Source: Blautia sp. (lineage in GTDB: Bacteria > Bacillota > Clostridia > Lachnospirales > Lachnospiraceae). Taken from it: a DNA stretch of 64,000 bases. Position 1 is the first letter of the stretch. Each line of letters begins with the position of its first letter. The stretch is from positions 14,972 through 78,971 of the forward strand of contig JAMPAC010000003.1 in the NCBI GenBank assembly GCA_023667395.1, written 5' to 3'. Both the position numbers and the translations under genes were made by a program. The notes beneath the pieces were generated by a model. It did no database searches. It was not told the DNA's origin and saw only the letters and a list, made by a program, of their open reading frames with translations. Positions 1-64,000 of the stretch are shown in pieces.

Positions 1-81
1 GCATATGCCGCTACGGAATGGGTTTCCTTTGAAAATAAATACATGCGTCATGACATCGGAAAGGCGATCGATGAGGCATGA
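1..81 (+). CDS. 3' end of an upstream CDS, product unknown (partial at window edge)
   Basis: Frame 1 is open from the window edge and ends at TGA 79-81 (...AYAATEWVSFENKYMRHDIGKAIDEA*). No start codon in window and no recognisable motif. Confidence 0.3.
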   Translation, partial: AYAATEWVSFENKYMRHDIGKAIDEA

Positions 82-122
82 AGGCGTTTTGGCAGATGCT
101 GTAGTGGGAGGATGGTGCTGAT

Positions 123-581
123 ATGGAAGATTTTGGTATGTTGGAGCAATACCATATACCCAAGGTCTGCAAGGAGTGCGGCGGGGTAATGATATTTAAG
201 GGCGTAGGGGAATACCGCTGTGAAATATGCGGGGCGGTGGAATATGATGATTATGGAAAAGTCAGGTTGTACATAGAAAAGCATCCCGGCGCCAACGCGG
301 CACAGGTGGAGGAAAAGACGGGGGTGTCGCAGAAGATAATCCGGCGTCTGCTGAAAGACGGCAGGATAGAAGTGGCGGAGGGATCCAAGTCTTTTCTCCG
401 CTGCGAAGTGTGCGGGAAAAGCATCCGGTCAGGGCAGTTCTGTCCGGAGTGTGAGAAAAAGGTACATAACAGGATTGAGGAACAGCAGCGCGCCCTTAAC
501 CAGAAGCGCGATAAATTTGTGGCTATGGGGCAGAAGGGCGATGAGGGGCAGCGTCGTTTCATGAGAAAGGACGGTTTCTGA
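123..581 (+). CDS. Small zinc-ribbon/HTH protein with YvyF-like architecture
   Basis: 152-aa ORF with GGGAGG SD at 106-111. Two Cys4 ribbons (CKECGG..CEICG and CEVCGK..CPEC) flank an HTH-like core, as in Firmicute YvyF/TIGR03826-type proteins. Confidence 0.6.
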   Translation: MEDFGMLEQYHIPKVCKECGGVMIFKGVGEYRCEICGAVEYDDYGKVRLYIEKHPGANAAQVEEKTGVSQKIIRRLLKDGRIEVAEGSKSFLRCEVCGKSIRSGQFCPECEKKVHNRIEEQQRALNQKRDKFVAMGQKGDEGQRRFMRKDGF

Positions 582-641
582 TAAGATTGCCATGAATCTG
601 TCATGGGACAGCAGAGATAAAGGGAATAGAGAGGAAAACTT

Positions 642-2138
642 ATGAGAAGAACAAAAGAATTGCAATGGAGATGGTATCTCCTGGCAGGCGCAGTGACGAT
701 AGGGATGATATTGCTGCTGGCATTATCGTCAGACAGATTTGCTATGGTCAGCCATGCGGAGAGTGCGGCAAAAGTAACCGCCACCAGCGCGAATATCAGG
801 AAAGAGCCCAGTTCGTCCAGTGCAACCATCGGCAGCACGGAAAAGGACAAAGTAATATCCATTAAGAGCCAGGTGCAGGGGGCTGACGGCTATACCTGGT
901 ACGAGGTATATGTAAATGCGGACACATTAGGCTACATCCGTTCCGACCTGGTACAGATCACGGACGGCACAACGCCTCCCACCGGCACGGCGCCTGCAGC
1001 TTCCACACCGGCGCCGGCTTCTGCAGCTACCCCCATACCGGATGAGCCTTTGGTGGATGTGACCGCAGTGAATCCTGCCAGCGCGTCTGTGACTGGCGGC
1101 GATTCCGTGCGGGTTCGTCAGAATGCTTCCACCACCAGCCGGATCCTGGACCAGGTAAAGAGCGGCATGGCGTTGACGATTACCGGCACGGCCGATGGCA
1201 AGGACGGAAAGGTATGGTATCAGGTGACATATTCTTCTAACGGCACGGAGACGACTGGTTTTATCCGTTCTGATTATACCACGGTGAAACCGGAAGACCT
1301 GACTCCTTATACGGAAGAGCCGTCCGCGGATGAGCCCACGGATACGGAAGAGCCGCCTGCGGATACGGAGGAACCGGCTCCTGCGGGAACAGAGGGATAT
1401 GGCGCTGTGTTTCAGAACGATAAGTGGTGGCTGGTCGATTATGAAGGGAAACATGCGGATGCTCCCGGCCAGGGATTTGAGATTGAGGAAATGTTTAACG
1501 CCGTAAGCCAGAATAAGACGCTGCTGGAAGAGAGCGAGAAGACTGTGAAGACGCAGAAGATCATCCTTGTCCTTATGGTGATTTTGCTGGTAGGCGCAGC
1601 GGCAGCTATTACATTGCTTATCTTTAAAGTAAAAGATATGACGGATGCACAGTATTTTAATGAAGTGGAAAGAGATACCATGAAACGCCGCAGTACCAGG
1701 CCTCAGGGCAGCGGACAGAAAACAGCGCAGACAGCGGGCGGCAGCAGACCGGCGGGAACACGTTCCGCAGGAGCCCAGGGACAGAGACCTCAGGGAAGCA
1801 GACCGGCAGGGGCATCACAGGGACAGAAGCCCCAGGGAAGCAGACCAGCAGGGGCGTCACAGGGGCAGAGACCTCAGGGAAGCAGACCGGCAGGGGCATC
1901 ACAGGGGACGAGACCGGCAGGGACCCAGGGACAGCAGCCGCATCCAGCGTCACAGGGAACAAGACCCTCCGGCACAGCCCAGGGACAGCAGCGTCCCGCG
2001 TCACAGGGGCAGAGACCCCAGGGCAACAGACCGGCCCAGGGACAGCAGTCGCCCGGGTGGCAGTCCAAGAATTTTATGGCGGATGAGGATGAGTTTGAGT
2101 TTGAATTCCTGAATTATGACGGGGACGAGCAGAAATAG
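642..2138 (+). CDS. Membrane protein with two SH3b-like domains and a Q/G/P/R-rich repeat tail
   Basis: 498 aa. N-terminal hydrophobic anchor and two SH3_3-like segments (ATSANIRKEPS...GYIRSDLV; VRVRQNAST...GFIRSDY). Second TM helix (IILVLMVILLVGAAAAITLLIF), then a low-complexity GSRPAGASQGQ tail. Confidence 0.75.
   Translation: MRRTKELQWRWYLLAGAVTIGMILLLALSSDRFAMVSHAESAAKVTATSANIRKEPSSSSATIGSTEKDKVISIKSQVQGADGYTWYEVYVNADTLGYIRSDLVQITDGTTPPTGTAPAASTPAPASAATPIPDEPLVDVTAVNPASASVTGGDSVRVRQNASTTSRILDQVKSGMALTITGTADGKDGKVWYQVTYSSNGTETTGFIRSDYTTVKPEDLTPYTEEPSADEPTDTEEPPADTEEPAPAGTEGYGAVFQNDKWWLVDYEGKHADAPGQGFEIEEMFNAVSQNKTLLEESEKTVKTQKIILVLMVILLVGAAAAITLLIFKVKDMTDAQYFNEVERDTMKRRSTRPQGSGQKTAQTAGGSRPAGTRSAGAQGQRPQGSRPAGASQGQKPQGSRPAGASQGQRPQGSRPAGASQGTRPAGTQGQQPHPASQGTRPSGTAQGQQRPASQGQRPQGNRPAQGQQSPGWQSKNFMADEDEFEFEFLNYDGDEQK
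1791..1912 (+). repeat. 42-bp in-frame tandem repeat, about 2.9 copies, inside the SH3b protein gene
   Basis: Units start at 1791, 1833 and 1875 (cagggaagcagacc[g/a]gcagggg...), encoding QGSRPAGASQGQ(K/R)P. Confidence 0.8.
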
Positions 2139-2157
2139 TTTTATGATGATCAGAGGA

Positions 2158-2195
2158 ACCGGAGACGCTGGCATGCAGGCGTCTCCGGTTTTCTG
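2158..2195 (+). terminator. Rho-independent terminator
   Basis: An 11-bp stem (accggagacgc / gcgtctccggt) with a 10-nt loop, followed by tttctgtggtttt. Confidence 0.7.
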
Positions 2196-2356
2196 TGGTT
2201 TTGGAACAGTTTCTGTTTCCCGTTCGCGCATATGGCGGGGACTTTGAGGCTAAACTGTTATATGTTGATTCCGGAAACAAAGGTTGACAGAAGTGATATC
2301 TGTGCTATGATAAGTATATCAAATGATCAGGGTACGATGGTTGAAAGGGGACCGGT

Positions 2357-2725
2357 ATGATAATAGAAGTGGATTTCAACAGTGATGAAGCGTTATATAT
2401 GCAGCTGTACAATCAGATCATCATGGGGATTGCCACCTCTCAGTTCCAGGAGGGCGATTCCCTGCCCAGCGTCCGGCAGATGGCGGATACCATCGGCATT
2501 AATATGCATACGGTGAACAAGGCCTATACGGTATTGAAGGAAGAGGGTTATGTCAAAGTGGACAGACGCAGGGGCGCCGTGATCGCCATTGATTCGGATC
2601 GTATGCGGACGCTTGCGGAACTGAAAAAGGAACTTCAGGTCATTCTGGCAAAGAGCACCTGCAAAAATATTTCCAAAGAAGAAATACATGAACTGATTGA
2701 AGAGATTTATCAGGACTATACTTAA
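2357..2725 (+). CDS. GntR-family (YhcF-like, short) transcriptional regulator
   Basis: 122 aa with a winged-HTH signature (LPSVRQMADTIGINMHTVNKAYTVLKEEGYV). Confidence 0.8.
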   Translation: MIIEVDFNSDEALYMQLYNQIIMGIATSQFQEGDSLPSVRQMADTIGINMHTVNKAYTVLKEEGYVKVDRRRGAVIAIDSDRMRTLAELKKELQVILAKSTCKNISKEEIHELIEEIYQDYT

Positions 2726-2743
2726 CAGACGGAGGTTTGATAT

Positions 2744-5182
2744 ATGCAGTCACGGTTTACAGACAAGGCACAGGAAGCGCTGTCCTACGCTTCCAAATGC
2801 GCGAGGAGCCTGAAACAGGGGTATGTGGGCACGGAACACATCCTGGTGGGGCTCCTGAAAGAGGAGTCCGGCGTGGCCTACAGAGTGTTGACGGATAACG
2901 GGGTAGAAGTGTCCGGCGTACTGGATATGATCCAGGAACTGATCGCCTTTGACAACGGTACTCCCGTAAAGGAAAGGGAGGGATATTCCCCCAGGGCCCG
3001 CAAGATCATAGAGGAGGCTCACAGACAGGCGGCCAGGTTCGGCCACAGGGAAACGGGCACGGAGCACCTTTTGATGGCGATCATCAAGGAGGGCGAAAAC
3101 GTGGCGGTGCGTCTCCTGAATACCCTTGGCGCCAATATCCAGAAAATCTATTCCGACACCCTGATCGCCATAGGGCAGGACGGGAATCTCTATAAGGAGG
3201 ATCTGGTAAGGAGGCCATCCGGAAAGGGAAAAGCTTCCGCCCTGAATCAGTTCAGCCGGGATCTTACTGCCATGGCGCGGGAGGGAAAGCTGGATCCGGT
3301 GATCGGAAGGGAAGACGAGATCCGCAGGCTGATCCAGATTTTAAGCCGCCGCACCAAGAACAATCCCTGTCTCATCGGGGAGCCCGGCGTGGGAAAGACC
3401 GCCGTGGTGGAGGGGCTGGCGCTTCGTATCGTGGAGGGGAAAGTTCCCGCCACGGTTAAGAATAAGCGGGTGATGACGCTGGATCTCTCCGGTATGGTGG
3501 CAGGCAGCAAATACCGGGGCGAGTTTGAGGAGAGGATCAAAAAGCTGATCCGGGAAGTCATAGAGGATGGCAATGTGATCCTGTTTCTGGATGAACTGCA
3601 TACCCTTATCGGGGCAGGCGGCGCGGAGGGGGCCATCGACGCTTCCAATATTTTAAAACCCTCCCTGGCCAGGGGGGAACTGCAGCTGATCGGGGCCACC
3701 ACCATTGTGGAATACCGCAAATATATCGAGAAAGACGCGGCGCTGGAGCGTCGTTTCCAGCCGGTGAACGTGGAGGAGCCCACGGAGGAGGAGGCCATCC
3801 GGATCCTGGAGGGTGTGAAAGGAAGATACGAGGAGCACCATCAGGTCAGCATCACCTCGGAGGCGGTGGAAGCGGCCGTCAGGCTGTCCGCCCGCTATAT
3901 CAATGACAGAAACCTGCCCGACAAGGCCATAGACCTGATCGACGAGGCGGCTGCCAGCGCAAGGCTTAAGGTCATGGATATGCCGGATAAGCAGAAAGAA
4001 CTGCTGGAGCAGATCAAGAAGATGGATCTCCAGATCGAACGTTCCATCCGCATGGAGGCATTCACCCAGGCGGCGGAGATCAAGCATAACCAGGATGAAC
4101 TGGTCAAAAAATACGAGCGCATGAAAAAGCGCAATGAAAATAAAGAGACCCTGCGGCAGTATTCCATCGGCGAGAACGAGATCGCCGAGGCCGTGGCGAT
4201 GTGGACGAAGATTCCTGTGCAGAAGCTGGCGCAGAAAGAGAGCGAGCGGCTGTTAAAGCTGGAAAGCGTGCTGCATAAGCGTGTGATCGGACAGGAGGAG
4301 GCCGTGACGGCGGTGGCAAAGGCCATGCGCCGGGGCAGGGTGGGGCTGAAAGATCCGAAACGCCCCATTGGTTCGTTTTTATTCCTGGGGCCTACCGGCG
4401 TGGGCAAGACGGAACTTTCCAAGGCTCTGGCGGAAGCCATGTTCGGCTCTGAGGAAGCCATCATCAGGGTGGATATGTCGGAGTATATGGAAGGCCATTC
4501 GGTGTCCAAGATGATCGGTTCGCCGCCTGGATACGTGGGTTTTGAAGAAGGGGGACAGCTTAGCGAGAAAGTGCGCAGGAACCCTTATTCCGTGGTGCTC
4601 TTTGACGAGATCGAGAAAGCCCATCCCGATGTGTTCAATATCCTGCTCCAGGTGCTGGACGACGGACATATCACGGATTCCAAGGGCAGGAAGGTAAGCT
4701 TTAAGAATACCATCCTGATCATGACCTCCAACGCGGGGGCGCAGCGGATCGTGGATCCGAAGAATCTGGGTTTTGCCTCCGTCAGTGACGCGAAGAAGGA
4801 CTATGAGAAGATGAAATCAGGCGTCATGGAAGAGGTCAAGCGCAGCTTTAAGCCGGAGTTTATCAACAGGATCGATGAGATCATCGTATTCCACCAGCTG
4901 AGCGGCGAGGATATGAAATCCATTGTGAATCTGCTGGCGGTCAACCTGACGAAACGCTGCGAGGCGCAGATGGATATTCATTTAAGCTTGACTTCTTCCC
5001 TGAAAGAGCATCTGGTGGAGAAGTACGCGGACAACAAGATGGGGGCGCGGCCTTTGAAGAGGGCCATCCAGTCGGTGGTGGAGGACGCCCTGGCGGAGGA
5101 GATCCTGATGAAGAAAGTCCAGCCGGGTGATGCGGTGTCCGCAGGCTTTAAGAACGGGAAAGTGTGCTTTACTGTTAAGTAA
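2744..5182 (+). CDS. clpC: ATP-dependent Clp protease ATP-binding subunit ClpC
   Basis: 812 aa. Clp_N repeats and two AAA+ modules with Walker A GEPGVGKT and GPTGVGKT. Located upstream of radA, as in Firmicutes. Confidence 0.95.
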
Positions 5183-5279
5183 AAATTTACAAAAATTTTG
5201 TGGATTAATGCCGCACTTTATATTATACTGTAGATATAGCCGGAGTGTTTCGGCTACTAAATAACAGGAGGATATACAC

Positions 5280-5693
5280 ATGGCAGTTGTGGAAGAATTG
5301 CTCCGCAGTGAGGGGAGCGGCGCAATCAGTTTTGGCAATCACAAATTACCCCGGAAAGCGAAGGTGGAGGATTACAAGCATGCAGGAGACCTGCTGAAGG
5401 TCAAGACTTACAATGAGATCACCAAGCTTGAGAAGAACGGGATGTTCCTTTACGAGTCGGTGCCCGGCACCAGCGTGCAGGACTTTATGGAGAAGGAAGA
5501 CGGCGTGGAGTTTGTGGTGGAGGGCGACGAGGACGCACAGATCACCATCGGACTGGACGACGATACCGAGTACGAGGTGTTCGTAGGGGGCAAGAGCACC
5601 GGGACCATGAAGACGGGTCTGGGCGGCAAGCTTTCTCTCAGCGTGGAATTGGGAGCCGTGGGTGAGATACCCGTAAGGATTGTGCGTGTGTAA
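5280..5693 (+). CDS. Hypothetical protein
   Basis: 137-aa ORF with AGGAGG SD and coding-like composition. No motif recognised. Confidence 0.6.
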   Translation: MAVVEELLRSEGSGAISFGNHKLPRKAKVEDYKHAGDLLKVKTYNEITKLEKNGMFLYESVPGTSVQDFMEKEDGVEFVVEGDEDAQITIGLDDDTEYEVFVGGKSTGTMKTGLGGKLSLSVELGAVGEIPVRIVRV

Positions 5694-5718
5694 AAATAGA
5701 CATACCGGAATCGAAATA

Positions 5719-5762
5719 GACTGTGCGGGGCGGGCAGCGGCTTACCCCGCACAGTCAATTTA
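5719..5762 (+). terminator. Rho-independent terminator
   Basis: A 12-bp stem (gactgtgcgggg / ccccgcacagtc) followed by aatttat. Confidence 0.6.
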
Positions 5763-5764
5763 TG

Positions 5765-5887
5765 TTGGAATAGAAAAACAGTCTCGAAACGGAAGCACCC
5801 GAAAGAAATTTTCAGCTGCGTTCTTTGCAGATGAAATTTCTTTCAGAGCAGGGGGGCTGAAGTGCAGAGACGGAACTGGAATAGGAG
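5765..5887 (+). repeat. Dispersed repeat family A, copy 1
   Basis: Shares aaaaacagtctcgaaa, the gaaagaaattt...aaatttctttc hairpin and ctgaagtg.agaga.gg.actggaataggag with the copies at 48890, 53384 and 62293. Its 3' GGAG is the radA SD. Confidence 0.85.
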
Positions 5888-5893
5888 ATTTTT

Positions 5894-7270
5894 ATGGCAA
5901 AAAAACCATCATCCGTATTTTTCTGTCAGAACTGCGGCTATGAGTCATCCAAGTGGATGGGGCAGTGCCCGGGGTGCAGGGAATGGAATTCTTTCGTGGA
6001 GGAAACGGTGGCGAAGACGCCCCACATGGGGGTGGCAGCGGCCCCGTCGATGAGGCGGGCGCAGAAGAACGCCCCCAGTATCTTGTCGGAGATCAAAATA
6101 AAGGAGGAGGATAAATTGTCCACCGGCATGGGGGAACTGGACCGGGTTCTGGGCGGGGGGATCGTGCGTGGCTCGCTGACCCTGGTGGGCGGCGATCCCG
6201 GCATCGGCAAATCCACGCTGCTGCTGCAGGTGTGCAGGAACCTTTCTTCCGACGGGCATAAGATCTTATACATATCCGGGGAGGAATCCCTGGCCCAGAT
6301 CAAGATGCGGGCGGACAGGATCGGGGAATTTACCGACAATATGCTGCTTTTGTGCGAGACAAACCTGGACGAGATCGCGGAGGTGATCCGCCAGAGGCAG
6401 CCGGAGGCGGTGGTCATCGACTCCATCCAGACCATGTATAACGAAGCGGTTTCGGCGGCTCCCGGCAGCGTGTCCCAGGTCAGGGAATCCACCGGCATCC
6501 TGCTGCAGCTGGCAAAGGGGTTGGGGGTTTCCGTGATGATAGTGGGGCATGTGACGAAAGAGGGGACCGTGGCGGGTCCCAGGGTGCTGGAGCATATGGT
6601 GGACACCGTGCTCTATTTTGAAGGGGACCGACACGCCTCCTACCGTATCCTGCGGGGGGTGAAGAATCGTTTCGGCTCCACCAATGAGATTGGGGTCTTT
6701 GAGATGCAGGAGCAGGGGCTTGTGGAAGTGCAGAATGCCTCCGAATATATGCTCAACGGCCGGCCCGAGGGAGCCAGCGGGTCGGTGGTGGTATGTACCA
6801 TGGAAGGGACAAGGCCGCTCCTGATCGAGATCCAGGCGCTGGTATGCCACAGTAATTTTGGGATCCCCAGACGGCAGACCACCGGAACGGATTTCAACAG
6901 GGTGAACCTGCTGATGGCTGTGCTGGAAAAGCGTTCCGGCGTGCAGCTGGGAAGCTGCGACGCCTATGTGAACATCACGGGGGGTATGAAAGTGGCGGAA
7001 CCGGCCATCGACCTGGGAATCATCCTGGCCATTCTTTCCAGCTTTAAGAATCAGCCCTTGAATCCGAGACTGATCGCTTTCGGAGAGGTGGGGCTGAGCG
7101 GCGAGGTGCGCGCCGTCAGTCAGGCGGCGCAACGTGTGGCTGAGGCGGAGAAGCTGGGTTTTGATACCTGCATCCTGCCCGCTGTGTGCGCGGAGGACTG
7201 CAGGAAACGCAGTAAGATCAGGATTATCGGGGTGAGAACGGTGCAGGACGCCATGAGCCGGATCTTTTGA
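5894..7270 (+). CDS. radA: DNA repair protein RadA/Sms
   Basis: 458 aa. C4 zinc finger (CQNCGYESSKWMGQCPGC), Walker A GDPGIGKST, KNRFG motif and a Lon-like C-terminal domain. Confidence 0.95.
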   Translation: MAKKPSSVFFCQNCGYESSKWMGQCPGCREWNSFVEETVAKTPHMGVAAAPSMRRAQKNAPSILSEIKIKEEDKLSTGMGELDRVLGGGIVRGSLTLVGGDPGIGKSTLLLQVCRNLSSDGHKILYISGEESLAQIKMRADRIGEFTDNMLLLCETNLDEIAEVIRQRQPEAVVIDSIQTMYNEAVSAAPGSVSQVRESTGILLQLAKGLGVSVMIVGHVTKEGTVAGPRVLEHMVDTVLYFEGDRHASYRILRGVKNRFGSTNEIGVFEMQEQGLVEVQNASEYMLNGRPEGASGSVVVCTMEGTRPLLIEIQALVCHSNFGIPRRQTTGTDFNRVNLLMAVLEKRSGVQLGSCDAYVNITGGMKVAEPAIDLGIILAILSSFKNQPLNPRLIAFGEVGLSGEVRAVSQAAQRVAEAEKLGFDTCILPAVCAEDCRKRSKIRIIGVRTVQDAMSRIF

Positions 7271-7362
7271 CCTGATGTGTTGAATGGCAAATATACAGTG
7301 TTTTGTTCAAAATATCTTGATTCTTAAGTAGAAAAAACTTTTATTTAGTGGTAAATTTTTTA

Positions 7363-7382
7363 CAGTGTTTTGCAAAACACTG
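7363..7382. promoter_or_regulatory. Perfect 20-bp palindrome, candidate operator upstream of the MATE gene
   Basis: cagtgttttgcaaaacactg is its own reverse complement. The half-site acagtgttttg recurs at 7295-7305. Confidence 0.4.
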
Positions 7383-7438
7383 ATAAAGCGAAGGAAAGAA
7401 ACTGTCCATTGGGACAGTAAGAGGCGAAGAAATATCTT

Positions 7439-8902
7439 ATGGCGAAAACAGGAAGCGCATCTCTTTCTGAGAAAGACAGGAAATTCAGGGAATTTGCATT
7501 GACGGGAAATTTGTGGCGGGTCATTTTTTATGTCTGCGTGCCGCTGGCTTTTTTTCAATTTATCAATCATCTCTTTAATATCCTGGATACCATGATGGCT
7601 TCCCATGTCAGCGCGCTGGCAGTGTCGGCGGTGGCATATCTGTCCCAGCTGCAGAACATGATCTCGGCGGTGGGGGGCGGCCTGGCGGCGGGCAGCACCC
7701 TGAAGATCAGCGAGGCATACGGGGCGGGGGATTACAGGATGGTGAAGAAGCGGCTGAGCACCCTGCTTGCGATCTGCGGCGGCATTTCGCTGGCTGTCCT
7801 CTGCCTGATTCCTTTTTCCTCCGGGCTGCTCCGGCTGTTTGGGACGCCGGAGGACTTTATCGCGGTAGGGGCCAGGTACTTTTCCGTCACACTGTTTTCC
7901 ACGGTGTTGAGTTTTTTTAATAATGTCTATATCGCCATTGAACGTTCCAGGGGCAATTCCAGGCGGATCCTGAAACTGAACATGTTCGTGGTTACGTTAA
8001 AGCTGGTTCTGACGGCAATCTTTATCTACGGGCTGAACGGGGACATCACCATGATAGCGGTGGCTACGGTGATTTCCCAGGTATTCCTGTTCGTGATGGC
8101 CATAAAGAACCTGTGCGCCGGGGACGACGCCTTTACCTTTGACCGCACGAGCATTGCCTTTAAGCGGCAGGTGGTGGCTCCCATGCTGAATCTGTCGTTT
8201 CCGGTGATCGTGGAGAAAGTGGCGTTTTCCTTTGGCAAGACGGTGGTGAATTCCATGAGCAAGAATTATGGTTCTACCACGGTGGGCGCGTTGGGGATCT
8301 CCAACAATATCAACGGTATGGTGACCGGCATCCACAACGGTTTCCAGGACGGCGGATCCTCCATCATCAGCCAGAATCTGGGGGCGGGGAATACGAAGCG
8401 CGCGCTGGGAACATTCTGGCGCCTGGCAGCCATCAACGCTGCCATCGGCGCGGTGGGACTGATTATATTGAACGTGTTCCTTGGGCCGATCACATGGCTT
8501 TTTGCAAACAGCACCGAGGGCTTTAACGAGGAGTTCCAGCAGCTGATCATGCATGTGTTCCGCTATGAGGCGCTGGGAGGCTGCATCCCCTTGGGAATCA
8601 ACGCCGCCTGTATGGCGCTGCTGTTCGGCTTTGGCAAGACGAAGCTGACGCTGGTATGTAATTTCAGCCGGGTATTTGTCTTCCGCATTCCCATCCTCTG
8701 GGCGCTGCAGAACTTTACGCGCCTGGGCAGCGAGAGCGTGGGTATTGTCATGGCGGCCAGCAACATCCTGACGGCAATGTTATCCTTTACGATCGTTATG
8801 CTGGTGATCCATAGGGTGAAAAAGGCGGAAAACGTGGAAAGGACGGAAAGCGTGGAGAGGACAGAGGGCGCTGAGCCGGAGGAGCAGGTTACTTCGGAGT
8901 GA
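7439..8902 (+). CDS. MATE-family efflux transporter
   Basis: 487 aa, about 12 predicted TM helices, typical MATE N-terminus (L..P....Q.......D..M), acidic C-terminal tail. Confidence 0.8.
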   Translation: MAKTGSASLSEKDRKFREFALTGNLWRVIFYVCVPLAFFQFINHLFNILDTMMASHVSALAVSAVAYLSQLQNMISAVGGGLAAGSTLKISEAYGAGDYRMVKKRLSTLLAICGGISLAVLCLIPFSSGLLRLFGTPEDFIAVGARYFSVTLFSTVLSFFNNVYIAIERSRGNSRRILKLNMFVVTLKLVLTAIFIYGLNGDITMIAVATVISQVFLFVMAIKNLCAGDDAFTFDRTSIAFKRQVVAPMLNLSFPVIVEKVAFSFGKTVVNSMSKNYGSTTVGALGISNNINGMVTGIHNGFQDGGSSIISQNLGAGNTKRALGTFWRLAAINAAIGAVGLIILNVFLGPITWLFANSTEGFNEEFQQLIMHVFRYEALGGCIPLGINAACMALLFGFGKTKLTLVCNFSRVFVFRIPILWALQNFTRLGSESVGIVMAASNILTAMLSFTIVMLVIHRVKKAENVERTESVERTEGAEPEEQVTSE

Positions 8903-9467
8903 GCCTGTCATACTGAACCTGGGAGATGCCTGTTGACAGGTATGTTTTTTCCTTGTAGAGCATTGTGTGGACAGCCTGTCCCCTGGTGTAATCTATTTGC
9001 TCTTTTGGGAAAAAGGAACGACAGAAATATTGTCCGGTATCGTCCTGCCTTGCGAGAAATATGTAAATGTCGTTTTCGGCAAAGGGGGTGGATAGCAGAT
9101 AGTCCGCTTCGATAAGGGAAAAGTGATTCAGTTTTTTGTTATAACGGAAAATCAACCGATTCTGGTCCAGAAGTGATTCTATTCGTGCGAGAGGCTGGAA
9201 TCGCTTTTCAATCAGGTGTAAATAGCGGCTTTTGGAAATCGTTTCGTAAGTAGTTTTTCCTGCAAGGATTTCATCAAAAGCGGCGCTTCGGCTTTGGGTG
9301 GCAATTCGTAAATCCTTTAGTTTTCCCAGCCCCATCAGGTGGTGAAAGTCAAGTTTTGAAAAGCGAATGCAAAGATCTGCGGTTTTTCCCTTCCGTCCAA
9401 TGACAATGCGATATTGTACGTCCAGCAATTTTTCATATGCACAGGCGCAAGTTTTAAGTCGATCCAT
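8889..9467 (-). CDS. PBECR4-like (Barnase/EndoU/RelE-fold) predicted nuclease-domain protein
   Basis: 192 aa from ATG 9467 (SD AGGAAGG 8 nt upstream). The longer ORF start at 9548 has no SD. The FSKLDFHHLMGLGKLKDL block resembles PBECR4-family proteins. The 3' end overlaps the MATE gene by 14 nt, convergently. Confidence 0.55.
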   Translation of the reverse strand: MDRLKTCACAYEKLLDVQYRIVIGRKGKTADLCIRFSKLDFHHLMGLGKLKDLRIATQSRSAAFDEILAGKTTYETISKSRYLHLIEKRFQPLARIESLLDQNRLIFRYNKKLNHFSLIEADYLLSTPFAENDIYIFLARQDDTGQYFCRSFFPKEQIDYTRGQAVHTMLYKEKTYLSTGISQVQYDRLTPK

Positions 9468-9680
9468 AATATGATCCTTCCTGTTATGTAAAAGACCGCC
9501 TTGCGAACACAAAGCGGCCTTGGGCATTTTCTTTCGACAGAAACCCATGGATAATCTGCCTACTCCGGTTTGAGGTTATTGCGCAACCCCTACTGAAAAC
9601 TCCGCATGGCAAGGCTTTCCGGTACGCTGCCACGTTTCAACGTTTTGACAGACACACGCCGTTGCCTGTCTGATAATATT

Positions 9681-9709
9681 ATTATATGTATATAATAAAA
9701 TTATGTCAA
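9681..9709 (-). promoter_or_regulatory. Consensus sigma-A promoter for the PBECR4-like gene
   Basis: The minus strand reads TTGACA, a 17-nt spacer, then TATAAT (plus-strand tgtcaa 9704-9709 and attata 9681-9686). This implies a leader of about 200 nt. Confidence 0.65.
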
Positions 9710-9779
9710 CATTTTTTTTGCTGAACTGTTACGGAAATGTTGATATAGTGGTGAATTATGTGGAATTATGCGGTTTCAT

Positions 9780-9941
9780 GTGATATAATGTCCGCAAAGG
9801 GCAGAGTCAAGTGCCCGAAAAACAGATGCCGTGCTGGCACGAGCAGATGTTTTTTTCAGGGATTTGACGAGCGAAGCGAACCCGAAAAATCCCTGATTTT
9901 TCGGGTCTCTGCCCTGTGACTTGCGGAAGTGTGATATAATG
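9780..9941. repeat. Compound-hairpin element of about 150 bp, flanked by direct repeats gtgatataatg
   Basis: Direct repeats at 9780-9790 and 9931-9941, each reading TGaTATAAT (extended -10). Nested inverted repeats: tccgcaa-agggcagag / ctctgccct..ttgcgga, cccgaaaaa / tttttcggg and cagggattt / aaatccctg. Confidence 0.75.
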
Positions 9942-10087
9942 AGCGTTAGCGAGAAGAACATGCTTGCATGTCCGGCGAGCGGCGAATGGCGATCATGAAT
10001 CGAGGATTCATGATCTACTGTATTTGGAATCGTAGTTTATCCAGATGAAAAAGATGTCACCATTGAAAAGAAAGCGGAAAATCTGTC

Positions 10088-10792
10088 ATGAATGCAAATA
10101 TTTTGATCGTTGATGATGAAAAGGAGATAGCGGACCTGTTGGAGGTCTATCTGAAAAATGACGGTTATTCGGTACGCAAATGCTACAACGGCGTGGAAGC
10201 TTTGAAATGCGTTGAAGTTGAGAAGTTCGATCTGGCGATCCTGGATCTGATGCTTCCTGACGTGGACGGTTTCCGTATCTGTCAGAAGATCAGGGAGCGG
10301 TATTTTTTCCCTATTATTATGCTGACGGCGAAGACGGAGGATACCGACAAGATCATGGGACTTACCATGGGGGCGGACGATTATATCACGAAGCCTTTTA
10401 ATCCTTTGGAGGTGACGGCCAGGGTGAAGACGCAGCTGCGCCGGTACGTCCATTATAATAAAGCGGCGGTCATGGAGGGGAAAGGTGAGCCGGTGGCGGA
10501 GCATGATATCCGCGGCCTGATCATCAACAGGGATACCCATAAATGCACCCTGTACGGAAAGGAAGTCGCGCTGACGCCCCGGGAGTTCTCCATACTCTGG
10601 TATCTGTGCGAGCACAGGGGAAAGGTGATCCCCTCGGAGGAATTGTTTGAAAATGTCTGGGGAGAGAAGTTCCTGGACAACAATAACACCGTGATGGCGC
10701 ATATCGGCAAGTTGAGGGAGAAGCTGGGAGAGCCCGCGAAGAACCCGAAATTCATCAAAACCGTGTGGGGAGTGGGGTATACCGTTGAGTAG
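10088..10792 (+). CDS. vanR: VanR-type OmpR-family response regulator
   Basis: 234 aa. ILIVDDEKEIADLLEVYLKN...LAILDLMLPDVDG...ICQKIR...PIIMLTAK...GADDYITKPFNPLE..ARVKTQLRRY closely follows VanR. Winged-helix C-terminus. Confidence 0.8.
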   Translation: MNANILIVDDEKEIADLLEVYLKNDGYSVRKCYNGVEALKCVEVEKFDLAILDLMLPDVDGFRICQKIRERYFFPIIMLTAKTEDTDKIMGLTMGADDYITKPFNPLEVTARVKTQLRRYVHYNKAAVMEGKGEPVAEHDIRGLIINRDTHKCTLYGKEVALTPREFSILWYLCEHRGKVIPSEELFENVWGEKFLDNNNTVMAHIGKLREKLGEPAKNPKFIKTVWGVGYTVE

Positions 10793-11963
10793 GCGAAAAT
10801 CGGGAACAGAAGTTCAAAATAAGGCAGGTCAGAATGCGCTGCTCCAAGGGCAAAGGAACCGCAGGGATGCATACCGCCCGCTTCAGACGAAATTATTTCT
10901 GAAAACCATGCTTTTGATGTTCGCAGCCGTGATGGGAATATGGGGGATATATGTTTTTTTGCTACGGGGACATTTTGCCAATGCGGTGGTGGATGTTCTG
11001 GACACATTCATATACCATGATTATGACCGTGCCGTGAATGTGTACCGGAACGTATTCCGGGATAATATCAGCCTGTATTTCCTGCTGGGCGCGCTGTTTC
11101 TGTTTTTTGTCGTCATGCGGATCTATTTAAAGAACTTTACAAAATATTTCAATGAGATCAACGGGGCCATCGATGCCCTGATGCAGGAAAATGCGGAGGA
11201 CGTCATCCTGTCGGCGGAACTGGCCGCCACGGAGAAGAAGATCAACCATATCATACATACCCTGGAGCAGCGCAGGCTGGCTGCGGAACTGGCGGAGCAG
11301 CGGAAAAACGACCTTGTGGTATATCTTGCCCATGACCTGAAGACGCCGCTGACCTCCGTGATCGGCTATCTGACCCTGCTGCGCGACGAAGCGCAGATAC
11401 CTGAGGAACTGCGGGAGAAATACTTGTCCATCTCCCTGGAGAAAGCGGAACGTCTGGAGGACCTGATCAATGAATTCTTTGAGATCACGCGGTTTAATCT
11501 GACCAATATTACGCTGGATTGCAGCAGGGTCAACCTGACGCGCCTGCTGGAACAGCTTGCTTATGAGTTCAAACCCATGCTTGCGGAGAAAAATCTGGTC
11601 TGTACGCTGGAGGCTGCGCCCGACGTCATGATCAAGTGTGATGTGGATAAGATGCAGCGTGTGTTTGACAACCTGTTGCGGAATGCGGTCAATTACAGTT
11701 TTGAAAACGGGGAGATCACGATCAGGGTGACGCAGGAGGAGAGGGATGTGCATATTGTTTTCTCCAATCATGGGAATACCATTCCCCCGGACAGGCTGGA
11801 GCGCATCTTTGAGCAGTTTTACCGCCTGGACGGCGCCAGGAGTTCCGGAAGCGGCGGCGCGGGGCTGGGGCTTGCCATAGCGAAGAAGATCGTGGAATCC
11901 CACGGCGGCGTCATAACGGCCAGAAGCGGGAATGAGATCATTGAATTTGAAGTGGTCATATAA
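10785..11963 (+). CDS. vanS: VanS-type sensor histidine kinase
   Basis: H-box LAHDLKTPLTSVIGYLTLL, FFEITRFNL, and the G-boxes FYRLDGARSSGSGGAGLGLAIAK, as in VanS. Two N-terminal TM helices. The TTG start overlaps the vanR stop, and the exact start is uncertain. Confidence 0.8.
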   Translation: MSRRKSGTEVQNKAGQNALLQGQRNRRDAYRPLQTKLFLKTMLLMFAAVMGIWGIYVFLLRGHFANAVVDVLDTFIYHDYDRAVNVYRNVFRDNISLYFLLGALFLFFVVMRIYLKNFTKYFNEINGAIDALMQENAEDVILSAELAATEKKINHIIHTLEQRRLAAELAEQRKNDLVVYLAHDLKTPLTSVIGYLTLLRDEAQIPEELREKYLSISLEKAERLEDLINEFFEITRFNLTNITLDCSRVNLTRLLEQLAYEFKPMLAEKNLVCTLEAAPDVMIKCDVDKMQRVFDNLLRNAVNYSFENGEITIRVTQEERDVHIVFSNHGNTIPPDRLERIFEQFYRLDGARSSGSGGAGLGLAIAKKIVESHGGVITARSGNEIIEFEVVI

Positions 11964-12103
11964 GATGGCTGCGCACAGAGTGTTTTGCGCGGTTAGGATT
12001 TCGTATGATTTTAAATATAAAAGATTAGGAAAATATTTATAGGAAATGAAAGAATAGAATTTCCGGCTCTGATACAGTAAGGGTATCTCAGCCGGGATTT
12101 TTT

Positions 12104-12350
12104 GCGCGAATGAGCAGAGCCAGAAGTTCACTCGAACAGATGCCATGCTTGCATGGGCAGAAGGGAGAGGGGACTCCTGGCGAGCAACGCGAGTGAGAAA
12201 GGCAGAGCCTTTCGAACCTGCTCATTTGCGCGAATGAGCAGAGCCAGAAGTTCACTCGGACAGATGCCATGCTTGCATGGGCAGAAGGGAGAGGGGACTC
12301 CTGGCGAGCAACGCGAGTGAGAAAGGCAGAGCCTTTCGAACCTGCTCATT
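12104..12350. repeat. 124-bp tandem repeat, 2 near-identical copies, between vanS and the ligase gene
   Basis: Units begin at 12104 and 12228 and differ at 1-2 positions. Each has terminal inverted repeats (aatgagcag...ctgctcatt) and an internal near-palindrome catgcttgcatg. Confidence 0.9.
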
Positions 12351-12393
12351 CGTGTGAATGTGTTGTGAATATTGTATACTGTGGAGGTTTGCC

Positions 12394-13431
12394 ATGCATA
12401 AGAAGACAATAGCGGTTATCTTTGGGGGAAAATCGGCGGAATATGAGGTGTCGTTACAGTCGGCATTCTCGGTGCTGGAGAATCTGAATACAGAAAAATA
12501 TGATGTTGTCATGGTTGGTATCACCAGGGAGGGCGACTGGTACCGCTACAGGGGAAAGTTTGAGAATATTCCGAACAATACATGGTGTGAGGACAGGGGT
12601 AACATGACTCCGGTGACAGTATCCGTAAGCCCTTCGTCTAAAGGGCTTCTGGAACTTTCCACATATGTATTGACAGAGGTGGACATGGTATTTCCCGTAT
12701 TGCATGGCAAGAACGGGGAGGATGGTACGGTGCAGGGAATGTTTGAACTGGCCGGGATTCCCGTGGTGGGCTGCGGTCTGCTTTCCTCTGCCCTGTGTAT
12801 GGACAAGGGCAGGGCTCATGCGCTGGTGCGCACGACCGGGGTGGCAGTGCCGAAAGCGGTGACATTTAAGCGGTATGGGATGGAGGCTGCCCTGCGGGAG
12901 ATATCCCGGAGGCTTTCCTATCCCCTTTTCGTAAAGCCTGTGCGGGCGGGGTCTTCCTTTGGGATCACGAAAGTGCTCAGGGAGGCCGAACTGGATCGTG
13001 CCATAGAAGCAGCCTTTGACCATGACGACGAGGTGACGGTGGAGGAAGCCGTGGAGGGCTTTGAGGTGGGGTGCGCCGTTTTGGGCAGCGAAACGCTGAC
13101 TGTGGGCAGGGTGGATGAGATCGAACTGTCGGCGGGCTTTTTTGATTACACGGAGAAATATACGTTGAAAACATCCAGGATCCATATGCCCGCCCGTATC
13201 GACGCGCAGACGGAGAGGCGGATTCAGGAGACTGCGGCGGTCATATACAGGACTCTGGGCTGCTCCGGATTTGCCCGGGTGGATATGTTCCTGAAGCCTG
13301 ACGGGGAGATCGTGTTTAATGAGGTGAACACGATCCCGGGATTCACCTCCCACAGCCGCTACCCCAATATGATGAAGGGGATCGGACTGTCCTTTGGGGA
13401 GATGCTGGACCGGCTGATCGGGGGGATATAA
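12394..13431 (+). CDS. vanG: VanG-type D-alanine--D-serine ligase
   Basis: 345 aa from ATG 12394 (GGAGG SD 12384-12388). Long identical stretches to VanG as I recall it: IAVIFGG.S.EYEVSLQSA, VFPVLHGKNGEDGT.QG.FELAGIPVVGC, PLF.KPVRAGSSFGITKV, GFEVGCAVLG, GFFDYTEKYTLK, FNEVNTIPGFTSHSRYPNMMKGIGLSF. Confidence 0.8.
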   Translation: MHKKTIAVIFGGKSAEYEVSLQSAFSVLENLNTEKYDVVMVGITREGDWYRYRGKFENIPNNTWCEDRGNMTPVTVSVSPSSKGLLELSTYVLTEVDMVFPVLHGKNGEDGTVQGMFELAGIPVVGCGLLSSALCMDKGRAHALVRTTGVAVPKAVTFKRYGMEAALREISRRLSYPLFVKPVRAGSSFGITKVLREAELDRAIEAAFDHDDEVTVEEAVEGFEVGCAVLGSETLTVGRVDEIELSAGFFDYTEKYTLKTSRIHMPARIDAQTERRIQETAAVIYRTLGCSGFARVDMFLKPDGEIVFNEVNTIPGFTSHSRYPNMMKGIGLSFGEMLDRLIGGI

Positions 13432-13603
13432 GGGGATCGTCTGCCCGTTGCCCGGTAGCTGCTTTTATGAATGCGAGGGCTGAACTGTTACGGAATTTGT
13501 ATTATCTTATACTTTATGGTAGAAAAAAAGATATTCATATGGTAATATATAAAGGTAATGCTAAAAGAATATCTATGATATCTTATGGGGATGGAGAATA
13601 CAG

Positions 13604-16291
13604 ATGAAATGTCCATATTGTCACGAGGAGCAGGAGGGTTCTGTAAACTTTTGCATGTATTGCGGCAGCGTGCTGCCCAAAGAGGATAGTGAACCGAAAA
13701 AAAGCAGGAAGCCTCTCATCATTATCGCATCAGCCGTGGCAGCTGTTGCGGTAGTGGTGTTTTTTGTGGTTGCGCTCAGTGTTTTTGGAAGGACGGATGA
13801 GGAAAGGCTGCAGCGGCAGTTGGAACTGGGTGAGAGATACCTGAGTGAGATGAACTACGAAAGGGCGTTGGCGGCATATACGGCGGCGATCGAGATCGAA
13901 CCCCAGAACATAGAGGCGACCTGCGGTATGGCGCGCGCATATGCGGGTCTGGACGATTATGAGCAGGCGGAAAATGTGCTGCTCTCCCTGATCGAGACGC
14001 TGGAACAGGATGACTACAGGAAAAAACAGGAAGAACTTTATGCGACGCTGGCTGATATCTATCTGGAAAGCGGTGATTCAGACAGCGCCTGGTCTGCGAT
14101 ACAGCGGGGGACGGACCGTGCCGCCCGGGAAGATATCCTTTTGAACAGTCTGGATCCCATGAAGCGGGATACGGATGGAGACGGGCTCTTTGACGGTACG
14201 GAACTGCAGAACGGTTTTGATCCCAATCTGCGGGATACGGACGGCGACGGCGTACCGGACGGCAGGGAAGAATTTGGGCGTGTTGTGTCCATGCCCTCCG
14301 CAATACCGCAGGAAGACCAGATCTATCCCGTTGTCTGGGCGGAAGGACAGGGCGAGGCATATGGGGATTTTGATGCGGTATATCTGCGGAATAATGTTAC
14401 GCTCAGGGGAATCGGCAGCGTCAGGGGCATTCCCTGTGAATTCAGCGGGCAGAGCGATATGGAACAGGTCAGGATCGGTTTCTGTGTCCCGGAGGCATTG
14501 GCATCGGATACTTCCGGAAATCTCCAGGTTGCAGGTTATGATTATGAACAGAACAGGCTGGTTCTCCATGATACGTCCATAGAGAGCGCTGATGACGGTT
14601 CCGTCCTGGTTTTATCGGATACGGCGGAAGCGGGGACATACATGCTGGTAGACTGGGAACGCCTGAAAAGGGATACGGATGCGACGGAATTTTCCAGTAT
14701 CGTTGAATCAGGCAAGGCGGATGTGGTCTTCGTGATCGATACCACCGGCTCCATGAGTGGGCCGATCAGCAATGTGGAAGAAAACATTGTGGACTTTTCC
14801 CAATATCTGGCTGACCTGGGTGTGGATGTCCGCGTGGGCATTGTGGAGTACAAGGATATTTACGAGGATGGCAGCGGCAGTACGGTTGACCATGGATTTT
14901 ACTATGATCTGGATGAATTTAGAAGGGTGCTTGGAAATTTCAGGATCGATGGCGGCGGGGATGAGTATGAGACGGCAGTGGATGCGCTGGATGTCATGGC
15001 GGATATGGATTTTAGGAGCGGCGTGAATAAATTTGCCATTCTGGTGTCGGATACTGCTTATAAGGAAGGGACACAAAGCAATGCCGGTTATACCATGGAA
15101 CAGATGATCGGAACATTGGAATCCCAGAATATTTGTACAAGTGTTGTGACGAATTATTATCATTTTGATGAGTACAGAAAGCTTACATCCCGCACGAACG
15201 GAGAACTGTGTGATATTGATACGGATTTTGCTACATCGCTTCGCGGATTGATGGACAAGATGGGGACTATGGTGAACGAGGGAACTTGGGTGCGTCTGAC
15301 CAATGGCTCCGTGGTATGTCTGAACGAGGATCCTACGCTCAACAATACTTCCATAGACACAGACGGGGACGGTATCCCGGATCTGATGGAATTGGGGGAA
15401 ACGATCACGGTAAGTTATCGGAGCAGCCTGTCAGGGGAGGAGGTTGCCTTTGAGGCATACACATTCCAGTCCAACCCTGCCCTTGCTGATTCTGATGGGG
15501 ATGGCCTTGCGGATGACGTGGACGCGCGTCCGGTGCAGTGTGATATGGAAGCGTCCGCACTGGGCGTTCCCGGAACCTATTTAATGGTCGATACTGCGGA
15601 TGGAGGAAGCTCATATGGCGTGACAGGGGAGACGGCCATGAATTCCGGAATGGCTGCGATGGAGAATATGCTGTTATACCTGCAAAAGTATACGGGAAAT
15701 TTCTGGCTGACGGGATTTGATCCGACGAGGGAGAGTTATGCGCTGTCGGAGGTCCGGGATATGGCGGATGATCTGGAAAATATCCTTGCGTCACAGGATT
15801 TGCTGGTCATGGAAACGGAACCGGATCTGGAAAGTACGTTCCAGAAATCCAAAAAGCTGCTGAAGATCATAAAGCAATTGTATCGTGAAGCCGGGGTGGA
15901 AGAAAACGGATGTATCCGCGGCGGGAATATGGAACAATGCCTGTCTTTCTGTCTGGGTGGCATCATGACCTCTTATTACATGCCCTTTGGGGAATATTCG
16001 GAGGGAGAGATTTATCAGAGGATCTGCCAGGATATTGAACGGGGTTACCCCGTCATGCTGCAGACGGGTCTGGCCGGCAATGTGGAGTTGTTTGACAGTT
16101 CCGACCTGTCCGGTTCCTCAGTCCCGCTGGGAAGCATGGAGTGGCTGACCATCACAGGCTATGAACGCAATGGCATTGAGGGGACGATCGTGCTGGAAGT
16201 CCTCTATGACGGTGGGATGTATTACCTTGATTTCCGGCGGCTTATGGATGTGGATGCCCTGCTGGGCGGTATCGTGGGGATTGATTCGTAA
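13604..16291 (+). CDS. Membrane protein with zinc ribbon, TM helix, TPR, thrombospondin-type-3-like Ca-binding repeats and a vWA domain
   Basis: 895 aa. CPYC..CMYCG ribbon, TM helix (IIIASAVAAVAVVVFFVVALSVF), TPR-like segment, DTDGDG(L/V) repeats, and a vWA MIDAS motif (VVFVIDTTGSMSG). Confidence 0.75.
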   Translation: MKCPYCHEEQEGSVNFCMYCGSVLPKEDSEPKKSRKPLIIIASAVAAVAVVVFFVVALSVFGRTDEERLQRQLELGERYLSEMNYERALAAYTAAIEIEPQNIEATCGMARAYAGLDDYEQAENVLLSLIETLEQDDYRKKQEELYATLADIYLESGDSDSAWSAIQRGTDRAAREDILLNSLDPMKRDTDGDGLFDGTELQNGFDPNLRDTDGDGVPDGREEFGRVVSMPSAIPQEDQIYPVVWAEGQGEAYGDFDAVYLRNNVTLRGIGSVRGIPCEFSGQSDMEQVRIGFCVPEALASDTSGNLQVAGYDYEQNRLVLHDTSIESADDGSVLVLSDTAEAGTYMLVDWERLKRDTDATEFSSIVESGKADVVFVIDTTGSMSGPISNVEENIVDFSQYLADLGVDVRVGIVEYKDIYEDGSGSTVDHGFYYDLDEFRRVLGNFRIDGGGDEYETAVDALDVMADMDFRSGVNKFAILVSDTAYKEGTQSNAGYTMEQMIGTLESQNICTSVVTNYYHFDEYRKLTSRTNGELCDIDTDFATSLRGLMDKMGTMVNEGTWVRLTNGSVVCLNEDPTLNNTSIDTDGDGIPDLMELGETITVSYRSSLSGEEVAFEAYTFQSNPALADSDGDGLADDVDARPVQCDMEASALGVPGTYLMVDTADGGSSYGVTGETAMNSGMAAMENMLLYLQKYTGNFWLTGFDPTRESYALSEVRDMADDLENILASQDLLVMETEPDLESTFQKSKKLLKIIKQLYREAGVEENGCIRGGNMEQCLSFCLGGIMTSYYMPFGEYSEGEIYQRICQDIERGYPVMLQTGLAGNVELFDSSDLSGSSVPLGSMEWLTITGYERNGIEGTIVLEVLYDGGMYYLDFRRLMDVDALLGGIVGIDS

Positions 16292-16368
16292 ATCATCGGC
16301 ATGATTTCGTGTTTTGCCAAAGAAGTGATGATGGCGGCAAAATGGTCTGCCATGGAAGGAAATACACT

Positions 16369-18651
16369 ATGAATTTGCAGGGAACATATACGGATATTGT
16401 GGAGATCGGTTCGGGCGGCGGCGGTACCGTCTTCCGGGCATTCCATGTGCGCATGGAGAAATATGTGGTTCTCAAGAAGATCCATGACAATATCAAAGAT
16501 AATGTGGATATCCAGGGGGAACTGAATATCCTGAAAAATCTGCGTCACGAATATCTGCCGACGGTGTTGGATTTTATCCAGGACGAGGGTTCTGTTTATA
16601 CGGTAATGGACTATATTCCCGGGGAATCGTTTGAGAATCTCCTGAACCGGGGAATACGTTTTACCCAGGCGCAGGTGAAAAAATATGCCGAACAGCTGGG
16701 GAAGGTGCTTGCTTATCTGCATGGCAAGACCCCGTCCATTGTACATGGCGATATCAAACCGGCGAATCTCATGCTGACGCCGGAAGACAATATCTGCCTG
16801 ATCGATTTCAATATTTCCCAGCTGCAGAATGGTGTCCTGAATCGAAATATGGGGTATACGCCCGGATATGCCTCCCCGGAGCAGGTGCGTATCGTATTGA
16901 TGCTGCAGCAGTATTATGCGGGGATGGCATCTTCGCAGAATGTAAACGCCGGGAGTGGTACTGTGCTGTTGGGGGCGGACGGAGCGCCGGTGCAGAACGC
17001 AGCCGCCGGGAGTGGTACGGTGCTGCTGGGGGCGGACGGAGTGCCTGTGCAGAACGTGAGTGCCGGGAGTGGTACTGTGTTGCTGGGGGCGGACGGAGCG
17101 CCTGTGCAGAACGCAGCTGCCGGGAGCGGGACGGTGCTGCTGGGGGCGGAAAGTGTGCCCGTGCAGCCCGGACAGCAGTGGGTGATGCCTGCCCTTTCGG
17201 AGAAGATGGATGTGCGTTCGGACATTTACAGTGCGGGAGCCACCCTGTATGCCATTTTCAGTGGAACGATCCCCAATGCGGATTTCTCCCAGATCATGCC
17301 AATTGAACGCCTGATGCCCAATTGTTCGGAGGGACTTGCCCGGCTGATCGATACCAGCATGCAGTATTACCTGGACGACCGGTTCCAGAGCGCTGCGGAA
17401 TTTCTTAAGGCAGTGGCGGATATCGACAAGGTTGATAAACGGTACAAACATCTGGTGCTGCGCCAGAACCTGACAGCCGTGGGATGCATTTTGGGGGCGG
17501 CGGTCTGTTCCATCATCGCCATCCTGGGATGGCAGCAGATGGGGATGGAACAGGCGGCTTCTTACAATGTGCTGATAGACCGGATGGAGGAACTGCGCGG
17601 GGAAGACGGGCAGGAGGAACAGTTGGAGGATCTTTACATGGAGGCAGTTGCCGCTTTCCCGGAACAGGCGGATGCCTATTACCAAAAGGCTGCCAGTCTC
17701 TATGAAAACCGTGATTACGAGGGACTGGAACGTTTTATCGAAAGGGAAGTCCTGGATCATACGGGAAGTTTCTCTGACGAGGAGACGGCAGCATTCTATT
17801 TTCTGCTGGCTAATGCCTGCCTGGAACTGGATGATCTGGATGACGCGCTGACCTACTACCGCACGGCAGTCAGATATAATGCCCATGACAGCACATACTA
17901 TTCCGATTATGCCATTGCACTGGCCAGGTCCGGCGATCTGGAGAAAGCCTGGGAGATCCTGGAATCCGCAGAAGAAAAGGGAGTGTCCAATGACAGGATA
18001 TTGCTTGCCCGGGGGGAGATTGCCTCCAGGCAGGGAAACCGGGAGGAGGCAGCGGAATGCTTTGCCCATTGTATTGCGGAAACGAAAGATACTTATGTAA
18101 TGCTCCGGGCTTATATCATGTGGGGCAGATTGTATGACGATACGGATGAAGCAGGACTGTTACAGAAAGCGGCAATCCTCACAGAGGGACTGGAGAAAGT
18201 AGAAGACACGGACCGCGCCATGGTTCTGGAGCAGCTGGCCCAGAGTTATATCGACCTGGGAACATTGACCATGAACAACGATTATAATATGCAGGCGATC
18301 TCCTGCCTGCAGGAAATTGCGGACAGGGGATGGGACAGCTATGTGACCCACAGTAACATCGGCGTCCTGTACCAGGCGGTTGGAAACTATGAACTGGCGC
18401 TGCAGGAATTTTCCGATATGCTGGAGTTTTATGGGGAAGATTATCGGACTTATAAGAGGTTGGCTTTCCTGGAGGCAAGGATCCAGATGGCACGGGAAAA
18501 ATCTGACAGGGACTACAGTCTGTTTGTGGATTACTATGATAAAGCGCGCCAGCTGTTTGCAGACAGCAACGTACAGGCGGATTCCGACATGGAAATGCAG
18601 ATGTTGGAAACGGCGTATGAGGAACTGGAAGCGGGCAATTGGCTGCCTTAG
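16369..18651 (+). CDS. Hanks-type Ser/Thr protein kinase with TM helix and C-terminal TPR domain
   Basis: ATG 16369 with GGAAGGA SD. G-loop GSGGGGTV, VLKK lysine, catalytic loop HGDIKPAN, DFN, SPE and DIYSAG. TM helix LTAVGCILGAAVCSIIAILGW, then about 380 aa of TPR-like repeats. Confidence 0.85.
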   Translation: MNLQGTYTDIVEIGSGGGGTVFRAFHVRMEKYVVLKKIHDNIKDNVDIQGELNILKNLRHEYLPTVLDFIQDEGSVYTVMDYIPGESFENLLNRGIRFTQAQVKKYAEQLGKVLAYLHGKTPSIVHGDIKPANLMLTPEDNICLIDFNISQLQNGVLNRNMGYTPGYASPEQVRIVLMLQQYYAGMASSQNVNAGSGTVLLGADGAPVQNAAAGSGTVLLGADGVPVQNVSAGSGTVLLGADGAPVQNAAAGSGTVLLGAESVPVQPGQQWVMPALSEKMDVRSDIYSAGATLYAIFSGTIPNADFSQIMPIERLMPNCSEGLARLIDTSMQYYLDDRFQSAAEFLKAVADIDKVDKRYKHLVLRQNLTAVGCILGAAVCSIIAILGWQQMGMEQAASYNVLIDRMEELRGEDGQEEQLEDLYMEAVAAFPEQADAYYQKAASLYENRDYEGLERFIEREVLDHTGSFSDEETAAFYFLLANACLELDDLDDALTYYRTAVRYNAHDSTYYSDYAIALARSGDLEKAWEILESAEEKGVSNDRILLARGEIASRQGNREEAAECFAHCIAETKDTYVMLRAYIMWGRLYDDTDEAGLLQKAAILTEGLEKVEDTDRAMVLEQLAQSYIDLGTLTMNNDYNMQAISCLQEIADRGWDSYVTHSNIGVLYQAVGNYELALQEFSDMLEFYGEDYRTYKRLAFLEARIQMAREKSDRDYSLFVDYYDKARQLFADSNVQADSDMEMQMLETAYEELEAGNWLP
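16948..17175 (+). repeat. 57-bp in-frame tandem repeat, 4 copies, inside the kinase domain
   Basis: Encodes AGSGTVLLGADG(A/V)PVQN(AA/VS) four times, between the SPE motif (subdomain VIII) and the DIYSAG motif (subdomain IX). Confidence 0.9.
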
Positions 18652-18665
18652 GAACGGAGGATGAA

Positions 18666-18806
18666 ATGACGGGCGGAACATTAATGTTTTATGGAGGCAT
18701 TGCGGGGTGTATCCTGTTTCTGCTGCTGCTGGTGATCGTGCTGGCAACGGCGGGAAAGAGCAGGCGCAGACTGCTGAACAGGATACAGAAGGAGGGCGAG
18801 TTATGA
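18666..18806 (+). CDS. Unlisted 46-aa single-pass membrane micro-protein, translationally coupled to essC
   Basis: MTGGTLMFYGGIAGCILFLLLLVIVLATAGKSRRRLLNRIQKEGEL. GGAGG SD at 18654-18658. Its TGA (18804-18806) overlaps the essC ATG (18803-18805) as ATGA. It is below the 60-aa cutoff of the ORF track. Confidence 0.6.
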   Translation: MTGGTLMFYGGIAGCILFLLLLVIVLATAGKSRRRLLNRIQKEGEL

Positions 18807-21800
18807 GTATTGTCATATCTGCCTATGCGCAGGCGGCATTTTGCGAGTTCCTGCTGCCCGCGGTAAACAACGCGGATGAGGAGATTGAATTACAGAAAGG
18901 AATCTTCGCCCTGCCTGAGGACGTGATCCTGCGCCTGGAAGTGGTGGAAAAGCAATGGTTCCTGCGGGAGACGGAACAATATACTTTTTCCAGGCAGAAA
19001 GGGGAGCAGGGCGGTCCGCTGAGGGATGGGGATATTTTCAACGTTTCTGAAAAGCGGGGCAACAGGATCTCCCTGATCGTGCGGGAAACGGAAGTGGCGT
19101 TTTCCGTATTCCGCAAGTATGATATTACGGCCTTGCAGGGTCTGACCATAGGAAACGAGCCGGACAATCAGATCATCTATCAGTCCCAGGGACTGGTTTC
19201 CGGCCACCATGCCGTCCTGCAGCGCACTCCCCAGGGATTCTGCGTGCAGGATAAAAGTTCCAACGGTACCTTTGTGAACGGCAGGAAAGTGAATGGCTCA
19301 CAGGAACTGCGGATTGGGGACTGCATCAATATTTTCGGGCTGAAGCTGGTATATCTGGGCAGCCTGATCGCCATATATGCCCCTGCGGAAAACGAGTGCG
19401 TGGTGTCGGCCGCTATCCCGGGATATGTGCAGCCCGCCATTCCGGTACAGAAAGAGGCGGGCAAACCCCAAAAGGACAGGAAATTTTTCCATCGCGCTCC
19501 CAGAAATTATTTAAACCTGGAGACGGAGACCATAGAGATCGAGGCGCCGCCTGCACCCAGGGAGGAGAATAAGCGTCCCCTCTGGATGGTGATCGGGCCT
19601 TCCTTCACCATGATGATCCCCATGCTGCTGGGCAGCATGATGGCGATCCTGAATGCGCGTTCTTCCGGCAGCAATTCAGGCCTGTATATGTATACCGGTA
19701 TCATTACGGCAGCGGGAAGCGCGCTGATCGGTATCTTCTGGGCGCTGACCAATCTCCGTTATAATAAGAAAGAGATCCAGCGGGGTGAGGAGACAAGGTT
19801 CCAGGCCTATGGGGACTATTTGATAAAGCGGGCGGATTTTATCAGGGAAAAGTATGAAAAGAGCCGTAATATTTTACATACCATGTATCCTGCGGCGAGT
19901 GTGGTGACAAATTACGGCGAGGGCAGCGCCGCATTATGGAACAGGAATCCCAAGCATGCTGATTTCATGCTGCAGAGGCTGGGGGTCGGCAATATCCCCT
20001 TTCAGATGGGGATCAATATACCGAAAGAGCGTTTTACCCTGAAAAGCGATGAACTTTCCGATAAGCCCCGGATGATTAAGGAGGAGTACAGTACCCTTTA
20101 CGATGTGCCCGTGGGTGTGGATCTGCTTTCCCATAAACTGATCGGCGTGGTGGGCGGCTCCAAGAAGCAGGGCGCTTTCGACATCGTGAGGCTGTTGACG
20201 GCGCAGATCGCGGCAAACAACTGTTACACGGATGTGAAACTGGTTTATATTTATGACAGGAATGAGGATGAGGAGGACTGGGAATATGCCCGCTGGCTGC
20301 CCCACGTGTGGAGCGAGGACAAGAAGACGCGTTTTGTGGCCAGCGACAAGTCAGAGGCCAGCGACGTGTTGTTTGAACTGACGGGCGTATTGCGTATGCG
20401 TTCCGAGGACGAGCAGCTGAAGAAATGCACGCTGCCCAAGCCCTATTATGTGCTGGTGGTTTCGGACGTGGCATTGCTGGAAGGCGAACTGATCACAAAA
20501 TATATCTACGGCGGGGAGGCGTGCTGCGGACTGACGACCCTGATCCTGGCCGAGAGCAGGGAACAGCTTCCCAATGAGTGTGAATACCTGCTGCAGAAAG
20601 ACGGGGAGTTCTGCGGTATCTATAACCTGACGGATGAGGAGCATCTGGAAGTCCGCTTTGATACCGTGTCCCCGGAGCAGATGGAATGTTTTGCCAGAAG
20701 GCTGCTTCCCATTGAAGTGCGGGAGATGGAAAAAGGGCGTGACATTCCCAACAGCCTTACTTTCTTCGAGATGCACAACGTACAGCGGCTCGAGGAACTG
20801 GATGTGGAGGAACGCTGGCGCAAGAACCGTACTTATGAGAACATGAGGGCGCTTTTGGGTGTAAAGGGGGGCGGGGCTCCCTGTTACCTGGACGTGCATG
20901 AGAAATATCACGGCCCCCACGGGCTGGTGGCGGGTACCACAGGTTCCGGAAAATCCGAGACCCTGCAGACTTATATGCTGTCCATGGCCATTAATTTCAG
21001 TCCTGACGATATCGGATATTTCATCATCGACTATAAGGGAGGCGGCATGGCGGGGCTGTTTGACGGGCTGCCCCATATGATCGGATCCATCTCCAACCTG
21101 TCCGGCAACCAGGTGCGCCGGGCGATGGTCTCCATTAAGAGCGAAAACCGCAGACGGCAGAGGATCTTCAATGAGAACAATGTAAATAACATCAACCTTT
21201 ACACGAAGCTTTATAAAAACGGGGAGGCGACCATACCCATTCCCCATATGTTCATTATCATAGACGAGTTTGCGGAATTGAAGCGGGAAGAGCCCGAGTT
21301 CATGAAAGAACTGATTTCCGTGGCGCAGGTGGGACGAAGCCTGGGCGTGCATCTGATCCTTGCCACCCAGAAACCCAGCGGCACGGTGGACGATAATATC
21401 TGGAGCAATGCAAAATTCCGTCTCTGCCTGCGGGTACAGGACAGACAGGACAGCAATGACATGCTGCACAAGCCGGATGCCGCTTATATCACGCAGGCAG
21501 GGCGCGGATATCTGCAGGTGGGCAATGACGAGGTTTATGAACTGTTCCAGTCCGGCTACAGCGGAGCCACATATGAGGAGAACGGGGCGAATGTGAAGAC
21601 GGAGATCGCTTCCATGATCTCCCTGCCCGGCAAGGCGGCATTGGTGGGCAACAGCCTGAAGAGCAGGCAGCAGAGCCAGAGGCGTAACGCCTGGGTGCAG
21701 AAACTGCTGCAGACAGTGAGGGCTGCAGCGGATGAAATGCAGCTTCCGGTTCCGGCTTATGCGGCGGCGCCGGATCGAATCGATCTGTTTTATGCGCAGG

Positions 21801-23779
21801 CGGAACAGCGGAAACTGGATTATCCGTATTCGGATTACAATGCCCGCAGGGTGGAGGATCTGATCCAACTCTATGCGGAGGAGTACGGACAACTGGAAGC
21901 CCGTCCCCTGGACGAACAGGCCCAGGCAGTCATAGACAGGGCGGACAGGCAGCACAGGAAACTTCCCGAGGCAAAGGGGAAGACCCAGCTGGATGCGGTT
22001 ATTGCCTACCTGGGGAAAGTGGCGGAGAAAGAGGGCTACGACCACCAGATGCAGCTGTGGATGCCCCTGCTGCCTAAGATGATGTATCTGAAAGAACTGA
22101 AAGGCTATGAGAAAGGCGTTTATGATGGGAAAAGCTGGCCGGATGCCGCAGGAAGCGGCAAATGGAACCTTGCGGTTCCCGTGGGATTATGCGATGATCC
22201 GGTGAACCAGGCACAGATGCCTTTGATCATCAATTTCACGGAAGGCGGAAATGTGGCTGTCTGCGGCATGATCGTAAGCGGCAAGAGCAGCTTCATGCAG
22301 ACGCTGCTGTTTTCCCTGATCAGCCGCTATCGACCGGACTGGCTGAATATTTATGCCATCGATTTCAGCAGCAGGATGCTTTCCTGTTTTGAACAGGCTC
22401 CCCATGTGGGCGGCGTGATGTATGAGGATGACGGGGAGAAGATTGACAAATTCTTCCATATCATGGAAGGCATCATTGAAGAGCGGAAGAAACTCTTCCG
22501 GGGAGGCAATTATGCCCAGTATGTGCAGGCCAACGGGGTGAAAGTTCCGGCAGTGGTGATAGCCATTGATAATGTGGGTGCTTTCCGGGAGAAGACGGAA
22601 AACAAGTATGACGACAGACTGCTGCGCCTGACAAAAGAAGGCGTAAGCTATGGGATTTACCTGGTATTGTCTGCAACAGGCTTTTCCTCCACGGAGATCA
22701 CCACGAAGATGGGGGACAATATCAAGACGGTCATCTGCCTGCAGATGAATGACAAATACGCCTATACGGACGCAATGCGCGTGAGCGGGCTGGAAGTGCT
22801 TCCGGAGAGCAATGTGAAAGGAAGGGGTCTTGCCCTGGTGGGCGAAAACGCATTGGAATTCCATACGGCGCTGGCTCTGGAGGCGGAGGATGACTTTAAG
22901 CGTATGGAAGCGGTAAGCGAGGTCTGTGCGCAGATGCGGGCAGGCTGGACAGGGGACTGCGCGAAGACCATCCCTGTCATTCCCGAGAAGCCTGTGTGGG
23001 CGGAATTCGAGCAGCTGCCGGATGTGCGCAGGCTGCAGGCGGAGAACCGTTATCTGCCCATCGGATATGACATGGGCAGCGCGGATATATACAGCATCGA
23101 CTTAGGCAGGACATTTACATATCTGATCTCCGGAAGATCGCGTACCGGCAAGACAAATCTCCTGAAGGCGGTGATCCGCTCCGCTGCTGCCAAAGAGGGC
23201 AGGCTCGTGATCATAGAGCATGAGGCTGCGGATCTGAAGTCTGCGGCCCAGGCCGCCAGCGCGGAATATATAGACAGCCAGAAGACCCAGGCGGATTTCT
23301 TCTCCGGACTGGTGGAACCTTTTAAACAGCGGAATCAGAAGAAACGTGCGCTGATAGAACAGGGAAAGGAGGAAGCCGAGATCTATCAGGCAATGCAGGG
23401 GGAGAAGCCATACTTTGTCGTGGTTTCAGACCTTGGCGCCTTTGTGCGGTCCGTTCAGAAGAAAGAAGAAGGGGTCCTGAACATTAAGGGATTCGTGGAA
23501 AATATTGCAGAAAAGGGCAAGCTTCATAATGTCTTTTTCTTCTTCGGAATCAATCCTGACGCCCTGGAAGGGGCATTGGGCACCAGACTTTATAATGCGT
23601 TTACCGGATACCATACCGGAATCCACCTGGGAGGTGCGGTCACCAATATCCGCTATTTTGATTTCAGCAATGTGACCTATATGGAGCAGAGCAAGACGCA
23701 GAAAGTGGGAATCGGCATGATTCCCCTGGGTAATGAGGATATGGCGGAAAAAGTGGTTATTCCGTTAGTCAGGGGGTAG
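18803..23779 (+). CDS. essC: T7SSb FtsK/SpoIIIE-family ATPase EssC
   Basis: 1658 aa from ATG 18803 (GGAGGG SD). FHA-like N-terminus (GHHAVLQ...SSNGTFVNG), two TM helices, D1 GLVAGTTGSGKSE...IIDYKGGGMA...FIIIDEFAELK, D2 VSGKSS, D3 RSRTGKTN. Confidence 0.92.
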   Translation: MSIVISAYAQAAFCEFLLPAVNNADEEIELQKGIFALPEDVILRLEVVEKQWFLRETEQYTFSRQKGEQGGPLRDGDIFNVSEKRGNRISLIVRETEVAFSVFRKYDITALQGLTIGNEPDNQIIYQSQGLVSGHHAVLQRTPQGFCVQDKSSNGTFVNGRKVNGSQELRIGDCINIFGLKLVYLGSLIAIYAPAENECVVSAAIPGYVQPAIPVQKEAGKPQKDRKFFHRAPRNYLNLETETIEIEAPPAPREENKRPLWMVIGPSFTMMIPMLLGSMMAILNARSSGSNSGLYMYTGIITAAGSALIGIFWALTNLRYNKKEIQRGEETRFQAYGDYLIKRADFIREKYEKSRNILHTMYPAASVVTNYGEGSAALWNRNPKHADFMLQRLGVGNIPFQMGINIPKERFTLKSDELSDKPRMIKEEYSTLYDVPVGVDLLSHKLIGVVGGSKKQGAFDIVRLLTAQIAANNCYTDVKLVYIYDRNEDEEDWEYARWLPHVWSEDKKTRFVASDKSEASDVLFELTGVLRMRSEDEQLKKCTLPKPYYVLVVSDVALLEGELITKYIYGGEACCGLTTLILAESREQLPNECEYLLQKDGEFCGIYNLTDEEHLEVRFDTVSPEQMECFARRLLPIEVREMEKGRDIPNSLTFFEMHNVQRLEELDVEERWRKNRTYENMRALLGVKGGGAPCYLDVHEKYHGPHGLVAGTTGSGKSETLQTYMLSMAINFSPDDIGYFIIDYKGGGMAGLFDGLPHMIGSISNLSGNQVRRAMVSIKSENRRRQRIFNENNVNNINLYTKLYKNGEATIPIPHMFIIIDEFAELKREEPEFMKELISVAQVGRSLGVHLILATQKPSGTVDDNIWSNAKFRLCLRVQDRQDSNDMLHKPDAAYITQAGRGYLQVGNDEVYELFQSGYSGATYEENGANVKTEIASMISLPGKAALVGNSLKSRQQSQRRNAWVQKLLQTVRAAADEMQLPVPAYAAAPDRIDLFYAQAEQRKLDYPYSDYNARRVEDLIQLYAEEYGQLEARPLDEQAQAVIDRADRQHRKLPEAKGKTQLDAVIAYLGKVAEKEGYDHQMQLWMPLLPKMMYLKELKGYEKGVYDGKSWPDAAGSGKWNLAVPVGLCDDPVNQAQMPLIINFTEGGNVAVCGMIVSGKSSFMQTLLFSLISRYRPDWLNIYAIDFSSRMLSCFEQAPHVGGVMYEDDGEKIDKFFHIMEGIIEERKKLFRGGNYAQYVQANGVKVPAVVIAIDNVGAFREKTENKYDDRLLRLTKEGVSYGIYLVLSATGFSSTEITTKMGDNIKTVICLQMNDKYAYTDAMRVSGLEVLPESNVKGRGLALVGENALEFHTALALEAEDDFKRMEAVSEVCAQMRAGWTGDCAKTIPVIPEKPVWAEFEQLPDVRRLQAENRYLPIGYDMGSADIYSIDLGRTFTYLISGRSRTGKTNLLKAVIRSAAAKEGRLVIIEHEAADLKSAAQAASAEYIDSQKTQADFFSGLVEPFKQRNQKKRALIEQGKEEAEIYQAMQGEKPYFVVVSDLGAFVRSVQKKEEGVLNIKGFVENIAEKGKLHNVFFFFGINPDALEGALGTRLYNAFTGYHTGIHLGGAVTNIRYFDFSNVTYMEQSKTQKVGIGMIPLGNEDMAEKVVIPLVRG

Positions 23780-23782
23780 GCC

Positions 23783-24517
23783 GTGATATCTATGCTTGTG
23801 TATGACAGCAGCAAGGCGGAACTGCAGGAAGTGAAACGACAGATTTATGACCTGGCGGCATGCCTGACAGATGAAAAGTGGGATGTGGCCTGTTTTTCCG
23901 ACTTAAGGGAGACGGAGGCTTTCTGCGCCGGGAATCCATTGCTTCACCTGGCCTGCTATGACGTGACGGAGGCTGGCAGTCTGGACTGCCTGAGCAGGAT
24001 CCGGAGCGGACAGGCTGATATGCTGCTGATGTTGGTCGCTGATGGGAAGATGTCTCCCATGGAGTATGTCAGGCCGGATATTTTTGCTTCCAGCCTGATC
24101 ATACGTCCCTTCGGGTCAGGATTGCTGCGGGACAAACTGCGCGATCTGATCCTGAAATATCTGGAGAGGCTGGAGCAGGATGATTCCGCAGAATGTTTCA
24201 TGCTGGATACGAAAGAGGGCGTGACCTCCATCCCTTACCGCAGGATCTATTACATGGAAGCCAGGGACAAGCGGATTTATCTGCGTCTGTGCGACAGGGA
24301 ATATGCATTTTACGGCACCATGGATGAACTGGAACGACGGCTTCCGGATAGCTTTTTGCGCTGCCACAGGAGTTTCCTGATAAACCGTCAGTACGTGGAG
24401 AAGATACTGCTTACACAGGGGGAGATTCATCTCTCCCATGGGATCACGGTACCGCTTTCGCGCAGTTATAAGCCGTGTTTCAAACAATTTTGGCAGGAGC
24501 GGTTATGGAAGAATTGA
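23783..24517 (+). CDS. LytTR-family DNA-binding regulator with a degenerate receiver-like N-terminus
   Basis: 244 aa. LytTR domain (IPYRRIYYMEARDKRIYLRL...FLRCHRSFLINRQYV). The N-terminal CheY-like fold has the conserved Lys-Pro replaced by Arg-Pro. GTG start lies 6 nt after AGGGGG. Confidence 0.8.
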   Translation: MISMLVYDSSKAELQEVKRQIYDLAACLTDEKWDVACFSDLRETEAFCAGNPLLHLACYDVTEAGSLDCLSRIRSGQADMLLMLVADGKMSPMEYVRPDIFASSLIIRPFGSGLLRDKLRDLILKYLERLEQDDSAECFMLDTKEGVTSIPYRRIYYMEARDKRIYLRLCDREYAFYGTMDELERRLPDSFLRCHRSFLINRQYVEKILLTQGEIHLSHGITVPLSRSYKPCFKQFWQERLWKN

Positions 24518-25161
24518 TCATTCTGCCGCAGCGGGAGTTCCAGGTGCTTGCAGCGGCATGGGGAATCGGGGAAATATTCGGGGTATGTCCCAGGGAAGAT
24601 ATGAGCGGTCTGGGACGGTCAGACCTACTGTATATTGTTCATGAAATGGCGCAGAAGAATATTTTGAAATTCGATGGCGCCAGATATGAGGTGCAGGAAC
24701 CCTATCGTTCCGTCCTGTGTTCCATCAGGGAAGCGGAACAGATCCTGGCGGTGGAGGATAGGGACGGATACGCATCAGTCTTTTATTTTGGCAGGGCGCT
24801 GGTCTGCCTGGAGGAAAGCGTGCAGGATGAGGACGCGGTACGCATCGGGATTTACGATCCGGGAAAATGCCGCAGTGTGCTGGAGGAGAAAGGGTTTCTG
24901 CCGCAGCCTTGCCCGGAGGGGAACCTGGCCGTCCTGCAGACCGAGGATGAGGCGGGGGAATGGCTGGAAAACGTTTCCGCAGGGGGCAGTGTGCCATATG
25001 TGTTCCGTTATCGGATCTTTGACAGCCTTAAGAGCCTGCAGGCGGAATATGATCTGGTGGAGGGCCCTTTTAACGATTGGATCGTGCATAAGAGCGGGGA
25101 AGAATTGCAGATTTCCCGCTATGACGGACAGCGTTTATATGAAAAACTTGTAATAAAATAG
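24505..25161 (+). CDS. Hypothetical soluble protein, T7SS-locus associated
   Basis: 218 aa from ATG 24505, overlapping the LytTR gene stop by 13 nt. No TM helix or motif recognised. Confidence 0.6.
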   Translation: MEELIILPQREFQVLAAAWGIGEIFGVCPREDMSGLGRSDLLYIVHEMAQKNILKFDGARYEVQEPYRSVLCSIREAEQILAVEDRDGYASVFYFGRALVCLEESVQDEDAVRIGIYDPGKCRSVLEEKGFLPQPCPEGNLAVLQTEDEAGEWLENVSAGGSVPYVFRYRIFDSLKSLQAEYDLVEGPFNDWIVHKSGEELQISRYDGQRLYEKLVIK

Positions 25162-25192
25162 CTTCTTAAGAAAGTGAAAAGACGGAAGCAGA

Positions 25193-25456
25193 ATGGAGGG
25201 GATGACTTTGATCCTGGTGGATGTGGTGGCGCCCAGTGTGGACAAAACATATGATTTTAAATTGGATGAAAATGCGCCGATCGCGCTGGTGGTGGAAGAG
25301 ATCACAGAAATGATCAGCCGCAGGGAACATTGCGAGATGATAGGCGATAAGGAGGATGTGCTGCTGTGCCGCTATGACGGGCAGGTAGTGCTGAACAGGC
25401 TTTCCTCCCTGAAAGACAGCGGAATAACGGACGGAACCCGTTTATTGCTGCTGTGA
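25193..25456 (+). CDS. esaB: YukD/EsaB-like ubiquitin-fold T7SS protein
   Basis: 87 aa. Beta-grasp-like pattern (LILVDV...KTYDFKLDENAPI...) with a C-terminal GITDGTRLLLL. Size and position are typical of EsaB/YukD. Confidence 0.6.
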   Translation: MEGMTLILVDVVAPSVDKTYDFKLDENAPIALVVEEITEMISRREHCEMIGDKEDVLLCRYDGQVVLNRLSSLKDSGITDGTRLLLL

Positions 25457-25511
25457 CCATGACAGGCCGGCTTCCTGCAGGTCCGATATTCGGAATGGAT
25501 GTGCAGCCCGT

Positions 25512-25541
25512 AAAAAGTGCAGTTCATCCATGAAAAAGTGC
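25512..25541 (+). promoter_or_regulatory. Candidate LytTR operator: two identical 9-bp direct repeats separated by 12 bp
   Basis: aaaaagtgc at 25512-25520 and again at 25533-25541, 21 bp centre to centre. It lies in the 152-bp gap before the WXG gene array and downstream of the LytTR gene. Confidence 0.45.
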
Positions 25542-25608
25542 CGTCTGTCAGATCAGTGGACAAAAAGCGGGAAAATATGGTAAAGTATGGACAGTGAAAG
25601 GAGCCGAT

Positions 25609-25968
25609 ATGTTTCATACGAATGTCAGGGCGATGGATGGCGCCGCAGATGGATTGGAGCGACAACTGAGAAAGCTGAAGCAGGCAACAGAGGCTGTCCG
25701 GGATGTACGGAGCAGGCTGAACGGGTTGTCCGGCATGGACAATGTTCGCCGGAACCTGGACAGCGAGCTTTCCGGCATGGAGCAGGAGCAAAGGAATCTT
25801 CTCTCGCTGCTTGCAGCGCTCAGAATGGCAGCGCGCTGTTATGCGGATTGTGAACGGCGGATCATCGATTATGCGGAGTGCGGAAGACGTCAGGCGGCCG
25901 TGTCTGCGTGGTACATGGTAAACCTGAGCGGCGAAGTGAGGAATCTGGCGGAACAAATAATCTTTTAG
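25609..25968 (+). CDS. Small helical protein, first gene of the WXG array
   Basis: 119 aa from ATG 25609 (AAAGGAG SD 25597-25603). Predicted coiled/helical with no WXG motif. Confidence 0.6.
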   Translation: MFHTNVRAMDGAADGLERQLRKLKQATEAVRDVRSRLNGLSGMDNVRRNLDSELSGMEQEQRNLLSLLAALRMAARCYADCERRIIDYAECGRRQAAVSAWYMVNLSGEVRNLAEQIIF

Positions 25969-25977
25969 CGGAAAGGT

Positions 25978-26292
25978 ATGGTTATTGGTATGGCGGATAA
26001 TATTGAGACAAATACAGGCATGATGGAGCGGGACGTAGACAGCCTGAAAGAGGCGTTGAACCGTGTGCGTCAGGATATGAAGGGGATGTTTGACGCAGTC
26101 ATGGAACTGAACGGCATGTGGAGCGGGCAGGCGAACGAAGCTTTCAACCGCCAGTTTCAGCTGGACAGTGAACTGTTTGCGTCCTTATGTGAAGAGGCGG
26201 AGGGCATTATTGAAAGCATGGATAACGCAAAGGATGCCTATAACAGGTGCGAGGCTGAGGTTAGCCAGGAGATCGGGCGGATCCGGCTTTAA
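25978..26292 (+). CDS. WXG100-family protein (WSG)
   Basis: About 100 aa. Central motif MWSGQANEAF in a helix-turn-helix hairpin. An alternative start is ATG 25990. Confidence 0.75.
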   Translation: MVIGMADNIETNTGMMERDVDSLKEALNRVRQDMKGMFDAVMELNGMWSGQANEAFNRQFQLDSELFASLCEEAEGIIESMDNAKDAYNRCEAEVSQEIGRIRL

Positions 26293-26335
26293 CAGGAAGG
26301 CCCTGGAGATGATTTGGATAGCAGGAGGTGTAAAG

Positions 26336-26689
26336 ATGGCAGAGTGGAACACGGATACCATGACGGGCTTTGGCGGTTCGGTCAGCTTTCACGTGGAGCC
26401 GGAAATGCTGAAAAGCAAGAGCGCGGAGGTGTCCCGCATTGTGAGCCGGATGCGGGAACATTTTGGGGAATTGAAGAATTTGATGGAGAAGACCGCCGGT
26501 TACTGGATCGGTGAAGCGGGTGATAAGCACCGGCAGATGTATAAGGATATTGAGGACAATGTGGAAGAGATGCTGAAGCGGCTGGGAGAATATCCGGTGG
26601 ATCTTCTGGCGATCGCTAAAAATTATACGGATGTGGAACTATCCATAGAAGAGGATATTGAGACATTGCCGGACGATATCATTGTGTAA
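26336..26689 (+). CDS. WXG100-family protein (WIG) with a C-terminal DDIIV tail
   Basis: 117 aa from ATG 26336 (AGGAGG SD). Motif YWIGEAGDKH. Ends ...EEDIETLPDDIIV. Confidence 0.75.
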   Translation: MAEWNTDTMTGFGGSVSFHVEPEMLKSKSAEVSRIVSRMREHFGELKNLMEKTAGYWIGEAGDKHRQMYKDIEDNVEEMLKRLGEYPVDLLAIAKNYTDVELSIEEDIETLPDDIIV

Positions 26690-26699
26690 GGAGGAAGCC

Positions 26700-27095
26700 A
26701 TGGCGACAAGATTTTCCATACAGATGGATTTTGACAAAGCAAAGAGGCAGGCGGATGAACTGGATGATATTGCCAACGGCTTAGACCGGGAGGCCAACCG
26801 GAGCCTGACGGATACCCTGAATGCGCTGGGGAATGACTGGCGGGGAGAAAATGCGGATCAGTATATCAGGAAAGGCTTTACCCTGAAAGAGGAGATAAAC
26901 GGGACGGCAAAGTCGCTGCACCAGGCTGCTTCCACCATCCGCACGATAGCGAAGCGGATATACGATGTGGAGATGGAAAACCTCAGGATCGCAGAGGAAC
27001 GTCAGCGTGCAGAGGAACAGCGTGCAGCAGAAGAGGCCCGTGCCAGAGCCTATTCCGGCGGCGGTGGAGGCGGCGGGGGCGGAAGAGGCTGGTGA
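26700..27095 (+). CDS. WXG100-like protein (WRG) with a charged helix and poly-Gly tail
   Basis: 131 aa from ATG 26700 (AGGAGGA SD). Motif DWRGENADQY. C-terminus is ...EERQRAEEQRAAEEARARAYSGGGGGGGGGRGW. Confidence 0.7.
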   Translation: MATRFSIQMDFDKAKRQADELDDIANGLDREANRSLTDTLNALGNDWRGENADQYIRKGFTLKEEINGTAKSLHQAASTIRTIAKRIYDVEMENLRIAEERQRAEEQRAAEEARARAYSGGGGGGGGGRGW

Positions 27096-27117
27096 CAGGA
27101 CGCCCGTATCTCATTAT

Positions 27118-27147
27118 TTAAGTGTATTATGAAAAATCACATATAAT
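27118..27147 (+). promoter_or_regulatory. Candidate sigma-A promoter for esxA
   Basis: TTAAGT (27118-27123), an 18-nt spacer, then TATAAT (27142-27147), followed by AGGAGG and ATG 27174. Confidence 0.5.
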
Positions 27148-27173
27148 ACAATTCATTTTAAGGAGGAAATATC

Positions 27174-27473
27174 ATGGCAGACATTAAAGTAACAAGTTCG
27201 GAGCTGCGTGCTGCAGCATCCAATCTTCAGGAGTACAATTCCAATTTCAAATCCCAGGTGGAGGCGCTGGTAAATTCGGAGGCTGTCCTCGGCGGGCAGT
27301 GGCAGGGTGATGCGAACACCGCATTCCACAAGGCTTTCATGAATGACAAGGCATTCATGGATAAGTTTGCCGCAGAGATCGAGAAGTATTGTGCGGCATT
27401 GGAGACCGCCGCTGCCAAGTATGATGCAAGAGAGGCGGCAAACGTGGAGATTGCAACCCAGAGAAAGTATTGA
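27174..27473 (+). CDS. esxA: EsxA-like WXG100 protein
   Basis: 99 aa. MADIKVTSSELRAAASNL...GQWQGDANTAFHKAF is the canonical Firmicute EsxA pattern. It has its own promoter and a strong SD. Confidence 0.85.
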   Translation: MADIKVTSSELRAAASNLQEYNSNFKSQVEALVNSEAVLGGQWQGDANTAFHKAFMNDKAFMDKFAAEIEKYCAALETAAAKYDAREAANVEIATQRKY

Positions 27474-27516
27474 TGATCGAAAAATCATGAAAAATAGGTA
27501 AAGGAGACATAAGGAT

Positions 27517-27831
27517 ATGGAAGGAACATTGAATGTGAGCAGCGAGAAGCTGGTCAGCACAGCGAACGAGTTTAACGGTATCATGAATCAGGTAAAGTCC
27601 ATCACCGGCTATATGTGTGATGTGGTAAACGGCCTCAGCGGCAAATGGGAGGGGGACGCATCCGCCAAATATTCCCAGAAGTTCAACATGCTGCAGGATG
27701 ATATCCAGAAGATGGCGAACATGATCAATGAGCATGTTACGGACCTGAATGAGATGGCGGCGAATTACGAGGCAGGCGAGCAGGAGATCATCAACGAAGA
27801 GGAGAGCCTGGCGGGCGACATTATCGTTTAG
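27517..27831 (+). CDS. WXG100-family protein (WEG) with a C-terminal GDIIV tail
   Basis: 104 aa. Motif GKWEGDASAKY. Ends ...NEEESLAGDIIV. Confidence 0.75.
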   Translation: MEGTLNVSSEKLVSTANEFNGIMNQVKSITGYMCDVVNGLSGKWEGDASAKYSQKFNMLQDDIQKMANMINEHVTDLNEMAANYEAGEQEIINEEESLAGDIIV

Positions 27832-27980
27832 GAATCGTTTTCCGGCATGCGCCCGGCGCTTATTTGCGCTGATACGAAAGAAATTGCTGCAATGACGCGC
27901 CGGGGCGCTGCTGGATACCCTGAAAGGGCGCCGCGAAAGCGCCCGGTGAAGAATGCGGGAGCGGACAGAGGGAGTGGGAT

Positions 27981-29294
27981 ATGTCTGAATTTAAAGTAAA
28001 GATTTCCGGAATGGATCAAAGAGCAGCGGAAGAACAGCGGATAGCGGGAACACTGAATTCTCTGGAATCCCAGATCCGCTCTGTAAAACGCGCGCTGTCC
28101 GGCAGCGTGGGCAACCGTGAAAGCCTGGGACACAGCCTGGGACTACTGGCGGATAGAGTGAACCGTCATGAGCAGGATCTGAAAACCATGCGCTCCGTGC
28201 TGGTCAATGTGAAAAATAATTATGAAAAGACGGAACGCCGCATCTGCGGTTACGCCAATGACCATCCGATTACGATCGACGATATATGGAACGCAGTCAC
28301 TACCGTAGGCAAAGGCCTGGCCATCAACGCGATGTTCCCGGGCGGCGGACTGGCGTGGCTGACGGGTACGATCCTGAAAGACGAGGAGTGGTCGGGAAAA
28401 AGTGAATGGTTGAAAATGGATTATAAGGATCGTGAACTGAAAAAGATTCTGGAAAAAAAGAAAAAGTCTTTGTCGGACGAAAAGTGGGAATATGACAAAG
28501 ACAAAGGTGAATGGGTAAAGAAAGAAGAGAAAAAGGACGAAAAGAAAAAGACCAAGGAAGAAGAAAAGAAACTGAATCGAAAAGCTTTGATGGAGAGCAT
28601 TAACATCTGGTCGGGAAGCCTGTCCAAGGAGGGAAGTCTCCTGCATCTGGGGAAAGACGGCGATGTGGAGACCGAATGGGGAAATTACACATACTCTGCA
28701 GATATCATGAAAGCGGAAGCAACGGCCTCCGGCCATGCAGACCTGGGAGGGTTTGGCGGCGAGGTGGGAGTTGCCCTGACTGCATTCACGGCGGGGGCAG
28801 GGGTTCAGCTGGGAAGCGACATGCTTGGCGCCCATGCGGAAGGCCAGGTGGATGTCCTCAAGGCAGAGGCTTCGGTTGGCGGAGAGTTTGGCGTTTGGGA
28901 TGAAAACGGGGATTTCAATCCCCAGGTGGGAGTTTCGGCGAAAATGGAGGCAATCGCGGCGGAGGTTTCCGGAAAGGTCGGGGTCGATATCGCGGGAACG
29001 GAAATCAATGCGAAAGGATCCCTGAATTTCGGAATCGGAGCCCATGCGGATATCGGTTTTAACGATGGCAAATTTAAATTTGACGTGGGAGCCAGCCTGG
29101 GTGTAGGCGGCAGCGTGTCCCTGGAAGTGGATGTGTCGGGAACCGTGGATAAAGTGGTAGAGCATGCCCAGGATATCGGAAATGCGGTAGTGGATGCATA
29201 TGACACCACCATGGGTTATCTGTCCGATGCAGCCAACGCGGTGGGCGAGGGATTCAAATCGGGCCTTTCCGCTTTTACGGGATTGTTTAAATAG
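27981..29294 (+). CDS. Candidate T7SS effector with helical N-terminus, Lys/Glu-rich linker and Gly-rich beta-repeat C-terminus
   Basis: 437 aa. The first ~100 aa are helical. KKILEKKKKSL...KKEEKKDEKKKTKEEEKK linker. The C-terminal ~200 aa carries alternating G/A/V repeats (GAHAEGQVDVLKAEASVGGEFGV..., GVDIAGTEINAKGSLNFGIGAHADIGF...). Confidence 0.55.
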   Translation: MSEFKVKISGMDQRAAEEQRIAGTLNSLESQIRSVKRALSGSVGNRESLGHSLGLLADRVNRHEQDLKTMRSVLVNVKNNYEKTERRICGYANDHPITIDDIWNAVTTVGKGLAINAMFPGGGLAWLTGTILKDEEWSGKSEWLKMDYKDRELKKILEKKKKSLSDEKWEYDKDKGEWVKKEEKKDEKKKTKEEEKKLNRKALMESINIWSGSLSKEGSLLHLGKDGDVETEWGNYTYSADIMKAEATASGHADLGGFGGEVGVALTAFTAGAGVQLGSDMLGAHAEGQVDVLKAEASVGGEFGVWDENGDFNPQVGVSAKMEAIAAEVSGKVGVDIAGTEINAKGSLNFGIGAHADIGFNDGKFKFDVGASLGVGGSVSLEVDVSGTVDKVVEHAQDIGNAVVDAYDTTMGYLSDAANAVGEGFKSGLSAFTGLFK

Positions 29295-29365
29295 TGTCTG
29301 CCTGTGGACATATGGCTCCAGGTGTGTTTAGATAGAATGGGAAACAGCAGAAACGGAGGTTTGTT

Positions 29366-29692
29366 ATGAGAAGAGAATTATTGCCGATCGGTTCGGTGGT
29401 CAGGCTGAAAGACGTGGACAGATCCATGATGATATGCGGCTTTGCTCCCACCGGACCGGCGAAACCGGGTTATGTATATGATTATTCAGGGTTCCTCTAT
29501 CCGGAAGGATATGGGGAGACCCTGGAAGTGTATCAGTTCGATAACGAGCAGATAGAGCTGGTACAGGCGATCGGCTATCAGGACAGGGAGACTTTCCGCT
29601 ATATGGAAGCGCTGCAGGAAACGATCATGGATGTGAAAGAAAAAACGGCGGCTCAATTTGCGGAAAACAATGGCGCCGGGTCGAAAGAATAG
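29366..29692 (+). CDS. DUF4176-family protein
   Basis: 108 aa. LPIGSVVRLKDVDRSMMICGF...YDYSGFLYPEG matches the DUF4176 signature that is common in T7SSb loci. Confidence 0.7.
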   Translation: MRRELLPIGSVVRLKDVDRSMMICGFAPTGPAKPGYVYDYSGFLYPEGYGETLEVYQFDNEQIELVQAIGYQDRETFRYMEALQETIMDVKEKTAAQFAENNGAGSKE

Positions 29693-29706
29693 AGGAGGGA
29701 TCTGTT

Positions 29707-29985
29707 ATGTTTGAGAGGACATTGCCCATAGGTTCGGTTGTCTTGTTAAAGGGCGCAAATAAGCGTCTGATGATCATAGGCTATTGCAAATACAAGGCCG
29801 GTGATGATGAGACGGTTTATGATTATGCCGGATGCGTTTATCCGGAGGGATTCATGAGTCCGGAAACGACGGCGCTGTTCAACCATGAACAGATTGATAA
29901 AATATTTGCGCTGGGGTATCAGAACCAGCAGCGGTTTGAGTTTGAGCCGAAACTCCGGGAAGCGATCGAACGCGTGAAAGGGTAA
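29707..29985 (+). CDS. DUF4176-family protein (paralogue)
   Basis: 92 aa. LPIGSVVLLKGANKRLMIIGY...YDYAGCVYPEG. Confidence 0.7.
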   Translation: MFERTLPIGSVVLLKGANKRLMIIGYCKYKAGDDETVYDYAGCVYPEGFMSPETTALFNHEQIDKIFALGYQNQQRFEFEPKLREAIERVKG

Positions 29986-29989
29986 GGAT

Positions 29990-31621
29990 ATGACAAAATA
30001 CATAAGAAAAATAATGACCGGCGTTGCCGGTCTGTTATTGTTGTGTTCGATGGCAGTGCAGGCGGCTGAAGGTCCTGTGGCGGTGGAACATTATACGGCC
30101 GGGGATGAGGCCGTACTGTATATCAGGGGGGTAGAGGGGGAAGCCGGGGCCGGTTCCTACCAGATCGGAACCACACCCTGCGAGATCACCAGCCTGACGC
30201 CCGTGAAAGAGACGGAGGAGGGGATTAAGACCCTGATCCTCTGGGACAATTCGCTGTCCGTGATGAACAGGTGCGGCGACAGGGTGAAAGCGATCCTGAC
30301 GGATGTGGTCGCAAACCGCGCCGCAGGGGAAGAGTTCTCCATTGCGACCATTGACAGGGAGATCACCTGCCTGTCCGATTATACGGATGATTATGCCGCG
30401 TTAAAGCAGGTCATCGAGAATGTCTCCGGTGAAAATAAGGATGCATATATTATTGAAAATCTATACCAGGCGATTGAAAGCCTGAATGCCATGGAGGATG
30501 TGAGTTATAAGCGGATCATTGTGATCTCCGACGGAATGGATGCCACAGAGATCGGTTATTCCAAAAGCGAACTGGATACGCTGATCTCCCAGACGCCTTA
30601 TCCGGTCTACACGATCGGTATCCTGGATGGGAAGCATCAGGAAGAACTGCAGAACATGTTTGCGATCTCCCGGACCACGGGCGTGGAATACTTTTATTTG
30701 AATGAGATCGAGGATGATATGACGGTGGTGCAGACCCTGAGCAGGGATTATTCCGTATGGCAGGTCAAGGCTGCCATACCTGCTGAAATACAGGATGGCA
30801 GCGTGCAGAATTCCCAGCTGGTCTTAAGCGTGGGGGGAAGCGACGTCACTGTCCAGAGCCAGGTGACGCTGCCTTTTGCCACAAAGACGGAGACGGAAGA
30901 AGTTCCCGAACCGACGGAGGAGCCCTCTGCGGAGGAACCCTCCCCAGAGCCGGATCTTCCGGTTGAGGAGCCGGAACCGGAGGAAGAAAACGCCGGGGTG
31001 GACAGGATGGTATTATGGCTGGCCGCGGGTGGCGCTGCGGTTCTCCTGGTGATCCTGCTGATCATTGTGATGGTGACACGAAGAAAGAAACAGAAGCCGC
31101 CTGCAGGAAATGACTATGCGAAGCTGGATTCCTCCATCAGGAATGAAAGGCGTGGCAGTGGCGCGTCTGTGCCCTCAGGAACCGGGGAGGGACCTGACAG
31201 GAATGGGGCGGTGATCGGCGCGGGGGCATTGACAGGGCAGCCGCCTGCGGCGGTTCCCACAGGACAGCATAAGACGCATATGTTGTTTGGGAATCAGGCT
31301 CCGGCAGGATCCGTTCCGGGAATGCACAGGATCCTGCTGGTAAATATAAGGGATGCCGTCCAGACGTATCAGTGCAGCATTGCGGATAAGGTGATCGTGG
31401 GCAGGAATTCCTTTTTCAGTAACTTGGTGCTGGAAGATGATGCCGTTTCCGAGAAACACTGTGAAATAGAACTGCTCAACGGTAAGGTCTATATAAAGGA
31501 TCTGGGATCTTCCAATGGCACATATGTGGATGGCATCCAGATCAGCGCCAACAATGTGGAAGTGCAGTCAGGCGCCATATTACGGCTGGGGAGGCATGAG
31601 TACAGGCTGACCATAGAGTAA
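29990..31621 (+). CDS. Signal peptide, extracellular vWA-like domain, TM helix and cytoplasmic FHA domain protein
   Basis: 543 aa. Signal-like N-terminus, vWA-like block (TLILWDNSLS...IIVISDG), acidic Pro/Glu linker, TM helix (MVLWLAAGGAAVLLVILLIIVMV), FHA (VIVGRN...VSEKHCEIELLNGKVYIKDLGSSNGTYVDG). Confidence 0.75.
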   Translation: MTKYIRKIMTGVAGLLLLCSMAVQAAEGPVAVEHYTAGDEAVLYIRGVEGEAGAGSYQIGTTPCEITSLTPVKETEEGIKTLILWDNSLSVMNRCGDRVKAILTDVVANRAAGEEFSIATIDREITCLSDYTDDYAALKQVIENVSGENKDAYIIENLYQAIESLNAMEDVSYKRIIVISDGMDATEIGYSKSELDTLISQTPYPVYTIGILDGKHQEELQNMFAISRTTGVEYFYLNEIEDDMTVVQTLSRDYSVWQVKAAIPAEIQDGSVQNSQLVLSVGGSDVTVQSQVTLPFATKTETEEVPEPTEEPSAEEPSPEPDLPVEEPEPEEENAGVDRMVLWLAAGGAAVLLVILLIIVMVTRRKKQKPPAGNDYAKLDSSIRNERRGSGASVPSGTGEGPDRNGAVIGAGALTGQPPAAVPTGQHKTHMLFGNQAPAGSVPGMHRILLVNIRDAVQTYQCSIADKVIVGRNSFFSNLVLEDDAVSEKHCEIELLNGKVYIKDLGSSNGTYVDGIQISANNVEVQSGAILRLGRHEYRLTIE

Positions 31622-31654
31622 ACGGGGCATTATGGGAAAAGGTCAGGAAGAAGG

Positions 31655-32404
31655 ATGGCTGGTAAAAGGGAAATTCTGTATTGTGCGAAAACGGACAGGG
31701 GACTGTGCCGTAATGTGAATCAGGACGCAGCGGCTGCGTTTGTACAGGGGGATCTGGGGCTCTTTGTGTTGTCTGACGGTATGGGAGGGCATAGCAGGGG
31801 AGAACTGGCAAGCGCGTGGATCGTCAAAGGATTTGAAGCGTATTGGAATAACCTGCTTATGGCGCCGTTGCCGGACTTTCAGGACTTGGTGACGCAGATC
31901 CGGCAGCAGATATGCCTGTTAAACGGTCAGATCCTGGAGTATTATAACCAGGGACAGGTATGCGGCGCCACGGCAGTGGTATTGCTGATATCGGGCGGCT
32001 GTTATGCGGTATTCTCCGTGGGCGACAGTCGGATATATACCTGCGCAGGCGGCAGGTGCAGTATCCTGACGGTGGATGATATCTGGGACACACTGCCCTC
32101 CACCATAAGCGCTTTTACTCCGGAACAGATACTTCTCCACGAGAATCACGGGAAGCTTGTGCAGGCGGTGGGGACGCAGCCCCAGGTCAATATCCATGTG
32201 AGAACGGATAAACAGAAGCGGGGGCAGGTCTTCCTGCTGTGCAGCGACGGGCTTTTCAAATTCTGCGATGAGGGATGGCTCAGAAAGAAACTGCGGGGCG
32301 TGAAAAGCGAGGCTTCCCTGCAGCAGGCGATGGAGACCTGTTTCCAGGAAGTATACCGCCATGGGGCGGGAGACAATGTGACCGCCATCCTGGTGAGGAC
32401 GTGA
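31655..32404 (+). CDS. PP2C-family Ser/Thr phosphatase
   Basis: 249 aa. RNVNQDA, SDGMGGH, LLCSDGL and GAGDNVTAILV motifs. Confidence 0.85.
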   Translation: MAGKREILYCAKTDRGLCRNVNQDAAAAFVQGDLGLFVLSDGMGGHSRGELASAWIVKGFEAYWNNLLMAPLPDFQDLVTQIRQQICLLNGQILEYYNQGQVCGATAVVLLISGGCYAVFSVGDSRIYTCAGGRCSILTVDDIWDTLPSTISAFTPEQILLHENHGKLVQAVGTQPQVNIHVRTDKQKRGQVFLLCSDGLFKFCDEGWLRKKLRGVKSEASLQQAMETCFQEVYRHGAGDNVTAILVRT

Positions 32405-32446
32405 CAGGGAACTGTTGCGAACTGCAGGCTGACCTGAAAAAAGTGC

Positions 32447-32476
32447 TTGCTAAAATACAGTGTCCTGTGTTATAAT
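32447..32476 (+). promoter_or_regulatory. Candidate promoter for tRNA-Trp
   Basis: TTGCTA (32447-32452), an 18-nt spacer, then TATAAT (32471-32476). Confidence 0.5.
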
Positions 32477-32503
32477 AGCTTTCGTCAGTGATGACGAAGC
32501 CAT

Positions 32504-32574
32504 AGGGGAATAGTACAATGGTAGTGCGGCGGTCTCCAAAACCGTTGATGGGAGTTCGATCCTCTCTTCCCCTG
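32504..32574 (+). tRNA. trnW: tRNA-Trp (anticodon CCA)
   Basis: Hand-folded cloverleaf. Acceptor stem aggggaa/ttcccct, D stem gtac/gtgc, anticodon stem gcggt/accgt with loop ctCCAaa, T arm gggag-ttcgatc-ctctc. No encoded CCA. Confidence 0.85.
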
Positions 32575-32578
32575 CTGT

Positions 32579-32610
32579 AAGCCTGAGAGCGTGTGCTTTC
32601 AGGCTTTTGT
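32579..32610 (+). terminator. Rho-independent terminator after tRNA-Trp
   Basis: A stem of about 12 bp (aagcctgagagc / gctttcaggctt) with a 4-nt loop, followed by a T run. Confidence 0.6.
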
Positions 32611-32626
32611 CATAGGAGGAAATCAT

Positions 32627-33019
32627 ATGGAAGAAAACACTCAATTGGAACAGGCGCTCGCCACCCTGCATCAGTTTGTGCTGGATCTGACGGAGCAGGC
32701 GGGAGAGAAGCCGGAATACGGGGAGAAATTATGGCAGGGGATCAGGGCCTCGCAGGGTCTGCTGCAGGAACTTGCCTATTACCATGATTACCGGAAATTC
32801 CTCTGCCAATACCGCGTGGCGGGCTATACGCTGGCGGATGTGCTGGTATGGCAGGTGGATCATTTCAAACTTTACATGGATCGTCCTGATGAGATGAACC
32901 GCTACAGGCAGCAGAGGTTACTTCTTGAATCCTTTGAGGCAATGGTGGAAATGGAACGGGATCCGACGCCTTTTGTGGAAAAAATGCGGGGGGAGACGGG
33001 GACGGACATCATAGCGTGA
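32627..33019 (+). CDS. Hypothetical protein
   Basis: 130 aa from ATG 32627 (AGGAGGA SD). No motif recognised. Confidence 0.55.
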   Translation: MEENTQLEQALATLHQFVLDLTEQAGEKPEYGEKLWQGIRASQGLLQELAYYHDYRKFLCQYRVAGYTLADVLVWQVDHFKLYMDRPDEMNRYRQQRLLLESFEAMVEMERDPTPFVEKMRGETGTDIIA

Positions 33020-33094
33020 TTTGCACAAAGAGAAAGCACAATACCGAGGGGGTATCGTGCTTTCTTTGGGTGCGCCCGGCGGCGCACGCCTGTA

Positions 33095-35386
33095 TCAGAT
33101 TTCGCCTTTTGTATAAGCCCGTTCCGCCTCCAGCGTCGGCGGGATGGCGGTATTGCAGCTGCGCAGCTTCTGCATGAACATATCGATGTGGTGCAGCCGC
33201 TGGTTCAGGAGTACGTTGCGGTGGGCGATGATTTCCGTAAACATGGGGTTCTGCTCCAGTTTCTTGCTCAGCGCGGCTGGGAAAGGACAGTAGGTGAGCA
33301 GGATCTTCCTTACTACCTTGTTCAGTCTGGGGGAACCGGTTCCCTCGAAAAATACCCAGACGATATAGTCCCGCACAAACATTTCCTTGAAGCTGTTCTT
33401 TGCCCTCTGCAGGCTGGTCTTGATCTTCTCCTTTGCCTCGTTGGTCAGTTCGTGGTTCTTGCGGTAGAACTGCACATAATCGAAATACTCGCTGGTCAGG
33501 GAACGCTCGGACAGATCGTTCCAGCGGCTGCCCTGTACGCGCTTGCACATTTCCCAGCGGAATTCACCGGTGAGACGCACCATGGTGGTATTGAGATCCT
33601 CCATATGGAAAATGGAGAAGAGCATCCGGGCGGGGGAGTTGCGCTTTTTGCCCTCGATTTCCTGCCACATCACGCCCCTGACGCCCACATTGGGCATCAG
33701 GATCACATCGGGCAGGAATTCCAGATGGATGGTTTCCTTGCCCATGACGGCGGAATTTTCCAGGTCCAGGCTTTCCCGGTAAAATGCGGAATAATCCACG
33801 CTCTTTATCATTTCCAGGGTCTTGCTGATCCCGCTTATGGTGACATAGGACTCTTTCAGGTCTTTCATCACATTGGCCGCCGCAAAGAGGGGGCAGAACG
33901 TGGTGATGCGCCCGGAAGTAATCTTGTTGGCGGAGGCAAACAGGTTTTCCAGTTCGAACCGGACTTTCAGCATGGCGTCGTTTTTCATGGCTGTCGCCTG
34001 TGCCTCGGTAATCTTTCCGGTGGCTTTCTGCTTGTTGATATTGTCAAAAAAGTCCTCGTCAAATTCATTACGGCTGGGGTTCTTGCGGCCGTCATGGATG
34101 GCCCGGATCCAGTCGTAAAAGGTATATACGCCCAACTCGGAATGATCTTCCATGTGGGTGGCCAGATCGTAGAGGATGGCACAGTTGGCCGCTCCCGTCA
34201 GTTCCTCGTCCACGTAGCCGAAGTACAGGAACATGCGTACCGGGACGGGGATGGCGTCAGTCTGCAGGGAACGCTCAAATATGGTGGCGTACAGCGAGTT
34301 GAATTCATTGGTAAGCTGTCTGCGGAGCCTGCTTGCCTCCTCCTCCGAGGAATTTTTATCCTCCAGCGCTTTGTAGGCGATGACATGTTTGCGGAAAGAA
34401 GGCCCGATCTCCAGTTCCAGCCCGGCAAATCCCAGGATCGTGGTCAGGGAGCCGGAAAGTTCCGCCATCATGGACGGATCGGCTGCGGACGGGTCTTTTT
34501 GTCCGTCCGCCTGTAAAGCGACTTCGTCTGCTGATGTGGAAACGTTGTCCAGGAAGCTTTTGATCCTGGGGGCAGCCGTTTTCTGGTCTACAGCAGGGTC
34601 TTTCTCAAATTTCTCGATGATCCGCAGAATCGTGTCATAGAGCGCGCCTGTATCTTCGCAATTTTTACCGAGCCGGAGATACAAAGAGGTCAGCATCTCG
34701 AACAGGTCGTCCCCGGATTCGTTAAAATAGAAAGAGGCGATCTGCTTCCGGTACTGGAACTGCTCTTCCAGACTGGCATAAACCTGTTGGAAATCCTGGC
34801 TTCCCCGGCGCAGGATGCCCATGGCAAGTCCAATATCCTGGCACAGATAGCGGCTGGCCTCCCCGGCATAGGCGTTCTGCAGTCCCAGGTAATAGTCGCC
34901 CAGCCATGTGTCCGGGGTTTCGGCGTTCAGGTAAGCGCTGACATCCCCCAGATTGAGGGCGCGCGGCTGGATGCGGTAACGGTTGCAGAGTGTGGTATAG
35001 TGCCCATAGTCGTTCATCAGTTCCTGATGAAGATTGTCGCAGACCGCTTCCGCCGGAATGATCTGTCCCATGACATTGTTCAGCTGCCGGAACAGCGACA
35101 GCAGGATCAGCTTTGCCATTGCGGCATGGGACCGCAGCACTTTTTCCAGAACGTCGATGTTGTTCAGGGGATATGTCATGATGGTAATGTTGTCCAGCGT
35201 GACATAATCCACAAAATGCACTTCGGAACAGATCTCGCAGATACCGATCACATCCCCTTCCCCCAGCGTATAAGTGCCGCCGGGGTATGTTGCCTGTACT
35301 TTCCCCTTGGTGATGATGTGCAGCGCGGTTACAGGCTGACCGGCTGAATAGATGATTTTCCCTTTTTCCAAAATACTACCCGCCAT
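33095..35386 (-). CDS. Cyclic-nucleotide-binding-domain protein (large, C-terminal region uncharacterised)
   Basis: 763 aa. The N-terminal cNMP-binding-like beta-roll (GKIIYSAGQPVTALHIITKGKV...LGEGDVIGICE) is followed by about 650 aa of unknown function. Confidence 0.7.
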   Translation of the reverse strand: MAGSILEKGKIIYSAGQPVTALHIITKGKVQATYPGGTYTLGEGDVIGICEICSEVHFVDYVTLDNITIMTYPLNNIDVLEKVLRSHAAMAKLILLSLFRQLNNVMGQIIPAEAVCDNLHQELMNDYGHYTTLCNRYRIQPRALNLGDVSAYLNAETPDTWLGDYYLGLQNAYAGEASRYLCQDIGLAMGILRRGSQDFQQVYASLEEQFQYRKQIASFYFNESGDDLFEMLTSLYLRLGKNCEDTGALYDTILRIIEKFEKDPAVDQKTAAPRIKSFLDNVSTSADEVALQADGQKDPSAADPSMMAELSGSLTTILGFAGLELEIGPSFRKHVIAYKALEDKNSSEEEASRLRRQLTNEFNSLYATIFERSLQTDAIPVPVRMFLYFGYVDEELTGAANCAILYDLATHMEDHSELGVYTFYDWIRAIHDGRKNPSRNEFDEDFFDNINKQKATGKITEAQATAMKNDAMLKVRFELENLFASANKITSGRITTFCPLFAAANVMKDLKESYVTISGISKTLEMIKSVDYSAFYRESLDLENSAVMGKETIHLEFLPDVILMPNVGVRGVMWQEIEGKKRNSPARMLFSIFHMEDLNTTMVRLTGEFRWEMCKRVQGSRWNDLSERSLTSEYFDYVQFYRKNHELTNEAKEKIKTSLQRAKNSFKEMFVRDYIVWVFFEGTGSPRLNKVVRKILLTYCPFPAALSKKLEQNPMFTEIIAHRNVLLNQRLHHIDMFMQKLRSCNTAIPPTLEAERAYTKGEI

Positions 35387-35551
35387 ATCTTTTATCTCTT
35401 TTCCGCCGCAATGCGGCTTTTTCTAAAGTTCGGTATTATTATACAACAAACAGGGTGCAATTTTCTACTGTACTTTTAATAAAAATGTGATAAAATAAAA
35501 ATACATCTGTGTCAGTTTTGACAATTACTAAGAAAGGTACGGTTTACATAA

Positions 35552-36022
35552 ATGGAAGAGAATCAGGAATATATGCAGCAGCTGATGGAAGATTACAAGG
35601 AGATGACGGCGCCCCTGCTGAAATACCTGCCATGGTTTGAGAGGAACGCGGGACAGGCAGGGAATTCTTATTATAAGGGATCCGAGTTCAATGAACGGAG
35701 CATGGCGATACCGGTGTATGACGCCAATCTCATGAGTTTCGTCAAAGAGGCATCTAACTCCAGGCTGATGGATCGCAACTACCCGTATGTCTATACCAGG
35801 AACCGCATCAAAACCCATGATGACGAAAGGAAAGTCATCAAGAACGCGGGCGTCAGGGAGTGGGACCTGTTAAGGGGGATCCTGTCCAAGTATGTGCTGG
35901 GCGGCAGGACCAAGAGTATGCTGTGGAGCCAGGCCGTGGAGGAGAATATCTTCTACCTGGTGCTGAAGAAGATGCAGGAGATCATCGAATACTGGGACAA
36001 ATCCAAAGACAACGGGCAGTAA
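35552..36022 (+). CDS. Hypothetical protein
   Basis: 156-aa ORF with coding-like composition. No motif recognised. Confidence 0.55.
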   Translation: MEENQEYMQQLMEDYKEMTAPLLKYLPWFERNAGQAGNSYYKGSEFNERSMAIPVYDANLMSFVKEASNSRLMDRNYPYVYTRNRIKTHDDERKVIKNAGVREWDLLRGILSKYVLGGRTKSMLWSQAVEENIFYLVLKKMQEIIEYWDKSKDNGQ

Positions 36023-36060
36023 CCCAAAAGCCGCCGCGCGGCGGCAGAATGTGAGGATGT

Positions 36061-36645
36061 ATGGGCGAAAAATCAGTACAGAAGAGACGATACATATTGG
36101 AGACTGCCAGAAGAGTGTTTGTGGAGAAGGGCTTTAAACGCGTCACCATGAAGGATATTGTGGAGGCCTGTGAGATCAGCCGGGGGGGCCTGTACCTCTA
36201 TTTTGAGAGCACAAGCCAGATCTTTCTTGAAGTATTGAAGATGGAGAGCGAGGAGACGGACGACGTGTTTTCCGACAGCATCACGGAGGATGCCACGGCG
36301 GCGGATATCCTGATCCTGTTCCTGCAGGAGCAGAAGAAAGAACTGCTGCGGAAGGAGGACACCCTGACCCAGGCGATCTACGAATATTACTTTGAAAACC
36401 AGCCGGGCAGGAAAGATAATATACTCCGGAAGCAGTTCGATTCCGCAGTGAAGATCATAGAGAAGCTGATCGAGACCGGGGTGGACAACGGGGAGTTCTA
36501 CTGTGAGGACTGCGAGGGGACGGCCCGCAACATCATGTTCGTGCTGGAGGGCCTGAAGATTTCCGCGCAGACCATCGGGATCACGGCGGACACCGTGGAC
36601 CGGGAGATTTCTTACATATTAAGATCGCTGGATGTAGAGATATAA
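36061..36645 (+). CDS. TetR/AcrR-family transcriptional regulator
   Basis: 194 aa. N-terminal HTH (RRYILETARRVFVEKGFKRVTMKDIVEACEISRGGLYLYF). Confidence 0.85.
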   Translation: MGEKSVQKRRYILETARRVFVEKGFKRVTMKDIVEACEISRGGLYLYFESTSQIFLEVLKMESEETDDVFSDSITEDATAADILILFLQEQKKELLRKEDTLTQAIYEYYFENQPGRKDNILRKQFDSAVKIIEKLIETGVDNGEFYCEDCEGTARNIMFVLEGLKISAQTIGITADTVDREISYILRSLDVEI

Positions 36646-36670
36646 ATAAATCAGTGCCTGGAGGAGCGGT

Positions 36671-39600
36671 ATGGGAAACGTAAGACGTATCTATGTGGAG
36701 AAGAAAGAGCCTTTTGCGGTAAAGGCAAAGGAACTGCATGAGGAGTTGAAGAATTACCTTGGGATCGATGTGAAAGGAGTGCGGGAGTTCATCCGCTATG
36801 ACGTGGAGAACATTTCGGATGATGTGTTTGAAAAGGCGTGCAGGACTGTTTTTTCCGAACCCCCGGTGGATGACCTGTATGAGGAGAGCATCGAGGTACC
36901 GATGGACGGGAAAGTGTTTTCCGTGGAATTCCTGCCCGGTCAGTTCGACCAGAGGGCGGATTCCGCCGTACAGTGCGTGCAGTTTTTGAAAGAATCGGAG
37001 GAGCCCGTGATCAGGACGGCGGTCACTTACATGATCCTGGGAGACGTCACCGAAGAAGAATTCGACCGGATCAAGGCGTACTGCATCAACCCCGTGGACT
37101 CCAGGGAGACGGGCATGGACAAGCCGGACACGCTGATCACGGCCTTTGAGGATCCCGCCGACGTGAAGATCCTGGAGGGCTTTGCGCAGATGGAGGAGAA
37201 AGACCTGCTTGCCCTTTACGATTCGCTGTCCCTTGCCATGACGTTTAAGGACTTTTTACATATTCAGAAGTATTTCAGGGAGGATGAGAAGCGCGACCCT
37301 TCCATGACGGAGATCCGTGTGCTGGATACCTATTGGTCCGACCATTGTCGTCACACCACTTTCTCCACGGAACTGACGGACGTGGAGTTCGGGGAGGGCT
37401 ATTACCGCACCCCCATGGAGACCACTTATCAGAGTTACCTGGACACCCGGGAGGAAATCTTTGCGGGCAGGGAAGATAAGTTTGTCTGCCTCATGGATCT
37501 GGCGCTGATGGCCATGCGGAAGCTGAAGAAAGACGGAAAGCTGGCGGATATGGAGGAATCCGACGAGATCAATGCCTGCTCCGTGGTGGTGCCCGTGGAA
37601 ATGGACTACGGCGACCACAGGGAGACGGAGGAATGGCTGGTATTTTTCAAGAATGAGACCCATAACCATCCCACGGAAATAGAGCCTTTCGGCGGTGCTG
37701 CCACCTGTCTGGGCGGCGCCATCCGGGATCCCCTTTCCGGCAGGGGCTATGTCTATCAGGCCATGCGTGTCACCGGGGCGGCGGATCCCACCGTGCCCGT
37801 GGCAGATACCTTAAAAGGAAAGCTTTCCCAGAAAAAGCTGGTTCGCGGCGCGGCAAGCGGCTATTCCTCCTATGGGAACCAGATCGGCCTTGCCACCGGC
37901 TTTGTAAAAGAGATCTATCATCCCGACTATGTGGCGAAGAGGATGGAGATTGGCGCGGTCATGGGCGTGGCTCCCAGGAAGAACGTGATTCGCGGGACTT
38001 CCGACCCCGGGGACATCATCATCCTGCTGGGGGGACGCACCGGGCGGGACGGCTGCGGCGGCGCTACCGGTTCCTCCAAGGTGCACACGGAGCAGTCCAT
38101 CGAAACCTGCGGCGCGGAGGTGCAGAAAGGCAATGCGCCCACGGAGCGGAAGATCCAGAGACTGTTCCGCCGTGAGGAAGTAAGCCGCATTATTAAAAAG
38201 TGCAACGATTTCGGCGCAGGCGGCGTGTCCGTGGCCATCGGCGAACTGGCGGACGGCCTTACCGTGGATCTGGACAAGGTTCCCAAGAAATACGCCGGCC
38301 TGGACGGCACGGAACTGGCCATCTCCGAATCCCAGGAGCGTATGGCTGTGGTGGTGGGTCCGAAAGATGTGGAGAAATTTTTAGGCTATGCCGCAGAGGA
38401 GAACCTGGAAGCGGTGGCGGTGGCAGTGGTCACGGAGGAACCCCGGCTGATCCTGAACTGGAGGGGCAGGACCATCGTTAATTTAAAGAGAGCCTTTCTG
38501 GACACCAACGGCGCCCACCAGGAGACCGCCGTAAGGGTGGACATTCCTGACGAGAAAGAGAACTATTTTGATCAATACGCGGCGCCTGCGGTGGGCGAGA
38601 AGCTGGAGGCAGGCGAGATAAAAGAGGCCTGGCTGGCTCTGCTGAACGACCTGAACGTATGTTCCCAGAAAGGGCTGGTGGAGATGTTCGATGCCTCCAT
38701 CGGCGCGGGAAGCGTATTCATGCCCTACGGCGGAAAGCACCAGCTGACGGAGACCCAGACCATGGTGGCGAAGCTGCCCGTGCTCCGCGGGAAGACGGAT
38801 ACCGTCACCATGATGAGCCATGGATTCGATCCTTATCTGTCCTCCTGGAGCCCTTACCACGGCGCGGTTTACGCAGTAACGGAGTCCATGGCGAAGATCG
38901 TGGCTTCCGGCGGGGATTTTGAGAAGATACGGTTTACATTCCAGGAATATTTCCGCAGGATGACCGGCGACCCTGGCCGCTGGAGCCAGCCTTTCGCGGC
39001 ACTGCTGGGCGCTTACGACGCCCAGATGGGTTTCGGATTGCCCTCCATCGGCGGCAAGGACAGTATGTCGGGAACCTTTAACGATATCGACGTGCCTCCC
39101 ACGCTGGTCTCCTTTGCGGTGGATATCGCGAAGCAGGGAGACATCATCACCCCGGAACTGAAAAAAGCGGGAAATAAGCTGGTGCGCTTTAAGATAGAGA
39201 AAGACGATTTTGACATCCCCATGTATGAGGATGTGGCGGAACTGTACCGCTTTATCAGCCACCTGATCCAGGAGAAAATAGTGGTTTCCGCCTATGCGCT
39301 GGATGCCAGGGGCACAGTGGCGGCGCTGTCCAAAATGGCTTTCGGCAACAAGCTGGGCGTGCAGGTGGAGGACGGCGTTTCCGTGGATACGCTCTTTGAA
39401 AATGCGCTGGGAGACATCCTGGCGGAGGTGGTTCCTGAGAAGCTTGATGTGCTGACGGCTTCGGAGCATAATGTGAAAGTGATCGGCACCGTGACGGAGG
39501 CGCCCGTATTTGTATACGGTGATGTGAAGATCACCATGGAAGAGGCGCTTGCTTCCTGGACTTCCAGGCTGGAGAAAGTATTCCCCACCAGGGCGGTCAG

Positions 39601-40468
39601 GGATACCGCGCCTGTGGAGAGCAGGCTCTATCAGGCCGACAGCATTTATATATGTAAACATAAGGTGGCCAGACCTACGGTATTCATCCCCGTCTTCCCG
39701 GGAACCAACTGCGAGTATGACAGTGCGAAAGCCTTTGAGCGCGCGGGAGCCAGCGTGGTGACAAAAGTATTCCGCAACCTCAGCGAGGCGGATATCAGGG
39801 CTTCCGTGGAGGAGTTTGAGAAAGCCATTGCCCAGGCGCAGATCATCATGTTCCCCGGCGGCTTTTCCGCAGGCGACGAGCCCGACGGCAGCGCCAAGTT
39901 CTTCGCCACCGCTTTCCAGAACGAGAAGCTGAAAGAAGCGGTCATGAAGCTGCTGAACGAGAGGGACGGCCTGGCGCTGGGGATCTGCAACGGCTTCCAG
40001 GCGCTGATCAAGCTGGGACTGGCGCCCTGCGGCGAGATTGCGGGACAGAAAGAGGATTCGCCCACGCTGACCTTTAACACCATCAACAGGCACATTTCCA
40101 AAATGGTGTATACAAAGGTGGTCTCCAATAAATCGCCCTGGCTGCAGCAGGCCGGGCTTGGAAAGGTGTACTGCAACCCCGCTTCCCACGGCGAGGGGCG
40201 TTTCGTGGCTCCGAAAGAGTGGCTGGATAAGCTGTTTGCCAACGGACAGGTGGCCACCCAGTACTGCGACCAGGAGGGAAATATCTCCATGGACGAGGAG
40301 TACAATATCAACGGTTCCTACTGTGCCATCGAGGGCATCACGTCCCCTGACGGGCGTTGTCTGGGCAAGATGGCCCACTCCGAGAGACGCGGCGACGCCG
40401 TGGCCATGAATATTTACGGAGAACAGGATATCAGGATATTTGAATCAGGGGTGGCGTACTTCAGATAG
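36671..40468 (+). CDS. purL: Phosphoribosylformylglycinamidine synthase, single-chain large form
   Basis: 1265 aa. HNHPTEIEPFGGAATCLGGAIRD, SESQERM, and a C-terminal GATase (LGICNGFQAL...HGEGRF). Confidence 0.95.
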   Translation: MGNVRRIYVEKKEPFAVKAKELHEELKNYLGIDVKGVREFIRYDVENISDDVFEKACRTVFSEPPVDDLYEESIEVPMDGKVFSVEFLPGQFDQRADSAVQCVQFLKESEEPVIRTAVTYMILGDVTEEEFDRIKAYCINPVDSRETGMDKPDTLITAFEDPADVKILEGFAQMEEKDLLALYDSLSLAMTFKDFLHIQKYFREDEKRDPSMTEIRVLDTYWSDHCRHTTFSTELTDVEFGEGYYRTPMETTYQSYLDTREEIFAGREDKFVCLMDLALMAMRKLKKDGKLADMEESDEINACSVVVPVEMDYGDHRETEEWLVFFKNETHNHPTEIEPFGGAATCLGGAIRDPLSGRGYVYQAMRVTGAADPTVPVADTLKGKLSQKKLVRGAASGYSSYGNQIGLATGFVKEIYHPDYVAKRMEIGAVMGVAPRKNVIRGTSDPGDIIILLGGRTGRDGCGGATGSSKVHTEQSIETCGAEVQKGNAPTERKIQRLFRREEVSRIIKKCNDFGAGGVSVAIGELADGLTVDLDKVPKKYAGLDGTELAISESQERMAVVVGPKDVEKFLGYAAEENLEAVAVAVVTEEPRLILNWRGRTIVNLKRAFLDTNGAHQETAVRVDIPDEKENYFDQYAAPAVGEKLEAGEIKEAWLALLNDLNVCSQKGLVEMFDASIGAGSVFMPYGGKHQLTETQTMVAKLPVLRGKTDTVTMMSHGFDPYLSSWSPYHGAVYAVTESMAKIVASGGDFEKIRFTFQEYFRRMTGDPGRWSQPFAALLGAYDAQMGFGLPSIGGKDSMSGTFNDIDVPPTLVSFAVDIAKQGDIITPELKKAGNKLVRFKIEKDDFDIPMYEDVAELYRFISHLIQEKIVVSAYALDARGTVAALSKMAFGNKLGVQVEDGVSVDTLFENALGDILAEVVPEKLDVLTASEHNVKVIGTVTEAPVFVYGDVKITMEEALASWTSRLEKVFPTRAVRDTAPVESRLYQADSIYICKHKVARPTVFIPVFPGTNCEYDSAKAFERAGASVVTKVFRNLSEADIRASVEEFEKAIAQAQIIMFPGGFSAGDEPDGSAKFFATAFQNEKLKEAVMKLLNERDGLALGICNGFQALIKLGLAPCGEIAGQKEDSPTLTFNTINRHISKMVYTKVVSNKSPWLQQAGLGKVYCNPASHGEGRFVAPKEWLDKLFANGQVATQYCDQEGNISMDEEYNINGSYCAIEGITSPDGRCLGKMAHSERRGDAVAMNIYGEQDIRIFESGVAYFR

Positions 40469-40514
40469 GGGGAACGTATGGACTGAAAAGTCAATTTAAT
40501 ACAGACAGGATAAA

Positions 40515-40549
40515 ATGACAGTTTCCGGTAGGGAAGCTGTCATTTTTTG
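40515..40549 (+). terminator. Rho-independent terminator of purL
   Basis: A 12-bp stem (atgacagtttcc / ggaagctgtcat) with loop ggtag, followed by tttttt. Confidence 0.8.
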
Positions 40550-40573
40550 CGCGCCCGTTCCCGGTGAAATTCC

Positions 40574-40604
40574 TTGACAAAATTTGTCGGGGGGGGGGTA
40601 CAAT
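40574..40604 (+). promoter_or_regulatory. Promoter with a G10 homopolymer in the spacer
   Basis: TTGACA (40574-40579), a 19-nt spacer containing G10 (40589-40598), then TACAAT (40599-40604). AAAGGAGG and ATG 40632 follow. Confidence 0.6.
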
Positions 40605-40631
40605 ATCAGGGGGCAAAGGAGGTAGGTTTTC

Positions 40632-41633
40632 ATGGACTCAACTCAATTATCAACGGAAGTTTTAAGCAGGGACGAATACAGGCAGTATTTGAGAGAAGTG
40701 TGCCATTATGAGAAGAACCTGCTTATGATCAACCTGTCCATAGATCGGTTAAAAGAACAAATGTCCGGTCTGGGCGTCTCCAACCATATCCGGAAACCTG
40801 TGAAAGGAATGCAGGATACCAGGAGCAAGGCGCCATTGGCCCTGCGTACCAGTGTCATCATGGGATTTATTCCTATCGTGATCATCTCGTTTGCCTTAAT
40901 GGTACTTACGCAAATCATAGCGGTGGGCGTGGCTGCCTTTTTTGTGTTACATGTGATATGGTATCTGATTACGTTTAAAATACTGGACTCGGAGAGAAAG
41001 ACAAAAAACAAGGAGATACAGAAGCGGGACGACAAAGAGCAGGCGGACTATGAGGAAGCCCTGCAGGGGGAGAAACGGCGTCTGGAGATCGAAAACCTCC
41101 AGAGACAGTCCCTTGCCTGCGATATCAGCAATTTTGAGATAGACAGGGGTATCTGTTCGCGCACCCTGAGTGATCTGTATGCGTGCAATATCCTGCACCC
41201 GAAGTATCGGAATTTTGCGGCGGCGGCTTCCTTTTACGATTACATTGACACGGGGAGATGCTCTTCCCTGGAGGGACCCAACGGGGCTTATGCCACCTAC
41301 GAGATGGAGAGCAGGATGGATAAGATCATCAGCAAACTGGATCAGGTTCTGGATAAACTGGAACAGATCCGGCAGAATCAGGAGATGCTGTATTCGGAGA
41401 TCAGGGATGCGTACTACCAGTCCAATCTCCTGGCTTCTGAGACCCTGGACGGGATTAACAGGATTGCCCAGAGGACGGATGAGCAGCTGTACCAGCTGGC
41501 GGAGAACCAGCGCCTGATCGAATACAATACGCGGATCTCGGCGGAGAGCGCGGAGACGATGAAGCATGTGATGTTGTACAAGGAGCGTGTGGGAGGCCCG
41601 CTTCCCGTCAGCTATCCAAATTTCGATCGATAA
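40632..41633 (+). CDS. Membrane protein with two TM helices and a long coiled-coil C-terminus
   Basis: 333 aa. TM pair (VIMGFIPIVIISFALMVL.. / ..VGVAAFFVLHVIWYLITFKIL). No family recognised. Confidence 0.6.
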   Translation: MDSTQLSTEVLSRDEYRQYLREVCHYEKNLLMINLSIDRLKEQMSGLGVSNHIRKPVKGMQDTRSKAPLALRTSVIMGFIPIVIISFALMVLTQIIAVGVAAFFVLHVIWYLITFKILDSERKTKNKEIQKRDDKEQADYEEALQGEKRRLEIENLQRQSLACDISNFEIDRGICSRTLSDLYACNILHPKYRNFAAAASFYDYIDTGRCSSLEGPNGAYATYEMESRMDKIISKLDQVLDKLEQIRQNQEMLYSEIRDAYYQSNLLASETLDGINRIAQRTDEQLYQLAENQRLIEYNTRISAESAETMKHVMLYKERVGGPLPVSYPNFDR

Positions 41634-41660
41634 AGACTGCTGCGGGAGGAAAAGTACGGG

Positions 41661-42407
41661 ATGTGCCCTACGGTTACTGTTTTTGGTTTGCCTATATACA
41701 TGTTTTCCCTTTGTTACATATTGGCGGGCGATACGGCGTTTATGGTCTATTATTTCTGTCCCAGATACCGTGATGATATTCTCAGGGATTTCGTGAAAGC
41801 GATCACTTATGGCCTGCTGGTATCCGTTGCAGGGGGAAAACTTTTGTTTGCAGTCACCCAGATACCCCAGGGCAGGAATTTCTGGGACGCCCTGCTGAGA
41901 GGCGGATTTGTGTTCTATGGAGGCCTCATGGGGGGCGCGGTGGGACTGGCGGTTTTCTGCGCGAGATACCGGCAGAATTTTCTGGACTGGGGCGATATTA
42001 TGTGCAGCCTGCTGCCCATGTGCCAGGCCATCGGCAGGATCGGCTGCTTCTGCAATGGATGCTGCTACGGAAAGCCCTATGACGGATTCGGCTCCGTCCT
42101 GTACCCGGTGAACGGGGTGAAGATCGGGGTCTATCCCACCTGGTTCATGGAGTCCCTTGGCTGTGCGGCGCTGTTTTGCTGGCTCTGGAACAGGCGGGGA
42201 CGGAGAATAAGGGGAAGCGTGGCCAGCGGTTACCTGACCGGATACGGCATCCTGCGGTTCTGCATCGAGTTTTTCAGGGGGGACGAACTCCGGGGAGTCT
42301 GGGGGCTTCTTTCCACTTCGCAGATCATCAGCATCATCATGGTGCTGGCGGGGGTGGGAACAGGGATATACGCATGGAAATATAAGGAGCAGAACAGACT
42401 TTGGTGA
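41661..42407 (+). CDS. lgt: Prolipoprotein diacylglyceryl transferase-like protein
   Basis: 248 aa, polytopic. GRIGCFCNGCCYGKP corresponds to the Lgt GR.GNF.N.E..G block and YPTWFMESL to HPTQLYES. Confidence 0.65.
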   Translation: MCPTVTVFGLPIYMFSLCYILAGDTAFMVYYFCPRYRDDILRDFVKAITYGLLVSVAGGKLLFAVTQIPQGRNFWDALLRGGFVFYGGLMGGAVGLAVFCARYRQNFLDWGDIMCSLLPMCQAIGRIGCFCNGCCYGKPYDGFGSVLYPVNGVKIGVYPTWFMESLGCAALFCWLWNRRGRRIRGSVASGYLTGYGILRFCIEFFRGDELRGVWGLLSTSQIISIIMVLAGVGTGIYAWKYKEQNRLW

Positions 42408-42451
42408 CTGCTCTTTATTATAAATAGGACAACGGAGGATGAGGAGGAACT

Positions 42452-43522
42452 ATGAGTAAATTTGAATGTAAGAATTGTGGCTTTATAGTGGAGCAGGCGA
42501 CACAGCCGGGAAGCTGTCCCCTCTGCGGCGGGACTGAATTTACGGCGAGTGGGAGCACGCAGGCCGATGCTGCGGCGAACAGATCCGCCAGGGCGTCTGT
42601 TCCTGTGGGCACTGTGACGGACAGGCCTGTCAGGGAAGCAAATCCTGCGCCCTCCGTCCCGAGAAACAGCTATGTGCAGTTTCGGGAGTTCCCGTCGGTG
42701 CAGAGGGATCGGGTGAAGAAAGAACTGGAAGAAAAGATAAATGCAATCCAGGAGGAGGCGGCAGCGTATATCGGGCGGCAGGAGGCAAAAAACAAGAAGA
42801 AAAACGATAGTGCTTCCGGGGGATTATTTGGATTGGTGTTTGGTCTTGTTGGATTTGTCGGAACTTGCAGCGGATCCTGTTATATTATTGATACACCAGG
42901 ATTTCAAGGTTTTCTCCAGGTACTTTATGCATCCTTGTTTGTTGGGATTGTGCTGGGTGTGGGGATGCTTTTTCTGGGAGACGCCCTTACAGGAGCAAAA
43001 AAGAAAGATTATGAGGTCATAGACATAAAGAATGATTCTGCGGAGGAGGAAAAGAAAAGCAGCCAGGAGGCAGCCCGCAGGAGTATCAGTGAGTATGTGC
43101 AGTCCTTTGACAGGGCGGTAAAGGAGTCCGTGCAGAGATTTATTTCCAGCAAAACCACGGAGGACATTGGAAACCGTATCCTGGAGGGGTTCCTGACCGC
43201 AATCGGGAATGCGCCCAGGGATGCGCGGCGAATGGATATTGTGGTGAAATGCCAGTACTCGGTATATGCCAATCAGGTGCAATATGGGGGTGGGATTTTC
43301 AGCTTTTCACAGAACCACTGTTCCAACCTGGCAGGCCCTGTGGAACAGGCGGCCCTGGGGCAGGCCATAGCCACATACCTGGAGGTACATGTGTTGGAGA
43401 AGTATGACAGGGATCCCTGCGGCTCTGTTCCCCAGATCCTGATCGACAATGAGGATGACGCGGCGTCACGCACCGTTACCGTGACATATAAGGCAGTGAA
43501 CGTATATTACAGGGGAGCATGA
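42452..43522 (+). CDS. Zinc-ribbon membrane protein, paralogue 1
   Basis: 356 aa. N-terminal CKNCG...CPLCGG ribbon, TM helices in the centre. The C-terminal domain is alignable with the 44289 gene (QYSVYANQV/SYSVYTDRI; ALGQAIATYLEVHVLEKY/ALSIAIAAAVKILVMQKY; TVTYKAVN/TMTYTAKN). Confidence 0.65.
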   Translation: MSKFECKNCGFIVEQATQPGSCPLCGGTEFTASGSTQADAAANRSARASVPVGTVTDRPVREANPAPSVPRNSYVQFREFPSVQRDRVKKELEEKINAIQEEAAAYIGRQEAKNKKKNDSASGGLFGLVFGLVGFVGTCSGSCYIIDTPGFQGFLQVLYASLFVGIVLGVGMLFLGDALTGAKKKDYEVIDIKNDSAEEEKKSSQEAARRSISEYVQSFDRAVKESVQRFISSKTTEDIGNRILEGFLTAIGNAPRDARRMDIVVKCQYSVYANQVQYGGGIFSFSQNHCSNLAGPVEQAALGQAIATYLEVHVLEKYDRDPCGSVPQILIDNEDDAASRTVTVTYKAVNVYYRGA

Positions 43523-43556
43523 AGGACGTTCCCTTAGGATGACAGGAGGAAGATAC

Positions 43557-44246
43557 ATGGCAGTGTACATATGTACTATTTGCGGGGAGAAGTATGAATG
43601 TGATGGGAAGCCCAGGGAATGCGCCGTATGCGGAAACACGGATTTCCGGGTGGAGGAGAAGACTGTGCCCACATTCCAGGGCGGGACATCCCGCGAACCG
43701 GACACAGGGGATATCGGGCATCCGCCCGTGAAGCAGGATATGACGCCCCCGCCGGTGCAGGAGAGCCGGGTGCAGACGGACTGGAGGCCTGAACCGGTGA
43801 AAGGGAGTCCGGTGCAGGAGAGCCAGGTGCAGGCGGACTGGAGGCCTGAACCAGTGAAAGAGAATCCGGTGCAGGTGGAATGGAGACCGGAACCGGTGCA
43901 GGAGAGCCAGGTGCAGGCGGAATGGAGTCCGGAACCGGTGAAAGAGAAACAGGTGCAGGCGGAGCGAAGTCCGGAATCGGTTCGTGAAGAACCGGGGGAC
44001 AAGGGCAGAGTGAAAATAGGGGGCGCCCTGTGGGCCGTGATCCTGATCGCGCTGGGCAGCCTGGTACTGTGTTTCAAACGCAGCCTTATCCCTTTTCTAT
44101 ACGGCACATTGGGCATAGGCCGTATTATCCGGGGGGTGTATCCGGAGACCGTTGTCGTATCCATGGGCGTTTTACTGACCGGGTGCGGGATGCTGCTGGC
44201 TGTGATATGGCTGGTCGGTTTGTTGAAGCGTCTGCGGAAAGCGTGA
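43557..44246 (+). CDS. Zinc-ribbon membrane protein, paralogue 2, with internal PVQESQVQA(D/E)W repeats
   Basis: 229 aa from ATG 43557 (AGGAGGA SD). MAVYICTICGEKYECDGKPRECAVCG ribbon, repeat region, C-terminal TM helices. Confidence 0.65.
   Translation: MAVYICTICGEKYECDGKPRECAVCGNTDFRVEEKTVPTFQGGTSREPDTGDIGHPPVKQDMTPPPVQESRVQTDWRPEPVKGSPVQESQVQADWRPEPVKENPVQVEWRPEPVQESQVQAEWSPEPVKEKQVQAERSPESVREEPGDKGRVKIGGALWAVILIALGSLVLCFKRSLIPFLYGTLGIGRIIRGVYPETVVVSMGVLLTGCGMLLAVIWLVGLLKRLRKA
43752..43975 (+). repeat. 57-bp in-frame tandem repeat, about 4 copies with one truncated
   Basis: Units start at 43752, 43809, 43866 (short) and 43893. They encode PVQES(R/Q)VQ(T/A)(D/E)W(R/S)PEPVK(G/E). Confidence 0.85.
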
Positions 44247-44288
44247 GTAGAAACGGCAGGGAATGGATTAAAAACAGGAGGAAGAAGT

Positions 44289-45281
44289 ATGGCAGCGTAC
44301 ATATGTAATATTTGCGGAGAGAAGCATGAATGTGACGAAAGACCTGGGGAATGCGCCGTGTGCGGAGGCGCGGATTTTCGGTTGGAGGGGGAGAGAGTGT
44401 CCCGCAGCGAAACATATCGCGAACCGGATATGGGGGATATTGATCATCTGTTTGCCAGGCATAACATGGCGTTCCCCCCGATGAAAGCGAAGCAGGACAG
44501 GAAAGACCAGCAGAAATTTGAGTCGGACGCGAGGAAGAAAGCTCAGGCAGATTCGGAGGCCATGAAGAAGAATATTCCCAGTTCGGCAGTGGATTTCAGG
44601 TATGCAGTGATCATGTATGTGGCTGGTGTGGTGGAATTGGCGGGCTGGGCATCTTGTGCTTTCACAGTAACGCCCATACCCTGGCTCGTCCTTGCCATAT
44701 CGGCGGGAATTGTATTGTGGGTTAACCAGAAAAGCTATGATAAATATATGAAAAAGGCAAAAGCGGCTGCAGAGCGTGTCCTGACAGACGCGGAAGACGA
44801 TATCGTCAGGTATAACAACGCGCAGGATGCACAGTACAGGGCATACTGTGATGAATTTTTGAGAGCCAGCCAGAAACTCAGCGAGGAGTATGTGGGAACG
44901 GAGTTTGTCATCCGGATCGCCGAGTGGATCTTCCAGCCCTTTGACAGGCAGATCAGCCAGACGAACAGGGAGGAGAGGATTGCGGAGATCAGGGAGGTTT
45001 ATTCCTACAGTGTCTACACGGACAGGATCATTTGCGGCAATGGTACTTACGATTTCAGGGGGCACGGCCTGAGGGATGTGGACGATCCCGTCTGCCAGAC
45101 GGCTCTTTCCATTGCCATCGCGGCGGCTGTGAAGATATTGGTCATGCAGAAATATCCCGTGGATATTTCCGGCACGCCCATAGCCGTTTCTACGGAGGTG
45201 GCCTACCGTGAAAATTATCTTGTGGAGACCATGACTTATACCGCGAAGAACGGAAATTATAATGCGATGAGCGTCTGGTAA
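44289..45281 (+). CDS. Zinc-ribbon membrane protein, paralogue 3
   Basis: 330 aa. MAAYICNICGEKHECDERPGECAVCG is nearly identical to the ribbon of paralogue 2. TM helices and a C-terminal domain shared with paralogue 1. Confidence 0.65.
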   Translation: MAAYICNICGEKHECDERPGECAVCGGADFRLEGERVSRSETYREPDMGDIDHLFARHNMAFPPMKAKQDRKDQQKFESDARKKAQADSEAMKKNIPSSAVDFRYAVIMYVAGVVELAGWASCAFTVTPIPWLVLAISAGIVLWVNQKSYDKYMKKAKAAAERVLTDAEDDIVRYNNAQDAQYRAYCDEFLRASQKLSEEYVGTEFVIRIAEWIFQPFDRQISQTNREERIAEIREVYSYSVYTDRIICGNGTYDFRGHGLRDVDDPVCQTALSIAIAAAVKILVMQKYPVDISGTPIAVSTEVAYRENYLVETMTYTAKNGNYNAMSVW

Positions 45282-45288
45282 CAGCGCG

Positions 45289-45400
45289 TAAAGATTTTCT
45301 AAGTCAGTAAAGTACACTGACTAAGAAAATCTACGGTTCCGCTTTGCGGAACCTATACGCGCGGAAGAATCGCAGGTTGTTTCGCAGGGAACCGGGTGTT
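45289..45400. repeat. Dispersed repeat family B, copy 1
   Basis: aaagattttctaag-(stem)-aaagtac-(stem)-ctaagaaaatcta, then acggttccgctttgcggaacctatacgcgcggaagaatcgc. It matches the copies at 49344 and 55176. Confidence 0.8.
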
Positions 45401-45430
45401 TGAACCATTAAAGATGGACAGGGAGTCAGT

Positions 45431-48400
45431 ATGAAGAAGATAGAAACGATTTACACGGAAATTTATGACAGGTTGAGAGAACTTGCGGAGGCAAGGGAGG
45501 AAGCGGAGAGGCAGCTGCAGGAGGTTTCGGTCAGGAACAGGCAGCTGTTCCAGGAACTGGATGAGAGGATAAACGCGGATCTGCAGGGCATTACCGAGAA
45601 GATGAGCCGGGTCAACGTATTCATCAATTTTGCCAGGGAGCATACTTCCGTCTGCGAGATGGCGTCAGGGGCCATTGCCTATGATACCACCGAACTGAAC
45701 CGTCTGATGGTCTTGGTGGAGCATTCGGCCACGGACGATATGAATGCCCGCAGGCTTTTCACGGTGGCGACCGGGCAGTTGAAGACCCTTGTGGCACAGA
45801 AAGCGTCGCTGCAGAATGCGGGGGATCAGGAGAAACAGAGCCTGCGTGCGCGCGTGATGCCTGACAGGCAGGCGGCGGTGGAGAGGAAAGACGCAGCCGT
45901 GGAGGCTTTCCGGGCTTATTTCCAGAGCCCCCAGTGCCAGGATTCCCTGAGCATGCTCAAGGAACAGACCGTACCGGAGCAGACGCTGAGCATGGGACTG
46001 CGCCGGGCGGATTTCCCCGTGCCCGAGGAACTGACGGAAGTGGCGGCGGAGACGCTGGGAGATTTATGGGACAGGAACACGCAGAGCATTTCCATACCGG
46101 TGACCATTGGCGTGGAGGAAGGAAATGTCTGTGTGGCGGAGTATACCAACCAGACGGAGAACGAGGTGCTGTCCGGTATCCGGGACATCCTGCTGAAAGG
46201 GATCGGCTTCACCGGGGGAGAGCCCCAGTACATCTGTGTGTTTGACCCCGTGCGTTATAATGATTCCGCGCTGGGGACGCTGGAGCCCCTGGCGCTGGGG
46301 GAGAGCCGCCTTATCGACAGGGTGCCCACATCCAAGGAGGAATTACAGCGGAAGCTGGACGATATCATCAATAAAGGCAACCTGGAGGATCAGCTGGCGG
46401 CCAGGAATGAAAAATATGAGCGGGCCGTGAAATTTTATGTATTCCACAATTTTCCCCAGGGCTACGACGCGTCCATGCAGACCAAGGTGCGCCAGCTGTG
46501 CGTTAATGCGCCCCATGGCAGGATGAACATTTTCCTGACCCACAACTGCTCGGAGGACGAGAACAGGTTCATGGCCCAGAACGAGACCTATAATTATCTG
46601 AGGGAATTTGGCAGGATCATCACTGTCGCAGGGAACGAATACAGCACGGACTGGGATAAGAACGGCAATCAGGCCCCGTTCTGGTGGAACCAGGCGCCCT
46701 CCAGGATGCCGGAGGATCTGCTGGAGAGGGCAAGACAGAAAAAGGAACAGAAGAACCAAGGCAAAAATGATTATGACGCCCAGGTAGGGATACAGGAAAT
46801 GCCCGCATACCGCAAGGGCGTTCGGCGGCTTACCGACATCCCCTACGGCGTGGACGAGAGCGGGCAGCTCCTGACGCTTGACTTTGAGAACAGTAATTTT
46901 GCCACATTCATATGCGGCGCGGCGCGTTCGGGAAAGTCAACGCTCCTGCATACCATTTTGACCGGCATTTTCCAGCAGAATCATCCTGACGACGTGGAGG
47001 TATGGCTGATCGATTTTAAGATGACGGAATTTTCCCGTTATATCGGACACCTGCCGCCCCATGTAAGGTATATCATCCTGGATGAGTCGCCGGAACTGGT
47101 GTATGACATTATCGACCGTCTGACGGAGATCCTACAGAAACGACAGAGTATTTTTAAGGGAATGTGGCAGAAGCTGTACGACGTCCCTGAAGAAAAGTAT
47201 ATGCCTGCCATGTTCATCGTCATCGACGAGTTTTCCATTATGAGCCAGATCATTGCGGATTCCGCCACAAGCGGGGAAAATTACAGCGAAAAGCTGCAGG
47301 CGCTCCTGGCCAAGGGCGCGGCGCTGGGGATGCACTTCATCTTTGCCAGCCAGGGCTTTACCAGCGGTACCAGGGGACTGAACGATTTCTCCAAGAAGCA
47401 GATCCAGCAGCGGATCGCCATGAAGACGGAACTGGCGGAGATCAAGGCCACCCTTGACCTGCTCAATGCAAGCGAACAGGATTACGCCATGATGGAACAG
47501 CTGCCCGTCCACAAGACGCTGACCCGCATGCCTGTGGATGAATACGGCAATCATCTGTGCTTGGCGGACGTCCTGTATATTTCCGATTATAAGAAGCAGG
47601 AACACCTGATCGATACGATCAATGCGAATATGCAGCAGAAGCCAAGGTACGACGTGGGGGATATTCCCGCGTACATATACAAGCAGCCCATGATCATTGA
47701 CGGCAACAGTTATCACCCTTTTTCCGATAAGAAAGATAAGATGATGGAGTATCTGGAGAAAAGGAAGCCCCTGCTCCGGTCGGAGGGGCTGTGGGACATT
47801 TTCTGGGGCGAGCCCAGACGCATGATGCACGTCTTCCCGGCGCAGATTGCGGACAGTTACGGGGAAAATGTTTTCATGCTTGCCCCCATCCATGAGAAAG
47901 AGGCGGCTTTGAGCGTCCTGCTTTCCATGAAACAGTCCCTTGACATGCAGGGCAGGTTCGTGCAGCTCTGGACCACCAGGAAGCACGGCATGTATCAGCA
48001 GCTGGTGGGCGACTGCGGCTGGTCTTCCGTGAAGCGTCTGGATCTGGAGCAGGTCTGCCAGGCCATCGCAGACTGCAGGAAGAAGATCGAGGACAAGAAG
48101 CCGGGCAATACCTTTTTCATTCTTCTGGGCTTTGAATCCCTGATGATGGATATGAGTTTCCAGGAGAGGAAAGCGGCTCCGGGACAGATGCAGACACAGA
48201 CGCAGGCACAGCCGCTGAAAGATTTCAGCAGTATGTTCCAGCCTGCGGGCGCACCACGGGCAGGCGGACTTGATCTTCTGAGCCAGATGAACATGAAAGG
48301 GCAGGGCGGAAGCGCCGCTGTCGCAGGAGGGCAGACAGACGTGACAGCCGGGGTACAGGACGAAAGCCGTTTTGCAGTCGCAGGGATGCAGCCGGGCGAA

Positions 48401-48892
48401 ACAGCTGGGGTACAGGGCGGAAATGTCTTTGCCGCAAATGTGCAGTCGGGCGGAATGACAGGAGCGCAGGCAGGCGCAGGTATGCCGTCGGGTGCAGGCG
48501 CGGCGAAACAGTCTGCCGATGAACCGGAATCACCCCTGTATGACGCGAGGGAGGATCTGAAATATATCCTGACCCAGGGTCCCAGGCTGGGCTACCATTT
48601 CCTGATGGTGTTCCACACCATGGGCGAGTTCAAGCAGATGAAGATTGCGGCCGGGCTGTTCAAGCATAAGGTCATGTTCCGTGCGCCCAAGGCGGACGTA
48701 TTCGAAATGGTGGGAGCCCAGGGGAAAGACGTGGCAGCCCTGGGAGACCATTCTTTCCGCTATACCAACGGGCTGGACAGCTTGAGTTTCCGGCCATTCC
48801 TCCATGCAGGCCTGTCCCTGGACGGATGGAAAGTCAATGAGGACGGATCCGTGGCGGAAGAAGTGCTGGAAGAGGAAAATTATTTATTATAA
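45431..48892 (+). CDS. TM-less FtsK/SpoIIIE-family ATPase with three EssC-like modules, only the middle one intact
   Basis: 1153 aa. N-terminal coiled coil. The middle module has Walker A GAARSGKST and Walker B MFIVIDEF. The flanking modules lack P-loops. A Q/G/A-rich insertion of about 130 aa lies in the last module. No TM helix. Confidence 0.8.
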   Translation: MKKIETIYTEIYDRLRELAEAREEAERQLQEVSVRNRQLFQELDERINADLQGITEKMSRVNVFINFAREHTSVCEMASGAIAYDTTELNRLMVLVEHSATDDMNARRLFTVATGQLKTLVAQKASLQNAGDQEKQSLRARVMPDRQAAVERKDAAVEAFRAYFQSPQCQDSLSMLKEQTVPEQTLSMGLRRADFPVPEELTEVAAETLGDLWDRNTQSISIPVTIGVEEGNVCVAEYTNQTENEVLSGIRDILLKGIGFTGGEPQYICVFDPVRYNDSALGTLEPLALGESRLIDRVPTSKEELQRKLDDIINKGNLEDQLAARNEKYERAVKFYVFHNFPQGYDASMQTKVRQLCVNAPHGRMNIFLTHNCSEDENRFMAQNETYNYLREFGRIITVAGNEYSTDWDKNGNQAPFWWNQAPSRMPEDLLERARQKKEQKNQGKNDYDAQVGIQEMPAYRKGVRRLTDIPYGVDESGQLLTLDFENSNFATFICGAARSGKSTLLHTILTGIFQQNHPDDVEVWLIDFKMTEFSRYIGHLPPHVRYIILDESPELVYDIIDRLTEILQKRQSIFKGMWQKLYDVPEEKYMPAMFIVIDEFSIMSQIIADSATSGENYSEKLQALLAKGAALGMHFIFASQGFTSGTRGLNDFSKKQIQQRIAMKTELAEIKATLDLLNASEQDYAMMEQLPVHKTLTRMPVDEYGNHLCLADVLYISDYKKQEHLIDTINANMQQKPRYDVGDIPAYIYKQPMIIDGNSYHPFSDKKDKMMEYLEKRKPLLRSEGLWDIFWGEPRRMMHVFPAQIADSYGENVFMLAPIHEKEAALSVLLSMKQSLDMQGRFVQLWTTRKHGMYQQLVGDCGWSSVKRLDLEQVCQAIADCRKKIEDKKPGNTFFILLGFESLMMDMSFQERKAAPGQMQTQTQAQPLKDFSSMFQPAGAPRAGGLDLLSQMNMKGQGGSAAVAGGQTDVTAGVQDESRFAVAGMQPGETAGVQGGNVFAANVQSGGMTGAQAGAGMPSGAGAAKQSADEPESPLYDAREDLKYILTQGPRLGYHFLMVFHTMGEFKQMKIAAGLFKHKVMFRAPKADVFEMVGAQGKDVAALGDHSFRYTNGLDSLSFRPFLHAGLSLDGWKVNEDGSVAEEVLEEENYLL

Positions 48893-49050
48893 AAACAGTC
48901 TCGGAACGGCAAATGCAATGTGCCCAAAGGCACATGAAAGAAATTTCCAGCTGCGGTGTGTGCAGATGAAAATTTCTTTCAGGACAAGGGCATTGAAGTG
49001 AAGAGAGCGGAATAAGTTCCTGCAAGCAGGAACTGGAATAGAAATAGGAG
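48890..49050 (+). repeat. Dispersed repeat family A, copy 2
   Basis: It starts on the ATPase stop codon and ends ...gttcctgcaagcaggaactggaatagaaataggag, which supplies the SD for ATG 49061. Confidence 0.85.
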
Positions 49051-49060
49051 GTATGATTGT

Positions 49061-49339
49061 ATGAGCGATGAAAACAGGTTTCTGGAAGTTGAATCCCTGC
49101 AGACTCTGATCAATGCGGTGAGTAACTATCTGGAGGAACTGGGGGTGAGTTACAATTTTCTGGCGGAGGCCGCCAATGTCTGCCAGATGGCCATGGGAAG
49201 CGACGAGATCGCCATGAAACAGATCAACCGGATGTATGAGGCGCTGGAAGGACTCCGCGTGGCGGCGCTCACGGCGCAGGAAGTAGCGCAGGATATGCAG
49301 ACAAGCCTTATGCAGGCGGAGGCAATCAGAAACATGTGA
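49061..49339 (+). CDS. Small helical-hairpin protein, WXG100-sized with no Trp in the turn
   Basis: 92 aa with two predicted helices. The turn MAMGSDE sits at the position where a WXG motif would be. Confidence 0.55.
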   Translation: MSDENRFLEVESLQTLINAVSNYLEELGVSYNFLAEAANVCQMAMGSDEIAMKQINRMYEALEGLRVAALTAQEVAQDMQTSLMQAEAIRNM

Positions 49340-49343
49340 CAAG

Positions 49344-49450
49344 TGTGCAAAGATTTTCTAAGCCCGCAAAGTACGCGGACTAAGAAAATCTAAGTTGCAC
49401 ACAGAAGAATGCCAAGAGCAGGCATTCTTCTCGGAACCGAATGGTTCCGT
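49344..49450. repeat. Dispersed repeat family B, copy 2
   Basis: tgtgcaaagattttctaagcccgcaaagtacgcggactaagaaaatctaagttgcaca, then hairpins agaagaatgcc/ggcattcttct and cggaacc/ggttccg. Confidence 0.8.
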
Positions 49451-49538
49451 GGGATTGGTTTGTGCCGCCGGAGGCGGCATGTTTGGAAGTGCGGGAGAAG
49501 TTCCCGTCCGGAGTTGGGATTACAGGAGGTAAAGAGGG

Positions 49539-49841
49539 ATGAAATTATCTTTGAATCAGGAATCCGCAGACGCATTGAGGGTTCTGGCGGATCAGATGCC
49601 CCGTGCCATCGAGCAGATCGAAGACGCCACGGAGAGGCTGATGGCTGTGTACGCCCAGGTGGAAGGAACCCTGGGGGTGCATGAACCACATTTCGCCGAT
49701 ATGCTGAACCGGCTGAGGAATGCACAGATGATGGCGCAGACCCCGGTGCTGGCGCTGCCAATGAAACTGAATGAGGTGGCAAATGCCATTGAGGATTATA
49801 TCAGGACCAACCCGGATTCGGGCAGTTATCTGGGAAACTGA
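49539..49841 (+). CDS. Small helical protein, zero-frame product of a possible frameshift gene
   Basis: 100 aa with AGGAGG SD. It ends ...L G N * with the heptamer G_GGA_AAC in phase, immediately before TGA. Confidence 0.6.
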   Translation: MKLSLNQESADALRVLADQMPRAIEQIEDATERLMAVYAQVEGTLGVHEPHFADMLNRLRNAQMMAQTPVLALPMKLNEVANAIEDYIRTNPDSGSYLGN

Positions 49842-49957
49842 CAGACCCGTCTTCCGGGTATTCCGGAAGCGCGCCGGGAGGCGGGGGCGGTACAGGCACA
49901 GAGGATGTCAAGAAGCTGGCGCCCAAGCGGGATATCAATTCCGCGAGGCAGTCAGCC

Positions 49958-50149
49958 ATGGAGAGCATCGAGGCTCGGATGGAAGTAAAAAGGGACGACC
50001 TGCGCGACAAGGGAATGGCGGACGGAGAGCAAATGGAGCGCATCATCGCCATGGAGAAGGAAGCGGCCATCGAGCGCATGGAACAGGACCTGAAAGGTGA
50101 GACTGAGCCGAATACATGGGATGACCGGCACTTTAAGGTGAAAAGATAG
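49958..50149 (+). CDS. 63-aa charged helical ORF, either independent or the -1-frame extension of the 49539 gene
   Basis: The -1 frame is open from 49793 to 50149. ATG 49958 has a weak GAGG 9 nt upstream. Confidence 0.4.
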   Translation: MESIEARMEVKRDDLRDKGMADGEQMERIIAMEKEAAIERMEQDLKGETEPNTWDDRHFKVKR

Positions 50150-50169
50150 GAAAAGGTGAAAAAAAAGAT

Positions 50170-50682
50170 ATGAAGAACGATATGAAGAAACTGATCATGG
50201 CAGTCATGACAATGGCAATGATGATAAGCCTGGCGGCATGCGGCGATGGTTCCATGGAGCTGTCTGACAAAAAATACCAGGAAGTCCTGAACATTATGGG
50301 AATCGACGGAGTAGAGGAGGCAGTGGATAACGTGGTGCTGGAGAGTATCCTGTATGACAGTATACCGTCCGAGGACTATCGTGATGCAGACGATAATGAC
50401 TCTGTGTGGAAAGCTGCATCGGAACTCTGCGGCGAACAGAAAGATAATTACTATTACAGCTGCTGCGGCCTGGGCACGAATCAGGAACAGGCGGAGGCAA
50501 TGCGGAAGGAATATAAGGATTATCTGCAGATGCAGGGCTATGAATACAGGGAAACGAACGCCAACTTTGGCGATATTTATGTAAAGGGCAATTGTGCGGT
50601 CATTCTCCAGGAAGTCAGGGGTCCCGTACACTGGAGCGATAAGACCGAGGGACAGTATGGGCTGGTCACCTGGTTCTATTGA
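50170..50682 (+). CDS. Lipoprotein
   Basis: 170 aa. Signal peptide with lipobox (MISLAAC-GDG). Confidence 0.75.
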   Translation: MKNDMKKLIMAVMTMAMMISLAACGDGSMELSDKKYQEVLNIMGIDGVEEAVDNVVLESILYDSIPSEDYRDADDNDSVWKAASELCGEQKDNYYYSCCGLGTNQEQAEAMRKEYKDYLQMQGYEYRETNANFGDIYVKGNCAVILQEVRGPVHWSDKTEGQYGLVTWFY

Positions 50683-50840
50683 CCGGCAATAACCGGCTGA
50701 TACCTGAACATTTTTAACGCAATCATTTCGCGAAACTTGCAAAAGGCGGACAGATACGTTATAATGAATGTGCAAGGTTTGAGGCCGGTTTGTTCATGAT
50801 GTGGGAGAGTAGGTCTCAAAGAAAGAAAGGGGAGGTTATT

Positions 50841-52073
50841 ATGTTATTGGCATTGATACCACTTTTTGACGAGAATATGGCCGTCCGGGCCTACTCGATC
50901 TTTGCCCAGAGGGACAATTTCTTCCTGGATCCCATGATGCAGGGAACCATGCAGAATGACGGGGCTGCCGCTGTTTACGGTCTGGAAATGATTGAAGAGA
51001 TGGGGATTGAGTCCATTTCCGATGACAGTGAGGTGTTTGTCTCAGTGAGCAATATCTCTATTTTTACGGATGTGGCGGAACAGTGCAGCGCGCCCCATGA
51101 GCGCATCGTGTTCCTGATCGATAATACGATCCCGCCTGTGGACGTGTACATAAACCGCCTGCGGGAACTGAAGAACATGGGGTATAAGCTGGCAATCCGC
51201 AAACTGGCGGTAGCGGATTTTGAGAATTACAGCGAAGTGTTCAAGCTGATGGATTATGTGCTGCTGAATAACCGCAAGATCGCCATTGACAAGGCGAAGA
51301 TTTATTTTGGTAAGCTTTATCCGAACATCAAGCTGGTTGCCGGCAATATCAGCGATATGGAGACGTTCGAGAAGCTGAAGGCGTCCGGCGGATATCAGCT
51401 GTATGAGGGGGAATTTTACCGTGTGCCCGTGACCAGGGGCAATACGGAGATCACGCCCCTGAAAGTGAACTATATCGCGTTGATGAACTCGGTCAACAGC
51501 GCGGATTTTGACTTGGAAGAGGCGGCGGATATCATCGGACGTGATCCCGCGCTGACCATCTCCCTGCTGCAGATGGTGAACCGTATGACCGTGAATTCCG
51601 GCATCACCACCATCCGTCATGCGGCGGCCATGTTGGGTCAGAAGGAACTGAGGCAGTGGATCAACACGGCGGTGGTAAAGGAAATGTACGCGGACAAACC
51701 CAGCGAGATCACCAGGCTTTCCCTGTTGCGCGCCAAGTTCGCCGAATGTCTGGCAGTGCCTTTTAACATGGCTGTCAGACAGGAGGAACTGTTCCTGATG
51801 GGACTTGTCTCCGTGCTGGATGTAATCCTGGAGACGTCCATGGAGGAGGCGCTTGAGAAAGTGAAGGTGACAGGGGATGTAAGCAGGGCGCTGACCAAGG
51901 GCGAGGGTCCCCTGGCAAACGTGATGGAACTGATCAGGCAGTATGAAAACGCCAACTGGCAGGAGGTCACGCGGCTTCTGCTGCTGGCAAACATGGATGT
52001 TTCCGTGGTCAACGACTGCTACATGAAATCCCTGCAGTGGTACAAGAAGCTGATGCTGGGCAAGGATGTATAA
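50841..52073 (+). CDS. EAL-like / HDOD domain signalling protein
   Basis: 410 aa from ATG 50841 (GGGGAGG SD). The N-terminal half resembles a degenerate EAL. HDOD block (IIGRDPALTISLLQMVN...IRHAAAMLGQKELRQWI). Confidence 0.7.
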   Translation: MLLALIPLFDENMAVRAYSIFAQRDNFFLDPMMQGTMQNDGAAAVYGLEMIEEMGIESISDDSEVFVSVSNISIFTDVAEQCSAPHERIVFLIDNTIPPVDVYINRLRELKNMGYKLAIRKLAVADFENYSEVFKLMDYVLLNNRKIAIDKAKIYFGKLYPNIKLVAGNISDMETFEKLKASGGYQLYEGEFYRVPVTRGNTEITPLKVNYIALMNSVNSADFDLEEAADIIGRDPALTISLLQMVNRMTVNSGITTIRHAAAMLGQKELRQWINTAVVKEMYADKPSEITRLSLLRAKFAECLAVPFNMAVRQEELFLMGLVSVLDVILETSMEEALEKVKVTGDVSRALTKGEGPLANVMELIRQYENANWQEVTRLLLLANMDVSVVNDCYMKSLQWYKKLMLGKDV

Positions 52074-52095
52074 AATAATATAGAAATGATGACGG

Positions 52096-52133
52096 AATAG
52101 ACGGGGTTCCATATTGCCCGTCTATTTCTTTTG
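52096..52133 (+). terminator. Rho-independent terminator
   Basis: A 10-bp stem (aatagacggg / cccgtctatt) followed by tcttttgt. Confidence 0.7.
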
Positions 52134-52174
52134 TGGTAAAATGGAGCGAAAAGTGTAAAACCAGGAGGGATAGG

Positions 52175-53410
52175 ATGAAGGCTTTTTTGATTTTGGAGGA
52201 CGGCACTGTGTTTGAGGGAACGCATATTGGCGCCCACAGGGAGATAATCAGTGAGATCGTGTTTAATACTTCCATGGCGGGATATCTTGAAGTGCTGACT
52301 GATCCTTCCTACGCGGGACAGGCAGTGTGTATGACTTACCCCCTGATCGGCAATTACGGTGTCTGCAGGGACGATATGGAATCTGAAAAGGCCTGGCCCG
52401 ATGGCTTCATTGTAAGGGAACTCTCCCGCATTTCCAGCAATTTCCGAAGCGATTGTACGCTCCAGCAGTTCCTGGAGGAAAACGACATACCCGGAATCGC
52501 GGGGATTGACACCAGGGCGCTGGTCAGGATCCTGCGTGAAAAGGGCACCATGAACGGCATGATCACCACTGACGAAAATTATGATTTTGACCGGATACAG
52601 CCCCGGCTGAAAGCCTATACCACCGGAAAGGTGGTGGAAAAGGTTTCCTGTAAGGAGAAATATACCTTGCAGGCAGTCACCGAACTTTCCCGGAACGGTT
52701 CCCTGTCCGGCTTCGTCCGTTTTGACAGGGAGGCCTATGAGAGAGGGGAGAGGGAGCAAAGGCCTGCGTTGGTGAGGGAACTGAACGGCGTGGGGCTGAG
52801 AGTGGCGCTGATGGATTTTGGCGCAAAGAGCAATATCGCCCGCTCCCTGACGTCAAGGGGCTGCGAGGTGACGGTTTACCCTGCCTGGACCCCTGCGGAG
52901 GAGATCATCGGCGCGGAACCTGACGGCATCATGCTCAGCAACGGGCCGGGAGATCCCAAGGAGTGCACATCCATCATAGAGGAACTGAAGAAGCTGTACC
53001 GCACGGACATCCCCATTTTCGCGATCTGCCTGGGGCATCAGCTGATGGCGCTTGCCAACGGCGCGGATACTTATAAGATGAAATACGGCCACAGGGGCGG
53101 GAACCATCCCGTGAAAGACCTGGGGACAGGGCGGGTCTATATTTCCTCCCAGAACCACGGCTATGTAGTGGATACGGACAGGCTGGATCCCGGGGTGGCG
53201 GTGCCTGCTTTTGTGAATGTGAACGACGGAACCAACGAGGGACTTTCCTACACCGGAAAGAAAATATTCACGGTGCAGTTCCATCCCGAGGCGTGCTGCG
53301 GCCCCCAGGATTCGGGGTATCTGTTCGACAGGTTCATAGAGATGATGAAGGAGAAAATACGCAGTAATGGAGAGATCAGAACCAGTTCCTGCAAGCAGGA
53401 ACTGGAATAA
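52175..53410 (+). CDS. carA: Carbamoyl-phosphate synthase small (glutaminase) subunit
   Basis: 411 aa from ATG 52175 (AGGAGG SD). LTDPSYAGQ..MTYPLIGNYG, GATase ICLGHQL...FHPEA. It has an internal extra segment of about 35 aa, and its last ~9 codons plus stop lie in repeat A copy 3. Confidence 0.93.
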   Translation: MKAFLILEDGTVFEGTHIGAHREIISEIVFNTSMAGYLEVLTDPSYAGQAVCMTYPLIGNYGVCRDDMESEKAWPDGFIVRELSRISSNFRSDCTLQQFLEENDIPGIAGIDTRALVRILREKGTMNGMITTDENYDFDRIQPRLKAYTTGKVVEKVSCKEKYTLQAVTELSRNGSLSGFVRFDREAYERGEREQRPALVRELNGVGLRVALMDFGAKSNIARSLTSRGCEVTVYPAWTPAEEIIGAEPDGIMLSNGPGDPKECTSIIEELKKLYRTDIPIFAICLGHQLMALANGADTYKMKYGHRGGNHPVKDLGTGRVYISSQNHGYVVDTDRLDPGVAVPAFVNVNDGTNEGLSYTGKKIFTVQFHPEACCGPQDSGYLFDRFIEMMKEKIRSNGEIRTSSCKQELE

Positions 53411-53523
53411 AAAACAGTCTCGAAATGAAAGCGCCCAGAAAGAATTTCAGACGCCTGGGCGGCTGAAGATTCTTTCGCTGATAAAGGGCGCTGGAATGGA
53501 GAGACGGGACTGGAATGGAGGAA
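53384..53523 (+). repeat. Dispersed repeat family A, copy 3
   Basis: agttcctgcaagcaggaactggaataaaaaacagtctcgaaa...gggactggaatggagg. It contains the carA stop codon and the carB SD. Confidence 0.85.
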
Positions 53524-53529
53524 GTGTAA

Positions 53530-56500
53530 ATGCCTAAGAATCCAAATGTAAAACGTGTTATGGTGATCGGTTCCGGCCCTATCGTCATCGGGCAGGCGGC
53601 GGAATTTGACTATGCGGGGACGCAGGCATGCCGCTCCCTGAAAGAGGAAGGCGTGGAGGTCATCCTAGTAAATTCCAACCCTGCCACCATCATGACGGAC
53701 AAGGACATTGCTGACAAAGTATATATCGAGCCCCTGACCGTAAAGGTCCTGGAGCAGATCATTGAGCAGGAGAAGCCGGACAGCATCCTGCCCACCCTGG
53801 GCGGACAGGCCGGCCTGAACCTGGGCATGGAACTGGAGGAATCGGGCTTCCTGGCGGCTCATGGGGTGACGCTTCTGGGGACCACGGCGGCCACCATCCG
53901 CAATGCGGAGGGACGCCAGGAGTTCAAGGATCTGATGGAGCGCATCGGGGAGCCCTGCGCGGCCTCCAAGGTGGTGGAGAGCGTGCAGGAGGGGATTGAG
54001 TTCACAGGTTCCATCGGCTATCCCGTGGTGCTGCGGCCTGCGTACACGCTGGGGGGCTCCGGCGGCGGTATCGCCCACAACCAGGTGGAACTGGAGGAGA
54101 TTTTGGAGAACGGCCTGCGTCTGTCCCGGGTGGGGCAGGTATTGGTGGAGCGCTGCATTGCAGGCTGGAAAGAGATCGAGTATGAGGTGATGCGCGACAG
54201 CGCGGGCAACTGTATCACCGTATGTAACATGGAAAATATCGACCCCGTGGGCGTGCATACCGGCGACAGCATTGTGGTCGCGCCCTCCCAGACACTGAGC
54301 GATAAAGAGTACCAGATGCTGCGCACCTCCGCCCTGAAGATCATCAGCGAACTGCGGATCACCGGCGGCTGCAACGTGCAGTTTGCGCTGCATCCCACCA
54401 GCTTTGAGTACTGCGTGATCGAGGTCAATCCCCGTGTCAGCCGTTCTTCCGCGCTGGCCTCCAAGGCAACCGGCTATCCCATTGCCAAGGTGGCGGCGAA
54501 GATCGCGCTGGGATACACCCTGGACGAGATCAGGAACGCCATCACGGAGAAGACTTACGCTTCTTTCGAGCCTGCGCTGGATTACTGCGTGGTAAAGATT
54601 CCCAGGCTTCCTTTCGATAAGTTTATCACGGCAAAACGGACACTGACCACCCAGATGAAAGCCACTGGCGAGGTCATGAGCATCTGTGATAATTTCGAGG
54701 GGGCGCTGATGAAAGCCATCCGTTCCCTGGAGCAGCATGTGGACTGCCTCTTAAGCTATGATTTCAGCGCCCTGTCGGTTGAGGAACTGAAGGAACGCCT
54801 GGAGGTGGTGGACGATCAGCGGATCTGGGTGATCGCGGAGGCGCTGAGAAAGGGGATCGATTACGATACCATCCATGAGATCACCATGATTGACACCTGG
54901 TTCATCGACAAGATCGCCGTTCTGACAGAGATGGAGCAGGCGCTGCAAAAGGGGCCGCTCACGTTGGAACTGTTAAAGGAGGCAAAGCGGATCGAGTTCC
55001 CTGACAATGTGATCGCAAGGCTTACAGGGAAGACGGAAGATGAGATAAAGAACATGCGTTATGAAAATGGCATCAGAGCCGTCTATAAGATGGTGGATAC
55101 CTGCGCGGCGGAATTTGCGGCATCAACGCCCTATTATTATTCCGTCTATGGGGGCGAGTGTGAAGCCAGCGCGGATAGAAATTCTAATGCTCACACCAGC
55201 GGGTGTTTCGCAAAGAATTTCTACGGTTCGCTGTGCGAACCTATCCGCACGGAAGAACGCGGGGACGGCGTTCTTCCCAACCCTGGGGAGAGTTGCCGCA
55301 AAAAGGTGCTGGTGCTGGGTTCCGGCCCCATCCGCATCGGGCAGGGTATCGAGTTCGACTATTGCTCCGTCCATGCCACATGGGCTTTTTCCAAAGCGGG
55401 CTTCGAGACCATCATCATCAACAATAACCCGGAGACTGTGAGCACGGACTTTGACATAGCGGACAAGCTGTATTTTGAACCCCTGACGGCGGAGGATGTG
55501 GAGGCCGTGGTCAGCATCGAGCATCCCGACGGGGCGGTGGTGCAGTTTGGCGGGCAGACCGCCATCAAGCTGACGGAGAGCCTGATGAAGATGGGTGTAC
55601 CCATCCTGGGGACGAAAGCGGAGGACGTGGACGCCGCGGAGGACAGGGAACTGTTCGACAGGATCCTGGAGGAGATGAAGATCCCCAGGGCCGCAGGCGG
55701 AACGGTATACACGGCGGAGGAAGCAAAGGCGGTGGCCAACCGTCTGGGCTATCCCGTGCTGGTGCGCCCCTCCTATGTGCTGGGCGGGCAGGGGATGCAG
55801 ATTGCCATTTCCGATGAGGAGATCGAGGAATTCATGGAGATCATCAACCGGATCGCCCAGGATCATCCGATCCTGGTGGACAAGTACCTGCAGGGCAAGG
55901 AGATAGAGGTGGATGCGGTCTGCGACGGCACGGATATCCTGATCCCCGGCATCATGGAGCATATCGAGCGGACGGGCGTCCATTCCGGGGACAGTATTTC
56001 CGTGTACCCTGCCCCCACCATCGGTAAGCTGATCAAGGATAAGATAGCGGAGTATACCAGAAGATTGGCAAAAGCGCTGCATGTAAAGGGGCTGATCAAT
56101 ATCCAGTTCATCGCCATCGGCGAGGATGTGTATGTGATCGAGGTCAATCCCCGGTCTTCCCGTACCGTGCCCTATATCAGCAAGGTGACCGGAATCCCCA
56201 TTGTGGATTTGGCCACGGAGGTGATCCTGGGAAAGACCATCCGGGAATTGGGGTATGAGCTGGGATTGCAGCCGGAGGCGGCTTATTACGCCATCAAGAT
56301 GCCGGTATTCTCCTTTGAGAAGATCCGGGGCGCGGAGGTCAGCCTGGGGCCGGAGATGAAGTCCACCGGGGAATGTCTCGGCATTGCGAAAGAATACCAC
56401 GAGGCGCTGTATAAGGCGTTTCTGGGCGCGGGCGTCAATCTGCCCAAATATAAGAACATGATCATTACGGTAAAAGATGCCGATAAGGGGGAAGCCATTG

Positions 56501-56838
56501 AGATCGGACGCCGCTTTGAGAAGCTGGGGTATACCATTTACGCCACCAGGAGCACGGCGGCTGCCCTGAACGAGGCGGGCGTGAAGGCGAGAAAGGTGAA
56601 CAAGATATCCCAGGAGTCGCCCACCGTCATGGACCTGATCCTGGGACACAAGATTGACCTTGTGATCGATACTCCTACCCAGGGACGTGACAAGAGCCGT
56701 GACGGCTTCCTGATCCGCCGTACCTCCATTGAGACGGGGATCAACTGCATCACGGCCATGGATACGGCCAGGGCGCTGGTGACCAGCCTGGAAAATGCCA
56801 GCAACCGGCTGACCCTGGTGGATATTGCAAAGCTGTAA
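53530..56838 (+). CDS. carB: Carbamoyl-phosphate synthase large subunit
   Basis: 1102 aa. Duplicated ATP-grasp halves (VMVIGSGPIVIGQAAEFDYAG / VLVLGSGPIRIGQGIEFDYC) and an MGS-like C-terminus. It has about 35 extra residues in the inter-half linker. Confidence 0.95.
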   Translation: MPKNPNVKRVMVIGSGPIVIGQAAEFDYAGTQACRSLKEEGVEVILVNSNPATIMTDKDIADKVYIEPLTVKVLEQIIEQEKPDSILPTLGGQAGLNLGMELEESGFLAAHGVTLLGTTAATIRNAEGRQEFKDLMERIGEPCAASKVVESVQEGIEFTGSIGYPVVLRPAYTLGGSGGGIAHNQVELEEILENGLRLSRVGQVLVERCIAGWKEIEYEVMRDSAGNCITVCNMENIDPVGVHTGDSIVVAPSQTLSDKEYQMLRTSALKIISELRITGGCNVQFALHPTSFEYCVIEVNPRVSRSSALASKATGYPIAKVAAKIALGYTLDEIRNAITEKTYASFEPALDYCVVKIPRLPFDKFITAKRTLTTQMKATGEVMSICDNFEGALMKAIRSLEQHVDCLLSYDFSALSVEELKERLEVVDDQRIWVIAEALRKGIDYDTIHEITMIDTWFIDKIAVLTEMEQALQKGPLTLELLKEAKRIEFPDNVIARLTGKTEDEIKNMRYENGIRAVYKMVDTCAAEFAASTPYYYSVYGGECEASADRNSNAHTSGCFAKNFYGSLCEPIRTEERGDGVLPNPGESCRKKVLVLGSGPIRIGQGIEFDYCSVHATWAFSKAGFETIIINNNPETVSTDFDIADKLYFEPLTAEDVEAVVSIEHPDGAVVQFGGQTAIKLTESLMKMGVPILGTKAEDVDAAEDRELFDRILEEMKIPRAAGGTVYTAEEAKAVANRLGYPVLVRPSYVLGGQGMQIAISDEEIEEFMEIINRIAQDHPILVDKYLQGKEIEVDAVCDGTDILIPGIMEHIERTGVHSGDSISVYPAPTIGKLIKDKIAEYTRRLAKALHVKGLINIQFIAIGEDVYVIEVNPRSSRTVPYISKVTGIPIVDLATEVILGKTIRELGYELGLQPEAAYYAIKMPVFSFEKIRGAEVSLGPEMKSTGECLGIAKEYHEALYKAFLGAGVNLPKYKNMIITVKDADKGEAIEIGRRFEKLGYTIYATRSTAAALNEAGVKARKVNKISQESPTVMDLILGHKIDLVIDTPTQGRDKSRDGFLIRRTSIETGINCITAMDTARALVTSLENASNRLTLVDIAKL
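55176..55278 (+). repeat. Dispersed repeat family B, copy 3, in frame inside carB
   Basis: agaaattct...agaatttctacggttcgctgtgcgaacctatccgcacggaagaacgcggggacggcgttcttcc aligns with 45325-45375 (atctacggttccgctttgcggaacctatacgcgcggaagaatcgc). It contains three hairpins. Confidence 0.75.
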
Positions 56839-56842
56839 GGAT

Positions 56843-57154
56843 TCAGCGGCATAAAAACAGTTCCAATACGAAAACCACCACGCAGCAGATGACGGATACG
56901 GGAAACAGGCCTGCTCCGCACCATGCGGCGATGATGCCGATGATCAGCGCCGTCGCCCCGGCAATGGGAGACTGGGTTGCGTCCAGGATGGCGGGGAAAG
57001 TCATTACCGCCAGCGTGACATAGGGTACATAATACAGGAAAGAGCGCAGGAAACGGTTTTTGATCTGTTTTCGGATCAGGGTCAGGGGCAGTACGCGGAT
57101 GGTGTAGGTGATTGCCGCCATGATCCCGATGTAAATGTAAATATTGTGTGTCAT
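56843..57154 (-). CDS. azlD: Branched-chain amino acid exporter small subunit AzlD
   Basis: 103 aa, hydrophobic. It overlaps the azlC stop by 4 nt. Confidence 0.7.
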   Translation of the reverse strand: MTHNIYIYIGIMAAITYTIRVLPLTLIRKQIKNRFLRSFLYYVPYVTLAVMTFPAILDATQSPIAGATALIIGIIAAWCGAGLFPVSVICCVVVFVLELFLCR

Positions 57155-57861
57155 GCCGCTGCCTCCTCATCTTCCCGCACAGGGAACAGCGCGGCGGCCA
57201 CAGCCGAAATGACCACCGTCAGGATGATCGTCCTTGTGCCGCTGGAAAGCTGTGAGATATGGGGCAGGCTGGCGGCGGCAAAGCTTAAGAGGAAGCTGAT
57301 CAGTACGAAGACCGCCACAATGCGGTTTTTTCTGGCGGGCGGGATGATCACTGCCAGGAACATCCCGAATAGCGCCACACTGAGGGCGCTGACTGCCCTT
57401 AAGGGCAACAGGTTGCCCGCAGTGACGCCCAGGGCGGTGCCGCAGGCCCAGCAGGGGGCGGCGATCGCGATAGCGCCATATGTATAATAAGGATCCAGGA
57501 TCCCGGGTCTGGCAATGGTAATCCCGAATATTTCATCCGTCACGTCATATCCCACCAGCAGACGGTGTCTTAAAGGCGTATCAGGGGAGAATTTCTGGCT
57601 CAGGGCGCAACTCATTAATAAATAACGTGCGTTTGCAACCAGTGTCATTAAAATCATTTCAAGATAGGAGGCATTGGCGGCGATCACGGTGAAACCGGCG
57701 TATTCGCCCGCGGACGCGTTGTTCAGCAGGCTGGCGATAAAGCCCTGAAAAGCGGTGAGGCCCGCGCTTCTGGCAGCCACGCCGAGGGAAAAAGACACGG
57801 CAAGGTATCCCAGTCCAATGGGAATGCCGTCCCGCATTCCCTCTTTCCATTCTTTTCTCAT
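57151..57861 (-). CDS. azlC: Branched-chain amino acid exporter AzlC
   Basis: 236 aa, polytopic. The AzlC-like N-terminus reads GIPIGLGYLAVSFSLGV. Confidence 0.75.
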   Translation of the reverse strand: MRKEWKEGMRDGIPIGLGYLAVSFSLGVAARSAGLTAFQGFIASLLNNASAGEYAGFTVIAANASYLEMILMTLVANARYLLMSCALSQKFSPDTPLRHRLLVGYDVTDEIFGITIARPGILDPYYTYGAIAIAAPCWACGTALGVTAGNLLPLRAVSALSVALFGMFLAVIIPPARKNRIVAVFVLISFLLSFAAASLPHISQLSSGTRTIILTVVISAVAAALFPVREDEEAAA

Positions 57862-57915
57862 TTGATCATTTCCACCTTAGTTTCATTATAAATGGAGTAT
57901 AATGGAGCCTTAGAA

Positions 57916-58203
57916 TTAAAGAAACTGGTTCTGTGTCCGGCGCATGAGGAATTTTACGGAGTATCCCTTTTCATCACAGATATTCCGCACAACTTCTTCC
58001 GCAATGTCTTTTACATTGTCGTTGACGCAGATGATGCAGATATTCTTTTTTCTGTTGAACAGAGAGGGCTTCTGCCAGCGGATGTAGTAGGAAATGCGGT
58101 CTTTCAAAAGTTCCCTCTCAATAAGCTGCTTGCATTCCATATCCGTGATCTCGCAAAGTTCGATCTCATTATTTACTTTCAGTGATGTGTATATCTGCTG
58201 CAT
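57916..58203 (-). CDS. Hypothetical small protein in a lower-GC patch
   Basis: 95 aa. GAGGTG SD 6 nt upstream on the minus strand. The overlapping plus-strand ORF lacks an SD. Confidence 0.5.
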   Translation of the reverse strand: MQQIYTSLKVNNEIELCEITDMECKQLIERELLKDRISYYIRWQKPSLFNRKKNICIICVNDNVKDIAEEVVRNICDEKGYSVKFLMRRTQNQFL

Positions 58204-58391
58204 AATCTCACCTCATTCATATGATACTAAAAGTTCCTTAAGTAGTATACCATATTTACGGGGTGATGTGCAATCCAATAGTTGACACAAACTCCATCCA
58301 TTTCCATTAACTTCATCTTTACTTGACTTTCATTTTGAGATATACTGTGAAAAAGGAAAGAGCCGTGGAGACGGCGGAATGCGAGGATGTT

Positions 58392-58670
58392 ATGGATATA
58401 CTGGAAAAGATCGGCGACACGATTTCGGCAAAGGGAAAAGAGGCTGCGGATAAGGCAAAGGAACTGGCCGAGATAGCGAACTTAAAGAGTCAGATCGCCA
58501 CCTGCGAGGAAGTGATCAAAAAGAATTACCTTGAGATCGGAAAAAAGTATTATGAACTTTATGGCGAGATGGCAGAGGAGACTTTCGCGAAGCAGTGCAG
58601 TGCCATTAAAAACGCCAGACACGGCGTGGAGGAACTGCAGCGGAAGATTGACGACATCAAGGGTCTGTGA
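58392..58670 (+). CDS. Hypothetical coiled-coil protein
   Basis: 92 aa from ATG 58392, helical and charged. Confidence 0.5.
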   Translation: MDILEKIGDTISAKGKEAADKAKELAEIANLKSQIATCEEVIKKNYLEIGKKYYELYGEMAEETFAKQCSAIKNARHGVEELQRKIDDIKGL

Positions 58671-58698
58671 CAAGGGTCTACGGCCCTGGCTGAAACAG

Positions 58699-58732
58699 AA
58701 ACGGTGACGCTTTTAGGGCGCCACCGTTTTCT
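58699..58732. terminator. Bidirectional terminator between convergent genes
   Basis: Stem aaacggtgacgc / gcgccaccgttt (one mismatch), flanked by A and T runs. Confidence 0.6.
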
Positions 58733-58740
58733 TATGTTGC

Positions 58741-61461
58741 TTATTCGTCGTTTTCCCAATCTTCTTCTTCATTCTGGGCTGCCCAGCCCCGTTGCTCCAG
58801 TTCCCACTGCTGTCCGGCGATGATCGACTCCCACTCGGGATTCGCGTAGAACGTGGCGTCATGCTGGCAGCGCTCGGAGGTACGGGAAGGAGTGTTGACA
58901 GTCTGCGTGCCGTCAGGGTTCTCTATGATGGTGGTGGAACCGCTGATCAGCGCGGGATCCTCCGCCAGGGGGAAAGTGGCTACGCCAGTATATTTGAAAG
59001 GACATTCCGGACTTGCGGGAATCCCCTGGTAAGCGCAGATATCACCCTGATAATGTATGGTACAGGTGGTGGTAGGTTCCGTGCCCTCCGCAAAAAGCTC
59101 CGACCGTATGCAGCCGTCGCACAGGCCGGGAACGGGCAGTTGGCCGGACTGCGTACAGATGTCCACCTGGATGATGCCCTCCGCCGGTCTGGCAAAAGAT
59201 TCAGGGGGCAGGTTCTCATGCACCCGCTGCATGATGGCCCGCCAGAGCGTTTTAGCCACGGCGGACTCATCGTTTGATTTGGAAGTGCTCATGCCAATAT
59301 TGTTGTCATAGCCTGCCCAGACGGAGGCGGTGTAATAAGGGGTGTAACCGCAGAACCATACGTCATGGGTATCCGTGGAGGTTCCGGTCTTTCCCGCGAT
59401 CGCCATACTCTGGCTGAAATTACATCTTGCCCCGGTACCGCCGTTCTTTACCACGTCCACCATGGCGTCGGTGAGCAGGAAAGCGGTGGTCTCCTTGATC
59501 ACCTGTCTGGTAGTGGGAGTGGTGTTGTCCAGGATCACATTGCCCTCGGAGTCGGTGACTTTCGTGTAAAGCTTCGGTTCCACATAGGTACCCATATTGG
59601 CGATGGTGGCATACCCGGCATTGATTTCATAAGGAGTGACGCCGATGGTCAGGCCGCCCAGGGCCAGGGACTGGTTGACATCCGACAGGATATCGCCGTT
59701 GCTGGCCACATAATGGTCTGTCACGGTCGTGAAGCCGAAGTTCAGCAGATAGTCATATCCCAGCTGGGGTGTGATCACGGTCAGGTTTTTCACCGCAATG
59801 ATATTCAGGGATTCCCTGGTGGCTTCCCGGATGGACTGGATGCCCCGGTAGCCTGTGGAGTACCAGTTGCTTACAGGCTTTCCGTCGTCATAGTTAAAGG
59901 GCGCGTCGTTATATACGGTGGCAAGGGTCTTGCCGGCGCTATCTAAGGCAGGGGCAAAGGAAGCCAGCACCTTGAAAGTGGAGCCGGGGGAACGCATGGC
60001 GGAAGTAGCCCGGTTCAGGGTACGCCTGCCCTCCTTGGTTCCGCGGCCGCCCACCAGGGCTACCACATAGCCGGTTTCCTGATCCTCGATGACAAAAGCG
60101 GCCTGGGGCTGCGCCGTCATGGAGATGGACTCGTCATAATTATCCTCATCATCCGCAACTCCCAGTTCCGCCAGCATGGCGGTACGATAGGCTTCGATGG
60201 CCTCATAGGCCTCGTCCTGGGAGGAGAAGATCAGGTTGAATTTCTTATCGATGTTTTCCTTGAACCAGGTCATCATGTTTTCCTTGCTGAAATTATGCGC
60301 GGTGTCGTCGGCGTCCCTGATGGTCAGCGCATAACTCAGGTACCACTTCGTATTGGGCGGGAAATTGTCGGGATTGGCGAATTCCTCGTCCGCAATGGCC
60401 TGGATCGTGGGATCCATGGTGGAATAGATCCTTAATCCCCCGGCGGTCAGGAGACGTTCCGTCATGCTTTCACTGTATCCCGCTATATTGATCAGATCCT
60501 CCTTGACCTGCTCGTAAACCGCATCGGAAAAATAGGATCCGGCGGTGGCGTTGCTGTTCAGGCGGTAGTCCGTGTCAAACAGGCCGATCCGCTCATAGAC
60601 GGCATCCGTGTCGGCGATGGCCTCGTCATATTCCGCCTGGGTGATAAATCCCAGATCTTTCATGTCATCCAGGCATTTCAGACGGCGGTCCCGGTTCCTG
60701 TCGGGATGGCTGATGGGATTATACCTGCTGGGATTCTGGGTGATGCTTGCGATGACGGCACACTCCGACAGGGTAAGTTCGCTGCAGGTTTTGCCGAAAT
60801 ACCGCTGGGAAGCGGATTCCACGCCCAGGGTATTCTGTCCCAGGTTGATGGCGTTCATATATTCCAGCAGGATCTGATCCTTGGAGTAGACCTTGCTGAT
60901 CTCTATGGCGAGGAACTGTTCCTGAAGCTTGCGCTTGATCTTCTTGATCATATTGTCGCCCTCTTCCATCCACTCCGTAAAGACCGTATTCTTCAGAAGC
61001 TGCTGGGTGATGGTGCTGGCGCCCTCCGCGCGGCTGCCGCCGGTCTGGAGGAAAGTATATCCGGCACGGAGCATACCTTTAAAGTCGATGCCGTTGTGCT
61101 GGTAGAAACGCCTGTCCTCAAGGGCGATAAAGGCCTGTCCCAGATGCTCCGGAATGGCGGCCATCTCCACGCGGATCCGGTTGGAGTCCGTGTTGACATA
61201 CTGGTCGATCTCGTTCCCTTCCATATCATATACGATGGTCGCCTGTCCGGAAGCCACGATGTCACTGAAATGGATGGAAGGAGTGGAGGACAGTATCCCC
61301 TTAAAAGCGCCGATTCCCGCCGCCACGCCGCAGATGCCCAGCCCCACCATGGCGATGAGCGCCAGTTCGAACAGCGACAGGATCAGTTTCCTTTCCCATT
61401 TTATTGTCTTGGAGTTCAGCGCTTTCTGCTTGGCGCGGACCCCTCTTCTTCCATAGTTCAT
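58741..61461 (-). CDS. Class A penicillin-binding protein (glycosyltransferase + transpeptidase)
   Basis: 906 aa. GT51 motifs EDRRFYQHNGID and GASTITQQL. Transpeptidase motifs STFK and GKTGTS. N-terminal TM anchor. Confidence 0.9.
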   Translation of the reverse strand: MNYGRRGVRAKQKALNSKTIKWERKLILSLFELALIAMVGLGICGVAAGIGAFKGILSSTPSIHFSDIVASGQATIVYDMEGNEIDQYVNTDSNRIRVEMAAIPEHLGQAFIALEDRRFYQHNGIDFKGMLRAGYTFLQTGGSRAEGASTITQQLLKNTVFTEWMEEGDNMIKKIKRKLQEQFLAIEISKVYSKDQILLEYMNAINLGQNTLGVESASQRYFGKTCSELTLSECAVIASITQNPSRYNPISHPDRNRDRRLKCLDDMKDLGFITQAEYDEAIADTDAVYERIGLFDTDYRLNSNATAGSYFSDAVYEQVKEDLINIAGYSESMTERLLTAGGLRIYSTMDPTIQAIADEEFANPDNFPPNTKWYLSYALTIRDADDTAHNFSKENMMTWFKENIDKKFNLIFSSQDEAYEAIEAYRTAMLAELGVADDEDNYDESISMTAQPQAAFVIEDQETGYVVALVGGRGTKEGRRTLNRATSAMRSPGSTFKVLASFAPALDSAGKTLATVYNDAPFNYDDGKPVSNWYSTGYRGIQSIREATRESLNIIAVKNLTVITPQLGYDYLLNFGFTTVTDHYVASNGDILSDVNQSLALGGLTIGVTPYEINAGYATIANMGTYVEPKLYTKVTDSEGNVILDNTTPTTRQVIKETTAFLLTDAMVDVVKNGGTGARCNFSQSMAIAGKTGTSTDTHDVWFCGYTPYYTASVWAGYDNNIGMSTSKSNDESAVAKTLWRAIMQRVHENLPPESFARPAEGIIQVDICTQSGQLPVPGLCDGCIRSELFAEGTEPTTTCTIHYQGDICAYQGIPASPECPFKYTGVATFPLAEDPALISGSTTIIENPDGTQTVNTPSRTSERCQHDATFYANPEWESIIAGQQWELEQRGWAAQNEEEDWENDE

Positions 61462-61625
61462 TGAAATATTCCTTTCTGTGAGAAAATCCTACACGGTTTA
61501 TTATAACAAAAAGTGGTATGTAATTAAAGTTTTTTTTCCAGACTTAAGAATTGTTTCACATTTTTAACAAATTATGCTATTCTTAAAGGGTAATTTGTAT
61601 AAAAAACACAAGGATAACAATTGTT

Positions 61626-62282
61626 ATGGATAGAAATATTACCGAATCCTACCGCGTGCTGCTGGAAGGGGGCGAGGGAGAGTATGTGGAGAAGAAGTCC
61701 CGTTTTATTGCCACCGTCCGCAAATGTGAGAGTGAAGGGGAGGCAGCGGCTTTTATTGAGGAGATGAAAAAGAAATACTGGGACGCCAGGCATAACTGTT
61801 CCGCCTTTGTGATCGGCGCCAGGGGGGAACTGACCCGCTGCAGCGACGACGGCGAGCCCGGCGGAACCGCAGGTAGGCCCATGCTGGAAGTGCTGCTGGG
61901 TGAGGAAATCCGCAATGTTGCCGTGGTGGTGACAAGGTATTTCGGCGGAGTGCTCCTGGGCACCGGAGGCCTGGTTCGCGCCTACACCCGGGCGGTCAAG
62001 GCAGGTCTCGCAAACTGCGCCCTGGGAAGAATGCGTTACGGCTGGGAGGTGGAGATCGGCACCGACTATAACGGTATCGGGAAAATACTGTATCTTCTGG
62101 GAAACGCCGGAATCGAGCCGCTGGAGAGCAGCTACACGGATGTGGTGAACCTGCGGATCCTGATCCCTGCGGAGGAAGGGGAGAGGATGCGGAAAGAGAT
62201 GGTGGAAGCCACAGGCGGCAGGGTTCGCTTTGAGAAATGCCGGGAATACTATTTTGTTGACAGGGAATTGCCGGGAAAGTAA
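61626..62282 (+). CDS. YigZ/IMPACT-family protein
   Basis: 218 aa. KKSRFIATV, ARHNCSAFV and DDGEPGGTAGRPML motifs. Confidence 0.8.
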   Translation: MDRNITESYRVLLEGGEGEYVEKKSRFIATVRKCESEGEAAAFIEEMKKKYWDARHNCSAFVIGARGELTRCSDDGEPGGTAGRPMLEVLLGEEIRNVAVVVTRYFGGVLLGTGGLVRAYTRAVKAGLANCALGRMRYGWEVEIGTDYNGIGKILYLLGNAGIEPLESSYTDVVNLRILIPAEEGERMRKEMVEATGGRVRFEKCREYYFVDRELPGK

Positions 62283-62292
62283 GATAGGACGG

Positions 62293-62357
62293 CAGGAAAT
62301 TTCTTCCCCGCGCCCCGCCAAGGGCGCTGAAGTGTAGAGATGGCACTGGAATAGGAG
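62293..62357 (+). repeat. Dispersed repeat family A, partial copy 4
   Basis: caggaaatttcttc...gggcgctgaagtgtagagatggcactggaataggag. Its 3' GGAG is the mgtE SD. Confidence 0.75.
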
Positions 62358-62363
62358 GGTACT

Positions 62364-63713
62364 ATGGAACAACTGAGGGAACTGGACAAATTAATGGAGC
62401 TCCTTGACACAAAACAGTATACGAAGCTGCGACAGTACCTTTCCGAATTGAACCACGCGGACGTGGCGGCATTGCTGGAAGAGATGGATGACGTCCCCAC
62501 GTTGAAGACATTCCGCATCCTGCCAAAGGATATGGCTGCGGACGTCTTTTCCTATCTGGATATCGATGATCAGCAGTATATCCTGAACTCCCTGTCCGAC
62601 AAGGAAGCGGCGGGCATCATAGACAATCTGATGGCCGATGATGTGGTGGACATGCTGGAGGAGATGCCTGCCAACGTGGTAAAGGGCATCCTTGCCATCG
62701 CCAGCCCGGAGACCAGGCGGGACATCAACCACCTGCTCCGTTATCCCGAGGATTCCGCAGGCAGCATCATGACCGTGGAGTATGTGGATCTGAAAGAGAC
62801 CCTGACCGTGGATGAGGCCATCGCCAGGATCCGCAGGGTGGGACTGGACAGCGAGACCATCAATATCTGCTATGTGTTGGACGAGCAGAGAAAGCTGGTG
62901 GGCACGGTGGCCCTGCGCTATCTGCTGCTCAGCGACGGGGACGAGATCATCGGCGACATCATGCATGAGAATGTAATCTCCATCCATACCCTGACGGACC
63001 AGGAGGAGGCAGCCAGACAGTTCAAGAAATATGACTTTACGGCCATGCCCGTGGTGGACAATGAGAACCGCCTTGTGGGAATCATCACCGTGGATGATAT
63101 CGTGGATATCATCGAGGAGGAGACCACGGAGGATATGGAGAAGATGGCGGCTATCGTGCCCAGCGACAAGCCTTATATGAGGACGACGATCTTCGAGACA
63201 TATAAAAAGAGGATCCCCTGGCTGCTGCTGCTCATGGTCTCCGCTACCTTTACAGGAGCCATCATCACTTCCTTTGAGGAGGCGCTGAGCGTATACGCGG
63301 CTTTGATCGCCTTTATCCCCATGCTCATGGACACCGGGGGAAACGCTGGCGGGCAGGCCAGCGTGACGGTGATCCGCGGACTTTCGCTGGGGGAGATCGA
63401 GTACCGGGACGCCTTCCGGGTGGTGTGGAAGGAAGTGCGTGTGGCGGTTCTGTGCGGACTGACGCTGGCGGCGGCCAATTTTGCCAAGCTGATGCTCTTT
63501 GACAGGGTGGGCGTCAGCGTGGCGGCGGTGGTGTGCCTGACCCTGGTGGCGGCGGTGCTGCTGGCCATGTTGGTGGGATGCCTCCTGCCCATCGGCGCGA
63601 AGAAGCTGGGCTTCGACCCGGCGGTGATGGCAAGCCCCTTTATCACCACCATTGTGGACGCGCTGTCGCTGATCGTGTACTTTAGGGTAGCAACTGTTAT
63701 CCTTGGGATATGA
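62364..63713 (+). CDS. mgtE: Magnesium transporter MgtE
   Basis: 449 aa. MgtE N-domain, tandem CBS domains, and a C-terminal 5-TM domain (PMLMDTGGNAGGQ...PFITTIVD). Confidence 0.92.
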   Translation: MEQLRELDKLMELLDTKQYTKLRQYLSELNHADVAALLEEMDDVPTLKTFRILPKDMAADVFSYLDIDDQQYILNSLSDKEAAGIIDNLMADDVVDMLEEMPANVVKGILAIASPETRRDINHLLRYPEDSAGSIMTVEYVDLKETLTVDEAIARIRRVGLDSETINICYVLDEQRKLVGTVALRYLLLSDGDEIIGDIMHENVISIHTLTDQEEAARQFKKYDFTAMPVVDNENRLVGIITVDDIVDIIEEETTEDMEKMAAIVPSDKPYMRTTIFETYKKRIPWLLLLMVSATFTGAIITSFEEALSVYAALIAFIPMLMDTGGNAGGQASVTVIRGLSLGEIEYRDAFRVVWKEVRVAVLCGLTLAAANFAKLMLFDRVGVSVAAVVCLTLVAAVLLAMLVGCLLPIGAKKLGFDPAVMASPFITTIVDALSLIVYFRVATVILGI

Positions 63714-63908
63714 TGCAACAGTTCAGCCAGACCATATAGATTACGAAAAATCGTGCTTGCACGAATTTTCAGCTGTTTGTATTGGCTGAGGGAGCGCAAA
63801 CTCAACAAGTTGAGTTCCTTATGAGTAAAGAGAGCTGCGGAGCAGCGGAAAGCGCCACAGGCGCGGCTTTACGAATGGCGCGTGCTGAACTGATGCAACA
63901 GTTCAGCC
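63711..63908. repeat. 180-bp segment bounded by an 18-bp direct repeat at the mgtE stop codon
   Basis: tgatgcaacagttcagcc occurs at 63711-63728 and at 63891-63908. The first copy contains the mgtE TGA. Confidence 0.8.
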
Positions 63909-64000
63909 AATAAAAACTTTACACTTCTGTGCAAATTGTTTATAATAAAGATAAAAGGCGGTGAAAGGATGGTACAGGACATTATGAGTTTGGATGAATT

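Follow-up and report, generated by a model that had tools for sequence, protein, structure and literature searches.

The window analyzed here is the whole 64-kb stretch of Blautia sp. DNA, and Pfam and NCBIfam profile searches place in it, at 13604-32404 on the + strand, a type VII secretion system (T7SS) gene cluster with every named domain (Table 1). The elements listed in a preliminary description (EssC, YukD, WXG, DUF4176, a 437-aa ORF, kinase, PP2C, vWA and LytTR) were all recovered in place with strong profile scores. The five tandem WXG ORFs were confirmed, while two further genes had been overlooked, a sixth WXG-like gene ahead of them and a gene for an EspG-like chaperone.

Table 1. 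Features of the T7SS locus, in window positions, with the evidence for each assignment.
Feature	Position	Strand	Evidence
ZnR-TPR-vWA protein: Zn-ribbon, TM, TPR, TSP3 repeats, vWA (DTTGS), uncharacterized C-terminal domain; 895 aa	13604-16291	+	Pfam TPR_19, VWA, Zn_Ribbon_1, TSP3_bac
Hanks Ser/Thr kinase, bitopic, with the kinase domain in the cytoplasm, a TM and a TPR domain outside	16369-18651	+	Pkinase E 9.3e-36, TPR families (Pfam)
57-nt tandem repeat within the kinase gene	16948-17166	+	TRF: period 57, 3.6 copies, 87% matches
EssC/TsxC motor ATPase, 1658 aa	18803-23779	+	TIGR03928, FtsK_SpoIIIE, FHA
LytTR DNA-binding regulator, atypical receiver-like N-terminal domain, TsiN-like	23783-24517	+	LytTR E 8e-23
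EspG-like chaperone, 218 aa, TsxG-like	24505-25161	+	AlphaFold2 and Foldseek
YukD/EsaB-like ubiquitin-fold protein (TsxB)	25193-25456	+	PF08817 E 2.3e-8
Helical WXG-like protein, 119 aa, L-S-G replacing W-x-G	25609-25968	+	Iterative search converges on WXG set
Five tandem WXG100 paralogues	25978-26292, 26336-26689, 26700-27095, 27174-27473, 27517-27831	+	WXG100 E 1e-9, 3e-9, 2e-4, 1.5e-13, 4e-12
Conserved probable substrate, 437 aa	27981-29294	+	AlphaFold2 model, family conservation
Two DUF4176 genes	29366-29692, 29707-29985	+	PF13780 E 3e-21 and 8e-29
vWA-TM-FHA protein: signal peptide, extracellular vWA, beta-rich region, Pro/Glu linker, TM, cytoplasmic linker, FHA	29990-31621	+	FHA E 6e-17, VWA_2 E 8e-7
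PP2C (PPM) Ser/Thr phosphatase, Stp1/IreP type, TsxF-like	31655-32404	+	PP2C_2 E 2e-13; NF033484 E 5.6e-40

The EssC ORF, which is open from 18707, scores 1105 bits against TIGR03928 in the NCBIfam profile search (cutoff 778), and in Pfam it matches FtsK_SpoIIIE (E 4.5e-50) and, at its N-terminal, FHA (E 4.7e-14). Two hydrophobic (TM) segments lie near aa 264-318 and three P-loop ATPase domains were detected, with the P-loops GTTGSGKSE (aa 711), VSGKSS (aa 1158) and RSRTGKTN (aa 1445). Alignment of the family reveals that the Arg of the FHA GR motif is replaced by N, S or K family-wide, while S-x-x-H and N-G are invariant. Since this canonical phosphate-binding Arg is absent across the family, direct phosphothreonine reading by EssC seems doubtful.

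Downstream of essC, the LytTR protein shows only a weak likeness to receivers (hhalign E 0.018). Its gene occurs in 22 of the 26 representative related loci and lies directly 3' of essC in all five Pfam-annotated loci that have it. The EspG-like ORF has no match in Pfam and NCBIfam profile searches, yet its AlphaFold2 model (pLDDT 85.5, pTM 0.83) has EspG1 or EspG3 as all of its 12 best Foldseek matches in the PDB (E 1.6e-5 to 4e-4, TM-score about 0.6). The same 26 loci include this gene 21 times and the YukD-like gene 26 times. The 119-aa WXG-like gene is invariably the first after yukD, with positional orthologues of 117-120 aa in loci L001, L002, L005, L006 and L007, and is also found in L008. 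Four of the five tandem ORFs pass the Pfam WXG100 cutoff; the third, with 22 bits, is below the cutoff of 27, yet it has a W-R-G motif and conserved orthologues. The fourth and fifth give additional weak PPE/EspC-like matches. The identical five-WXG set in identical order was found in 35 of 49 representative loci.

The AlphaFold2 model of the 437-aa protein contains a WXG/LXG-like helical hairpin (aa 8-88, pLDDT above 90) joined by a charged linker to a C-terminal sheet (aa 208-384, pLDDT 80-90), in which seven long strands run antiparallel and form a beta-barrel-like meander. No significant match to this model was found in the PDB, the weak ones being mostly outer-membrane barrels. The C-domain family is found in 26 loci including the window, in 23 of which a DUF4176 gene lies within 125 nt, and it comprises 543 clusters in a library of 1.84 billion proteins. 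The protein is a probable T7SS substrate and the DUF4176 proteins are probably its stabilizing partners; DUF4176 is reported to stabilize LXG toxins (PMC12482557).

The locus had been described as a T7SS without EsaA, EssA and EssB, and this is borne out: no ORF in the locus or in the rest of the window matched the YukC/EssB, EssA or EsaA/YueB families in Pfam or NCBIfam, and none was found in six Pfam-annotated related loci of 25 kb each. The intergenic gaps of the locus are at most 150 nt, and are therefore too short for a hidden extra gene. Their place is taken by proteins that cross the membrane once and combine a large ectodomain with a signalling domain in the cytoplasm, namely the TPR-ectodomain Hanks kinase, the vWA-TM-FHA protein and, in the window, the ZnR-TPR-vWA protein, with the cytoplasmic PP2C in addition. 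The locus is a real T7SS without the usual membrane parts, set among kinase, phosphatase and phosphothreonine-reader proteins. Instead of being stripped-down, as was thought earlier, it is rather re-equipped, with the EspG-like chaperone, six conserved WXG-like genes whose order is fixed, and a substrate/DUF4176 cassette that is conserved as well.

The predicted topology puts the vWA and TPR domains outside the cell and the FHA and kinase domains inside. The kinase has its TM at aa 388-406 of a 780-aa ORF that opens at 16309, and alignment to a solved kinase shows that it keeps the catalytic K, E, D and N and the Mg-binding D, and that it is a non-RD kinase (HGD, DFN, SPE). PP2C has the full PPM motif set (NQD, DGMGG, GDSR, SDG, GDN), and judging by these residues both enzymes look active. 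The tandem repeat in the kinase gene encodes four 19-aa units, AGSGTVLLGADGAPVQNxx, placed between kinase subdomains VIII and IX. The motif GT[VIL]LL occurs four times in this kinase and three times in its orthologue in L008 (58% identical), and is absent from the kinases of every other locus; the units may be candidate pT-x-x-L docking sites. The vWA-TM-FHA protein, with hydrophobic segments at aa 8-26 and aa 344-362, has a canonical FHA pocket (GR471, SEKH487, NG509) and a MIDAS motif (DNSLS86). The GR/SxxH/NG pocket is retained by most of its orthologues, and the protein is predicted to be a single-chain outside-to-inside adaptor.

Both vWA proteins that bracket the locus had been proposed as sensors, and of these only the vWA-TM-FHA protein recurs (see below). 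The upstream ZnR-TPR-vWA protein has one TM (aa 38-56) with a predicted N-in orientation and a large ectodomain, and its vWA and C-terminal domains have no homologue in 87 other loci. A generic ZnR-TM class is found in 18 of the 88 loci including the window (17 of the 87 others), two with vWA, and by this comparison the ZnR-TPR-vWA protein is a lineage-specific accessory, although its general class recurs.

EssC relatives of ~1660 aa with 51-85% identity are found in Acetatifactor, Lacrimispora, Anaeromicropila, Ventrimonas and other Lachnospiraceae, and the related loci share the conserved block essC-LytTR-EspG-like-YukD-119 aa-WXG x5. The closest full relative is L008 (EssC 75% identical), in which the kinase, vWA-FHA and PP2C genes are in matching order. 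Linkage was assessed by counting neighbours within 10 kb in a dereplicated set of 26 loci whose flanks extend 9 kb or more to either side. A kinase or PP2C was found in 22 of them: a kinase in 20 (none in 6) and PP2C in 15 (none in 11). Extra FHA proteins are present in 24 and vWA-TM-FHA in 11 (42%). By these counts the earlier expectation that kinase, PP2C and vWA genes are syntenic with essC in relatives holds. The ~1.3 Mb of locus DNA contained 62 kinase ORFs, and the kinases fall into various families, TPR and PASTA among them. With vWA-TM-FHA patchy and ZnR-TPR-vWA confined to the window, the signalling set behaves as a variable accessory layer and not a fixed core. The T7SS core, as established by sequence, structure prediction and synteny, consists of EssC, the YukD-like and EspG-like proteins, six fixed-order WXG-like proteins and LytTR.

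The concept of a kinase-linked T7SS is already known from a 2024 publication (PMC11217815) and a 2026 preprint (PMC13622651). Garrett, Higginson and Palmer (2024; PMC11217815) described T7SSc-j, variants with kinases, PP2C, FHA, vWA, LytTR and EspG-like proteins, for which control by Thr phosphorylation was proposed with the T6SS analogy that the preliminary description also drew. EssC identity to each published subtype representative is 29-36%, versus at least 48% inside the window family, which forms its own clade (monophyletic in 200 of 200 bootstraps, joining TsiC in only 5 of 200). On sequence grounds the family fits no published T7SS subtype and looks like an undescribed one. T7SSi of Vallitalea (PMC11217815) is alike in its EssC, which bears an FHA whose phosphothreonine motif is poorly conserved, and in LytTR (TsiN), EspG-like TsiG, YukD-like TsiB and several WXG genes. 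Of the ten subtype representatives, BLAST ranks its TsiC first (38% over 904 aa, 561 bits). However, TsiC and the window EssC are only ~35% identical, the ParA-like TsiM is missing from the window (it is found in 2 of 88 loci), and the T7SSi WXG genes are variably placed, whereas five are in fixed order in the window family. Nor is a kinase, PP2C or vWA-FHA protein described for T7SSi.

T7SSj and T7SSe, for which the authors proposed regulation by Thr phosphorylation (PMC11217815), share a membrane kinase whose extracellular part is helical or TPR (TsjD has a layout equal to that of the window kinase), the PP2C TsxF, a separate FHA protein (TsxJ) and the Zn-ribbon single-TM TsxK, besides a YukD-like protein and an EssC that bears FHA. 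They differ in having the large Ig-repeat surface protein TsxI, of which there is none in the window, and in the FHA protein, which carries a cytoplasmic DUF6382 domain whereas that of the window has a vWA ectodomain and a TM. The window adds EspG-like and LytTR genes, and its EssC is 29% identical to TsjC and 32% to TseC. Canonical T7SSb (S. aureus Ess, B. subtilis Yuk) has in common EsaB/YukD, EssC with an N-terminal FHA and two TM, and substrates of the WXG100 and LXG-like kinds, the latter accompanied by small partners and DUF4176. Unlike T7SSb with its one core WXG protein, the window has five to six paralogues, an EspG-like chaperone, a kinase with intact catalytic residues, PP2C and FHA proteins, and is without EssB/YukC, EsaA/YueB and EssA; EssC is ~32% identical to that of S. 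aureus and falls in a separate clade.

In the threat-sensing Esr-Esx systems of Actinomycetes, a vWA/kinase/phosphatase/FHA pathway was experimentally shown to control Esx secretion (bioRxiv 2026; PMC13622651). In Esr2, Thr phosphorylation of an FHA protein controls a subset of Esx substrates post-translationally, while Esr1 acts on transcription via a phosphorylated FHA protein, and the two coexist (PMC13622651). As in the window, genes for vWA, Ser/Thr kinase, phosphatase and FHA output proteins adjoin those of the T7SS. Yet the Esr pathway requires a MoxR ATPase, the surface beta-propeller filament EsrA and a transglutaminase, and is reported as confined to the class Actinomycetes (PMC13622651). 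Pfam scans of the window detected no MoxR ATPase, EsrA-type beta-propeller or transglutaminase, and in the window the vWA domains lie outside the cell, fused across a TM with either FHA or a Zn ribbon.

The H1-T6SS of P. aeruginosa (PpkA/PppA/Fha1) and the T6SS of A. tumefaciens are also switched post-translationally, by a Hanks kinase in the membrane together with PP2C and FHA proteins. PpkA carries a periplasmic vWA domain, and therefore the same four domain types are found in the H1-T6SS and the window. The machine itself is unrelated and sits in a diderm envelope, and the vWA domain is on the kinase, whereas in the window it is on the FHA protein; the comparison covers the generic domains.

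We lean, with modest confidence, towards a functional T7SS of a distinct Lachnospiraceae-wide subtype with a phosphothreonine switch. A cell-surface cue would activate the kinase, which would produce phosphothreonines on itself (the four GTVLL repeats being possible sites), on EssC or in the linker of vWA-FHA. These would be read by the FHA domain of the vWA-FHA protein, which may gather or activate the EssC complex, and PP2C would reset the switch. The beta-meander substrate and its DUF4176 partners would be exported by the system. If true, the system would parallel, within Bacillota, the way in which PpkA/PppA/Fha1 govern the H1-T6SS and Esr2 governs Esx in Actinomycetes. Such gating of assembly or firing, which the preliminary description had proposed, is plausible as an inference, and LytTR-mediated control of transcription is equally open.

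It is very improbable that these are ordinary PrkC/Stp-like envelope Ser/Thr signalling genes that simply adjoin the secretion genes. The best match of PP2C is the Stp1/IreP model and some related loci have PASTA kinases, but PP2C scores 137 bits, under the Stp1 equivalog cutoff of 230 bits, FHA proteins are interleaved among the secretion genes, and the kinase or PP2C linkage in 22 of 26 loci persists despite otherwise unrelated neighbourhoods and differing gene orders. We see just as little chance that this is a normal T7SSb, with EssB, EsaA and EssA encoded elsewhere in the genome or diverged beyond detection. EssC does pass the NCBI EssC (T7SSb) model, and the search for the three proteins spans 64 kb of genome; against this stand their absence from the window and the six related loci, the distance from S. 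aureus EssC, and the EspG-like chaperone and LytTR, which are foreign to the T7SSb core.

Another option is that the kinase replaces EssB and vWA-TM-FHA replaces EsaA as EssC-binding scaffolds, with phosphorylation playing a minor role or none. The kinase has the topology of EssB (kinase-fold domain, TM, ectodomain), as was likewise noted for TscD (PMC11217815), and in T7SSb the contact between the FHA domains of EssC and the pseudokinase EssB needs no phosphothreonine (PMC11217815); the window EssC FHA similarly has no key Arg, and FHA-bearing membrane proteins are near-universal in the loci. We nevertheless regard this as unlikely, since a purely structural role would not maintain the catalytic residues of the kinase, the PP2C motifs and the phosphothreonine pocket of the separate FHA domains, all of which are intact; moreover, 6 of the 26 loci have no kinase, and the kinases of the others are of differing families. 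A somewhat better case, still clearly the minority one, can be made for control at the level of transcription, in which the phosphorylation state is relayed, directly or via the FHA protein, to LytTR, which turns on the operon. The frequency of LytTR and its place behind essC agree with this, as do its atypical receiver-like domain together with the lack of a cognate histidine kinase gene in the Pfam-annotated related loci. Esr1, acting through its phosphorylated FHA protein, is a precedent (PMC13622651), and PMC11217815 cites a case in E. faecalis, where transcription of the T7SS is activated in dependence on IreK. However, loci L003, L027 and L078, which have no LytTR, still hold kinases, PP2C or FHA proteins, and the membrane-anchored FHA protein and the EssC FHA region suit a role at the machine. 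The transcriptional mode and the machine-level switch that we favour are not exclusive, as the coexistence of Esr1 and Esr2 illustrates.

[quoted passage not shown] According to the ORF list and translations, all of its genes lie on the + strand and are nearly gapless. EssC was also matched by FtsK_SpoIIIE (E 4.5e-50) and FHA (E 4.7e-14); it has two hydrophobic transmembrane (TM) segments, and the three P-loops quoted in the preliminary description are located at residues 711, 1158 and 1445. Five WXG100 ORFs were matched by PF06013, four of them over the cutoff. The profile searches further recovered YukD (PF08817, E 2.3e-8), a LytTR regulator (E 8e-23), two DUF4176 ORFs, a Zn-ribbon-TM-TPR-vWA protein (ZnR-TPR-vWA), a Pkinase-TM-TPR protein, a signal peptide-vWA-TM-FHA protein and a PP2C phosphatase; every gene listed in the preliminary description was found again at its correct position. 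The absence of EsaA, EssA and EssB that it had reported was borne out as well: no ORF of the 64-kb window was matched by YukC/EssB (Pfam, TIGR03926), and none, in the locus or the remaining window, by the EssA or EsaA/YueB families. The locus holds no polytopic EsaA-like ORF of ~1000 aa, its membrane proteins being single-pass except for EssC. The flanking genes are ordinary chromosomal ones (ClpC, RadA, MatE, PurL, Lgt, CarAB, a class A PBP and MgtE). Promoter and terminator scans showed no enrichment and did not delimit the operon.

Table. Positions in the window of the features discussed in the text.
Feature	Position	Strand	Remark
PBECR4 nuclease gene	8889-9548	-	barnase/EndoU/colicin-like; upstream of the locus
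OmpR-type response regulator	10088-10792
Histidine kinase	10785-11963
Two-component pair followed by D-Ala--D-Ser ligase	10088-13431
T7SS locus	13604-32404	+
Last ~250 residues of ZnR-TPR-vWA	15500-16291	+	no family match
57-nt tandem repeat	16948-17166		3.6 copies; inside kinase gene
EssC	18803-23779	+	NCBI EssC model TIGR03928, 1105 bits (cutoff 778)
LytTR, N-terminal half	23783-24200	+
EspG-like protein, 218 aa	24505-25161	+	from fold comparison; overlooked in the preliminary description
Sixth WXG-like hairpin, 119 aa	25609-25968	+	without W-x-G motif; overlooked in the preliminary description
WXG4	27174-27473	+	fourth of five WXG100 paralogues
WXG5	27517-27831	+	last of five WXG100 paralogues
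437-aa protein	27981-29294	+
763-aa protein	33095-35386	-	just downstream of the locus
Zn-ribbon paralogues (three)	42452-43522, 43539-44246, 44289-45281
Second FtsK-family cluster	42452-48892		13 kb downstream of the T7SS

The 218-aa ORF that follows the LytTR gene had no family match, and a sequence-profile search of its family against the PDB found nothing. Word-indexed searches gave 6 and then 11 proteins, and an AlphaFold2 model built from these 11 homologues reached a pLDDT of 85.5 and a pTM of 0.83. Its 12 best PDB matches in Foldseek are all mycobacterial EspG1 or EspG3 (E 1.6e-5 to 4e-4, TM ~0.6), and the first match after them is at E 0.011. The sixth WXG-like hairpin was tied to the other five by iterative searching, which from the 119-aa seed ends on a set of ORFs identical to that reached from the WXG seeds. 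With an EspG-like chaperone and a sixth hairpin present, the system is differently equipped with accessory parts and not "stripped-down", as had been proposed. WXG4 and WXG5 weakly match families of the PPE and EspC type (PF00823, E 5e-5 and 6e-6), which together with the EspG-like gene suggests that chaperone and substrate follow an EspG/PPE logic, as in mycobacteria, in this Firmicute. The five WXG paralogues keep their order in 35 of the 49 loci with enough downstream sequence, and this fixed order, conserved across the family, rules them out as effector-specific partners.

For the 437-aa candidate substrate, the model shows residues 8-88 as a hairpin of the WXG/LXG kind (pLDDT >90) and residues 208-384 as seven long antiparallel strands that make up a C-terminal sheet (pLDDT 80-90). 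Foldseek gave no significant match to the PDB for this model; its weak matches are mostly Gram-negative outer-membrane beta-barrels (PagL, NspA, OpcA, OmpW). A pore-forming or membrane-inserting protein may be considered on the basis of the model, as a lead only. The protein family comprises 543 clusters in a library of 1.84 billion proteins, and the C-terminal domain was found in 26 loci counting the window, with a DUF4176 gene at most 125 nt away in 23 of them. One distant member of 879 aa (P0272) carries an Mbeg1-like lipase domain N-terminal to the shared C-domain.

Alignment of the kinase with solved kinases shows that the ATP-binding Lys, the helix-C Glu, the catalytic Asp and Asn and the Mg-binding Asp are all retained, and that the enzyme is of the non-RD type (HGD, DFN, SPE). 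Its identification as a homologue of the EssB pseudokinase was ruled out by these catalytic residues and by the lack of a YukC match. In PP2C every PPM metal-binding motif is present, and the vWA domain of the vWA-TM-FHA protein has a perfect MIDAS motif (DNSLS). The C-terminal FHA domain of the same protein, as in most of its orthologues, keeps GR471, SEKH487 and NG509. In canonical FHA domains the Arg of the G-R motif contacts the phosphate. In the FHA domain of EssC all members of the family share the S-x-x-H Ser and His and the Asn-Gly, and in place of the Arg they have Asn, Ser, Cys, Ala or Lys. With kinase, PP2C and FHA pocket all intact, the locus appears, as far as conserved residues can tell, to be competent for phosphothreonine signalling. 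The topology predicted from hydrophobicity and charge distribution places the TPR and vWA domains outside and the kinase, FHA and Zn-ribbon domains in the cytoplasm.

The tandem repeat in the kinase gene encodes four 19-aa AGSGTVLLGADGAPVQN units, inserted between subdomains VIII and IX. Thr-x-x-Leu spacing is a common FHA preference, and we infer that the spacing in these repeats fits it. The insert occurs in only the window kinase and that of L008, a human gut locus which has 3 copies; it is therefore not a general feature of the family, and the copy number may vary between strains. The 895-aa ZnR-TPR-vWA protein has an N-terminal Zn-ribbon and one TM helix followed by an ectodomain of ~840 aa, whose vWA domain is flanked by bacterial TSP3 (Ca-binding) repeats. 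Neither its vWA domain nor its C-terminal domain has a homologue among the 87 related loci. The generic class to which it belongs, with an N-terminal Zn-ribbon, a single TM and a variable ectodomain, is present in 18 of the 88 loci, window included, with a vWA domain in two of these. The N-terminal half of the LytTR protein is receiver-like and lacks the acidic pair; its orthologues carry Asp at the position that aligns with the phospho-acceptor Asp, and the window protein carries His there. Since the hhalign score is weak (E 0.018), this domain can only tentatively be called an atypical receiver.

The EssC family (~1660 aa) includes at least 120 proteins at 51-85% identity among the matches listed, and 1061 hits were obtained at E <=1e-20. 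All named members are from Lachnospiraceae or unclassified Clostridia; they are Acetatifactor (83%), followed by Lacrimispora, Anaeromicropila, Ventrimonas and Brotaphodocola, with complete genomes available for Lacrimispora sp. BS-2 and Anaeromicropila herbilytica, and one metagenome scan gave at least 470 confirmed relatives in gut metagenomes. For synteny we used six loci with precomputed Pfam annotation and 80 metagenome loci from an alignment-seeded scan, all searched iteratively with profiles that started from proteins of the window itself. Dereplication at 90% EssC identity left 26 representatives with at least 9 kb on each side of essC. YukD was found in all 26 of these, extra FHA proteins in 24, LytTR in 22 and the EspG-like protein in 21. 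The Hanks kinase is present in 20 and PP2C in 15 (both in 13), the vWA-TM-FHA protein in 11, and kinase, PP2C and vWA-TM-FHA protein together in 8. The signalling layer is thus variable across the family rather than fixed. L008 (EssC 75% identical) is the closest full relative and shares the gene order of the window from kinase through PP2C. A small FHA protein of ~180 aa, usually with a predicted TM, is encoded directly upstream of essC in 16/26 representatives (for example L002 9447-9977 and L006 9395-9988); the window lacks this gene and has the kinase gene in its place.

Variants of the T7SS without EssB, EsaA and EssA have been defined as T7SSc-T7SSj (Garrett, Higginson and Palmer, Microlife 2024, PMC11217815). 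Their parts include membrane kinases (TsxD; in TsjD the ectodomain is of the TPR type), the PP2C TsxF, a separate FHA protein TsxJ, a cytoplasmic vWA protein TscE, the EspG-like TsxG and the LytTR regulator TsiN, and their regulation by threonine phosphorylation was proposed with reference to the T6SS (PMC11217815). The central idea of the preliminary description is therefore already in print. The system is of a known kind, and current views are not overturned. It resembles T7SSi in having LytTR (TsiN), EspG-like (TsiG, by AlphaFold2 and Foldseek) and YukD-like (TsiB) genes beside essC, the set C-N-G-B, yet TsiM, a ParA/MinD-like P-loop protein with a C-terminal TM, was not found in the window. 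With T7SSj and T7SSe it shares a membrane kinase with TM and TPR (as TsjD) and a PP2C (as TsxF; PP2C_2 match), and its Zn-ribbon protein recalls TsxK; the window has no ORF for a large Ig-repeat surface protein like TsxI and no match to DUF6382 (TsxJ). TsxJ is a DUF6382-FHA protein, while the FHA domain of the window sits on a vWA-TM protein instead; TsxK, compared by description, has a Zn-ribbon, one TM and a short cytoplasmic stretch; the 895-aa protein here may be likened to it in its N-terminal Zn-ribbon and one TM, and carries a large ectodomain. No published subtype combines the T7SSi-like and T7SSj/T7SSe-like gene sets, and neither a vWA-TM-FHA protein nor a row of five ordered WXG genes belongs to any of them.

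TsxC references were transcribed from the alignment text of a supplementary PDF, one sequence per subtype, and are partial and contain reading errors. Against these partial, error-bearing references the window EssC shows 29-36% identity to each of the Bacillota/Olsenella representatives (TsiC 35%, TsjC 29%, S. aureus EssC 32%), with TsiC as the best BLAST match, compared with at least 48% within its own family. The family was monophyletic in 200/200 neighbour-joining bootstraps with no stable sister, by a simple method on partial references, and it grouped with the single partial TsiC sequence in 5/200; owing to the reading errors, the tree is to be taken as indicative. By the criteria of PMC11217815, a distinct EssC clade together with a distinct gene neighbourhood, this looks like a further T7SS subtype, and the family probably represents a variant not yet described that is common among gut Lachnospiraceae. 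Among the papers searched, none deals with WXG100, Lachnospiraceae and type VII secretion together; no organism names that would show whether Lachnospiraceae are covered were found in the supplements of Garrett et al. Two of the 88 loci (L007 and L022) hold TsiM- or TsfV-like ParA ATPases and DUF6382-FHA proteins (TsxJ-like; L007 2123-4122 and 15847-17832, L022 3169-5144), and the ParA/TadZ-like seed from L007 has homologues in these two loci only. In L007, an inserted 661-aa FtsK_SpoIIIE gene additionally separates the LytTR gene from the EspG-like one. The gene content of L007 and L022 shows that T7SS subtypes exchange accessory parts in mosaic fashion.

The Esr pathway of Actinomycetes offers another comparison. 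In Schaalia it consists of a surface beta-propeller, MoxR, vWA, kinase, phosphatase and an FHA output protein, and adjoins esx genes in 40% of 3502 cases (September 2026 preprint, PMC13622651). Esr phosphorylates the FHA protein on Thr, the Esr2 form exerts post-translational control over the export of a subset of the Esx substrates, and the pathway is reported as confined to Actinomycetes (PMC13622651). Here too a vWA protein, a kinase/phosphatase pair and an FHA protein lie within 19 kb of essC with conserved linkage, but the MoxR ATPase, beta-propeller EsrA and transglutaminase EsrD families were not found among the window ORFs that were scanned with Pfam.

Sequence, fold and conservation agree on a T7SS: it comprises the EssC motor, YukD, the EspG-like chaperone, six proteins of the WXG kind, a LytTR regulator and a conserved substrate together with its DUF4176 partners, and is genetically coupled to PP2C and to two bitopic signalling proteins, the kinase and the FHA adaptor. 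Of the interpretation in the preliminary description, a T7SS without recognizable EsaA, EssA or EssB and with syntenic signalling genes stands, and its reduced character does not. How the two parts work together can be read in several ways. We lean, with slightly better than even confidence, towards post-translational phosphothreonine control of the EssC machine: a surface cue would activate the kinase, the resulting phosphothreonines would be read by the FHA adaptor and would promote EssC assembly or activity, and PP2C would reverse the switch. An unlikely alternative is that the output is transcriptional, through the LytTR regulator encoded beside essC. It is rather improbable that the signalling proteins are mainly structural, phosphorylation-independent stand-ins for EssB and EsaA; the kinase does have the topology of EssB, and it keeps its catalytic residues. 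Both of these alternatives are compatible with post-translational control.

Two further explanations seem very improbable. One is a normal T7SSb whose missing genes are located elsewhere: EsaB/YukD and an FHA-bearing EssC are indeed present in the window, but EssB, EsaA and EssA are unmatched there and an active Hanks kinase of EssB topology is found instead. The other is a chance neighbourhood of signalling and secretion genes. The preliminary description held that its proposal would fall if kinase, PP2C and vWA genes were not syntenic with essC; synteny is present, with a kinase or PP2C gene in 22/26 representatives, and the complete trio in fewer. The fullest version of phosphothreonine control is tentative and, taken jointly, rather doubtful. 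It would make the locus an eleventh, unnamed T7SS subtype widespread in gut Lachnospiraceae, in which single-chain vWA-TM-FHA receptors, a non-RD TPR kinase and PP2C form an outside-in phosphothreonine switch on EssC. This would be a Bacillota counterpart, from other parts, of Esr-Esx threat sensing, and the C-terminal beta-meander of the WXG-headed cargo would form a barrel-like pore in target membranes.

Lachnospiraceae are among the most abundant gut commensals of humans and animals. A distinct subtype present in many gut metagenomes could plausibly mediate contact-dependent competition or the remodelling of surfaces in the gut. Given what was published in 2024 and 2026, the finding is unsurprising but of use to specialists: with a single kinase, a single phosphatase and a single membrane-spanning FHA adaptor beside the motor, the locus is a compact test bed for phosphoregulation of the T7SS, and the Actinomycete pathway studied experimentally requires many more parts.

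Outside the locus, the upstream D-Ala--D-Ser ligase scores 556 bits on the NCBI VanG model, above the cutoff of 495. Its gene is not followed by vanXY or vanT-like genes, the next one being that of the ZnR-TPR-vWA protein, and the enzyme may represent an orphan ligase of the vanG type with VanRS-like control. A PBECR4 nuclease gene lies further upstream. The 763-aa protein on the opposite strand has as its sole match a weak N-terminal cyclic-nucleotide-binding domain. In the second FtsK-family cluster, three paralogues with N-terminal RCKP-type rubredoxin-like Zn ribbons are followed by a 1153-aa protein whose single ATPase domain is EccC/FtsK-like (TIGR03924, 81 bits, aa 436-670).

Follow-up and report, generated by a model that had tools for sequence, protein, structure and literature searches.

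Does the membrane kinase encoded next to essC in a type VII secretion (T7SS) locus of a Blautia sp. stand in for the EssB pseudokinase, or does it serve the machine as a signaling enzyme? The gene sits in a 19-kb T7SS locus within the window (the whole 64,000-nucleotide stretch of DNA that was analyzed), and the initial annotation had placed its product in the EssB position as an active enzyme, possibly an ancestral-type or regulatory version of the EssB-EssC(FHA) contact. To our knowledge, the T7SS of gut Clostridia are almost unstudied. The features on which that proposal was built (the Hanks residues, a single TM helix, a TPR domain, a 46-aa micro-ORF and essC downstream) were all found in place (Table 1).

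Table 1. Features of the T7SS locus (window coordinates)
Feature	Position	Strand	Evidence and remarks
Zinc-ribbon - TM - TPR / TSP3 / VWA protein, 895 aa	13604..16291	+	Zn_Ribbon_1 2-23, TPR_19 81-136, VWA 373-543 (Pfam)
Hanks-type Ser/Thr kinase gene	16369..18651	+	760 aa; kinase residues 1-355, TM 368-388, extracytoplasmic TPR about 395-760
57-nt tandem repeat in kinase gene	16948..17166	+	Tandem Repeats Finder: 3.6 copies of 57 nt / 1.9 of 114 nt
46-aa single-pass membrane peptide	18666..18806	+	MTGGTLMFYGGIAG...KSRRRLLNRIQKEGEL; kinase partner gene
EssC/TsxC ATPase, 1658 aa	18803..23779	+	TIGR03928 1105 bits vs cut-off 778; Pfam FHA 115-177, FtsK_SpoIIIE
LytTR-domain protein, receiver-like N-terminus, TsiN-like	23783..24517	+	Pfam LytTR E 8e-23
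EspG-like chaperone candidate (p228), 218 aa from ATG	24505..25161	+	Foldseek; start in ORF list GTG 24475
YukD/EsaB ubiquitin-like protein (TsxB)	25193..25456	+	Pfam YukD E 2.3e-8
Five WXG100-like genes	25978..27831	+	Pfam WXG100 E 1.4e-9 and 1.5e-13; TIGR03930; 25978-26292, within 26168-26689, within 26658-27095, 27174-27473, 27517-27831
Candidate substrate (437 aa) and two DUF4176 genes	27981..29985	+	DUF4176 E 3.1e-21; substrate with helical N-terminus (weakly WXG100-like) and Gly-rich C-terminus
VWA-TM-FHA protein, 543 aa	29990..31621	+	Pfam FHA E 6.4e-17, VWA_2
PP2C-family Ser/Thr phosphatase (TsxF-like), 249 aa	31655..32404	+	Pfam PP2C_2 E 2.1e-13

The kinase reading frame starts with an ATG at 16369 preceded by GGAAGGA and ends with a TAG at 18651; the mechanical ORF list puts the start at an upstream GTG (16309), and the orthologues begin with MNLQ. 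Its Pkinase domain (Pfam PF00069, 124 bits vs a cut-off of 31.7, E 8.6e-36) holds the full Hanks catalytic set from the G-loop through the subdomain XI Arg, namely GSGGGG (14-19), VLKK with K36, the alpha-C E51, HGDIKPAN (126-133), DFN (146-148), SPE (169-171), DIYSAG (285-290) and R338. Retention of the catalytic residues, as initially reported, extends well beyond this genome: K36, E51, D128, N133, D146, E171, D285 and R338 are invariant in an alignment of 24 diverse orthologues. Since orthologue identity ranges from 38 to 71%, this invariance points to selection for enzyme activity, and the kinase of the T7SS locus is apparently an active enzyme. It is of the non-RD type (HGD), with DFN replacing DFG. 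Non-RD HGD kinases often lack activation-loop control, and this feature was counted against a phosphorylation-switch reading. The TM segment, flanked on its N-terminal side by KRYKH..R, makes the protein an N-in bitopic one; Pfam TPR matches cover residues 407-570, and the AF2 model is all-helical over residues 416-755 (mean pLDDT 79).

None of the comparisons with EssB revealed a specific relation. The YukC, EssB, EsaA and EssA models matched no ORF of the locus or its flanks, and none of these components was found in the orthologous loci either. The cytoplasmic part of the kinase had no Pfam YukC (PF10140) match at E <= 10, and T7_EssB (TIGR03926) was not among the best 25 of its 30 NCBIfam matches at E <= 0.1. 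Aligned by hhalign, the kinase family profile matched the kinase domain of PknB with a probability of 99.8% (E 3e-30), vs 1.6% for S. aureus EssB-N and 0.17% for EssB-C (the reference sequence being recovered through a PDB search). All of the best 50 Foldseek matches in the PDB were active Hanks kinases, the first being S. aureus PknB/Stk1 (TM 0.74) and others PknA, PknI, PknE and PAKs, with no EssB/YukC among them. The candidacy of the kinase as an EssB homologue was ruled out on these grounds. Bacterial receptor kinases (PknB, PknD, PpkA) are as a rule built in the order kinase - TM - extracytoplasmic domain, and this order is not peculiar to EssB. EssB/YukC of T7SSb (PDB 4ANN, 4ANO, 2YNQ, 6Z0F) does share with the kinase a cytoplasmic kinase fold, one TM helix in the N-in bitopic arrangement and a helical extracytoplasmic domain, and it is likewise encoded in a T7SS locus whose EssC has N-terminal FHA domains. 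On the other hand, its catalytic residues are degenerate and it does not bind ATP, whereas those of the kinase are all intact and conserved; moreover, there is no detectable sequence relation between the two in either domain. As judged from its sequence, the kinase resembles EssB in generic bitopic topology only and is not an EssB relative.

The possibility that EssB is hidden elsewhere in the locus was also rejected. The sole uncharacterized cytoplasmic protein of EssB-N size, p228, has no sequence-family match and no similarity to EssB-N. Its best AF2 model (pLDDT 83, the only confident one of five, built on a 6-sequence alignment) retrieved EspG1/3/5 as all of the top 12 Foldseek PDB matches (E 4.5e-6 to 3e-4). 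A fixed slot upstream of essC was ruled out by seven orthologous arrangements, in which zinc-ribbon genes intervene between the kinase gene and essC or the kinase gene is located past the PP2C gene, at the extreme 3' end. EssB, in contrast, is a fixed core gene of T7SSb. What stands of the initial proposal is thus a bitopic kinase conserved in an EssB-less T7SS locus, for which a regulatory tie to FHA domains is plausible; the EssB affinity implied by the supposed position, topology and EssB-EssC(FHA)-type contact is absent, an ancestral-type EssB found no support, and the place directly upstream of essC is not conserved.

With EssB absent, the kinase may have a structural role; a reading in line with the initial proposal makes it a core structural subunit, its kinase domain (probably dimeric) binding the EssC FHA in a phosphate-independent manner like the YukC/EssB pseudokinase, with catalysis secondary or only tuning the contact. 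The EssC FHA domain resembles FHA domains that are under kinase control. Its top PDB sequence match is the FHA of Rv1747 (E 2.8e-8), followed by EmbR, OdhI and GarA, with T7SSb EssC not among the PDB matches, and G-N replaces G-R in its phosphothreonine motifs (S-x-x-H and N-G are kept). Across the clade of the kinase, the EssC FHA has G-N or G-S for G-R and therefore misses the phosphate-binding Arg, so that binding by EssC may not depend on phosphate, as is the case for T7SSb EssC and EssB. This idea also draws on the missing EssB, EsaA and EssA, on the EspG-like rather than pseudokinase-like character of p228 as the only other candidate of EssB-N size, on the shared topology, on the superposition of TsxD models on the bitopic arrangement of the EssB-like TraF (PMC13037476), and on the listing of TsxD as a 'core component' in Garrett et al. 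(PMC11217815). We nevertheless regard it as rather doubtful. Sequence and ranked structural affinity to EssB are absent, the position relative to essC varies, the same gene module is used with FHA-ABC exporters too and can stand alone (see below), and strict catalytic conservation, together with a co-conserved PP2C and a canonical FHA reader, argues for phosphotransfer as the selected function.

The idea of an active membrane kinase in the place of the T7SSb pseudokinase EssB has already been published (TscD, TsdD, TseD and TsjD; Garrett, Higginson & Palmer 2024, PMC11217815), as has a proposal of threonine-phosphorylation control for the kinase-bearing T7SS subtypes; the kinase finding itself is hence confirmatory and not surprising. 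The protein studied here has the TsxD features, that is, a kinase domain at the N-terminus whose active site is conserved, a single TM helix and a C-terminal domain outside the cytoplasm, and co-localizes with TsxC, TsxA and TsxB genes in 9 of the 11 clade lineages. It is most likely a TsxD-type kinase, set beside TsjD by published description and not by sequence; no Clostridium or Vallitalea locus appeared among the 80 best genome matches.

The micro-ORF between the kinase gene and essC proved to be a conserved gene. Its stop overlaps the essC ATG (18803) by 4 nt, and a homologous ORF of 38-59 aa (mostly 43-48 aa) lies 3' of the kinase gene in 39 of 43 scanned sequences (the window and other loci), including loci devoid of T7SS genes. 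The peptide is therefore a companion of the kinase, not of essC, and the two form a two-gene module. Within a context of +/-10 kb this module lies in T7SS loci in all but two of the related lineages (the exceptions being L003 and L020), at varying positions, as would be expected of a partner that is dedicated yet modular. Kinases of identical architecture form a sister clade (Dorea, Faecalicatena, Lachnospiraceae CE91-St61 and others) that adjoins an FHA-FHA-ABC-2 exporter along with a small FHA protein, and the peptide and zinc-ribbon-TPR neighbors are found there as well; such homologues away from T7SS genes speak in part against the initial proposal by its own criterion. By analogy with PknF/Rv1747 (PMC3138270), the common denominator of the T7SS and exporter contexts is an FHA-bearing membrane ATPase. 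In related T7SS loci, a different kinase (kinase-TM-beta-propeller) is found upstream of essC, suggesting that the sensor is exchangeable.

These data also bear on whether the kinase could be a general envelope-signaling enzyme of the PrkC/IreK type that merely neighbors the T7SS genes. Homologues at 29-39% identity, as well as P0099 (51%) and P0115 (38%), do have no T7SS genes within 10 kb. Such a bystander role is nonetheless highly improbable given the T7SS co-localization that persists in the clade despite rearrangements, the overlap of the micro-ORF stop with the essC start, and the co-conservation of PP2C and FHA genes in the same locus.

A second peculiarity of the kinase lies in its C-lobe. 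The usual spacing between SPE and DIYSAG-type motifs is about 10-15 residues, and here it is 113. The intervening insert (residues 189-272, between the APE motif and helix alpha-F) has AF2 pLDDT below 50 and is predicted to be disordered. The tandem repeat in the gene encodes four AGSGTVLLGA(D/E)G.PVQN units within it, with threonines T198, T217, T236 and T255. The pattern T-[VMLE]-[LIM]-L occurs 62 times in the inserts of 20 of 24 diverse members, compared to 1.4 +/- 1.1 in shuffles; Thr precedes the hydrophobic triplet in 62 of 67 cases and Ser in none, and position +3 is always Leu. The G-T-V-L-L array comprises 0-6 copies, their number varying among near-identical strains via gain or loss of 54-57-nt repeats. 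FHA domains recognize phosphothreonine, not phosphoserine, with selectivity at +3, and the G-T-V-L-L-N motifs are candidate phosphothreonine docking sites for them. The disordered insert bearing these motifs in a kinase C-lobe is possibly new. The motif is absent from some T7SS-linked orthologues (P0087/L010), showing that it is not essential to the T7SS link, and it did not generalize to the proteins of the FHA-ABC clade; one kinase adjoining an FHA-ABC exporter (L013) does carry it. TVLL(D/N/E) could alternatively be read as resembling a SUMO-interaction motif, with YukD as the ubiquitin-like partner; this was rated low because of the invariant Thr, the presence of the motif in L013 and its placement directly before FHA domains.

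The remainder of the locus supplies potential partners. The VWA-TM-FHA protein has a signal peptide, an extracytoplasmic VWA domain, a TM segment (340-363), a cytoplasmic linker with a K-T-H-M-L-F motif (T429), and a fully canonical FHA domain (G-R 471-472, SEKH 487-490, SSNGT 507-511); a T-x-x-[LI] linker motif recurs in its orthologues 20-45 residues ahead of the FHA domain. The PP2C gene is conserved in the orthologous loci. The locus thereby holds the gene set of a T6SS TPP-like pathway (Hanks kinase, PP2C and FHA protein), plus the EssC FHA. The TsxK-like 895-aa protein, with its zinc ribbon in the cytoplasm, a TM segment at residues 38-62 and the remainder extracytoplasmic, is a candidate co-sensor or envelope-spanning part, and zinc-ribbon-TM-TPR genes accompany the kinase in both T7SS and non-T7SS loci. 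The flanks encode ClpC, RadA, MatE, a two-component pair, Ddl and others. A promoter scan of the locus yielded as many promoter-like matches as shuffled sequences, and its terminator-like matches were weak consensus matches.

The LytTR gene is kept directly 3' of essC in all orthologous loci. The receiver-like N-terminus of its product has no Pfam Response_reg match, and Pfam detected no cognate histidine kinase in the locus. Taken together with the published precedent of IreK-dependent T7SS induction in E. faecalis and the suggestion that TsiN regulates transcription (Garrett et al., PMC11217815), this conservation could mean that the LytTR regulator or another transcription factor is the main target of the kinase and PP2C, which would set T7SS expression rather than gate the machine. 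We find this quite unlikely, as it leaves unexplained the membrane-anchored FHA protein, the EssC FHA and the TVLL and T-x-x-L motifs near FHA domains, and as a LytTR gene is missing from the FHA-ABC paralogue loci.

Overall, the reading we favor, and hold to be rather probable on sequence grounds, is that a TsxD-type T7SS-associated receptor Ser/Thr kinase, not related to EssB, drives a threonine-phosphorylation switch together with PP2C, the VWA-TM-FHA protein and the EssC FHA. The TPR ectodomain would sense an envelope or contact signal, possibly joined by the zinc-ribbon-TM-TPR-VWA protein and the small peptide. The kinase would then phosphorylate the G-T-V-L-L-x threonines in its own disordered insert and, in the juxtamembrane linker of the VWA-TM-FHA protein, the T-x-x-L motif that resembles them. 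FHA domains (most likely that of the VWA-TM-FHA protein, and possibly that of EssC) would dock on the pT-x-x-L sites, and this docking would assemble or activate the EssC ATPase, with PP2C resetting the switch. The kinase may additionally act as a membrane scaffold. A broader combination of these elements is offered only tentatively, as something that may well not hold: the insert as a self-written multivalent G-pT-V-L-L-x array recruiting several FHA domains (of the VWA-TM-FHA protein and/or the EssC hexamer), the kinase as both switch and assembly platform of an EssB-less T7SS, motif valency setting the firing threshold, the roughly 45-aa peptide as an obligatory kinase subunit, and the same module gating FHA-fused ABC exporters in other Lachnospiraceae.

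The locus amounts to a compact, sequence-defined hypothesis that names specific threonines (the four in the kinase insert and T429 in the VWA-TM-FHA protein), a canonical FHA domain as reader and PP2C as eraser, and the proposed phosphorylation control of a non-canonical T7SS is thus directly testable. The pairing of one kinase-peptide module with either FHA-EssC or FHA-ABC exporters suggests a general way of gating membrane ATPases in Lachnospiraceae.

Among known systems, the TsxD kinases, and especially TsjD (PMC11217815), come close to the kinase described here: they are membrane-anchored, their N-terminal kinase domain keeps its active site, their C-terminus is extracytoplasmic and helical (TPR in TsjD), and their topology is EssB-like in the absence of sequence similarity to EssB; their clusters likewise include a TsxC ATPase, WXG100 and YukD-like proteins, PP2C (TsxF), an FHA protein and a zinc-ribbon single-TM TsxK. 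On the other hand, the window has neither TsjI (Ig-like, with signal peptide and C-terminal TM) nor TsjJ (DUF6382 and FHA), its FHA protein being VWA-TM-FHA instead; TsjC has G-R in 100% of its FHA domains (Table S1, PMC11217815), with S-x-x-H and N-G conserved, where the window EssC has G-N; and neither the TVLL insert nor the partner micro-peptide is described in Garrett et al. 2024 (PMC11217815). The locus core resembles T7SSi, which comprises TsiC with FHA domains (poor G-R motif), the LytTR protein TsiN, the EspG-like TsiG, TsiB and the P-loop protein TsiM, and no kinase. The window has EssC(FHA)-LytTR-EspG-like-YukD in that order, but it also has a kinase, PP2C and FHA protein, and a search for a P-loop protein like TsiM found none. 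The PknB/Stk1/PrkC-type kinases are the best profile and structural matches of the catalytic domain; they differ in having a PASTA rather than a TPR ectodomain, and the window kinase is set apart by HGD, DFN and the 85-110-residue disordered insert between APE and alpha-F.

The logic of the proposed switch follows that of two further systems. The T6SS pathway of PpkA, the PP2C PppA and Fha/TagH (with pThr-TssL in Agrobacterium, PMC3953482) likewise combines a bitopic Hanks kinase bearing an extracytoplasmic sensor with a phosphatase and an FHA protein encoded in the secretion locus, post-translational gating being the proposed logic; the secretion machine is different, the host of the window is monoderm, and the VWA domain is carried by PpkA in P. 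aeruginosa and by the FHA protein in the window. In M. tuberculosis, PknF acts with the FHA-fused ABC exporter Rv1747 (PMC3138270, PMC8339232), whose FHA is the closest solved one to that of the window EssC; FHA-fused exporters recur as the FHA-FHA-ABC-2 exporters adjoining the sister clade. The acceptor threonines of Rv1747 lie in a disordered linker, whereas the window has acceptor-like motifs in the kinase itself and in a separate FHA protein, with EssC as the ATPase.

The kinase preceding essC in the type VII secretion (T7SS) locus was confirmed as the initial annotation had described it: the open reading frame, all the catalytic motifs named there, the TM segment, the TPR matches, the 46-aa micro-ORF and the identity of essC itself were all recovered (see the table). 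Pfam searches gave a Pkinase match (E 8.6e-36) and matches to TPR models over residues 407-570, and a hydrophobic segment with a basic N-terminal flank spans residues 368-388. In the AF2 model (mean pLDDT 79) a kinase fold is accompanied by one long membrane helix and an all-helical domain (416-755). The catalytic set comprises GSGGGG (14-19), VLKK with K36, E51 of helix alpha-C, HGDIKPAN (126-133), DFN (146-148), SPE (169-171), DIYSAG (285-290) and R338. These motif residues show no variation across 24 aligned orthologues (42-73% identity), and of the 120 best database relatives nearly all share HGDIKPAN, DFN and the G-loop. Two details had previously gone unmentioned: the kinase is of the non-RD type (HGD) with DFN where DFG is usual, and 113 residues separate SPE from DIYSAG.

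Features of the T7SS locus and of a related locus, with coordinates (those of the window unless a locus is named)
Feature	Position	Strand	Description
Kinase ORF	16369-18651	+	ATG 16369 to TAG 18651, 760 aa; GGAAGGA ahead of ATG
57-nt tandem repeat	16948-17166	+	Encodes four AGSGTVLLGA units in the kinase
Micro-ORF, 46 aa	18666-18806	+	End overlaps the essC ATG (18803) by 4 nt
essC	ATG 18803	+	TIGR03928 1105 bits (cut-off 778); FHA 115-177; FtsK domains
LytTR protein	23783-24517	+	DNA-binding LytTR; receiver-like N-terminal region; immediately after essC, conserved
EspG-like candidate, 218 aa	24505-25161	+	AF2 model and Foldseek
Five tandem WXG100-like genes, 437-aa protein, two DUF4176 genes	25978-29985	+	Probable substrate and helper cassette
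Beta-propeller-like (PQQ_2) kinase, 946-977 aa	L041 9989-12895		Also L070, L083; Hungatella / Acetatifactor MAGs; 188-aa ORF next in L041

The proposed affinity to EssB, on the other hand, did not hold. The profile of the kinase family matched the N-terminal domain of S. aureus EssB (4ANN sequence) with a probability of 1.6% and the EssB C-terminal domain with 0.17%, as against 99.8% (E 3e-30) for the kinase domain of M. tuberculosis PknB. Pfam detected no YukC match in the kinase at E <= 10. The Foldseek search against PDB returned S. aureus PknB/Stk1 first (TM 0.74), followed by PknA, PknI, PknE and eukaryotic kinases, with neither EssB nor YukC among the top 50 matches. Overall, the kinase is unrelated to EssB except for the fold class and a topology common to all bacterial receptor kinases. 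The original interpretation was nevertheless partly right in spirit, since judging from sequence this does appear to be an active, T7SS-dedicated membrane kinase in an EssB-less system: no match to EssB/YukC, EsaA or EssA was found among the ORFs of the locus or its flanks.

The locus extends from 13604 to 32404 with its genes on the + strand, beginning with a zinc-ribbon-TM-TPR-VWA protein, the kinase, the micro-ORF, EssC, the LytTR protein, a 218/228-aa protein and YukD. A 124-aa protein follows, then five WXG100-like genes, a 437-aa candidate substrate (helical N-terminus, Lys/Glu-rich middle, Gly-rich C-terminus) and two DUF4176 genes, and the 3' end is formed by a VWA-TM-FHA protein and a PP2C phosphatase. 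On the opposite strand, a protein with a PBECR4 (phage-Barnase-EndoU-ColicinE5/D-RelE-like) nuclease domain (8889-9548, E 1.6e-41) is encoded 4 kb upstream of the locus; just downstream lies, also on the opposite strand, a 763-aa protein (33095-35386), whose sole match is a weak N-terminal cyclic-nucleotide-binding domain. The 218-aa protein, conserved 3' of the LytTR gene in orthologous loci, has neither a sequence-family nor a PDB sequence match and no similarity to EssB-N. The 12 top Foldseek matches of its AF2 model, of which one of five was confident, are all mycobacterial T7SS EspG chaperones (E 4.5e-6 to 3e-4, TM ~0.6), suggesting an EspG-like protein. No Pfam Response_reg model fits the receiver-like N-terminus of the LytTR protein, and the locus contains no cognate histidine kinase; that the kinase controls transcription via this protein nonetheless seems improbable to us.

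More than 100 full-length relatives of the kinase (38-71% identity) were found, mostly in Lachnospiraceae metagenome assemblies. To sample their context, seven relatives were looked up and one genome per species was scanned (best 80 loci), the loci being searched by tblastn with the T7SS proteins of the window. In 9 of 11 lineages of the window's clade the kinase is part of a T7SS locus of the same gene content, and we regard a mere bystander role as highly improbable. The position directly upstream of essC, supposed to be a fixed slot, turned out to vary: it is occupied in the window, one to several zinc-ribbon genes intervene in three loci (L005, L087, L088), the kinase lies 5' of LytTR-essC in L089, and it occupies the far end behind the PP2C gene in L001 and L090. 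No T7SS genes occur within 10 kb of the kinase in L003 (38% identity) and L020 (51%). The window and 42 loci were scanned for a small ORF behind the kinase gene, and 39 of these 43 sequences, all non-T7SS ones included, contain one (38-59 aa, mostly 43-48 aa; e.g. at 12284 in L005, 11980 in L024 and 12062 in L003). Its product, a single-pass membrane peptide whose basic tail resembles KKRRK(L/M)I(D/E)KIQ, matches no Pfam family.

Neighbour-joining of the kinase-domain sequences revealed a sister clade sharing this architecture, with members from Dorea, Mediterraneibacter, Faecalicatena, Bariatricus and Lachnospiraceae bacterium CE91-St61. Six of its ten loci combine the module with flanking genes for a zinc-ribbon-TM-TPR protein, a small FHA protein and an FHA-FHA-ABC-2 exporter; the remaining four keep the small FHA protein, with no exporter within the stretch examined. 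The order in CE91-St61 (AP025573.1; L024 5447-13121) is zinc-ribbon-TM-TPR protein, exporter (768 aa), small FHA protein, STK-TM-TPR kinase and micro-peptide, and this paralogous module recurs in L021, L026, L029, L032 and L044. It resembles, in gut Clostridia, the PknF/Rv1747 arrangement. In other T7SS loci, whose EssC is ~48% identical to that of the window, another kinase, of ~950-1000 aa with a beta-propeller-like ectodomain, lies upstream of essC. The occurrence of kinase and peptide at varying T7SS positions and beside FHA-ABC exporters suggests that the pair is a portable sensor module, whose constant partner would be an FHA-bearing membrane ATPase.

The PknB alignment places an insert of the kinase C-lobe exactly between SPEQ and the DxRSD(I/V)YS motif. 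Residues 189-272, which carry the AGSGTVLLGA units and were passed over in the initial annotation, are predicted to be disordered (AF2 pLDDT below 50). Across the family the segment from the APE motif to helix alpha-F ranges in length from ~30 to 150 residues, with little conservation save for a short recurring motif (GTVLLN, STVLLGA, KTVLLD, RTVLLE, ATVILPG, GTVMLNH). Twenty of 24 diverse family members contain the pattern T-[VMLE]-[LIM]-L, with 62 occurrences in all, against 1.4 +/- 1.1 (maximum 6 in 2000) in composition-preserving shuffles; its density in the insert is 40-fold higher than in the remainder of the protein. Of 67 residues ahead of the hydrophobic triplet, 62 are Thr and none is Ser; the +3 position is always Leu. 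Copy number varies among near-identical strains (proteins of 718, 736, 754 and 802 aa). Some T7SS-linked orthologues (L010) lack the motif, and one kinase adjoining an FHA-ABC exporter (L013) has it. A T-x-x-[LI] motif is also found in the cytoplasmic linker just N-terminal to the FHA domain of VWA-TM-FHA orthologues (KTHMLF in the window; elsewhere GKTEML, MTVML, ETVLI, ETVVL, ETVLIL). FHA domains are specific for phosphothreonine and, because of this specificity, disordered segments in which Thr is invariant and the +3 residue hydrophobic look like phosphothreonine ligands of such domains.

All three phosphothreonine motifs are complete in the FHA domain of the VWA-TM-FHA protein (G-R 471-472, SEKH and SSNGT). 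The best solved relatives of the N-terminal EssC FHA (18803-19522) are the FHA domains of Rv1747 (6CAH, E 2.8e-8), then EmbR, OdhI and GarA, all kinase-regulated; no T7SSb EssC FHA appears among them at E <= 1. Throughout the window's clade the EssC FHA retains S-x-x-H and N-G, and the phosphate-binding Arg is replaced by Asn or Ser (G-N/G-S; Asn118 in the window); G-R is kept in more distant relatives (L089, L012). The L012 relative is a stand-alone protein (9143-9679; 36% identity over residues 1-177 of EssC) encoded immediately 5' of an STK-TM-TPR kinase that bears the TVLL motif, with VWA-TM-FHA and PP2C genes nearby and no EssC ATPase within the stretch examined. The Arg-less EssC FHA, together with the missing EssB, keeps alive the idea that the kinase is a scaffold in EssB's stead, which we consider rather unlikely and which is compatible with a switch. 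The likeliest role of the kinase, and a fairly probable one, is that of a threonine-phosphorylation switch. The TPR ectodomain would sense a signal, perhaps jointly with the small peptide and the zinc-ribbon-TM-TPR-VWA protein; the kinase would phosphorylate the threonines of its TVLL motifs as well as the VWA-TM-FHA linker; EssC would be assembled or activated through FHA docking, and PP2C would reset the switch. Parallels are offered by the T6SS PpkA/PppA/Fha pathway (PMC3953482) and by PknF/Rv1747 (PMC3138270, PMC8339232).

The central inference of the initial annotation has already been published. Garrett, Higginson and Palmer (2024), who defined T7SSc to T7SSj, described TsxD membrane kinases (with a C-terminal TPR in TsjD) accompanied by PP2C (TsxF), FHA proteins (TsxJ) and zinc-ribbon single-TM proteins (TsxK), and drew the analogy to T6SS phosphorylation control (PMC11217815); TsxD models were aligned with the EssB-like TraF in a 2026 paper (PMC13037476). 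What the present analysis adds is the module of kinase and micro-peptide, the pairing of this module with FHA-ABC exporters as an alternative, the array of TVLL motifs, a candidate EspG-like protein and a mixed T7SSi/j-like locus composition. The core EssC(FHA)-LytTR-EspG-like-YukD with scattered WXG100 genes is similar to T7SSi, and the LytTR protein right behind essC recalls TsiN of that subtype; T7SSi, however, has been described from Vallitalea only and lacks a kinase. The phospho-module, in turn, is similar to those of T7SSj and T7SSe, but a VWA-TM-FHA protein takes the place of DUF6382-FHA, and the Ig-like TsxI is missing. Compared by gene content, the locus thus fits no single described subtype.

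What the first reader, a model, noticed from the sequence alone, without database searches (positions are those of the whole stretch)
40574..40604. G10 homopolymer inside the -35/-10 spacer: candidate phase-variable promoter
Seen: TTGACA and TACAAT are separated by 19 nt, and 10 of those nt are a run of G (40589-40598). The promoter lies right after the purL terminator and 27 nt before a strong SD and ATG 40632. Established: homopolymer or dinucleotide tracts in promoter spacers cause slipped-strand phase variation by changing the spacer length (Neisseria, Haemophilus and Mycoplasma examples), and the optimal spacer is 17 nt. Inference: the present 19-nt state would be weak or OFF, and loss of 1-2 G would turn on the downstream 10-kb cluster. 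A G10 tract is otherwise unexpected in this genome context.
Basis: partly seen in the sequence, partly recalled or inferred. Interest (0 to 1): 0.7.

Follow-up and report, generated by a model that had tools for sequence, protein, structure and literature searches.

The report
Poly-G promoter switch on secretion island
A run of ten G's sits between the two halves of a textbook promoter that drives a horizontally acquired, type VII-like secretion gene island in a gut Lachnospiraceae bacterium. Related islands keep the same uninterrupted run with nine or ten G's, so it is most likely a slippage-driven on/off (phase-variation) switch of a known kind in a group where such switches are barely described.

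Summary
In detail: TTGACA (40574-79), a 19-nt spacer ending in G10 (40589-98), TACAAT (40599-604), GGAGG, then ATG at 40632.

This is the only G/C run of 8 or more in the 64 kb, and the only perfect -35/-10 pair on the + strand.

The promoter is not part of the purL locus. It lies at the left end of a ~10.35-kb island (40469-50823) that is absent from two close Lachnospiraceae relatives. The island encodes an EssC/EccC-like ATPase, an Lgt paralog, three Zn-ribbon membrane proteins, small helical proteins and a lipoprotein.

Four related islands (69-75% identical first protein, ~37% third-codon divergence, different insertion sites) keep identical hexamers and an uninterrupted G run of 10, 10, 9 and 10. 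One lineage has lost both the run and the -10. More distant orthologs have ordinary promoters without any G run; the one measured has a 17-nt spacer.

The same architecture elsewhere is hypermutable. A Faecalibacterium lipoprotein promoter varies from G6 to G12 within identical flanking haplotypes.

Verdict: a probable spacer-length phase-variable promoter of the porA/TP0126 type, and a new member of a known kind. Switching within a strain and the ON/OFF assignment remain untested.

The parts
40469..50823 (+). Inserted genomic island (~10.35 kb) between purL and the HDOD-domain gene
   Evidence: Two close Lachnospiraceae relatives (L138, L139; CarA 93% identical) have purL followed 48 nt later by the HDOD gene. 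Homology to the window stops at 40467 and resumes at 50824.
40512..40549 (+). Island-borne intrinsic-terminator-like hairpin plus T-run. It would insulate the island from purL read-through.
   Evidence: 15-bp stem, centroid -21.1 kcal/mol, z = -4.77 (I14). Absent from relatives that lack the island.
40574..40579 (+). -35 hexamer TTGACA (consensus)
   Evidence: Invariant in the window, L001, L002/3, L004 and L005.
40580..40598 (+). 19-nt spacer (AAATTTGTC + G10)
   Evidence: The non-G part varies at 5 of 9 positions between lineages, while the G run is never interrupted in four lineages.
40589..40598 (+). G10 homopolymer abutting the -10; the proposed slippage tract
   Evidence: Orthologous tracts are G10 (L001), G9 (L002/L003) and G10 (L004).
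40599..40604 (+). -10 hexamer TACAAT
   Evidence: Conserved in four lineages; mutated to GACGAT in L005-7, where the G run has also decayed.
40610..40614 (+). Inferred transcription start region (G5 run about 6-10 nt after the -10); not mapped
   Evidence: Inference from promoter geometry. A G4-5 run is present here in all five lineages.
40618..40622 (+). Shine-Dalgarno GGAGG, 9 nt before the ATG
40632..41633 (+). First island gene: 333-aa coiled-coil/membrane protein, no Pfam family
   Evidence: Relatives occur only in gut/rumen Clostridia assemblies.
41661..42407 (+). Lgt (prolipoprotein diacylglyceryl transferase) paralog
   Evidence: PF01790, E = 1e-40; below the NCBIfam equivalog cut-offs.
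42452..45281 (+). Three paralogous N-terminal Zn-ribbon (RCKP rubredoxin-like) membrane proteins (42452-43522, 43539-44246, 44289-45281)
45431..48892 (+). FtsK/SpoIIIE ATPase most similar to the T7SS ATPases EccC/EssC
   Evidence: PF01580. TIGR03924/03925/03928 hits, all below cut-off. Best PDB sequence hits are 4nh0/4n1a (deposited only as 'Cell division FtsK/SpoIIIE'), followed by EccCb1 and EccC; that 4nh0/4n1a and 4lya are EccC/EssC chains is from my memory.
49061..49841 (+). Two small helical proteins (49061-49339, 49539-49841); the second is WXG100/EsxB-like by predicted fold (weak)
   Evidence: top Foldseek hits EsxB/EsxA, prob 0.9-0.96, TM about 0.5-0.6, E about 0.35. The first protein gave no meaningful match.
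50170..50682 (+). Last island gene: 170-aa lipoprotein (signal peptide plus LAAC lipobox)
   Evidence: translation. It precedes the right-hand end of the island.

Best explanation
The element is the sigma-A-type promoter of a horizontally acquired T7SS-like secretion island, with a hypermutable G tract built into its -35/-10 spacer.

Proposed mechanism: slipped-strand mispairing during replication adds or removes a G. This changes the spacer between consensus hexamers (G8 = 17 nt, G9 = 18, G10 = 19). Transcription of at least the first five tightly packed island genes, and probably the EssC-like ATPase and the genes after it, is thereby switched stochastically and reversibly between high and low/off. 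The sequenced state (19 nt) is inferred to be low/OFF. An island-borne terminator just upstream makes the island depend on this promoter.

Shown here: the anatomy, the island borders, conservation and purity of the tract with a G9/G10 difference between lineages, and hypervariability of the same design in another Clostridia genus.

Inferred: the switching rate in this organism, the transcription start, and which length is ON.
For: - Consensus hexamers, G10, SD and ATG are exactly as described. It is the only G/C run of 8 or more in the window and in ~70 kb of related loci outside the homologous tracts.
- Orthologous islands in different contexts keep TTGACA, TACAAT and an uninterrupted G run of 10/9/10. 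Their third-codon identity is only ~0.63, and the non-G spacer varies at 5 of 9 positions. This points to selection on tract purity plus length change.
- In L005-7 the run is broken and the -10 is mutated together.
- The 57%- and 44%-identical orthologs (L008, L009) have no G run. In L008 an ordinary promoter with a 17-nt spacer and a TG-extended -10 is evident. So a promoter at this place is ancestral and the tract is a derived add-on.
- The island inserted between purL and the HDOD gene and brought its own terminator.
- A metagenome scan for TTGACAAA-N7-G6+...TACAAT hit the 120-locus limit, with runs mostly G9-G12 abutting the -10 (96 of 125). In the largest family (Faecalibacterium), identical 95-nt flanking haplotypes carry G6/7/9/10/11/12.
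- Precedent: the poly-G between -35 and -10 of T. pallidum tp0126, and of N. meningitidis porA, gives optimal transcription at a 17-nt spacer (PMC7864442; PMC3899988).
Against: - No within-strain or within-sample length data could be obtained. The window's own proteins are not on record, and the exact-flank metagenome scan found nothing.
- Only two lengths (9, 10) are seen in four lineages, and three of four share G10. That would also fit a length under direct constraint.
- Most sampled states, here and in Faecalibacterium, have spacers of 19 or 15 nt rather than 17. So either OFF predominates or the 17-nt rule does not transfer.
- The transcription start is unmapped.
- Hairpins after 45281, 48892 and 49339 may limit how far the transcript runs.
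- The mismatch-repair status and slippage rate of this organism are unknown.
Confidence: 0.6

Rival explanations
1. The G run is a fixed functional part of a non-switching promoter. For example, it could supply G at -14/-15 next to the -10, or stiffen or shorten the spacer, so that 19 nt is the working geometry. The G9/G10 difference would then be slow evolutionary drift rather than rapid phase variation.
For: - Three of four lineages share G10 and a 19-nt spacer.
- A 19-nt spacer is also the commonest state in the Faecalibacterium family and among single-copy hits.
- The run always abuts the -10 in this family.
Against: - A contact at -14/-15 does not need 9-10 G's.
- The same design varies over 6-12 G within identical haplotypes elsewhere.
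- Experimental precedents with G-run spacers have their optimum at 17 nt.
- Orthologs without the run do without it; the one measured (L008) has a normal 17-nt spacer.
Confidence: 0.2
2. This is an activator-dependent promoter of the MerR type. The over-long 19-nt spacer would be deliberate and would be untwisted by a regulator bound in or near the spacer. The GACAAA-N-TTTGTC dyad overlapping the -35 would be the operator.
For: - The 19-nt spacer is the MerR-family signature (my own knowledge).
- A perfect 6-1-6 dyad is present at 40576-40588 in the window, and the same dyad occurs in L001.
Against: - The dyad is not conserved in L002 or L004, which keep the G run.
- It is not centred in the spacer.
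- No MerR-family or other regulator gene is found in the island. The nearest regulator is a TetR gene upstream of purL, outside the island.
Confidence: 0.07
3. The run is a neutral leftover or chance run with no effect, or transcription of the island comes from elsewhere.
For: - Dinucleotide shuffles give G9 runs at about the observed rate.
- There are no expression data.
Against: - The empirical run-length decay predicts 0.09 runs of 10 or more.
- The run stays uninterrupted across lineages with ~37% synonymous-site divergence.
- It is placed exactly between consensus hexamers.
- An upstream terminator blocks read-through.
Confidence: 0.05
4. The run is a sequencing or assembly artefact at a homopolymer.
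For: Homopolymers are error-prone in some technologies.
Against: The same tract is recovered in independent assemblies from four other sequencing projects.
Confidence: 0.02

Closest known systems
Treponema pallidum tp0126 (OmpW homolog) promoter; also the tprE/G/J and tprL poly-G promoters
   Same: - A poly-G tract lies between the -35 and -10 of a sigma-70-type promoter.
- Tract length varies within isolates, and transcription is optimal when the spacer is 17 nt (PMC7864442, citing Giacani 2015).
- The targets are surface or secreted functions.
- My scan also recovered gut Treponema lipoprotein promoters of this design.
   Different: - The phylum differs (Spirochaetes vs Clostridia).
- The target there is a single outer-membrane protein gene, whereas here it is a multigene secretion island that carries the switch with it.
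- No experimental length or expression data exist here.
Neisseria meningitidis porA promoter poly-G
   Same: A G run sits in the -35/-10 spacer, and gain or loss of one G changes transcription through spacer length (PMC3899988; PMC7864442 discussion).
   Different: - It is a Gram-negative pathogen with many contingency loci.
- The reported states shorten the spacer from 17 nt, whereas here the observed states are longer than the optimum (18-19).
Haemophilus influenzae hifA/hifB TA-repeat promoter; Mycoplasma poly-A spacer promoters
   Same: A simple-sequence repeat in the spacer changes the -35/-10 distance (PMC3899988; the Mycoplasma case is from my own knowledge).
   Different: The repeat there is a dinucleotide or poly-A rather than poly-G, and the hif promoter is bidirectional.
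Group B Streptococcus T7SSb homopolymer variation
   Same: A type VII-like secretion locus is subject to slippage at homopolymeric tracts (PMC9900821).
   Different: There the G tract lies inside essC, giving a translational frameshift. Here it lies in the promoter spacer, and the secretion system itself is far more divergent.
MerR-family regulated promoters
   Same: The spacer is 19 nt between good hexamers.
   Different: There is no conserved dyad operator in the spacer and no cognate regulator gene. The spacer is a homopolymer.

Membership tests
Spacer-length SSR phase-variable promoter (porA / TP0126 type) | Homopolymer or short repeat long enough to slip (about 8 or more G/C) | tested here: met
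   G10 at 40589-40598.
Spacer-length SSR phase-variable promoter (porA / TP0126 type) | The repeat lies between recognisable -35 and -10 hexamers of the promoter that serves the downstream gene | tested here: met
   Consensus TTGACA and TACAAT are conserved in orthologs, followed by SD and ATG, with a terminator upstream. This is sequence-level only; the start site is not mapped.
Spacer-length SSR phase-variable promoter (porA / TP0126 type) | Tract length varies between and within populations faster than the flanks change | tested here: inconclusive
   Between lineages the lengths are G10/G10/G9/G10 with a pure tract. Two samples of one lineage (L002/L003) both have G9. No read-level data. 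The analogous Faecalibacterium promoter varies G6-G12 within identical haplotypes.
Spacer-length SSR phase-variable promoter (porA / TP0126 type) | Expression changes with repeat number | not testable with these tools
   Needs reporter fusions or RNA measurements.
Spacer-length SSR phase-variable promoter (porA / TP0126 type) | The target is a surface, secreted or host/competitor-interaction function | tested here: met
   The island encodes an EssC/EccC-like ATPase, an Lgt paralog, membrane Zn-ribbon proteins, a lipoprotein and an EsxB-like small protein.
MerR-type activated promoter | Dyad operator within a 19-20-nt spacer, conserved with the promoter | tested here: not met
   The dyad GACAAA-N-TTTGTC overlaps the -35, is off-centre, and is absent in L002 and L004.
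MerR-type activated promoter | Cognate MerR-family regulator gene adjacent | tested here: not met
   No HTH regulator is found among the island proteins.
Type VII secretion system (T7SSb/ESX), for the regulated island | EssC/EccC FtsK-SpoIIIE ATPase | tested here: inconclusive
   The best hits are EccC/EssC models and structures, but far below the NCBIfam cut-offs (81 vs 509 bits), and only one clear P-loop domain is seen.
Type VII secretion system (T7SSb/ESX), for the regulated island | WXG100-family substrates | tested here: inconclusive
   There is no Pfam WXG100 hit. The single-sequence model of the 100-aa protein (pLDDT 72) matches EsxB/EsxA best, but with E about 0.35.
Type VII secretion system (T7SSb/ESX), for the regulated island | Core membrane components EsaA/EssA/EssB (or EccB/D/E) | tested here: not met
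   None was detected. The island instead has an Lgt paralog, Zn-ribbon membrane proteins and a 333-aa protein without a family.

The most novel reading that the evidence does not exclude
Poly-G tracts in promoter spacers form a widespread and so far essentially undescribed class of contingency loci in gut Clostridia (Lachnospiraceae, Faecalibacterium and others). In this case the switch travels with a mobile, highly divergent T7SS-like secretion island, so the island arrives in a new host already phase-variable.
Probability: 0.4. Interest if true: 0.72.

Novelty: new member of a known kind. Interest (0 to 1): 0.55.

Why it matters
Phase variation in gut commensals is known mainly from invertible promoters in Bacteroidales and Clostridioides. 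In the searchable literature I found nothing on simple-repeat promoter switches in Lachnospiraceae or Faecalibacterium.

If the tract switches, three things follow:
- A secretion island likely used in interactions between bacteria or with the host would be expressed in only part of the population. That matters for strain competition, for immune recognition, and for interpreting metatranscriptomes.
- Homopolymer length at such sites would be a hidden variable in metagenome-assembled genomes.
- The simple pattern used here retrieves more than 120 similar promoters. This offers a cheap way to catalogue contingency loci in uncultured gut Firmicutes and spirochaetes.

Tried and rejected
- **Exact-flank metagenome scan** allowing any tract length: 0 hits.
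- **Exact-protein look-ups** of the window's 333-aa, Lgt and TetR proteins: not on record. No same-species strains could therefore be compared.
- **Genome-contig scans:** with the single protein, nothing. With the family alignment, only 27-43% relatives, and none has a homopolymer run in the locus (G/C 8 or more, A/T 10 or more).
- **Control scans of viral contigs** for poly-G vs poly-C versions of the pattern: 0 vs 1 hit, uninformative.
- **Dinucleotide-shuffle test** of the G run: not significant. I replaced it with the empirical run-length distribution.
- **Single-strand folding** of the promoter region: no structure beyond chance (z = -0.1). A hairpin or quadruplex-type explanation was therefore not pursued.
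- **Alternative -35 hexamers** that would give a 17- or 18-nt spacer in the G10 state: GACAAA and TGACAA match only 2 of 6 positions (by eye).
- **PADLOC:** no defence-system assignment for the island.
- **Terminal repeats** at the island ends: none found.
- **Fold search** of the 92-aa protein: meaningless matches.
- **Enrichment of signal-peptide/lipoprotein genes** downstream of G8-or-longer promoters: 14 of 31 vs 41 of 148 crude control ORFs, Fisher p = 0.085. The 14 is the script's 13 plus one Faecalibacterium family that I re-scored by hand. Suggestive only, and not used as evidence.
- **Rfam:** nothing near the site.

Full report
**1. The observation**

The sequence reads ...CCTTGACAAAATTTGTCGGGGGGGGGGTACAATATCAGGGGGCAAAGGAGGTAGGTTTTCATG. 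The coordinates are:
- TTGACA at 40574-40579.
- TACAAT at 40599-40604.
- A 19-nt spacer whose last ten bases are G (40589-40598).
- GGAGG at 40618-40622.
- ATG at 40632, which opens a 333-aa ORF.

The built-in promoter scan does not list the site because it only allows spacers of 16-18 nt.

A strong hairpin with a T-run lies at 40512-40549 (z = -4.8), after the purL stop at 40468.

**2. Is it more than chance?**

- A dinucleotide-shuffle test is not impressive. The + strand is 31% G, and shuffles give G9 matches at about the observed rate.
- Real runs in this DNA decay about 4-fold per added base. The longest other G/C run is G7, and extrapolation predicts 0.09 runs of 10 or more per window.
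- This is the only perfect TTGACA-N15-21-TAYAAT pair on the + strand. There is one other on the - strand, and 0.06 are expected in total.
- The chance of a G10 inside a given 19-nt spacer is about 8e-5.
- Conservation (section 5) settles the matter.

**3. Where it sits**

The organism is a Lachnospiraceae. Its CarA is 93% identical to MAGs labelled Lachnospiraceae bacterium and Eubacterium sp., and about 89% identical to one labelled Acetatifactor sp..

In two of these close relatives (GCA_023664345.1 and GCA_023666305.1; L138, L139) the gene order is TetR-purL-HDOD-carA-carB, with only 48 nt between purL and the HDOD gene. Homology to the window ends at 40467 and resumes at 50824.

So window 40469-50823 is a ~10.35-kb insertion. 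The hairpin terminator, the G10 promoter and nine or more + strand genes all belong to it. No terminal repeats were found.

**4. What the island encodes**

- A 333-aa coiled-coil/membrane protein without a family.
- An Lgt paralog (PF01790).
- Three paralogous Zn-ribbon (RCKP rubredoxin-like) membrane proteins.
- A 1153-aa FtsK/SpoIIIE ATPase. Its best family hits are the T7SS ATPases EccC/EssC, far below the curated cut-offs. Its best PDB sequence hits are 4nh0 and 4n1a (deposited only as 'Cell division FtsK/SpoIIIE'), then EccCb1 and EccC.
- Two small helical proteins. The single-sequence model of one (pLDDT 72) matches EsxB/EsxA best, but weakly.
- A lipoprotein.

 PADLOC gives no defence assignment. 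I call the island T7SS-like, not a T7SS: the canonical membrane components are missing.

The first five genes are separated by 16-44 nt. After 45281, 48892 and 49339 there are 150-200-nt gaps containing hairpins. Control of the first five genes by this promoter is therefore a safe inference. Control of the rest is probable but open.

**5. Comparative evidence at the locus itself**

The 333-aa protein has few relatives, all from assemblies of sequencing runs. I looked at the regions upstream of them:

| Locus | Protein identity | Context | Promoter |
|---|---|---|---|
| L001 | 75% | different from window | TTGACA-AATTTTGTC-G10-TACAAT |
| L002/L003 | 73% | different; two samples | TTGACA-AATTCCGTT-G9-TACAAT (18 nt) |
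| L004 | 69% | also after purL | TTGACA-AATTTCACC-G10-TACAAT |
| L005-7 | 69% | next to a resolvase gene | TTGACA-AATTTTGTTTATGT-G6-ACGAT: run broken, -10 mutated |
| L008 | 57% | - | ordinary TTGTTG-17-TATAAT with TG extension, no run |
| L009 | 44% | - | no G run |

Distant relatives in reference genomes (27-43% identity) have no homopolymer runs in the locus.

Homology between the islands begins only about 10-30 nt upstream of the -35. The promoter is therefore the island's left edge and moves with it.

The lineages are only ~63% identical at third codon positions, and the non-G spacer differs at 5 of 9 positions. Yet the 9-10 G's are never interrupted in four lineages. With per-lineage divergence of about 0.2, the chance of that under neutrality is of the order of 1e-4 (my estimate). 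So the run is under selection as a pure run, it changes in length, and it decays together with the -10 when the promoter is lost. That is the signature expected of a contingency tract. A directly functional G run would also be conserved, so this does not prove switching.

**6. The same design elsewhere**

A metagenome scan for CTTGACAAA-N7-G6-N0-8-TACAAT hit its 120-locus limit. None of the hits is this island.

The variable part of the pattern is almost always more G's. The run abuts the -10 in 96 of 125 sites, and runs are mostly G9-G12, the opposite of what the steep run-length decay predicts.

- **Largest family.** It has 29 sites on 28 contigs and precedes a 180-183-aa lipoprotein gene. 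Its neighbouring genes fall in clusters named Faecalibacterium prausnitzii / Faecalibacterium sp.. Within identical 95-nt flanking haplotypes the run is 7,7,9,9,11, or 7,11,11,11,12, or 6,7,7,12. Length therefore changes faster than point substitutions. This is direct evidence that such tracts are hypermutable in a Clostridia gut commensal.
- **Another large group** belongs to uncultured gut Treponema lipoproteins, in line with the T. pallidum precedent.
- **Downstream genes.** Many encode lipoproteins, large signal-peptide proteins or prepilin-like proteins. My crude enrichment test is only suggestive (p = 0.085).

**7. Mechanism and direction of the switch**

Published cases with a G run in the spacer have their optimum at 17 nt. 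These are T. pallidum tp0126 (PMC7864442) and N. meningitidis porA (PMC7864442 and PMC3899988).

By that rule G8 would be ON, G9 intermediate and G10 low/OFF. No alternative -35 rescues the G10 state: GACAAA and TGACAA match 2 of 6 positions.

One caution. The commonest states here (19 nt in three of four lineages) and in Faecalibacterium (19 and 15 nt) are not 17 nt. Either OFF states predominate in nature, as in many contingency loci, or G-run spacers have a different working length in these bacteria. This is the main rival (fixed geometry).

A MerR-type reading (19-nt spacer plus the GACAAA-N-TTTGTC dyad at 40576-40588) fails on two counts. The dyad is not conserved, and there is no regulator gene. 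The promoter DNA has no unusual single-strand structure.

**8. Comparison with what is known, and novelty**

By mechanism this belongs to the porA/TP0126 kind of spacer-length, repeat-driven phase variation. The anatomy and target-type criteria are met. Population-level length variation is only partly met. Dependence of expression on length is untestable here.

Literature searches found no description of simple-repeat promoter switches in Lachnospiraceae, Faecalibacterium or other commensal Clostridia. Reviews cite inversions for Clostridioides and Bacteroidales. For T7SS, homopolymer slippage is reported inside essC of group B Streptococcus, not in a promoter.

I therefore rate it a new member of a known kind. 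Its added interest is that the switch is carried by a mobile, divergent secretion island, and that the design appears common in gut metagenomes.

**9. Verdict**

- Observation: confirmed.
- Interpretation: partly supported.
- Confidence that this is the island's promoter: about 0.85.
- Confidence that it is a working phase-variation switch: about 0.6.
- Interest: 0.55.

Noticed in passing
L013, L030, L036, L054, L086 and 23 more loci (e.g. L054:3793-3825, L086:6009-6040 and 6932-6963): A Faecalibacterium lipoprotein promoter, TTGACA-AATATATA-Gn-TACAAT, shows n = 6-12 across human-gut metagenomes, including within identical 95-nt flanking haplotypes. G11 (19-nt spacer) and G7 (15 nt) are the commonest states. 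An upstream A6/A7 run also varies. I found no description of this in the searchable literature.
   Followed up: partly
L014, L015, L019, L034, L035 etc. (e.g. L015:2652-2679): Lipoprotein genes of uncultured gut Treponema sit behind TTGACA-AATCCC-G9-TACAAT. The spacer is only 15-16 nt and is almost invariant at G9 over about 20 contigs. This resembles the T. pallidum poly-G promoters, but the tract length appears fixed.
   Followed up: partly
window 45283-45333 and 49342-49392: A ~51-nt element (84% identical copies) containing a 17-bp palindromic hairpin (AGATTTTCTAAG...CTTAGAAAATCT) occurs twice in the island. One copy precedes the ATPase gene and one follows the 92-aa gene. It could be an RNA processing, stability or attenuation element.
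   Followed up: no
window 43752-43976: Tandem 42-nt (14-aa, PVQESQVQADWRPE-like) coding repeats lie in the 235-aa Zn-ribbon membrane protein. This is a second potentially length-variable feature of the island.
   Followed up: no
window 50159-50166: An A8 run lies between the Shine-Dalgarno (AAGGTG) and the ATG (50170) of the island's lipoprotein gene. It is the longest A run in the window and could alter SD-to-start spacing by slippage.
   Followed up: no
window 49771-50149: After the stop of the 100-aa gene (49841), plausible coding sequence continues in another frame up to 50149 (…EDVKKLAPKRD…HFKVKR). This could be a frameshift, a separate small gene, or a sequencing error near a G5 run.
   Followed up: no
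L005:829-1116 and upstream (also L006, L007): This variant of the island lies next to a serine-recombinase (Resolvase) gene. A 95-aa ORF overlaps the start of the 333-aa gene, and here the G run and the -10 have decayed. The island may be mobilised by, or read through from, that module.
   Followed up: no
window 40576-40588: A perfect 6-1-6 dyad, GACAAA-A-TTTGTC, overlaps the -35. It is shared with L001 but not with L002 or L004.
   Followed up: yes
window 9519-9645 (-) and 9681-9709 (-): A drum RNA (RF02958, 81.6 bits) is present. The only other perfect TTGACA-17-TATAAT pair in the window lies about 36 nt upstream of it on the same strand, and is probably its promoter.
   Followed up: no
window 40469-50823 vs L004:1-3271: A second lineage (L004) carries a 69%-identical island at the same purL 3' end, whereas two closer relatives (L138, L139) have an empty site. 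The cause is either repeated insertion at this site or ancestral presence followed by loss.
   Followed up: partly
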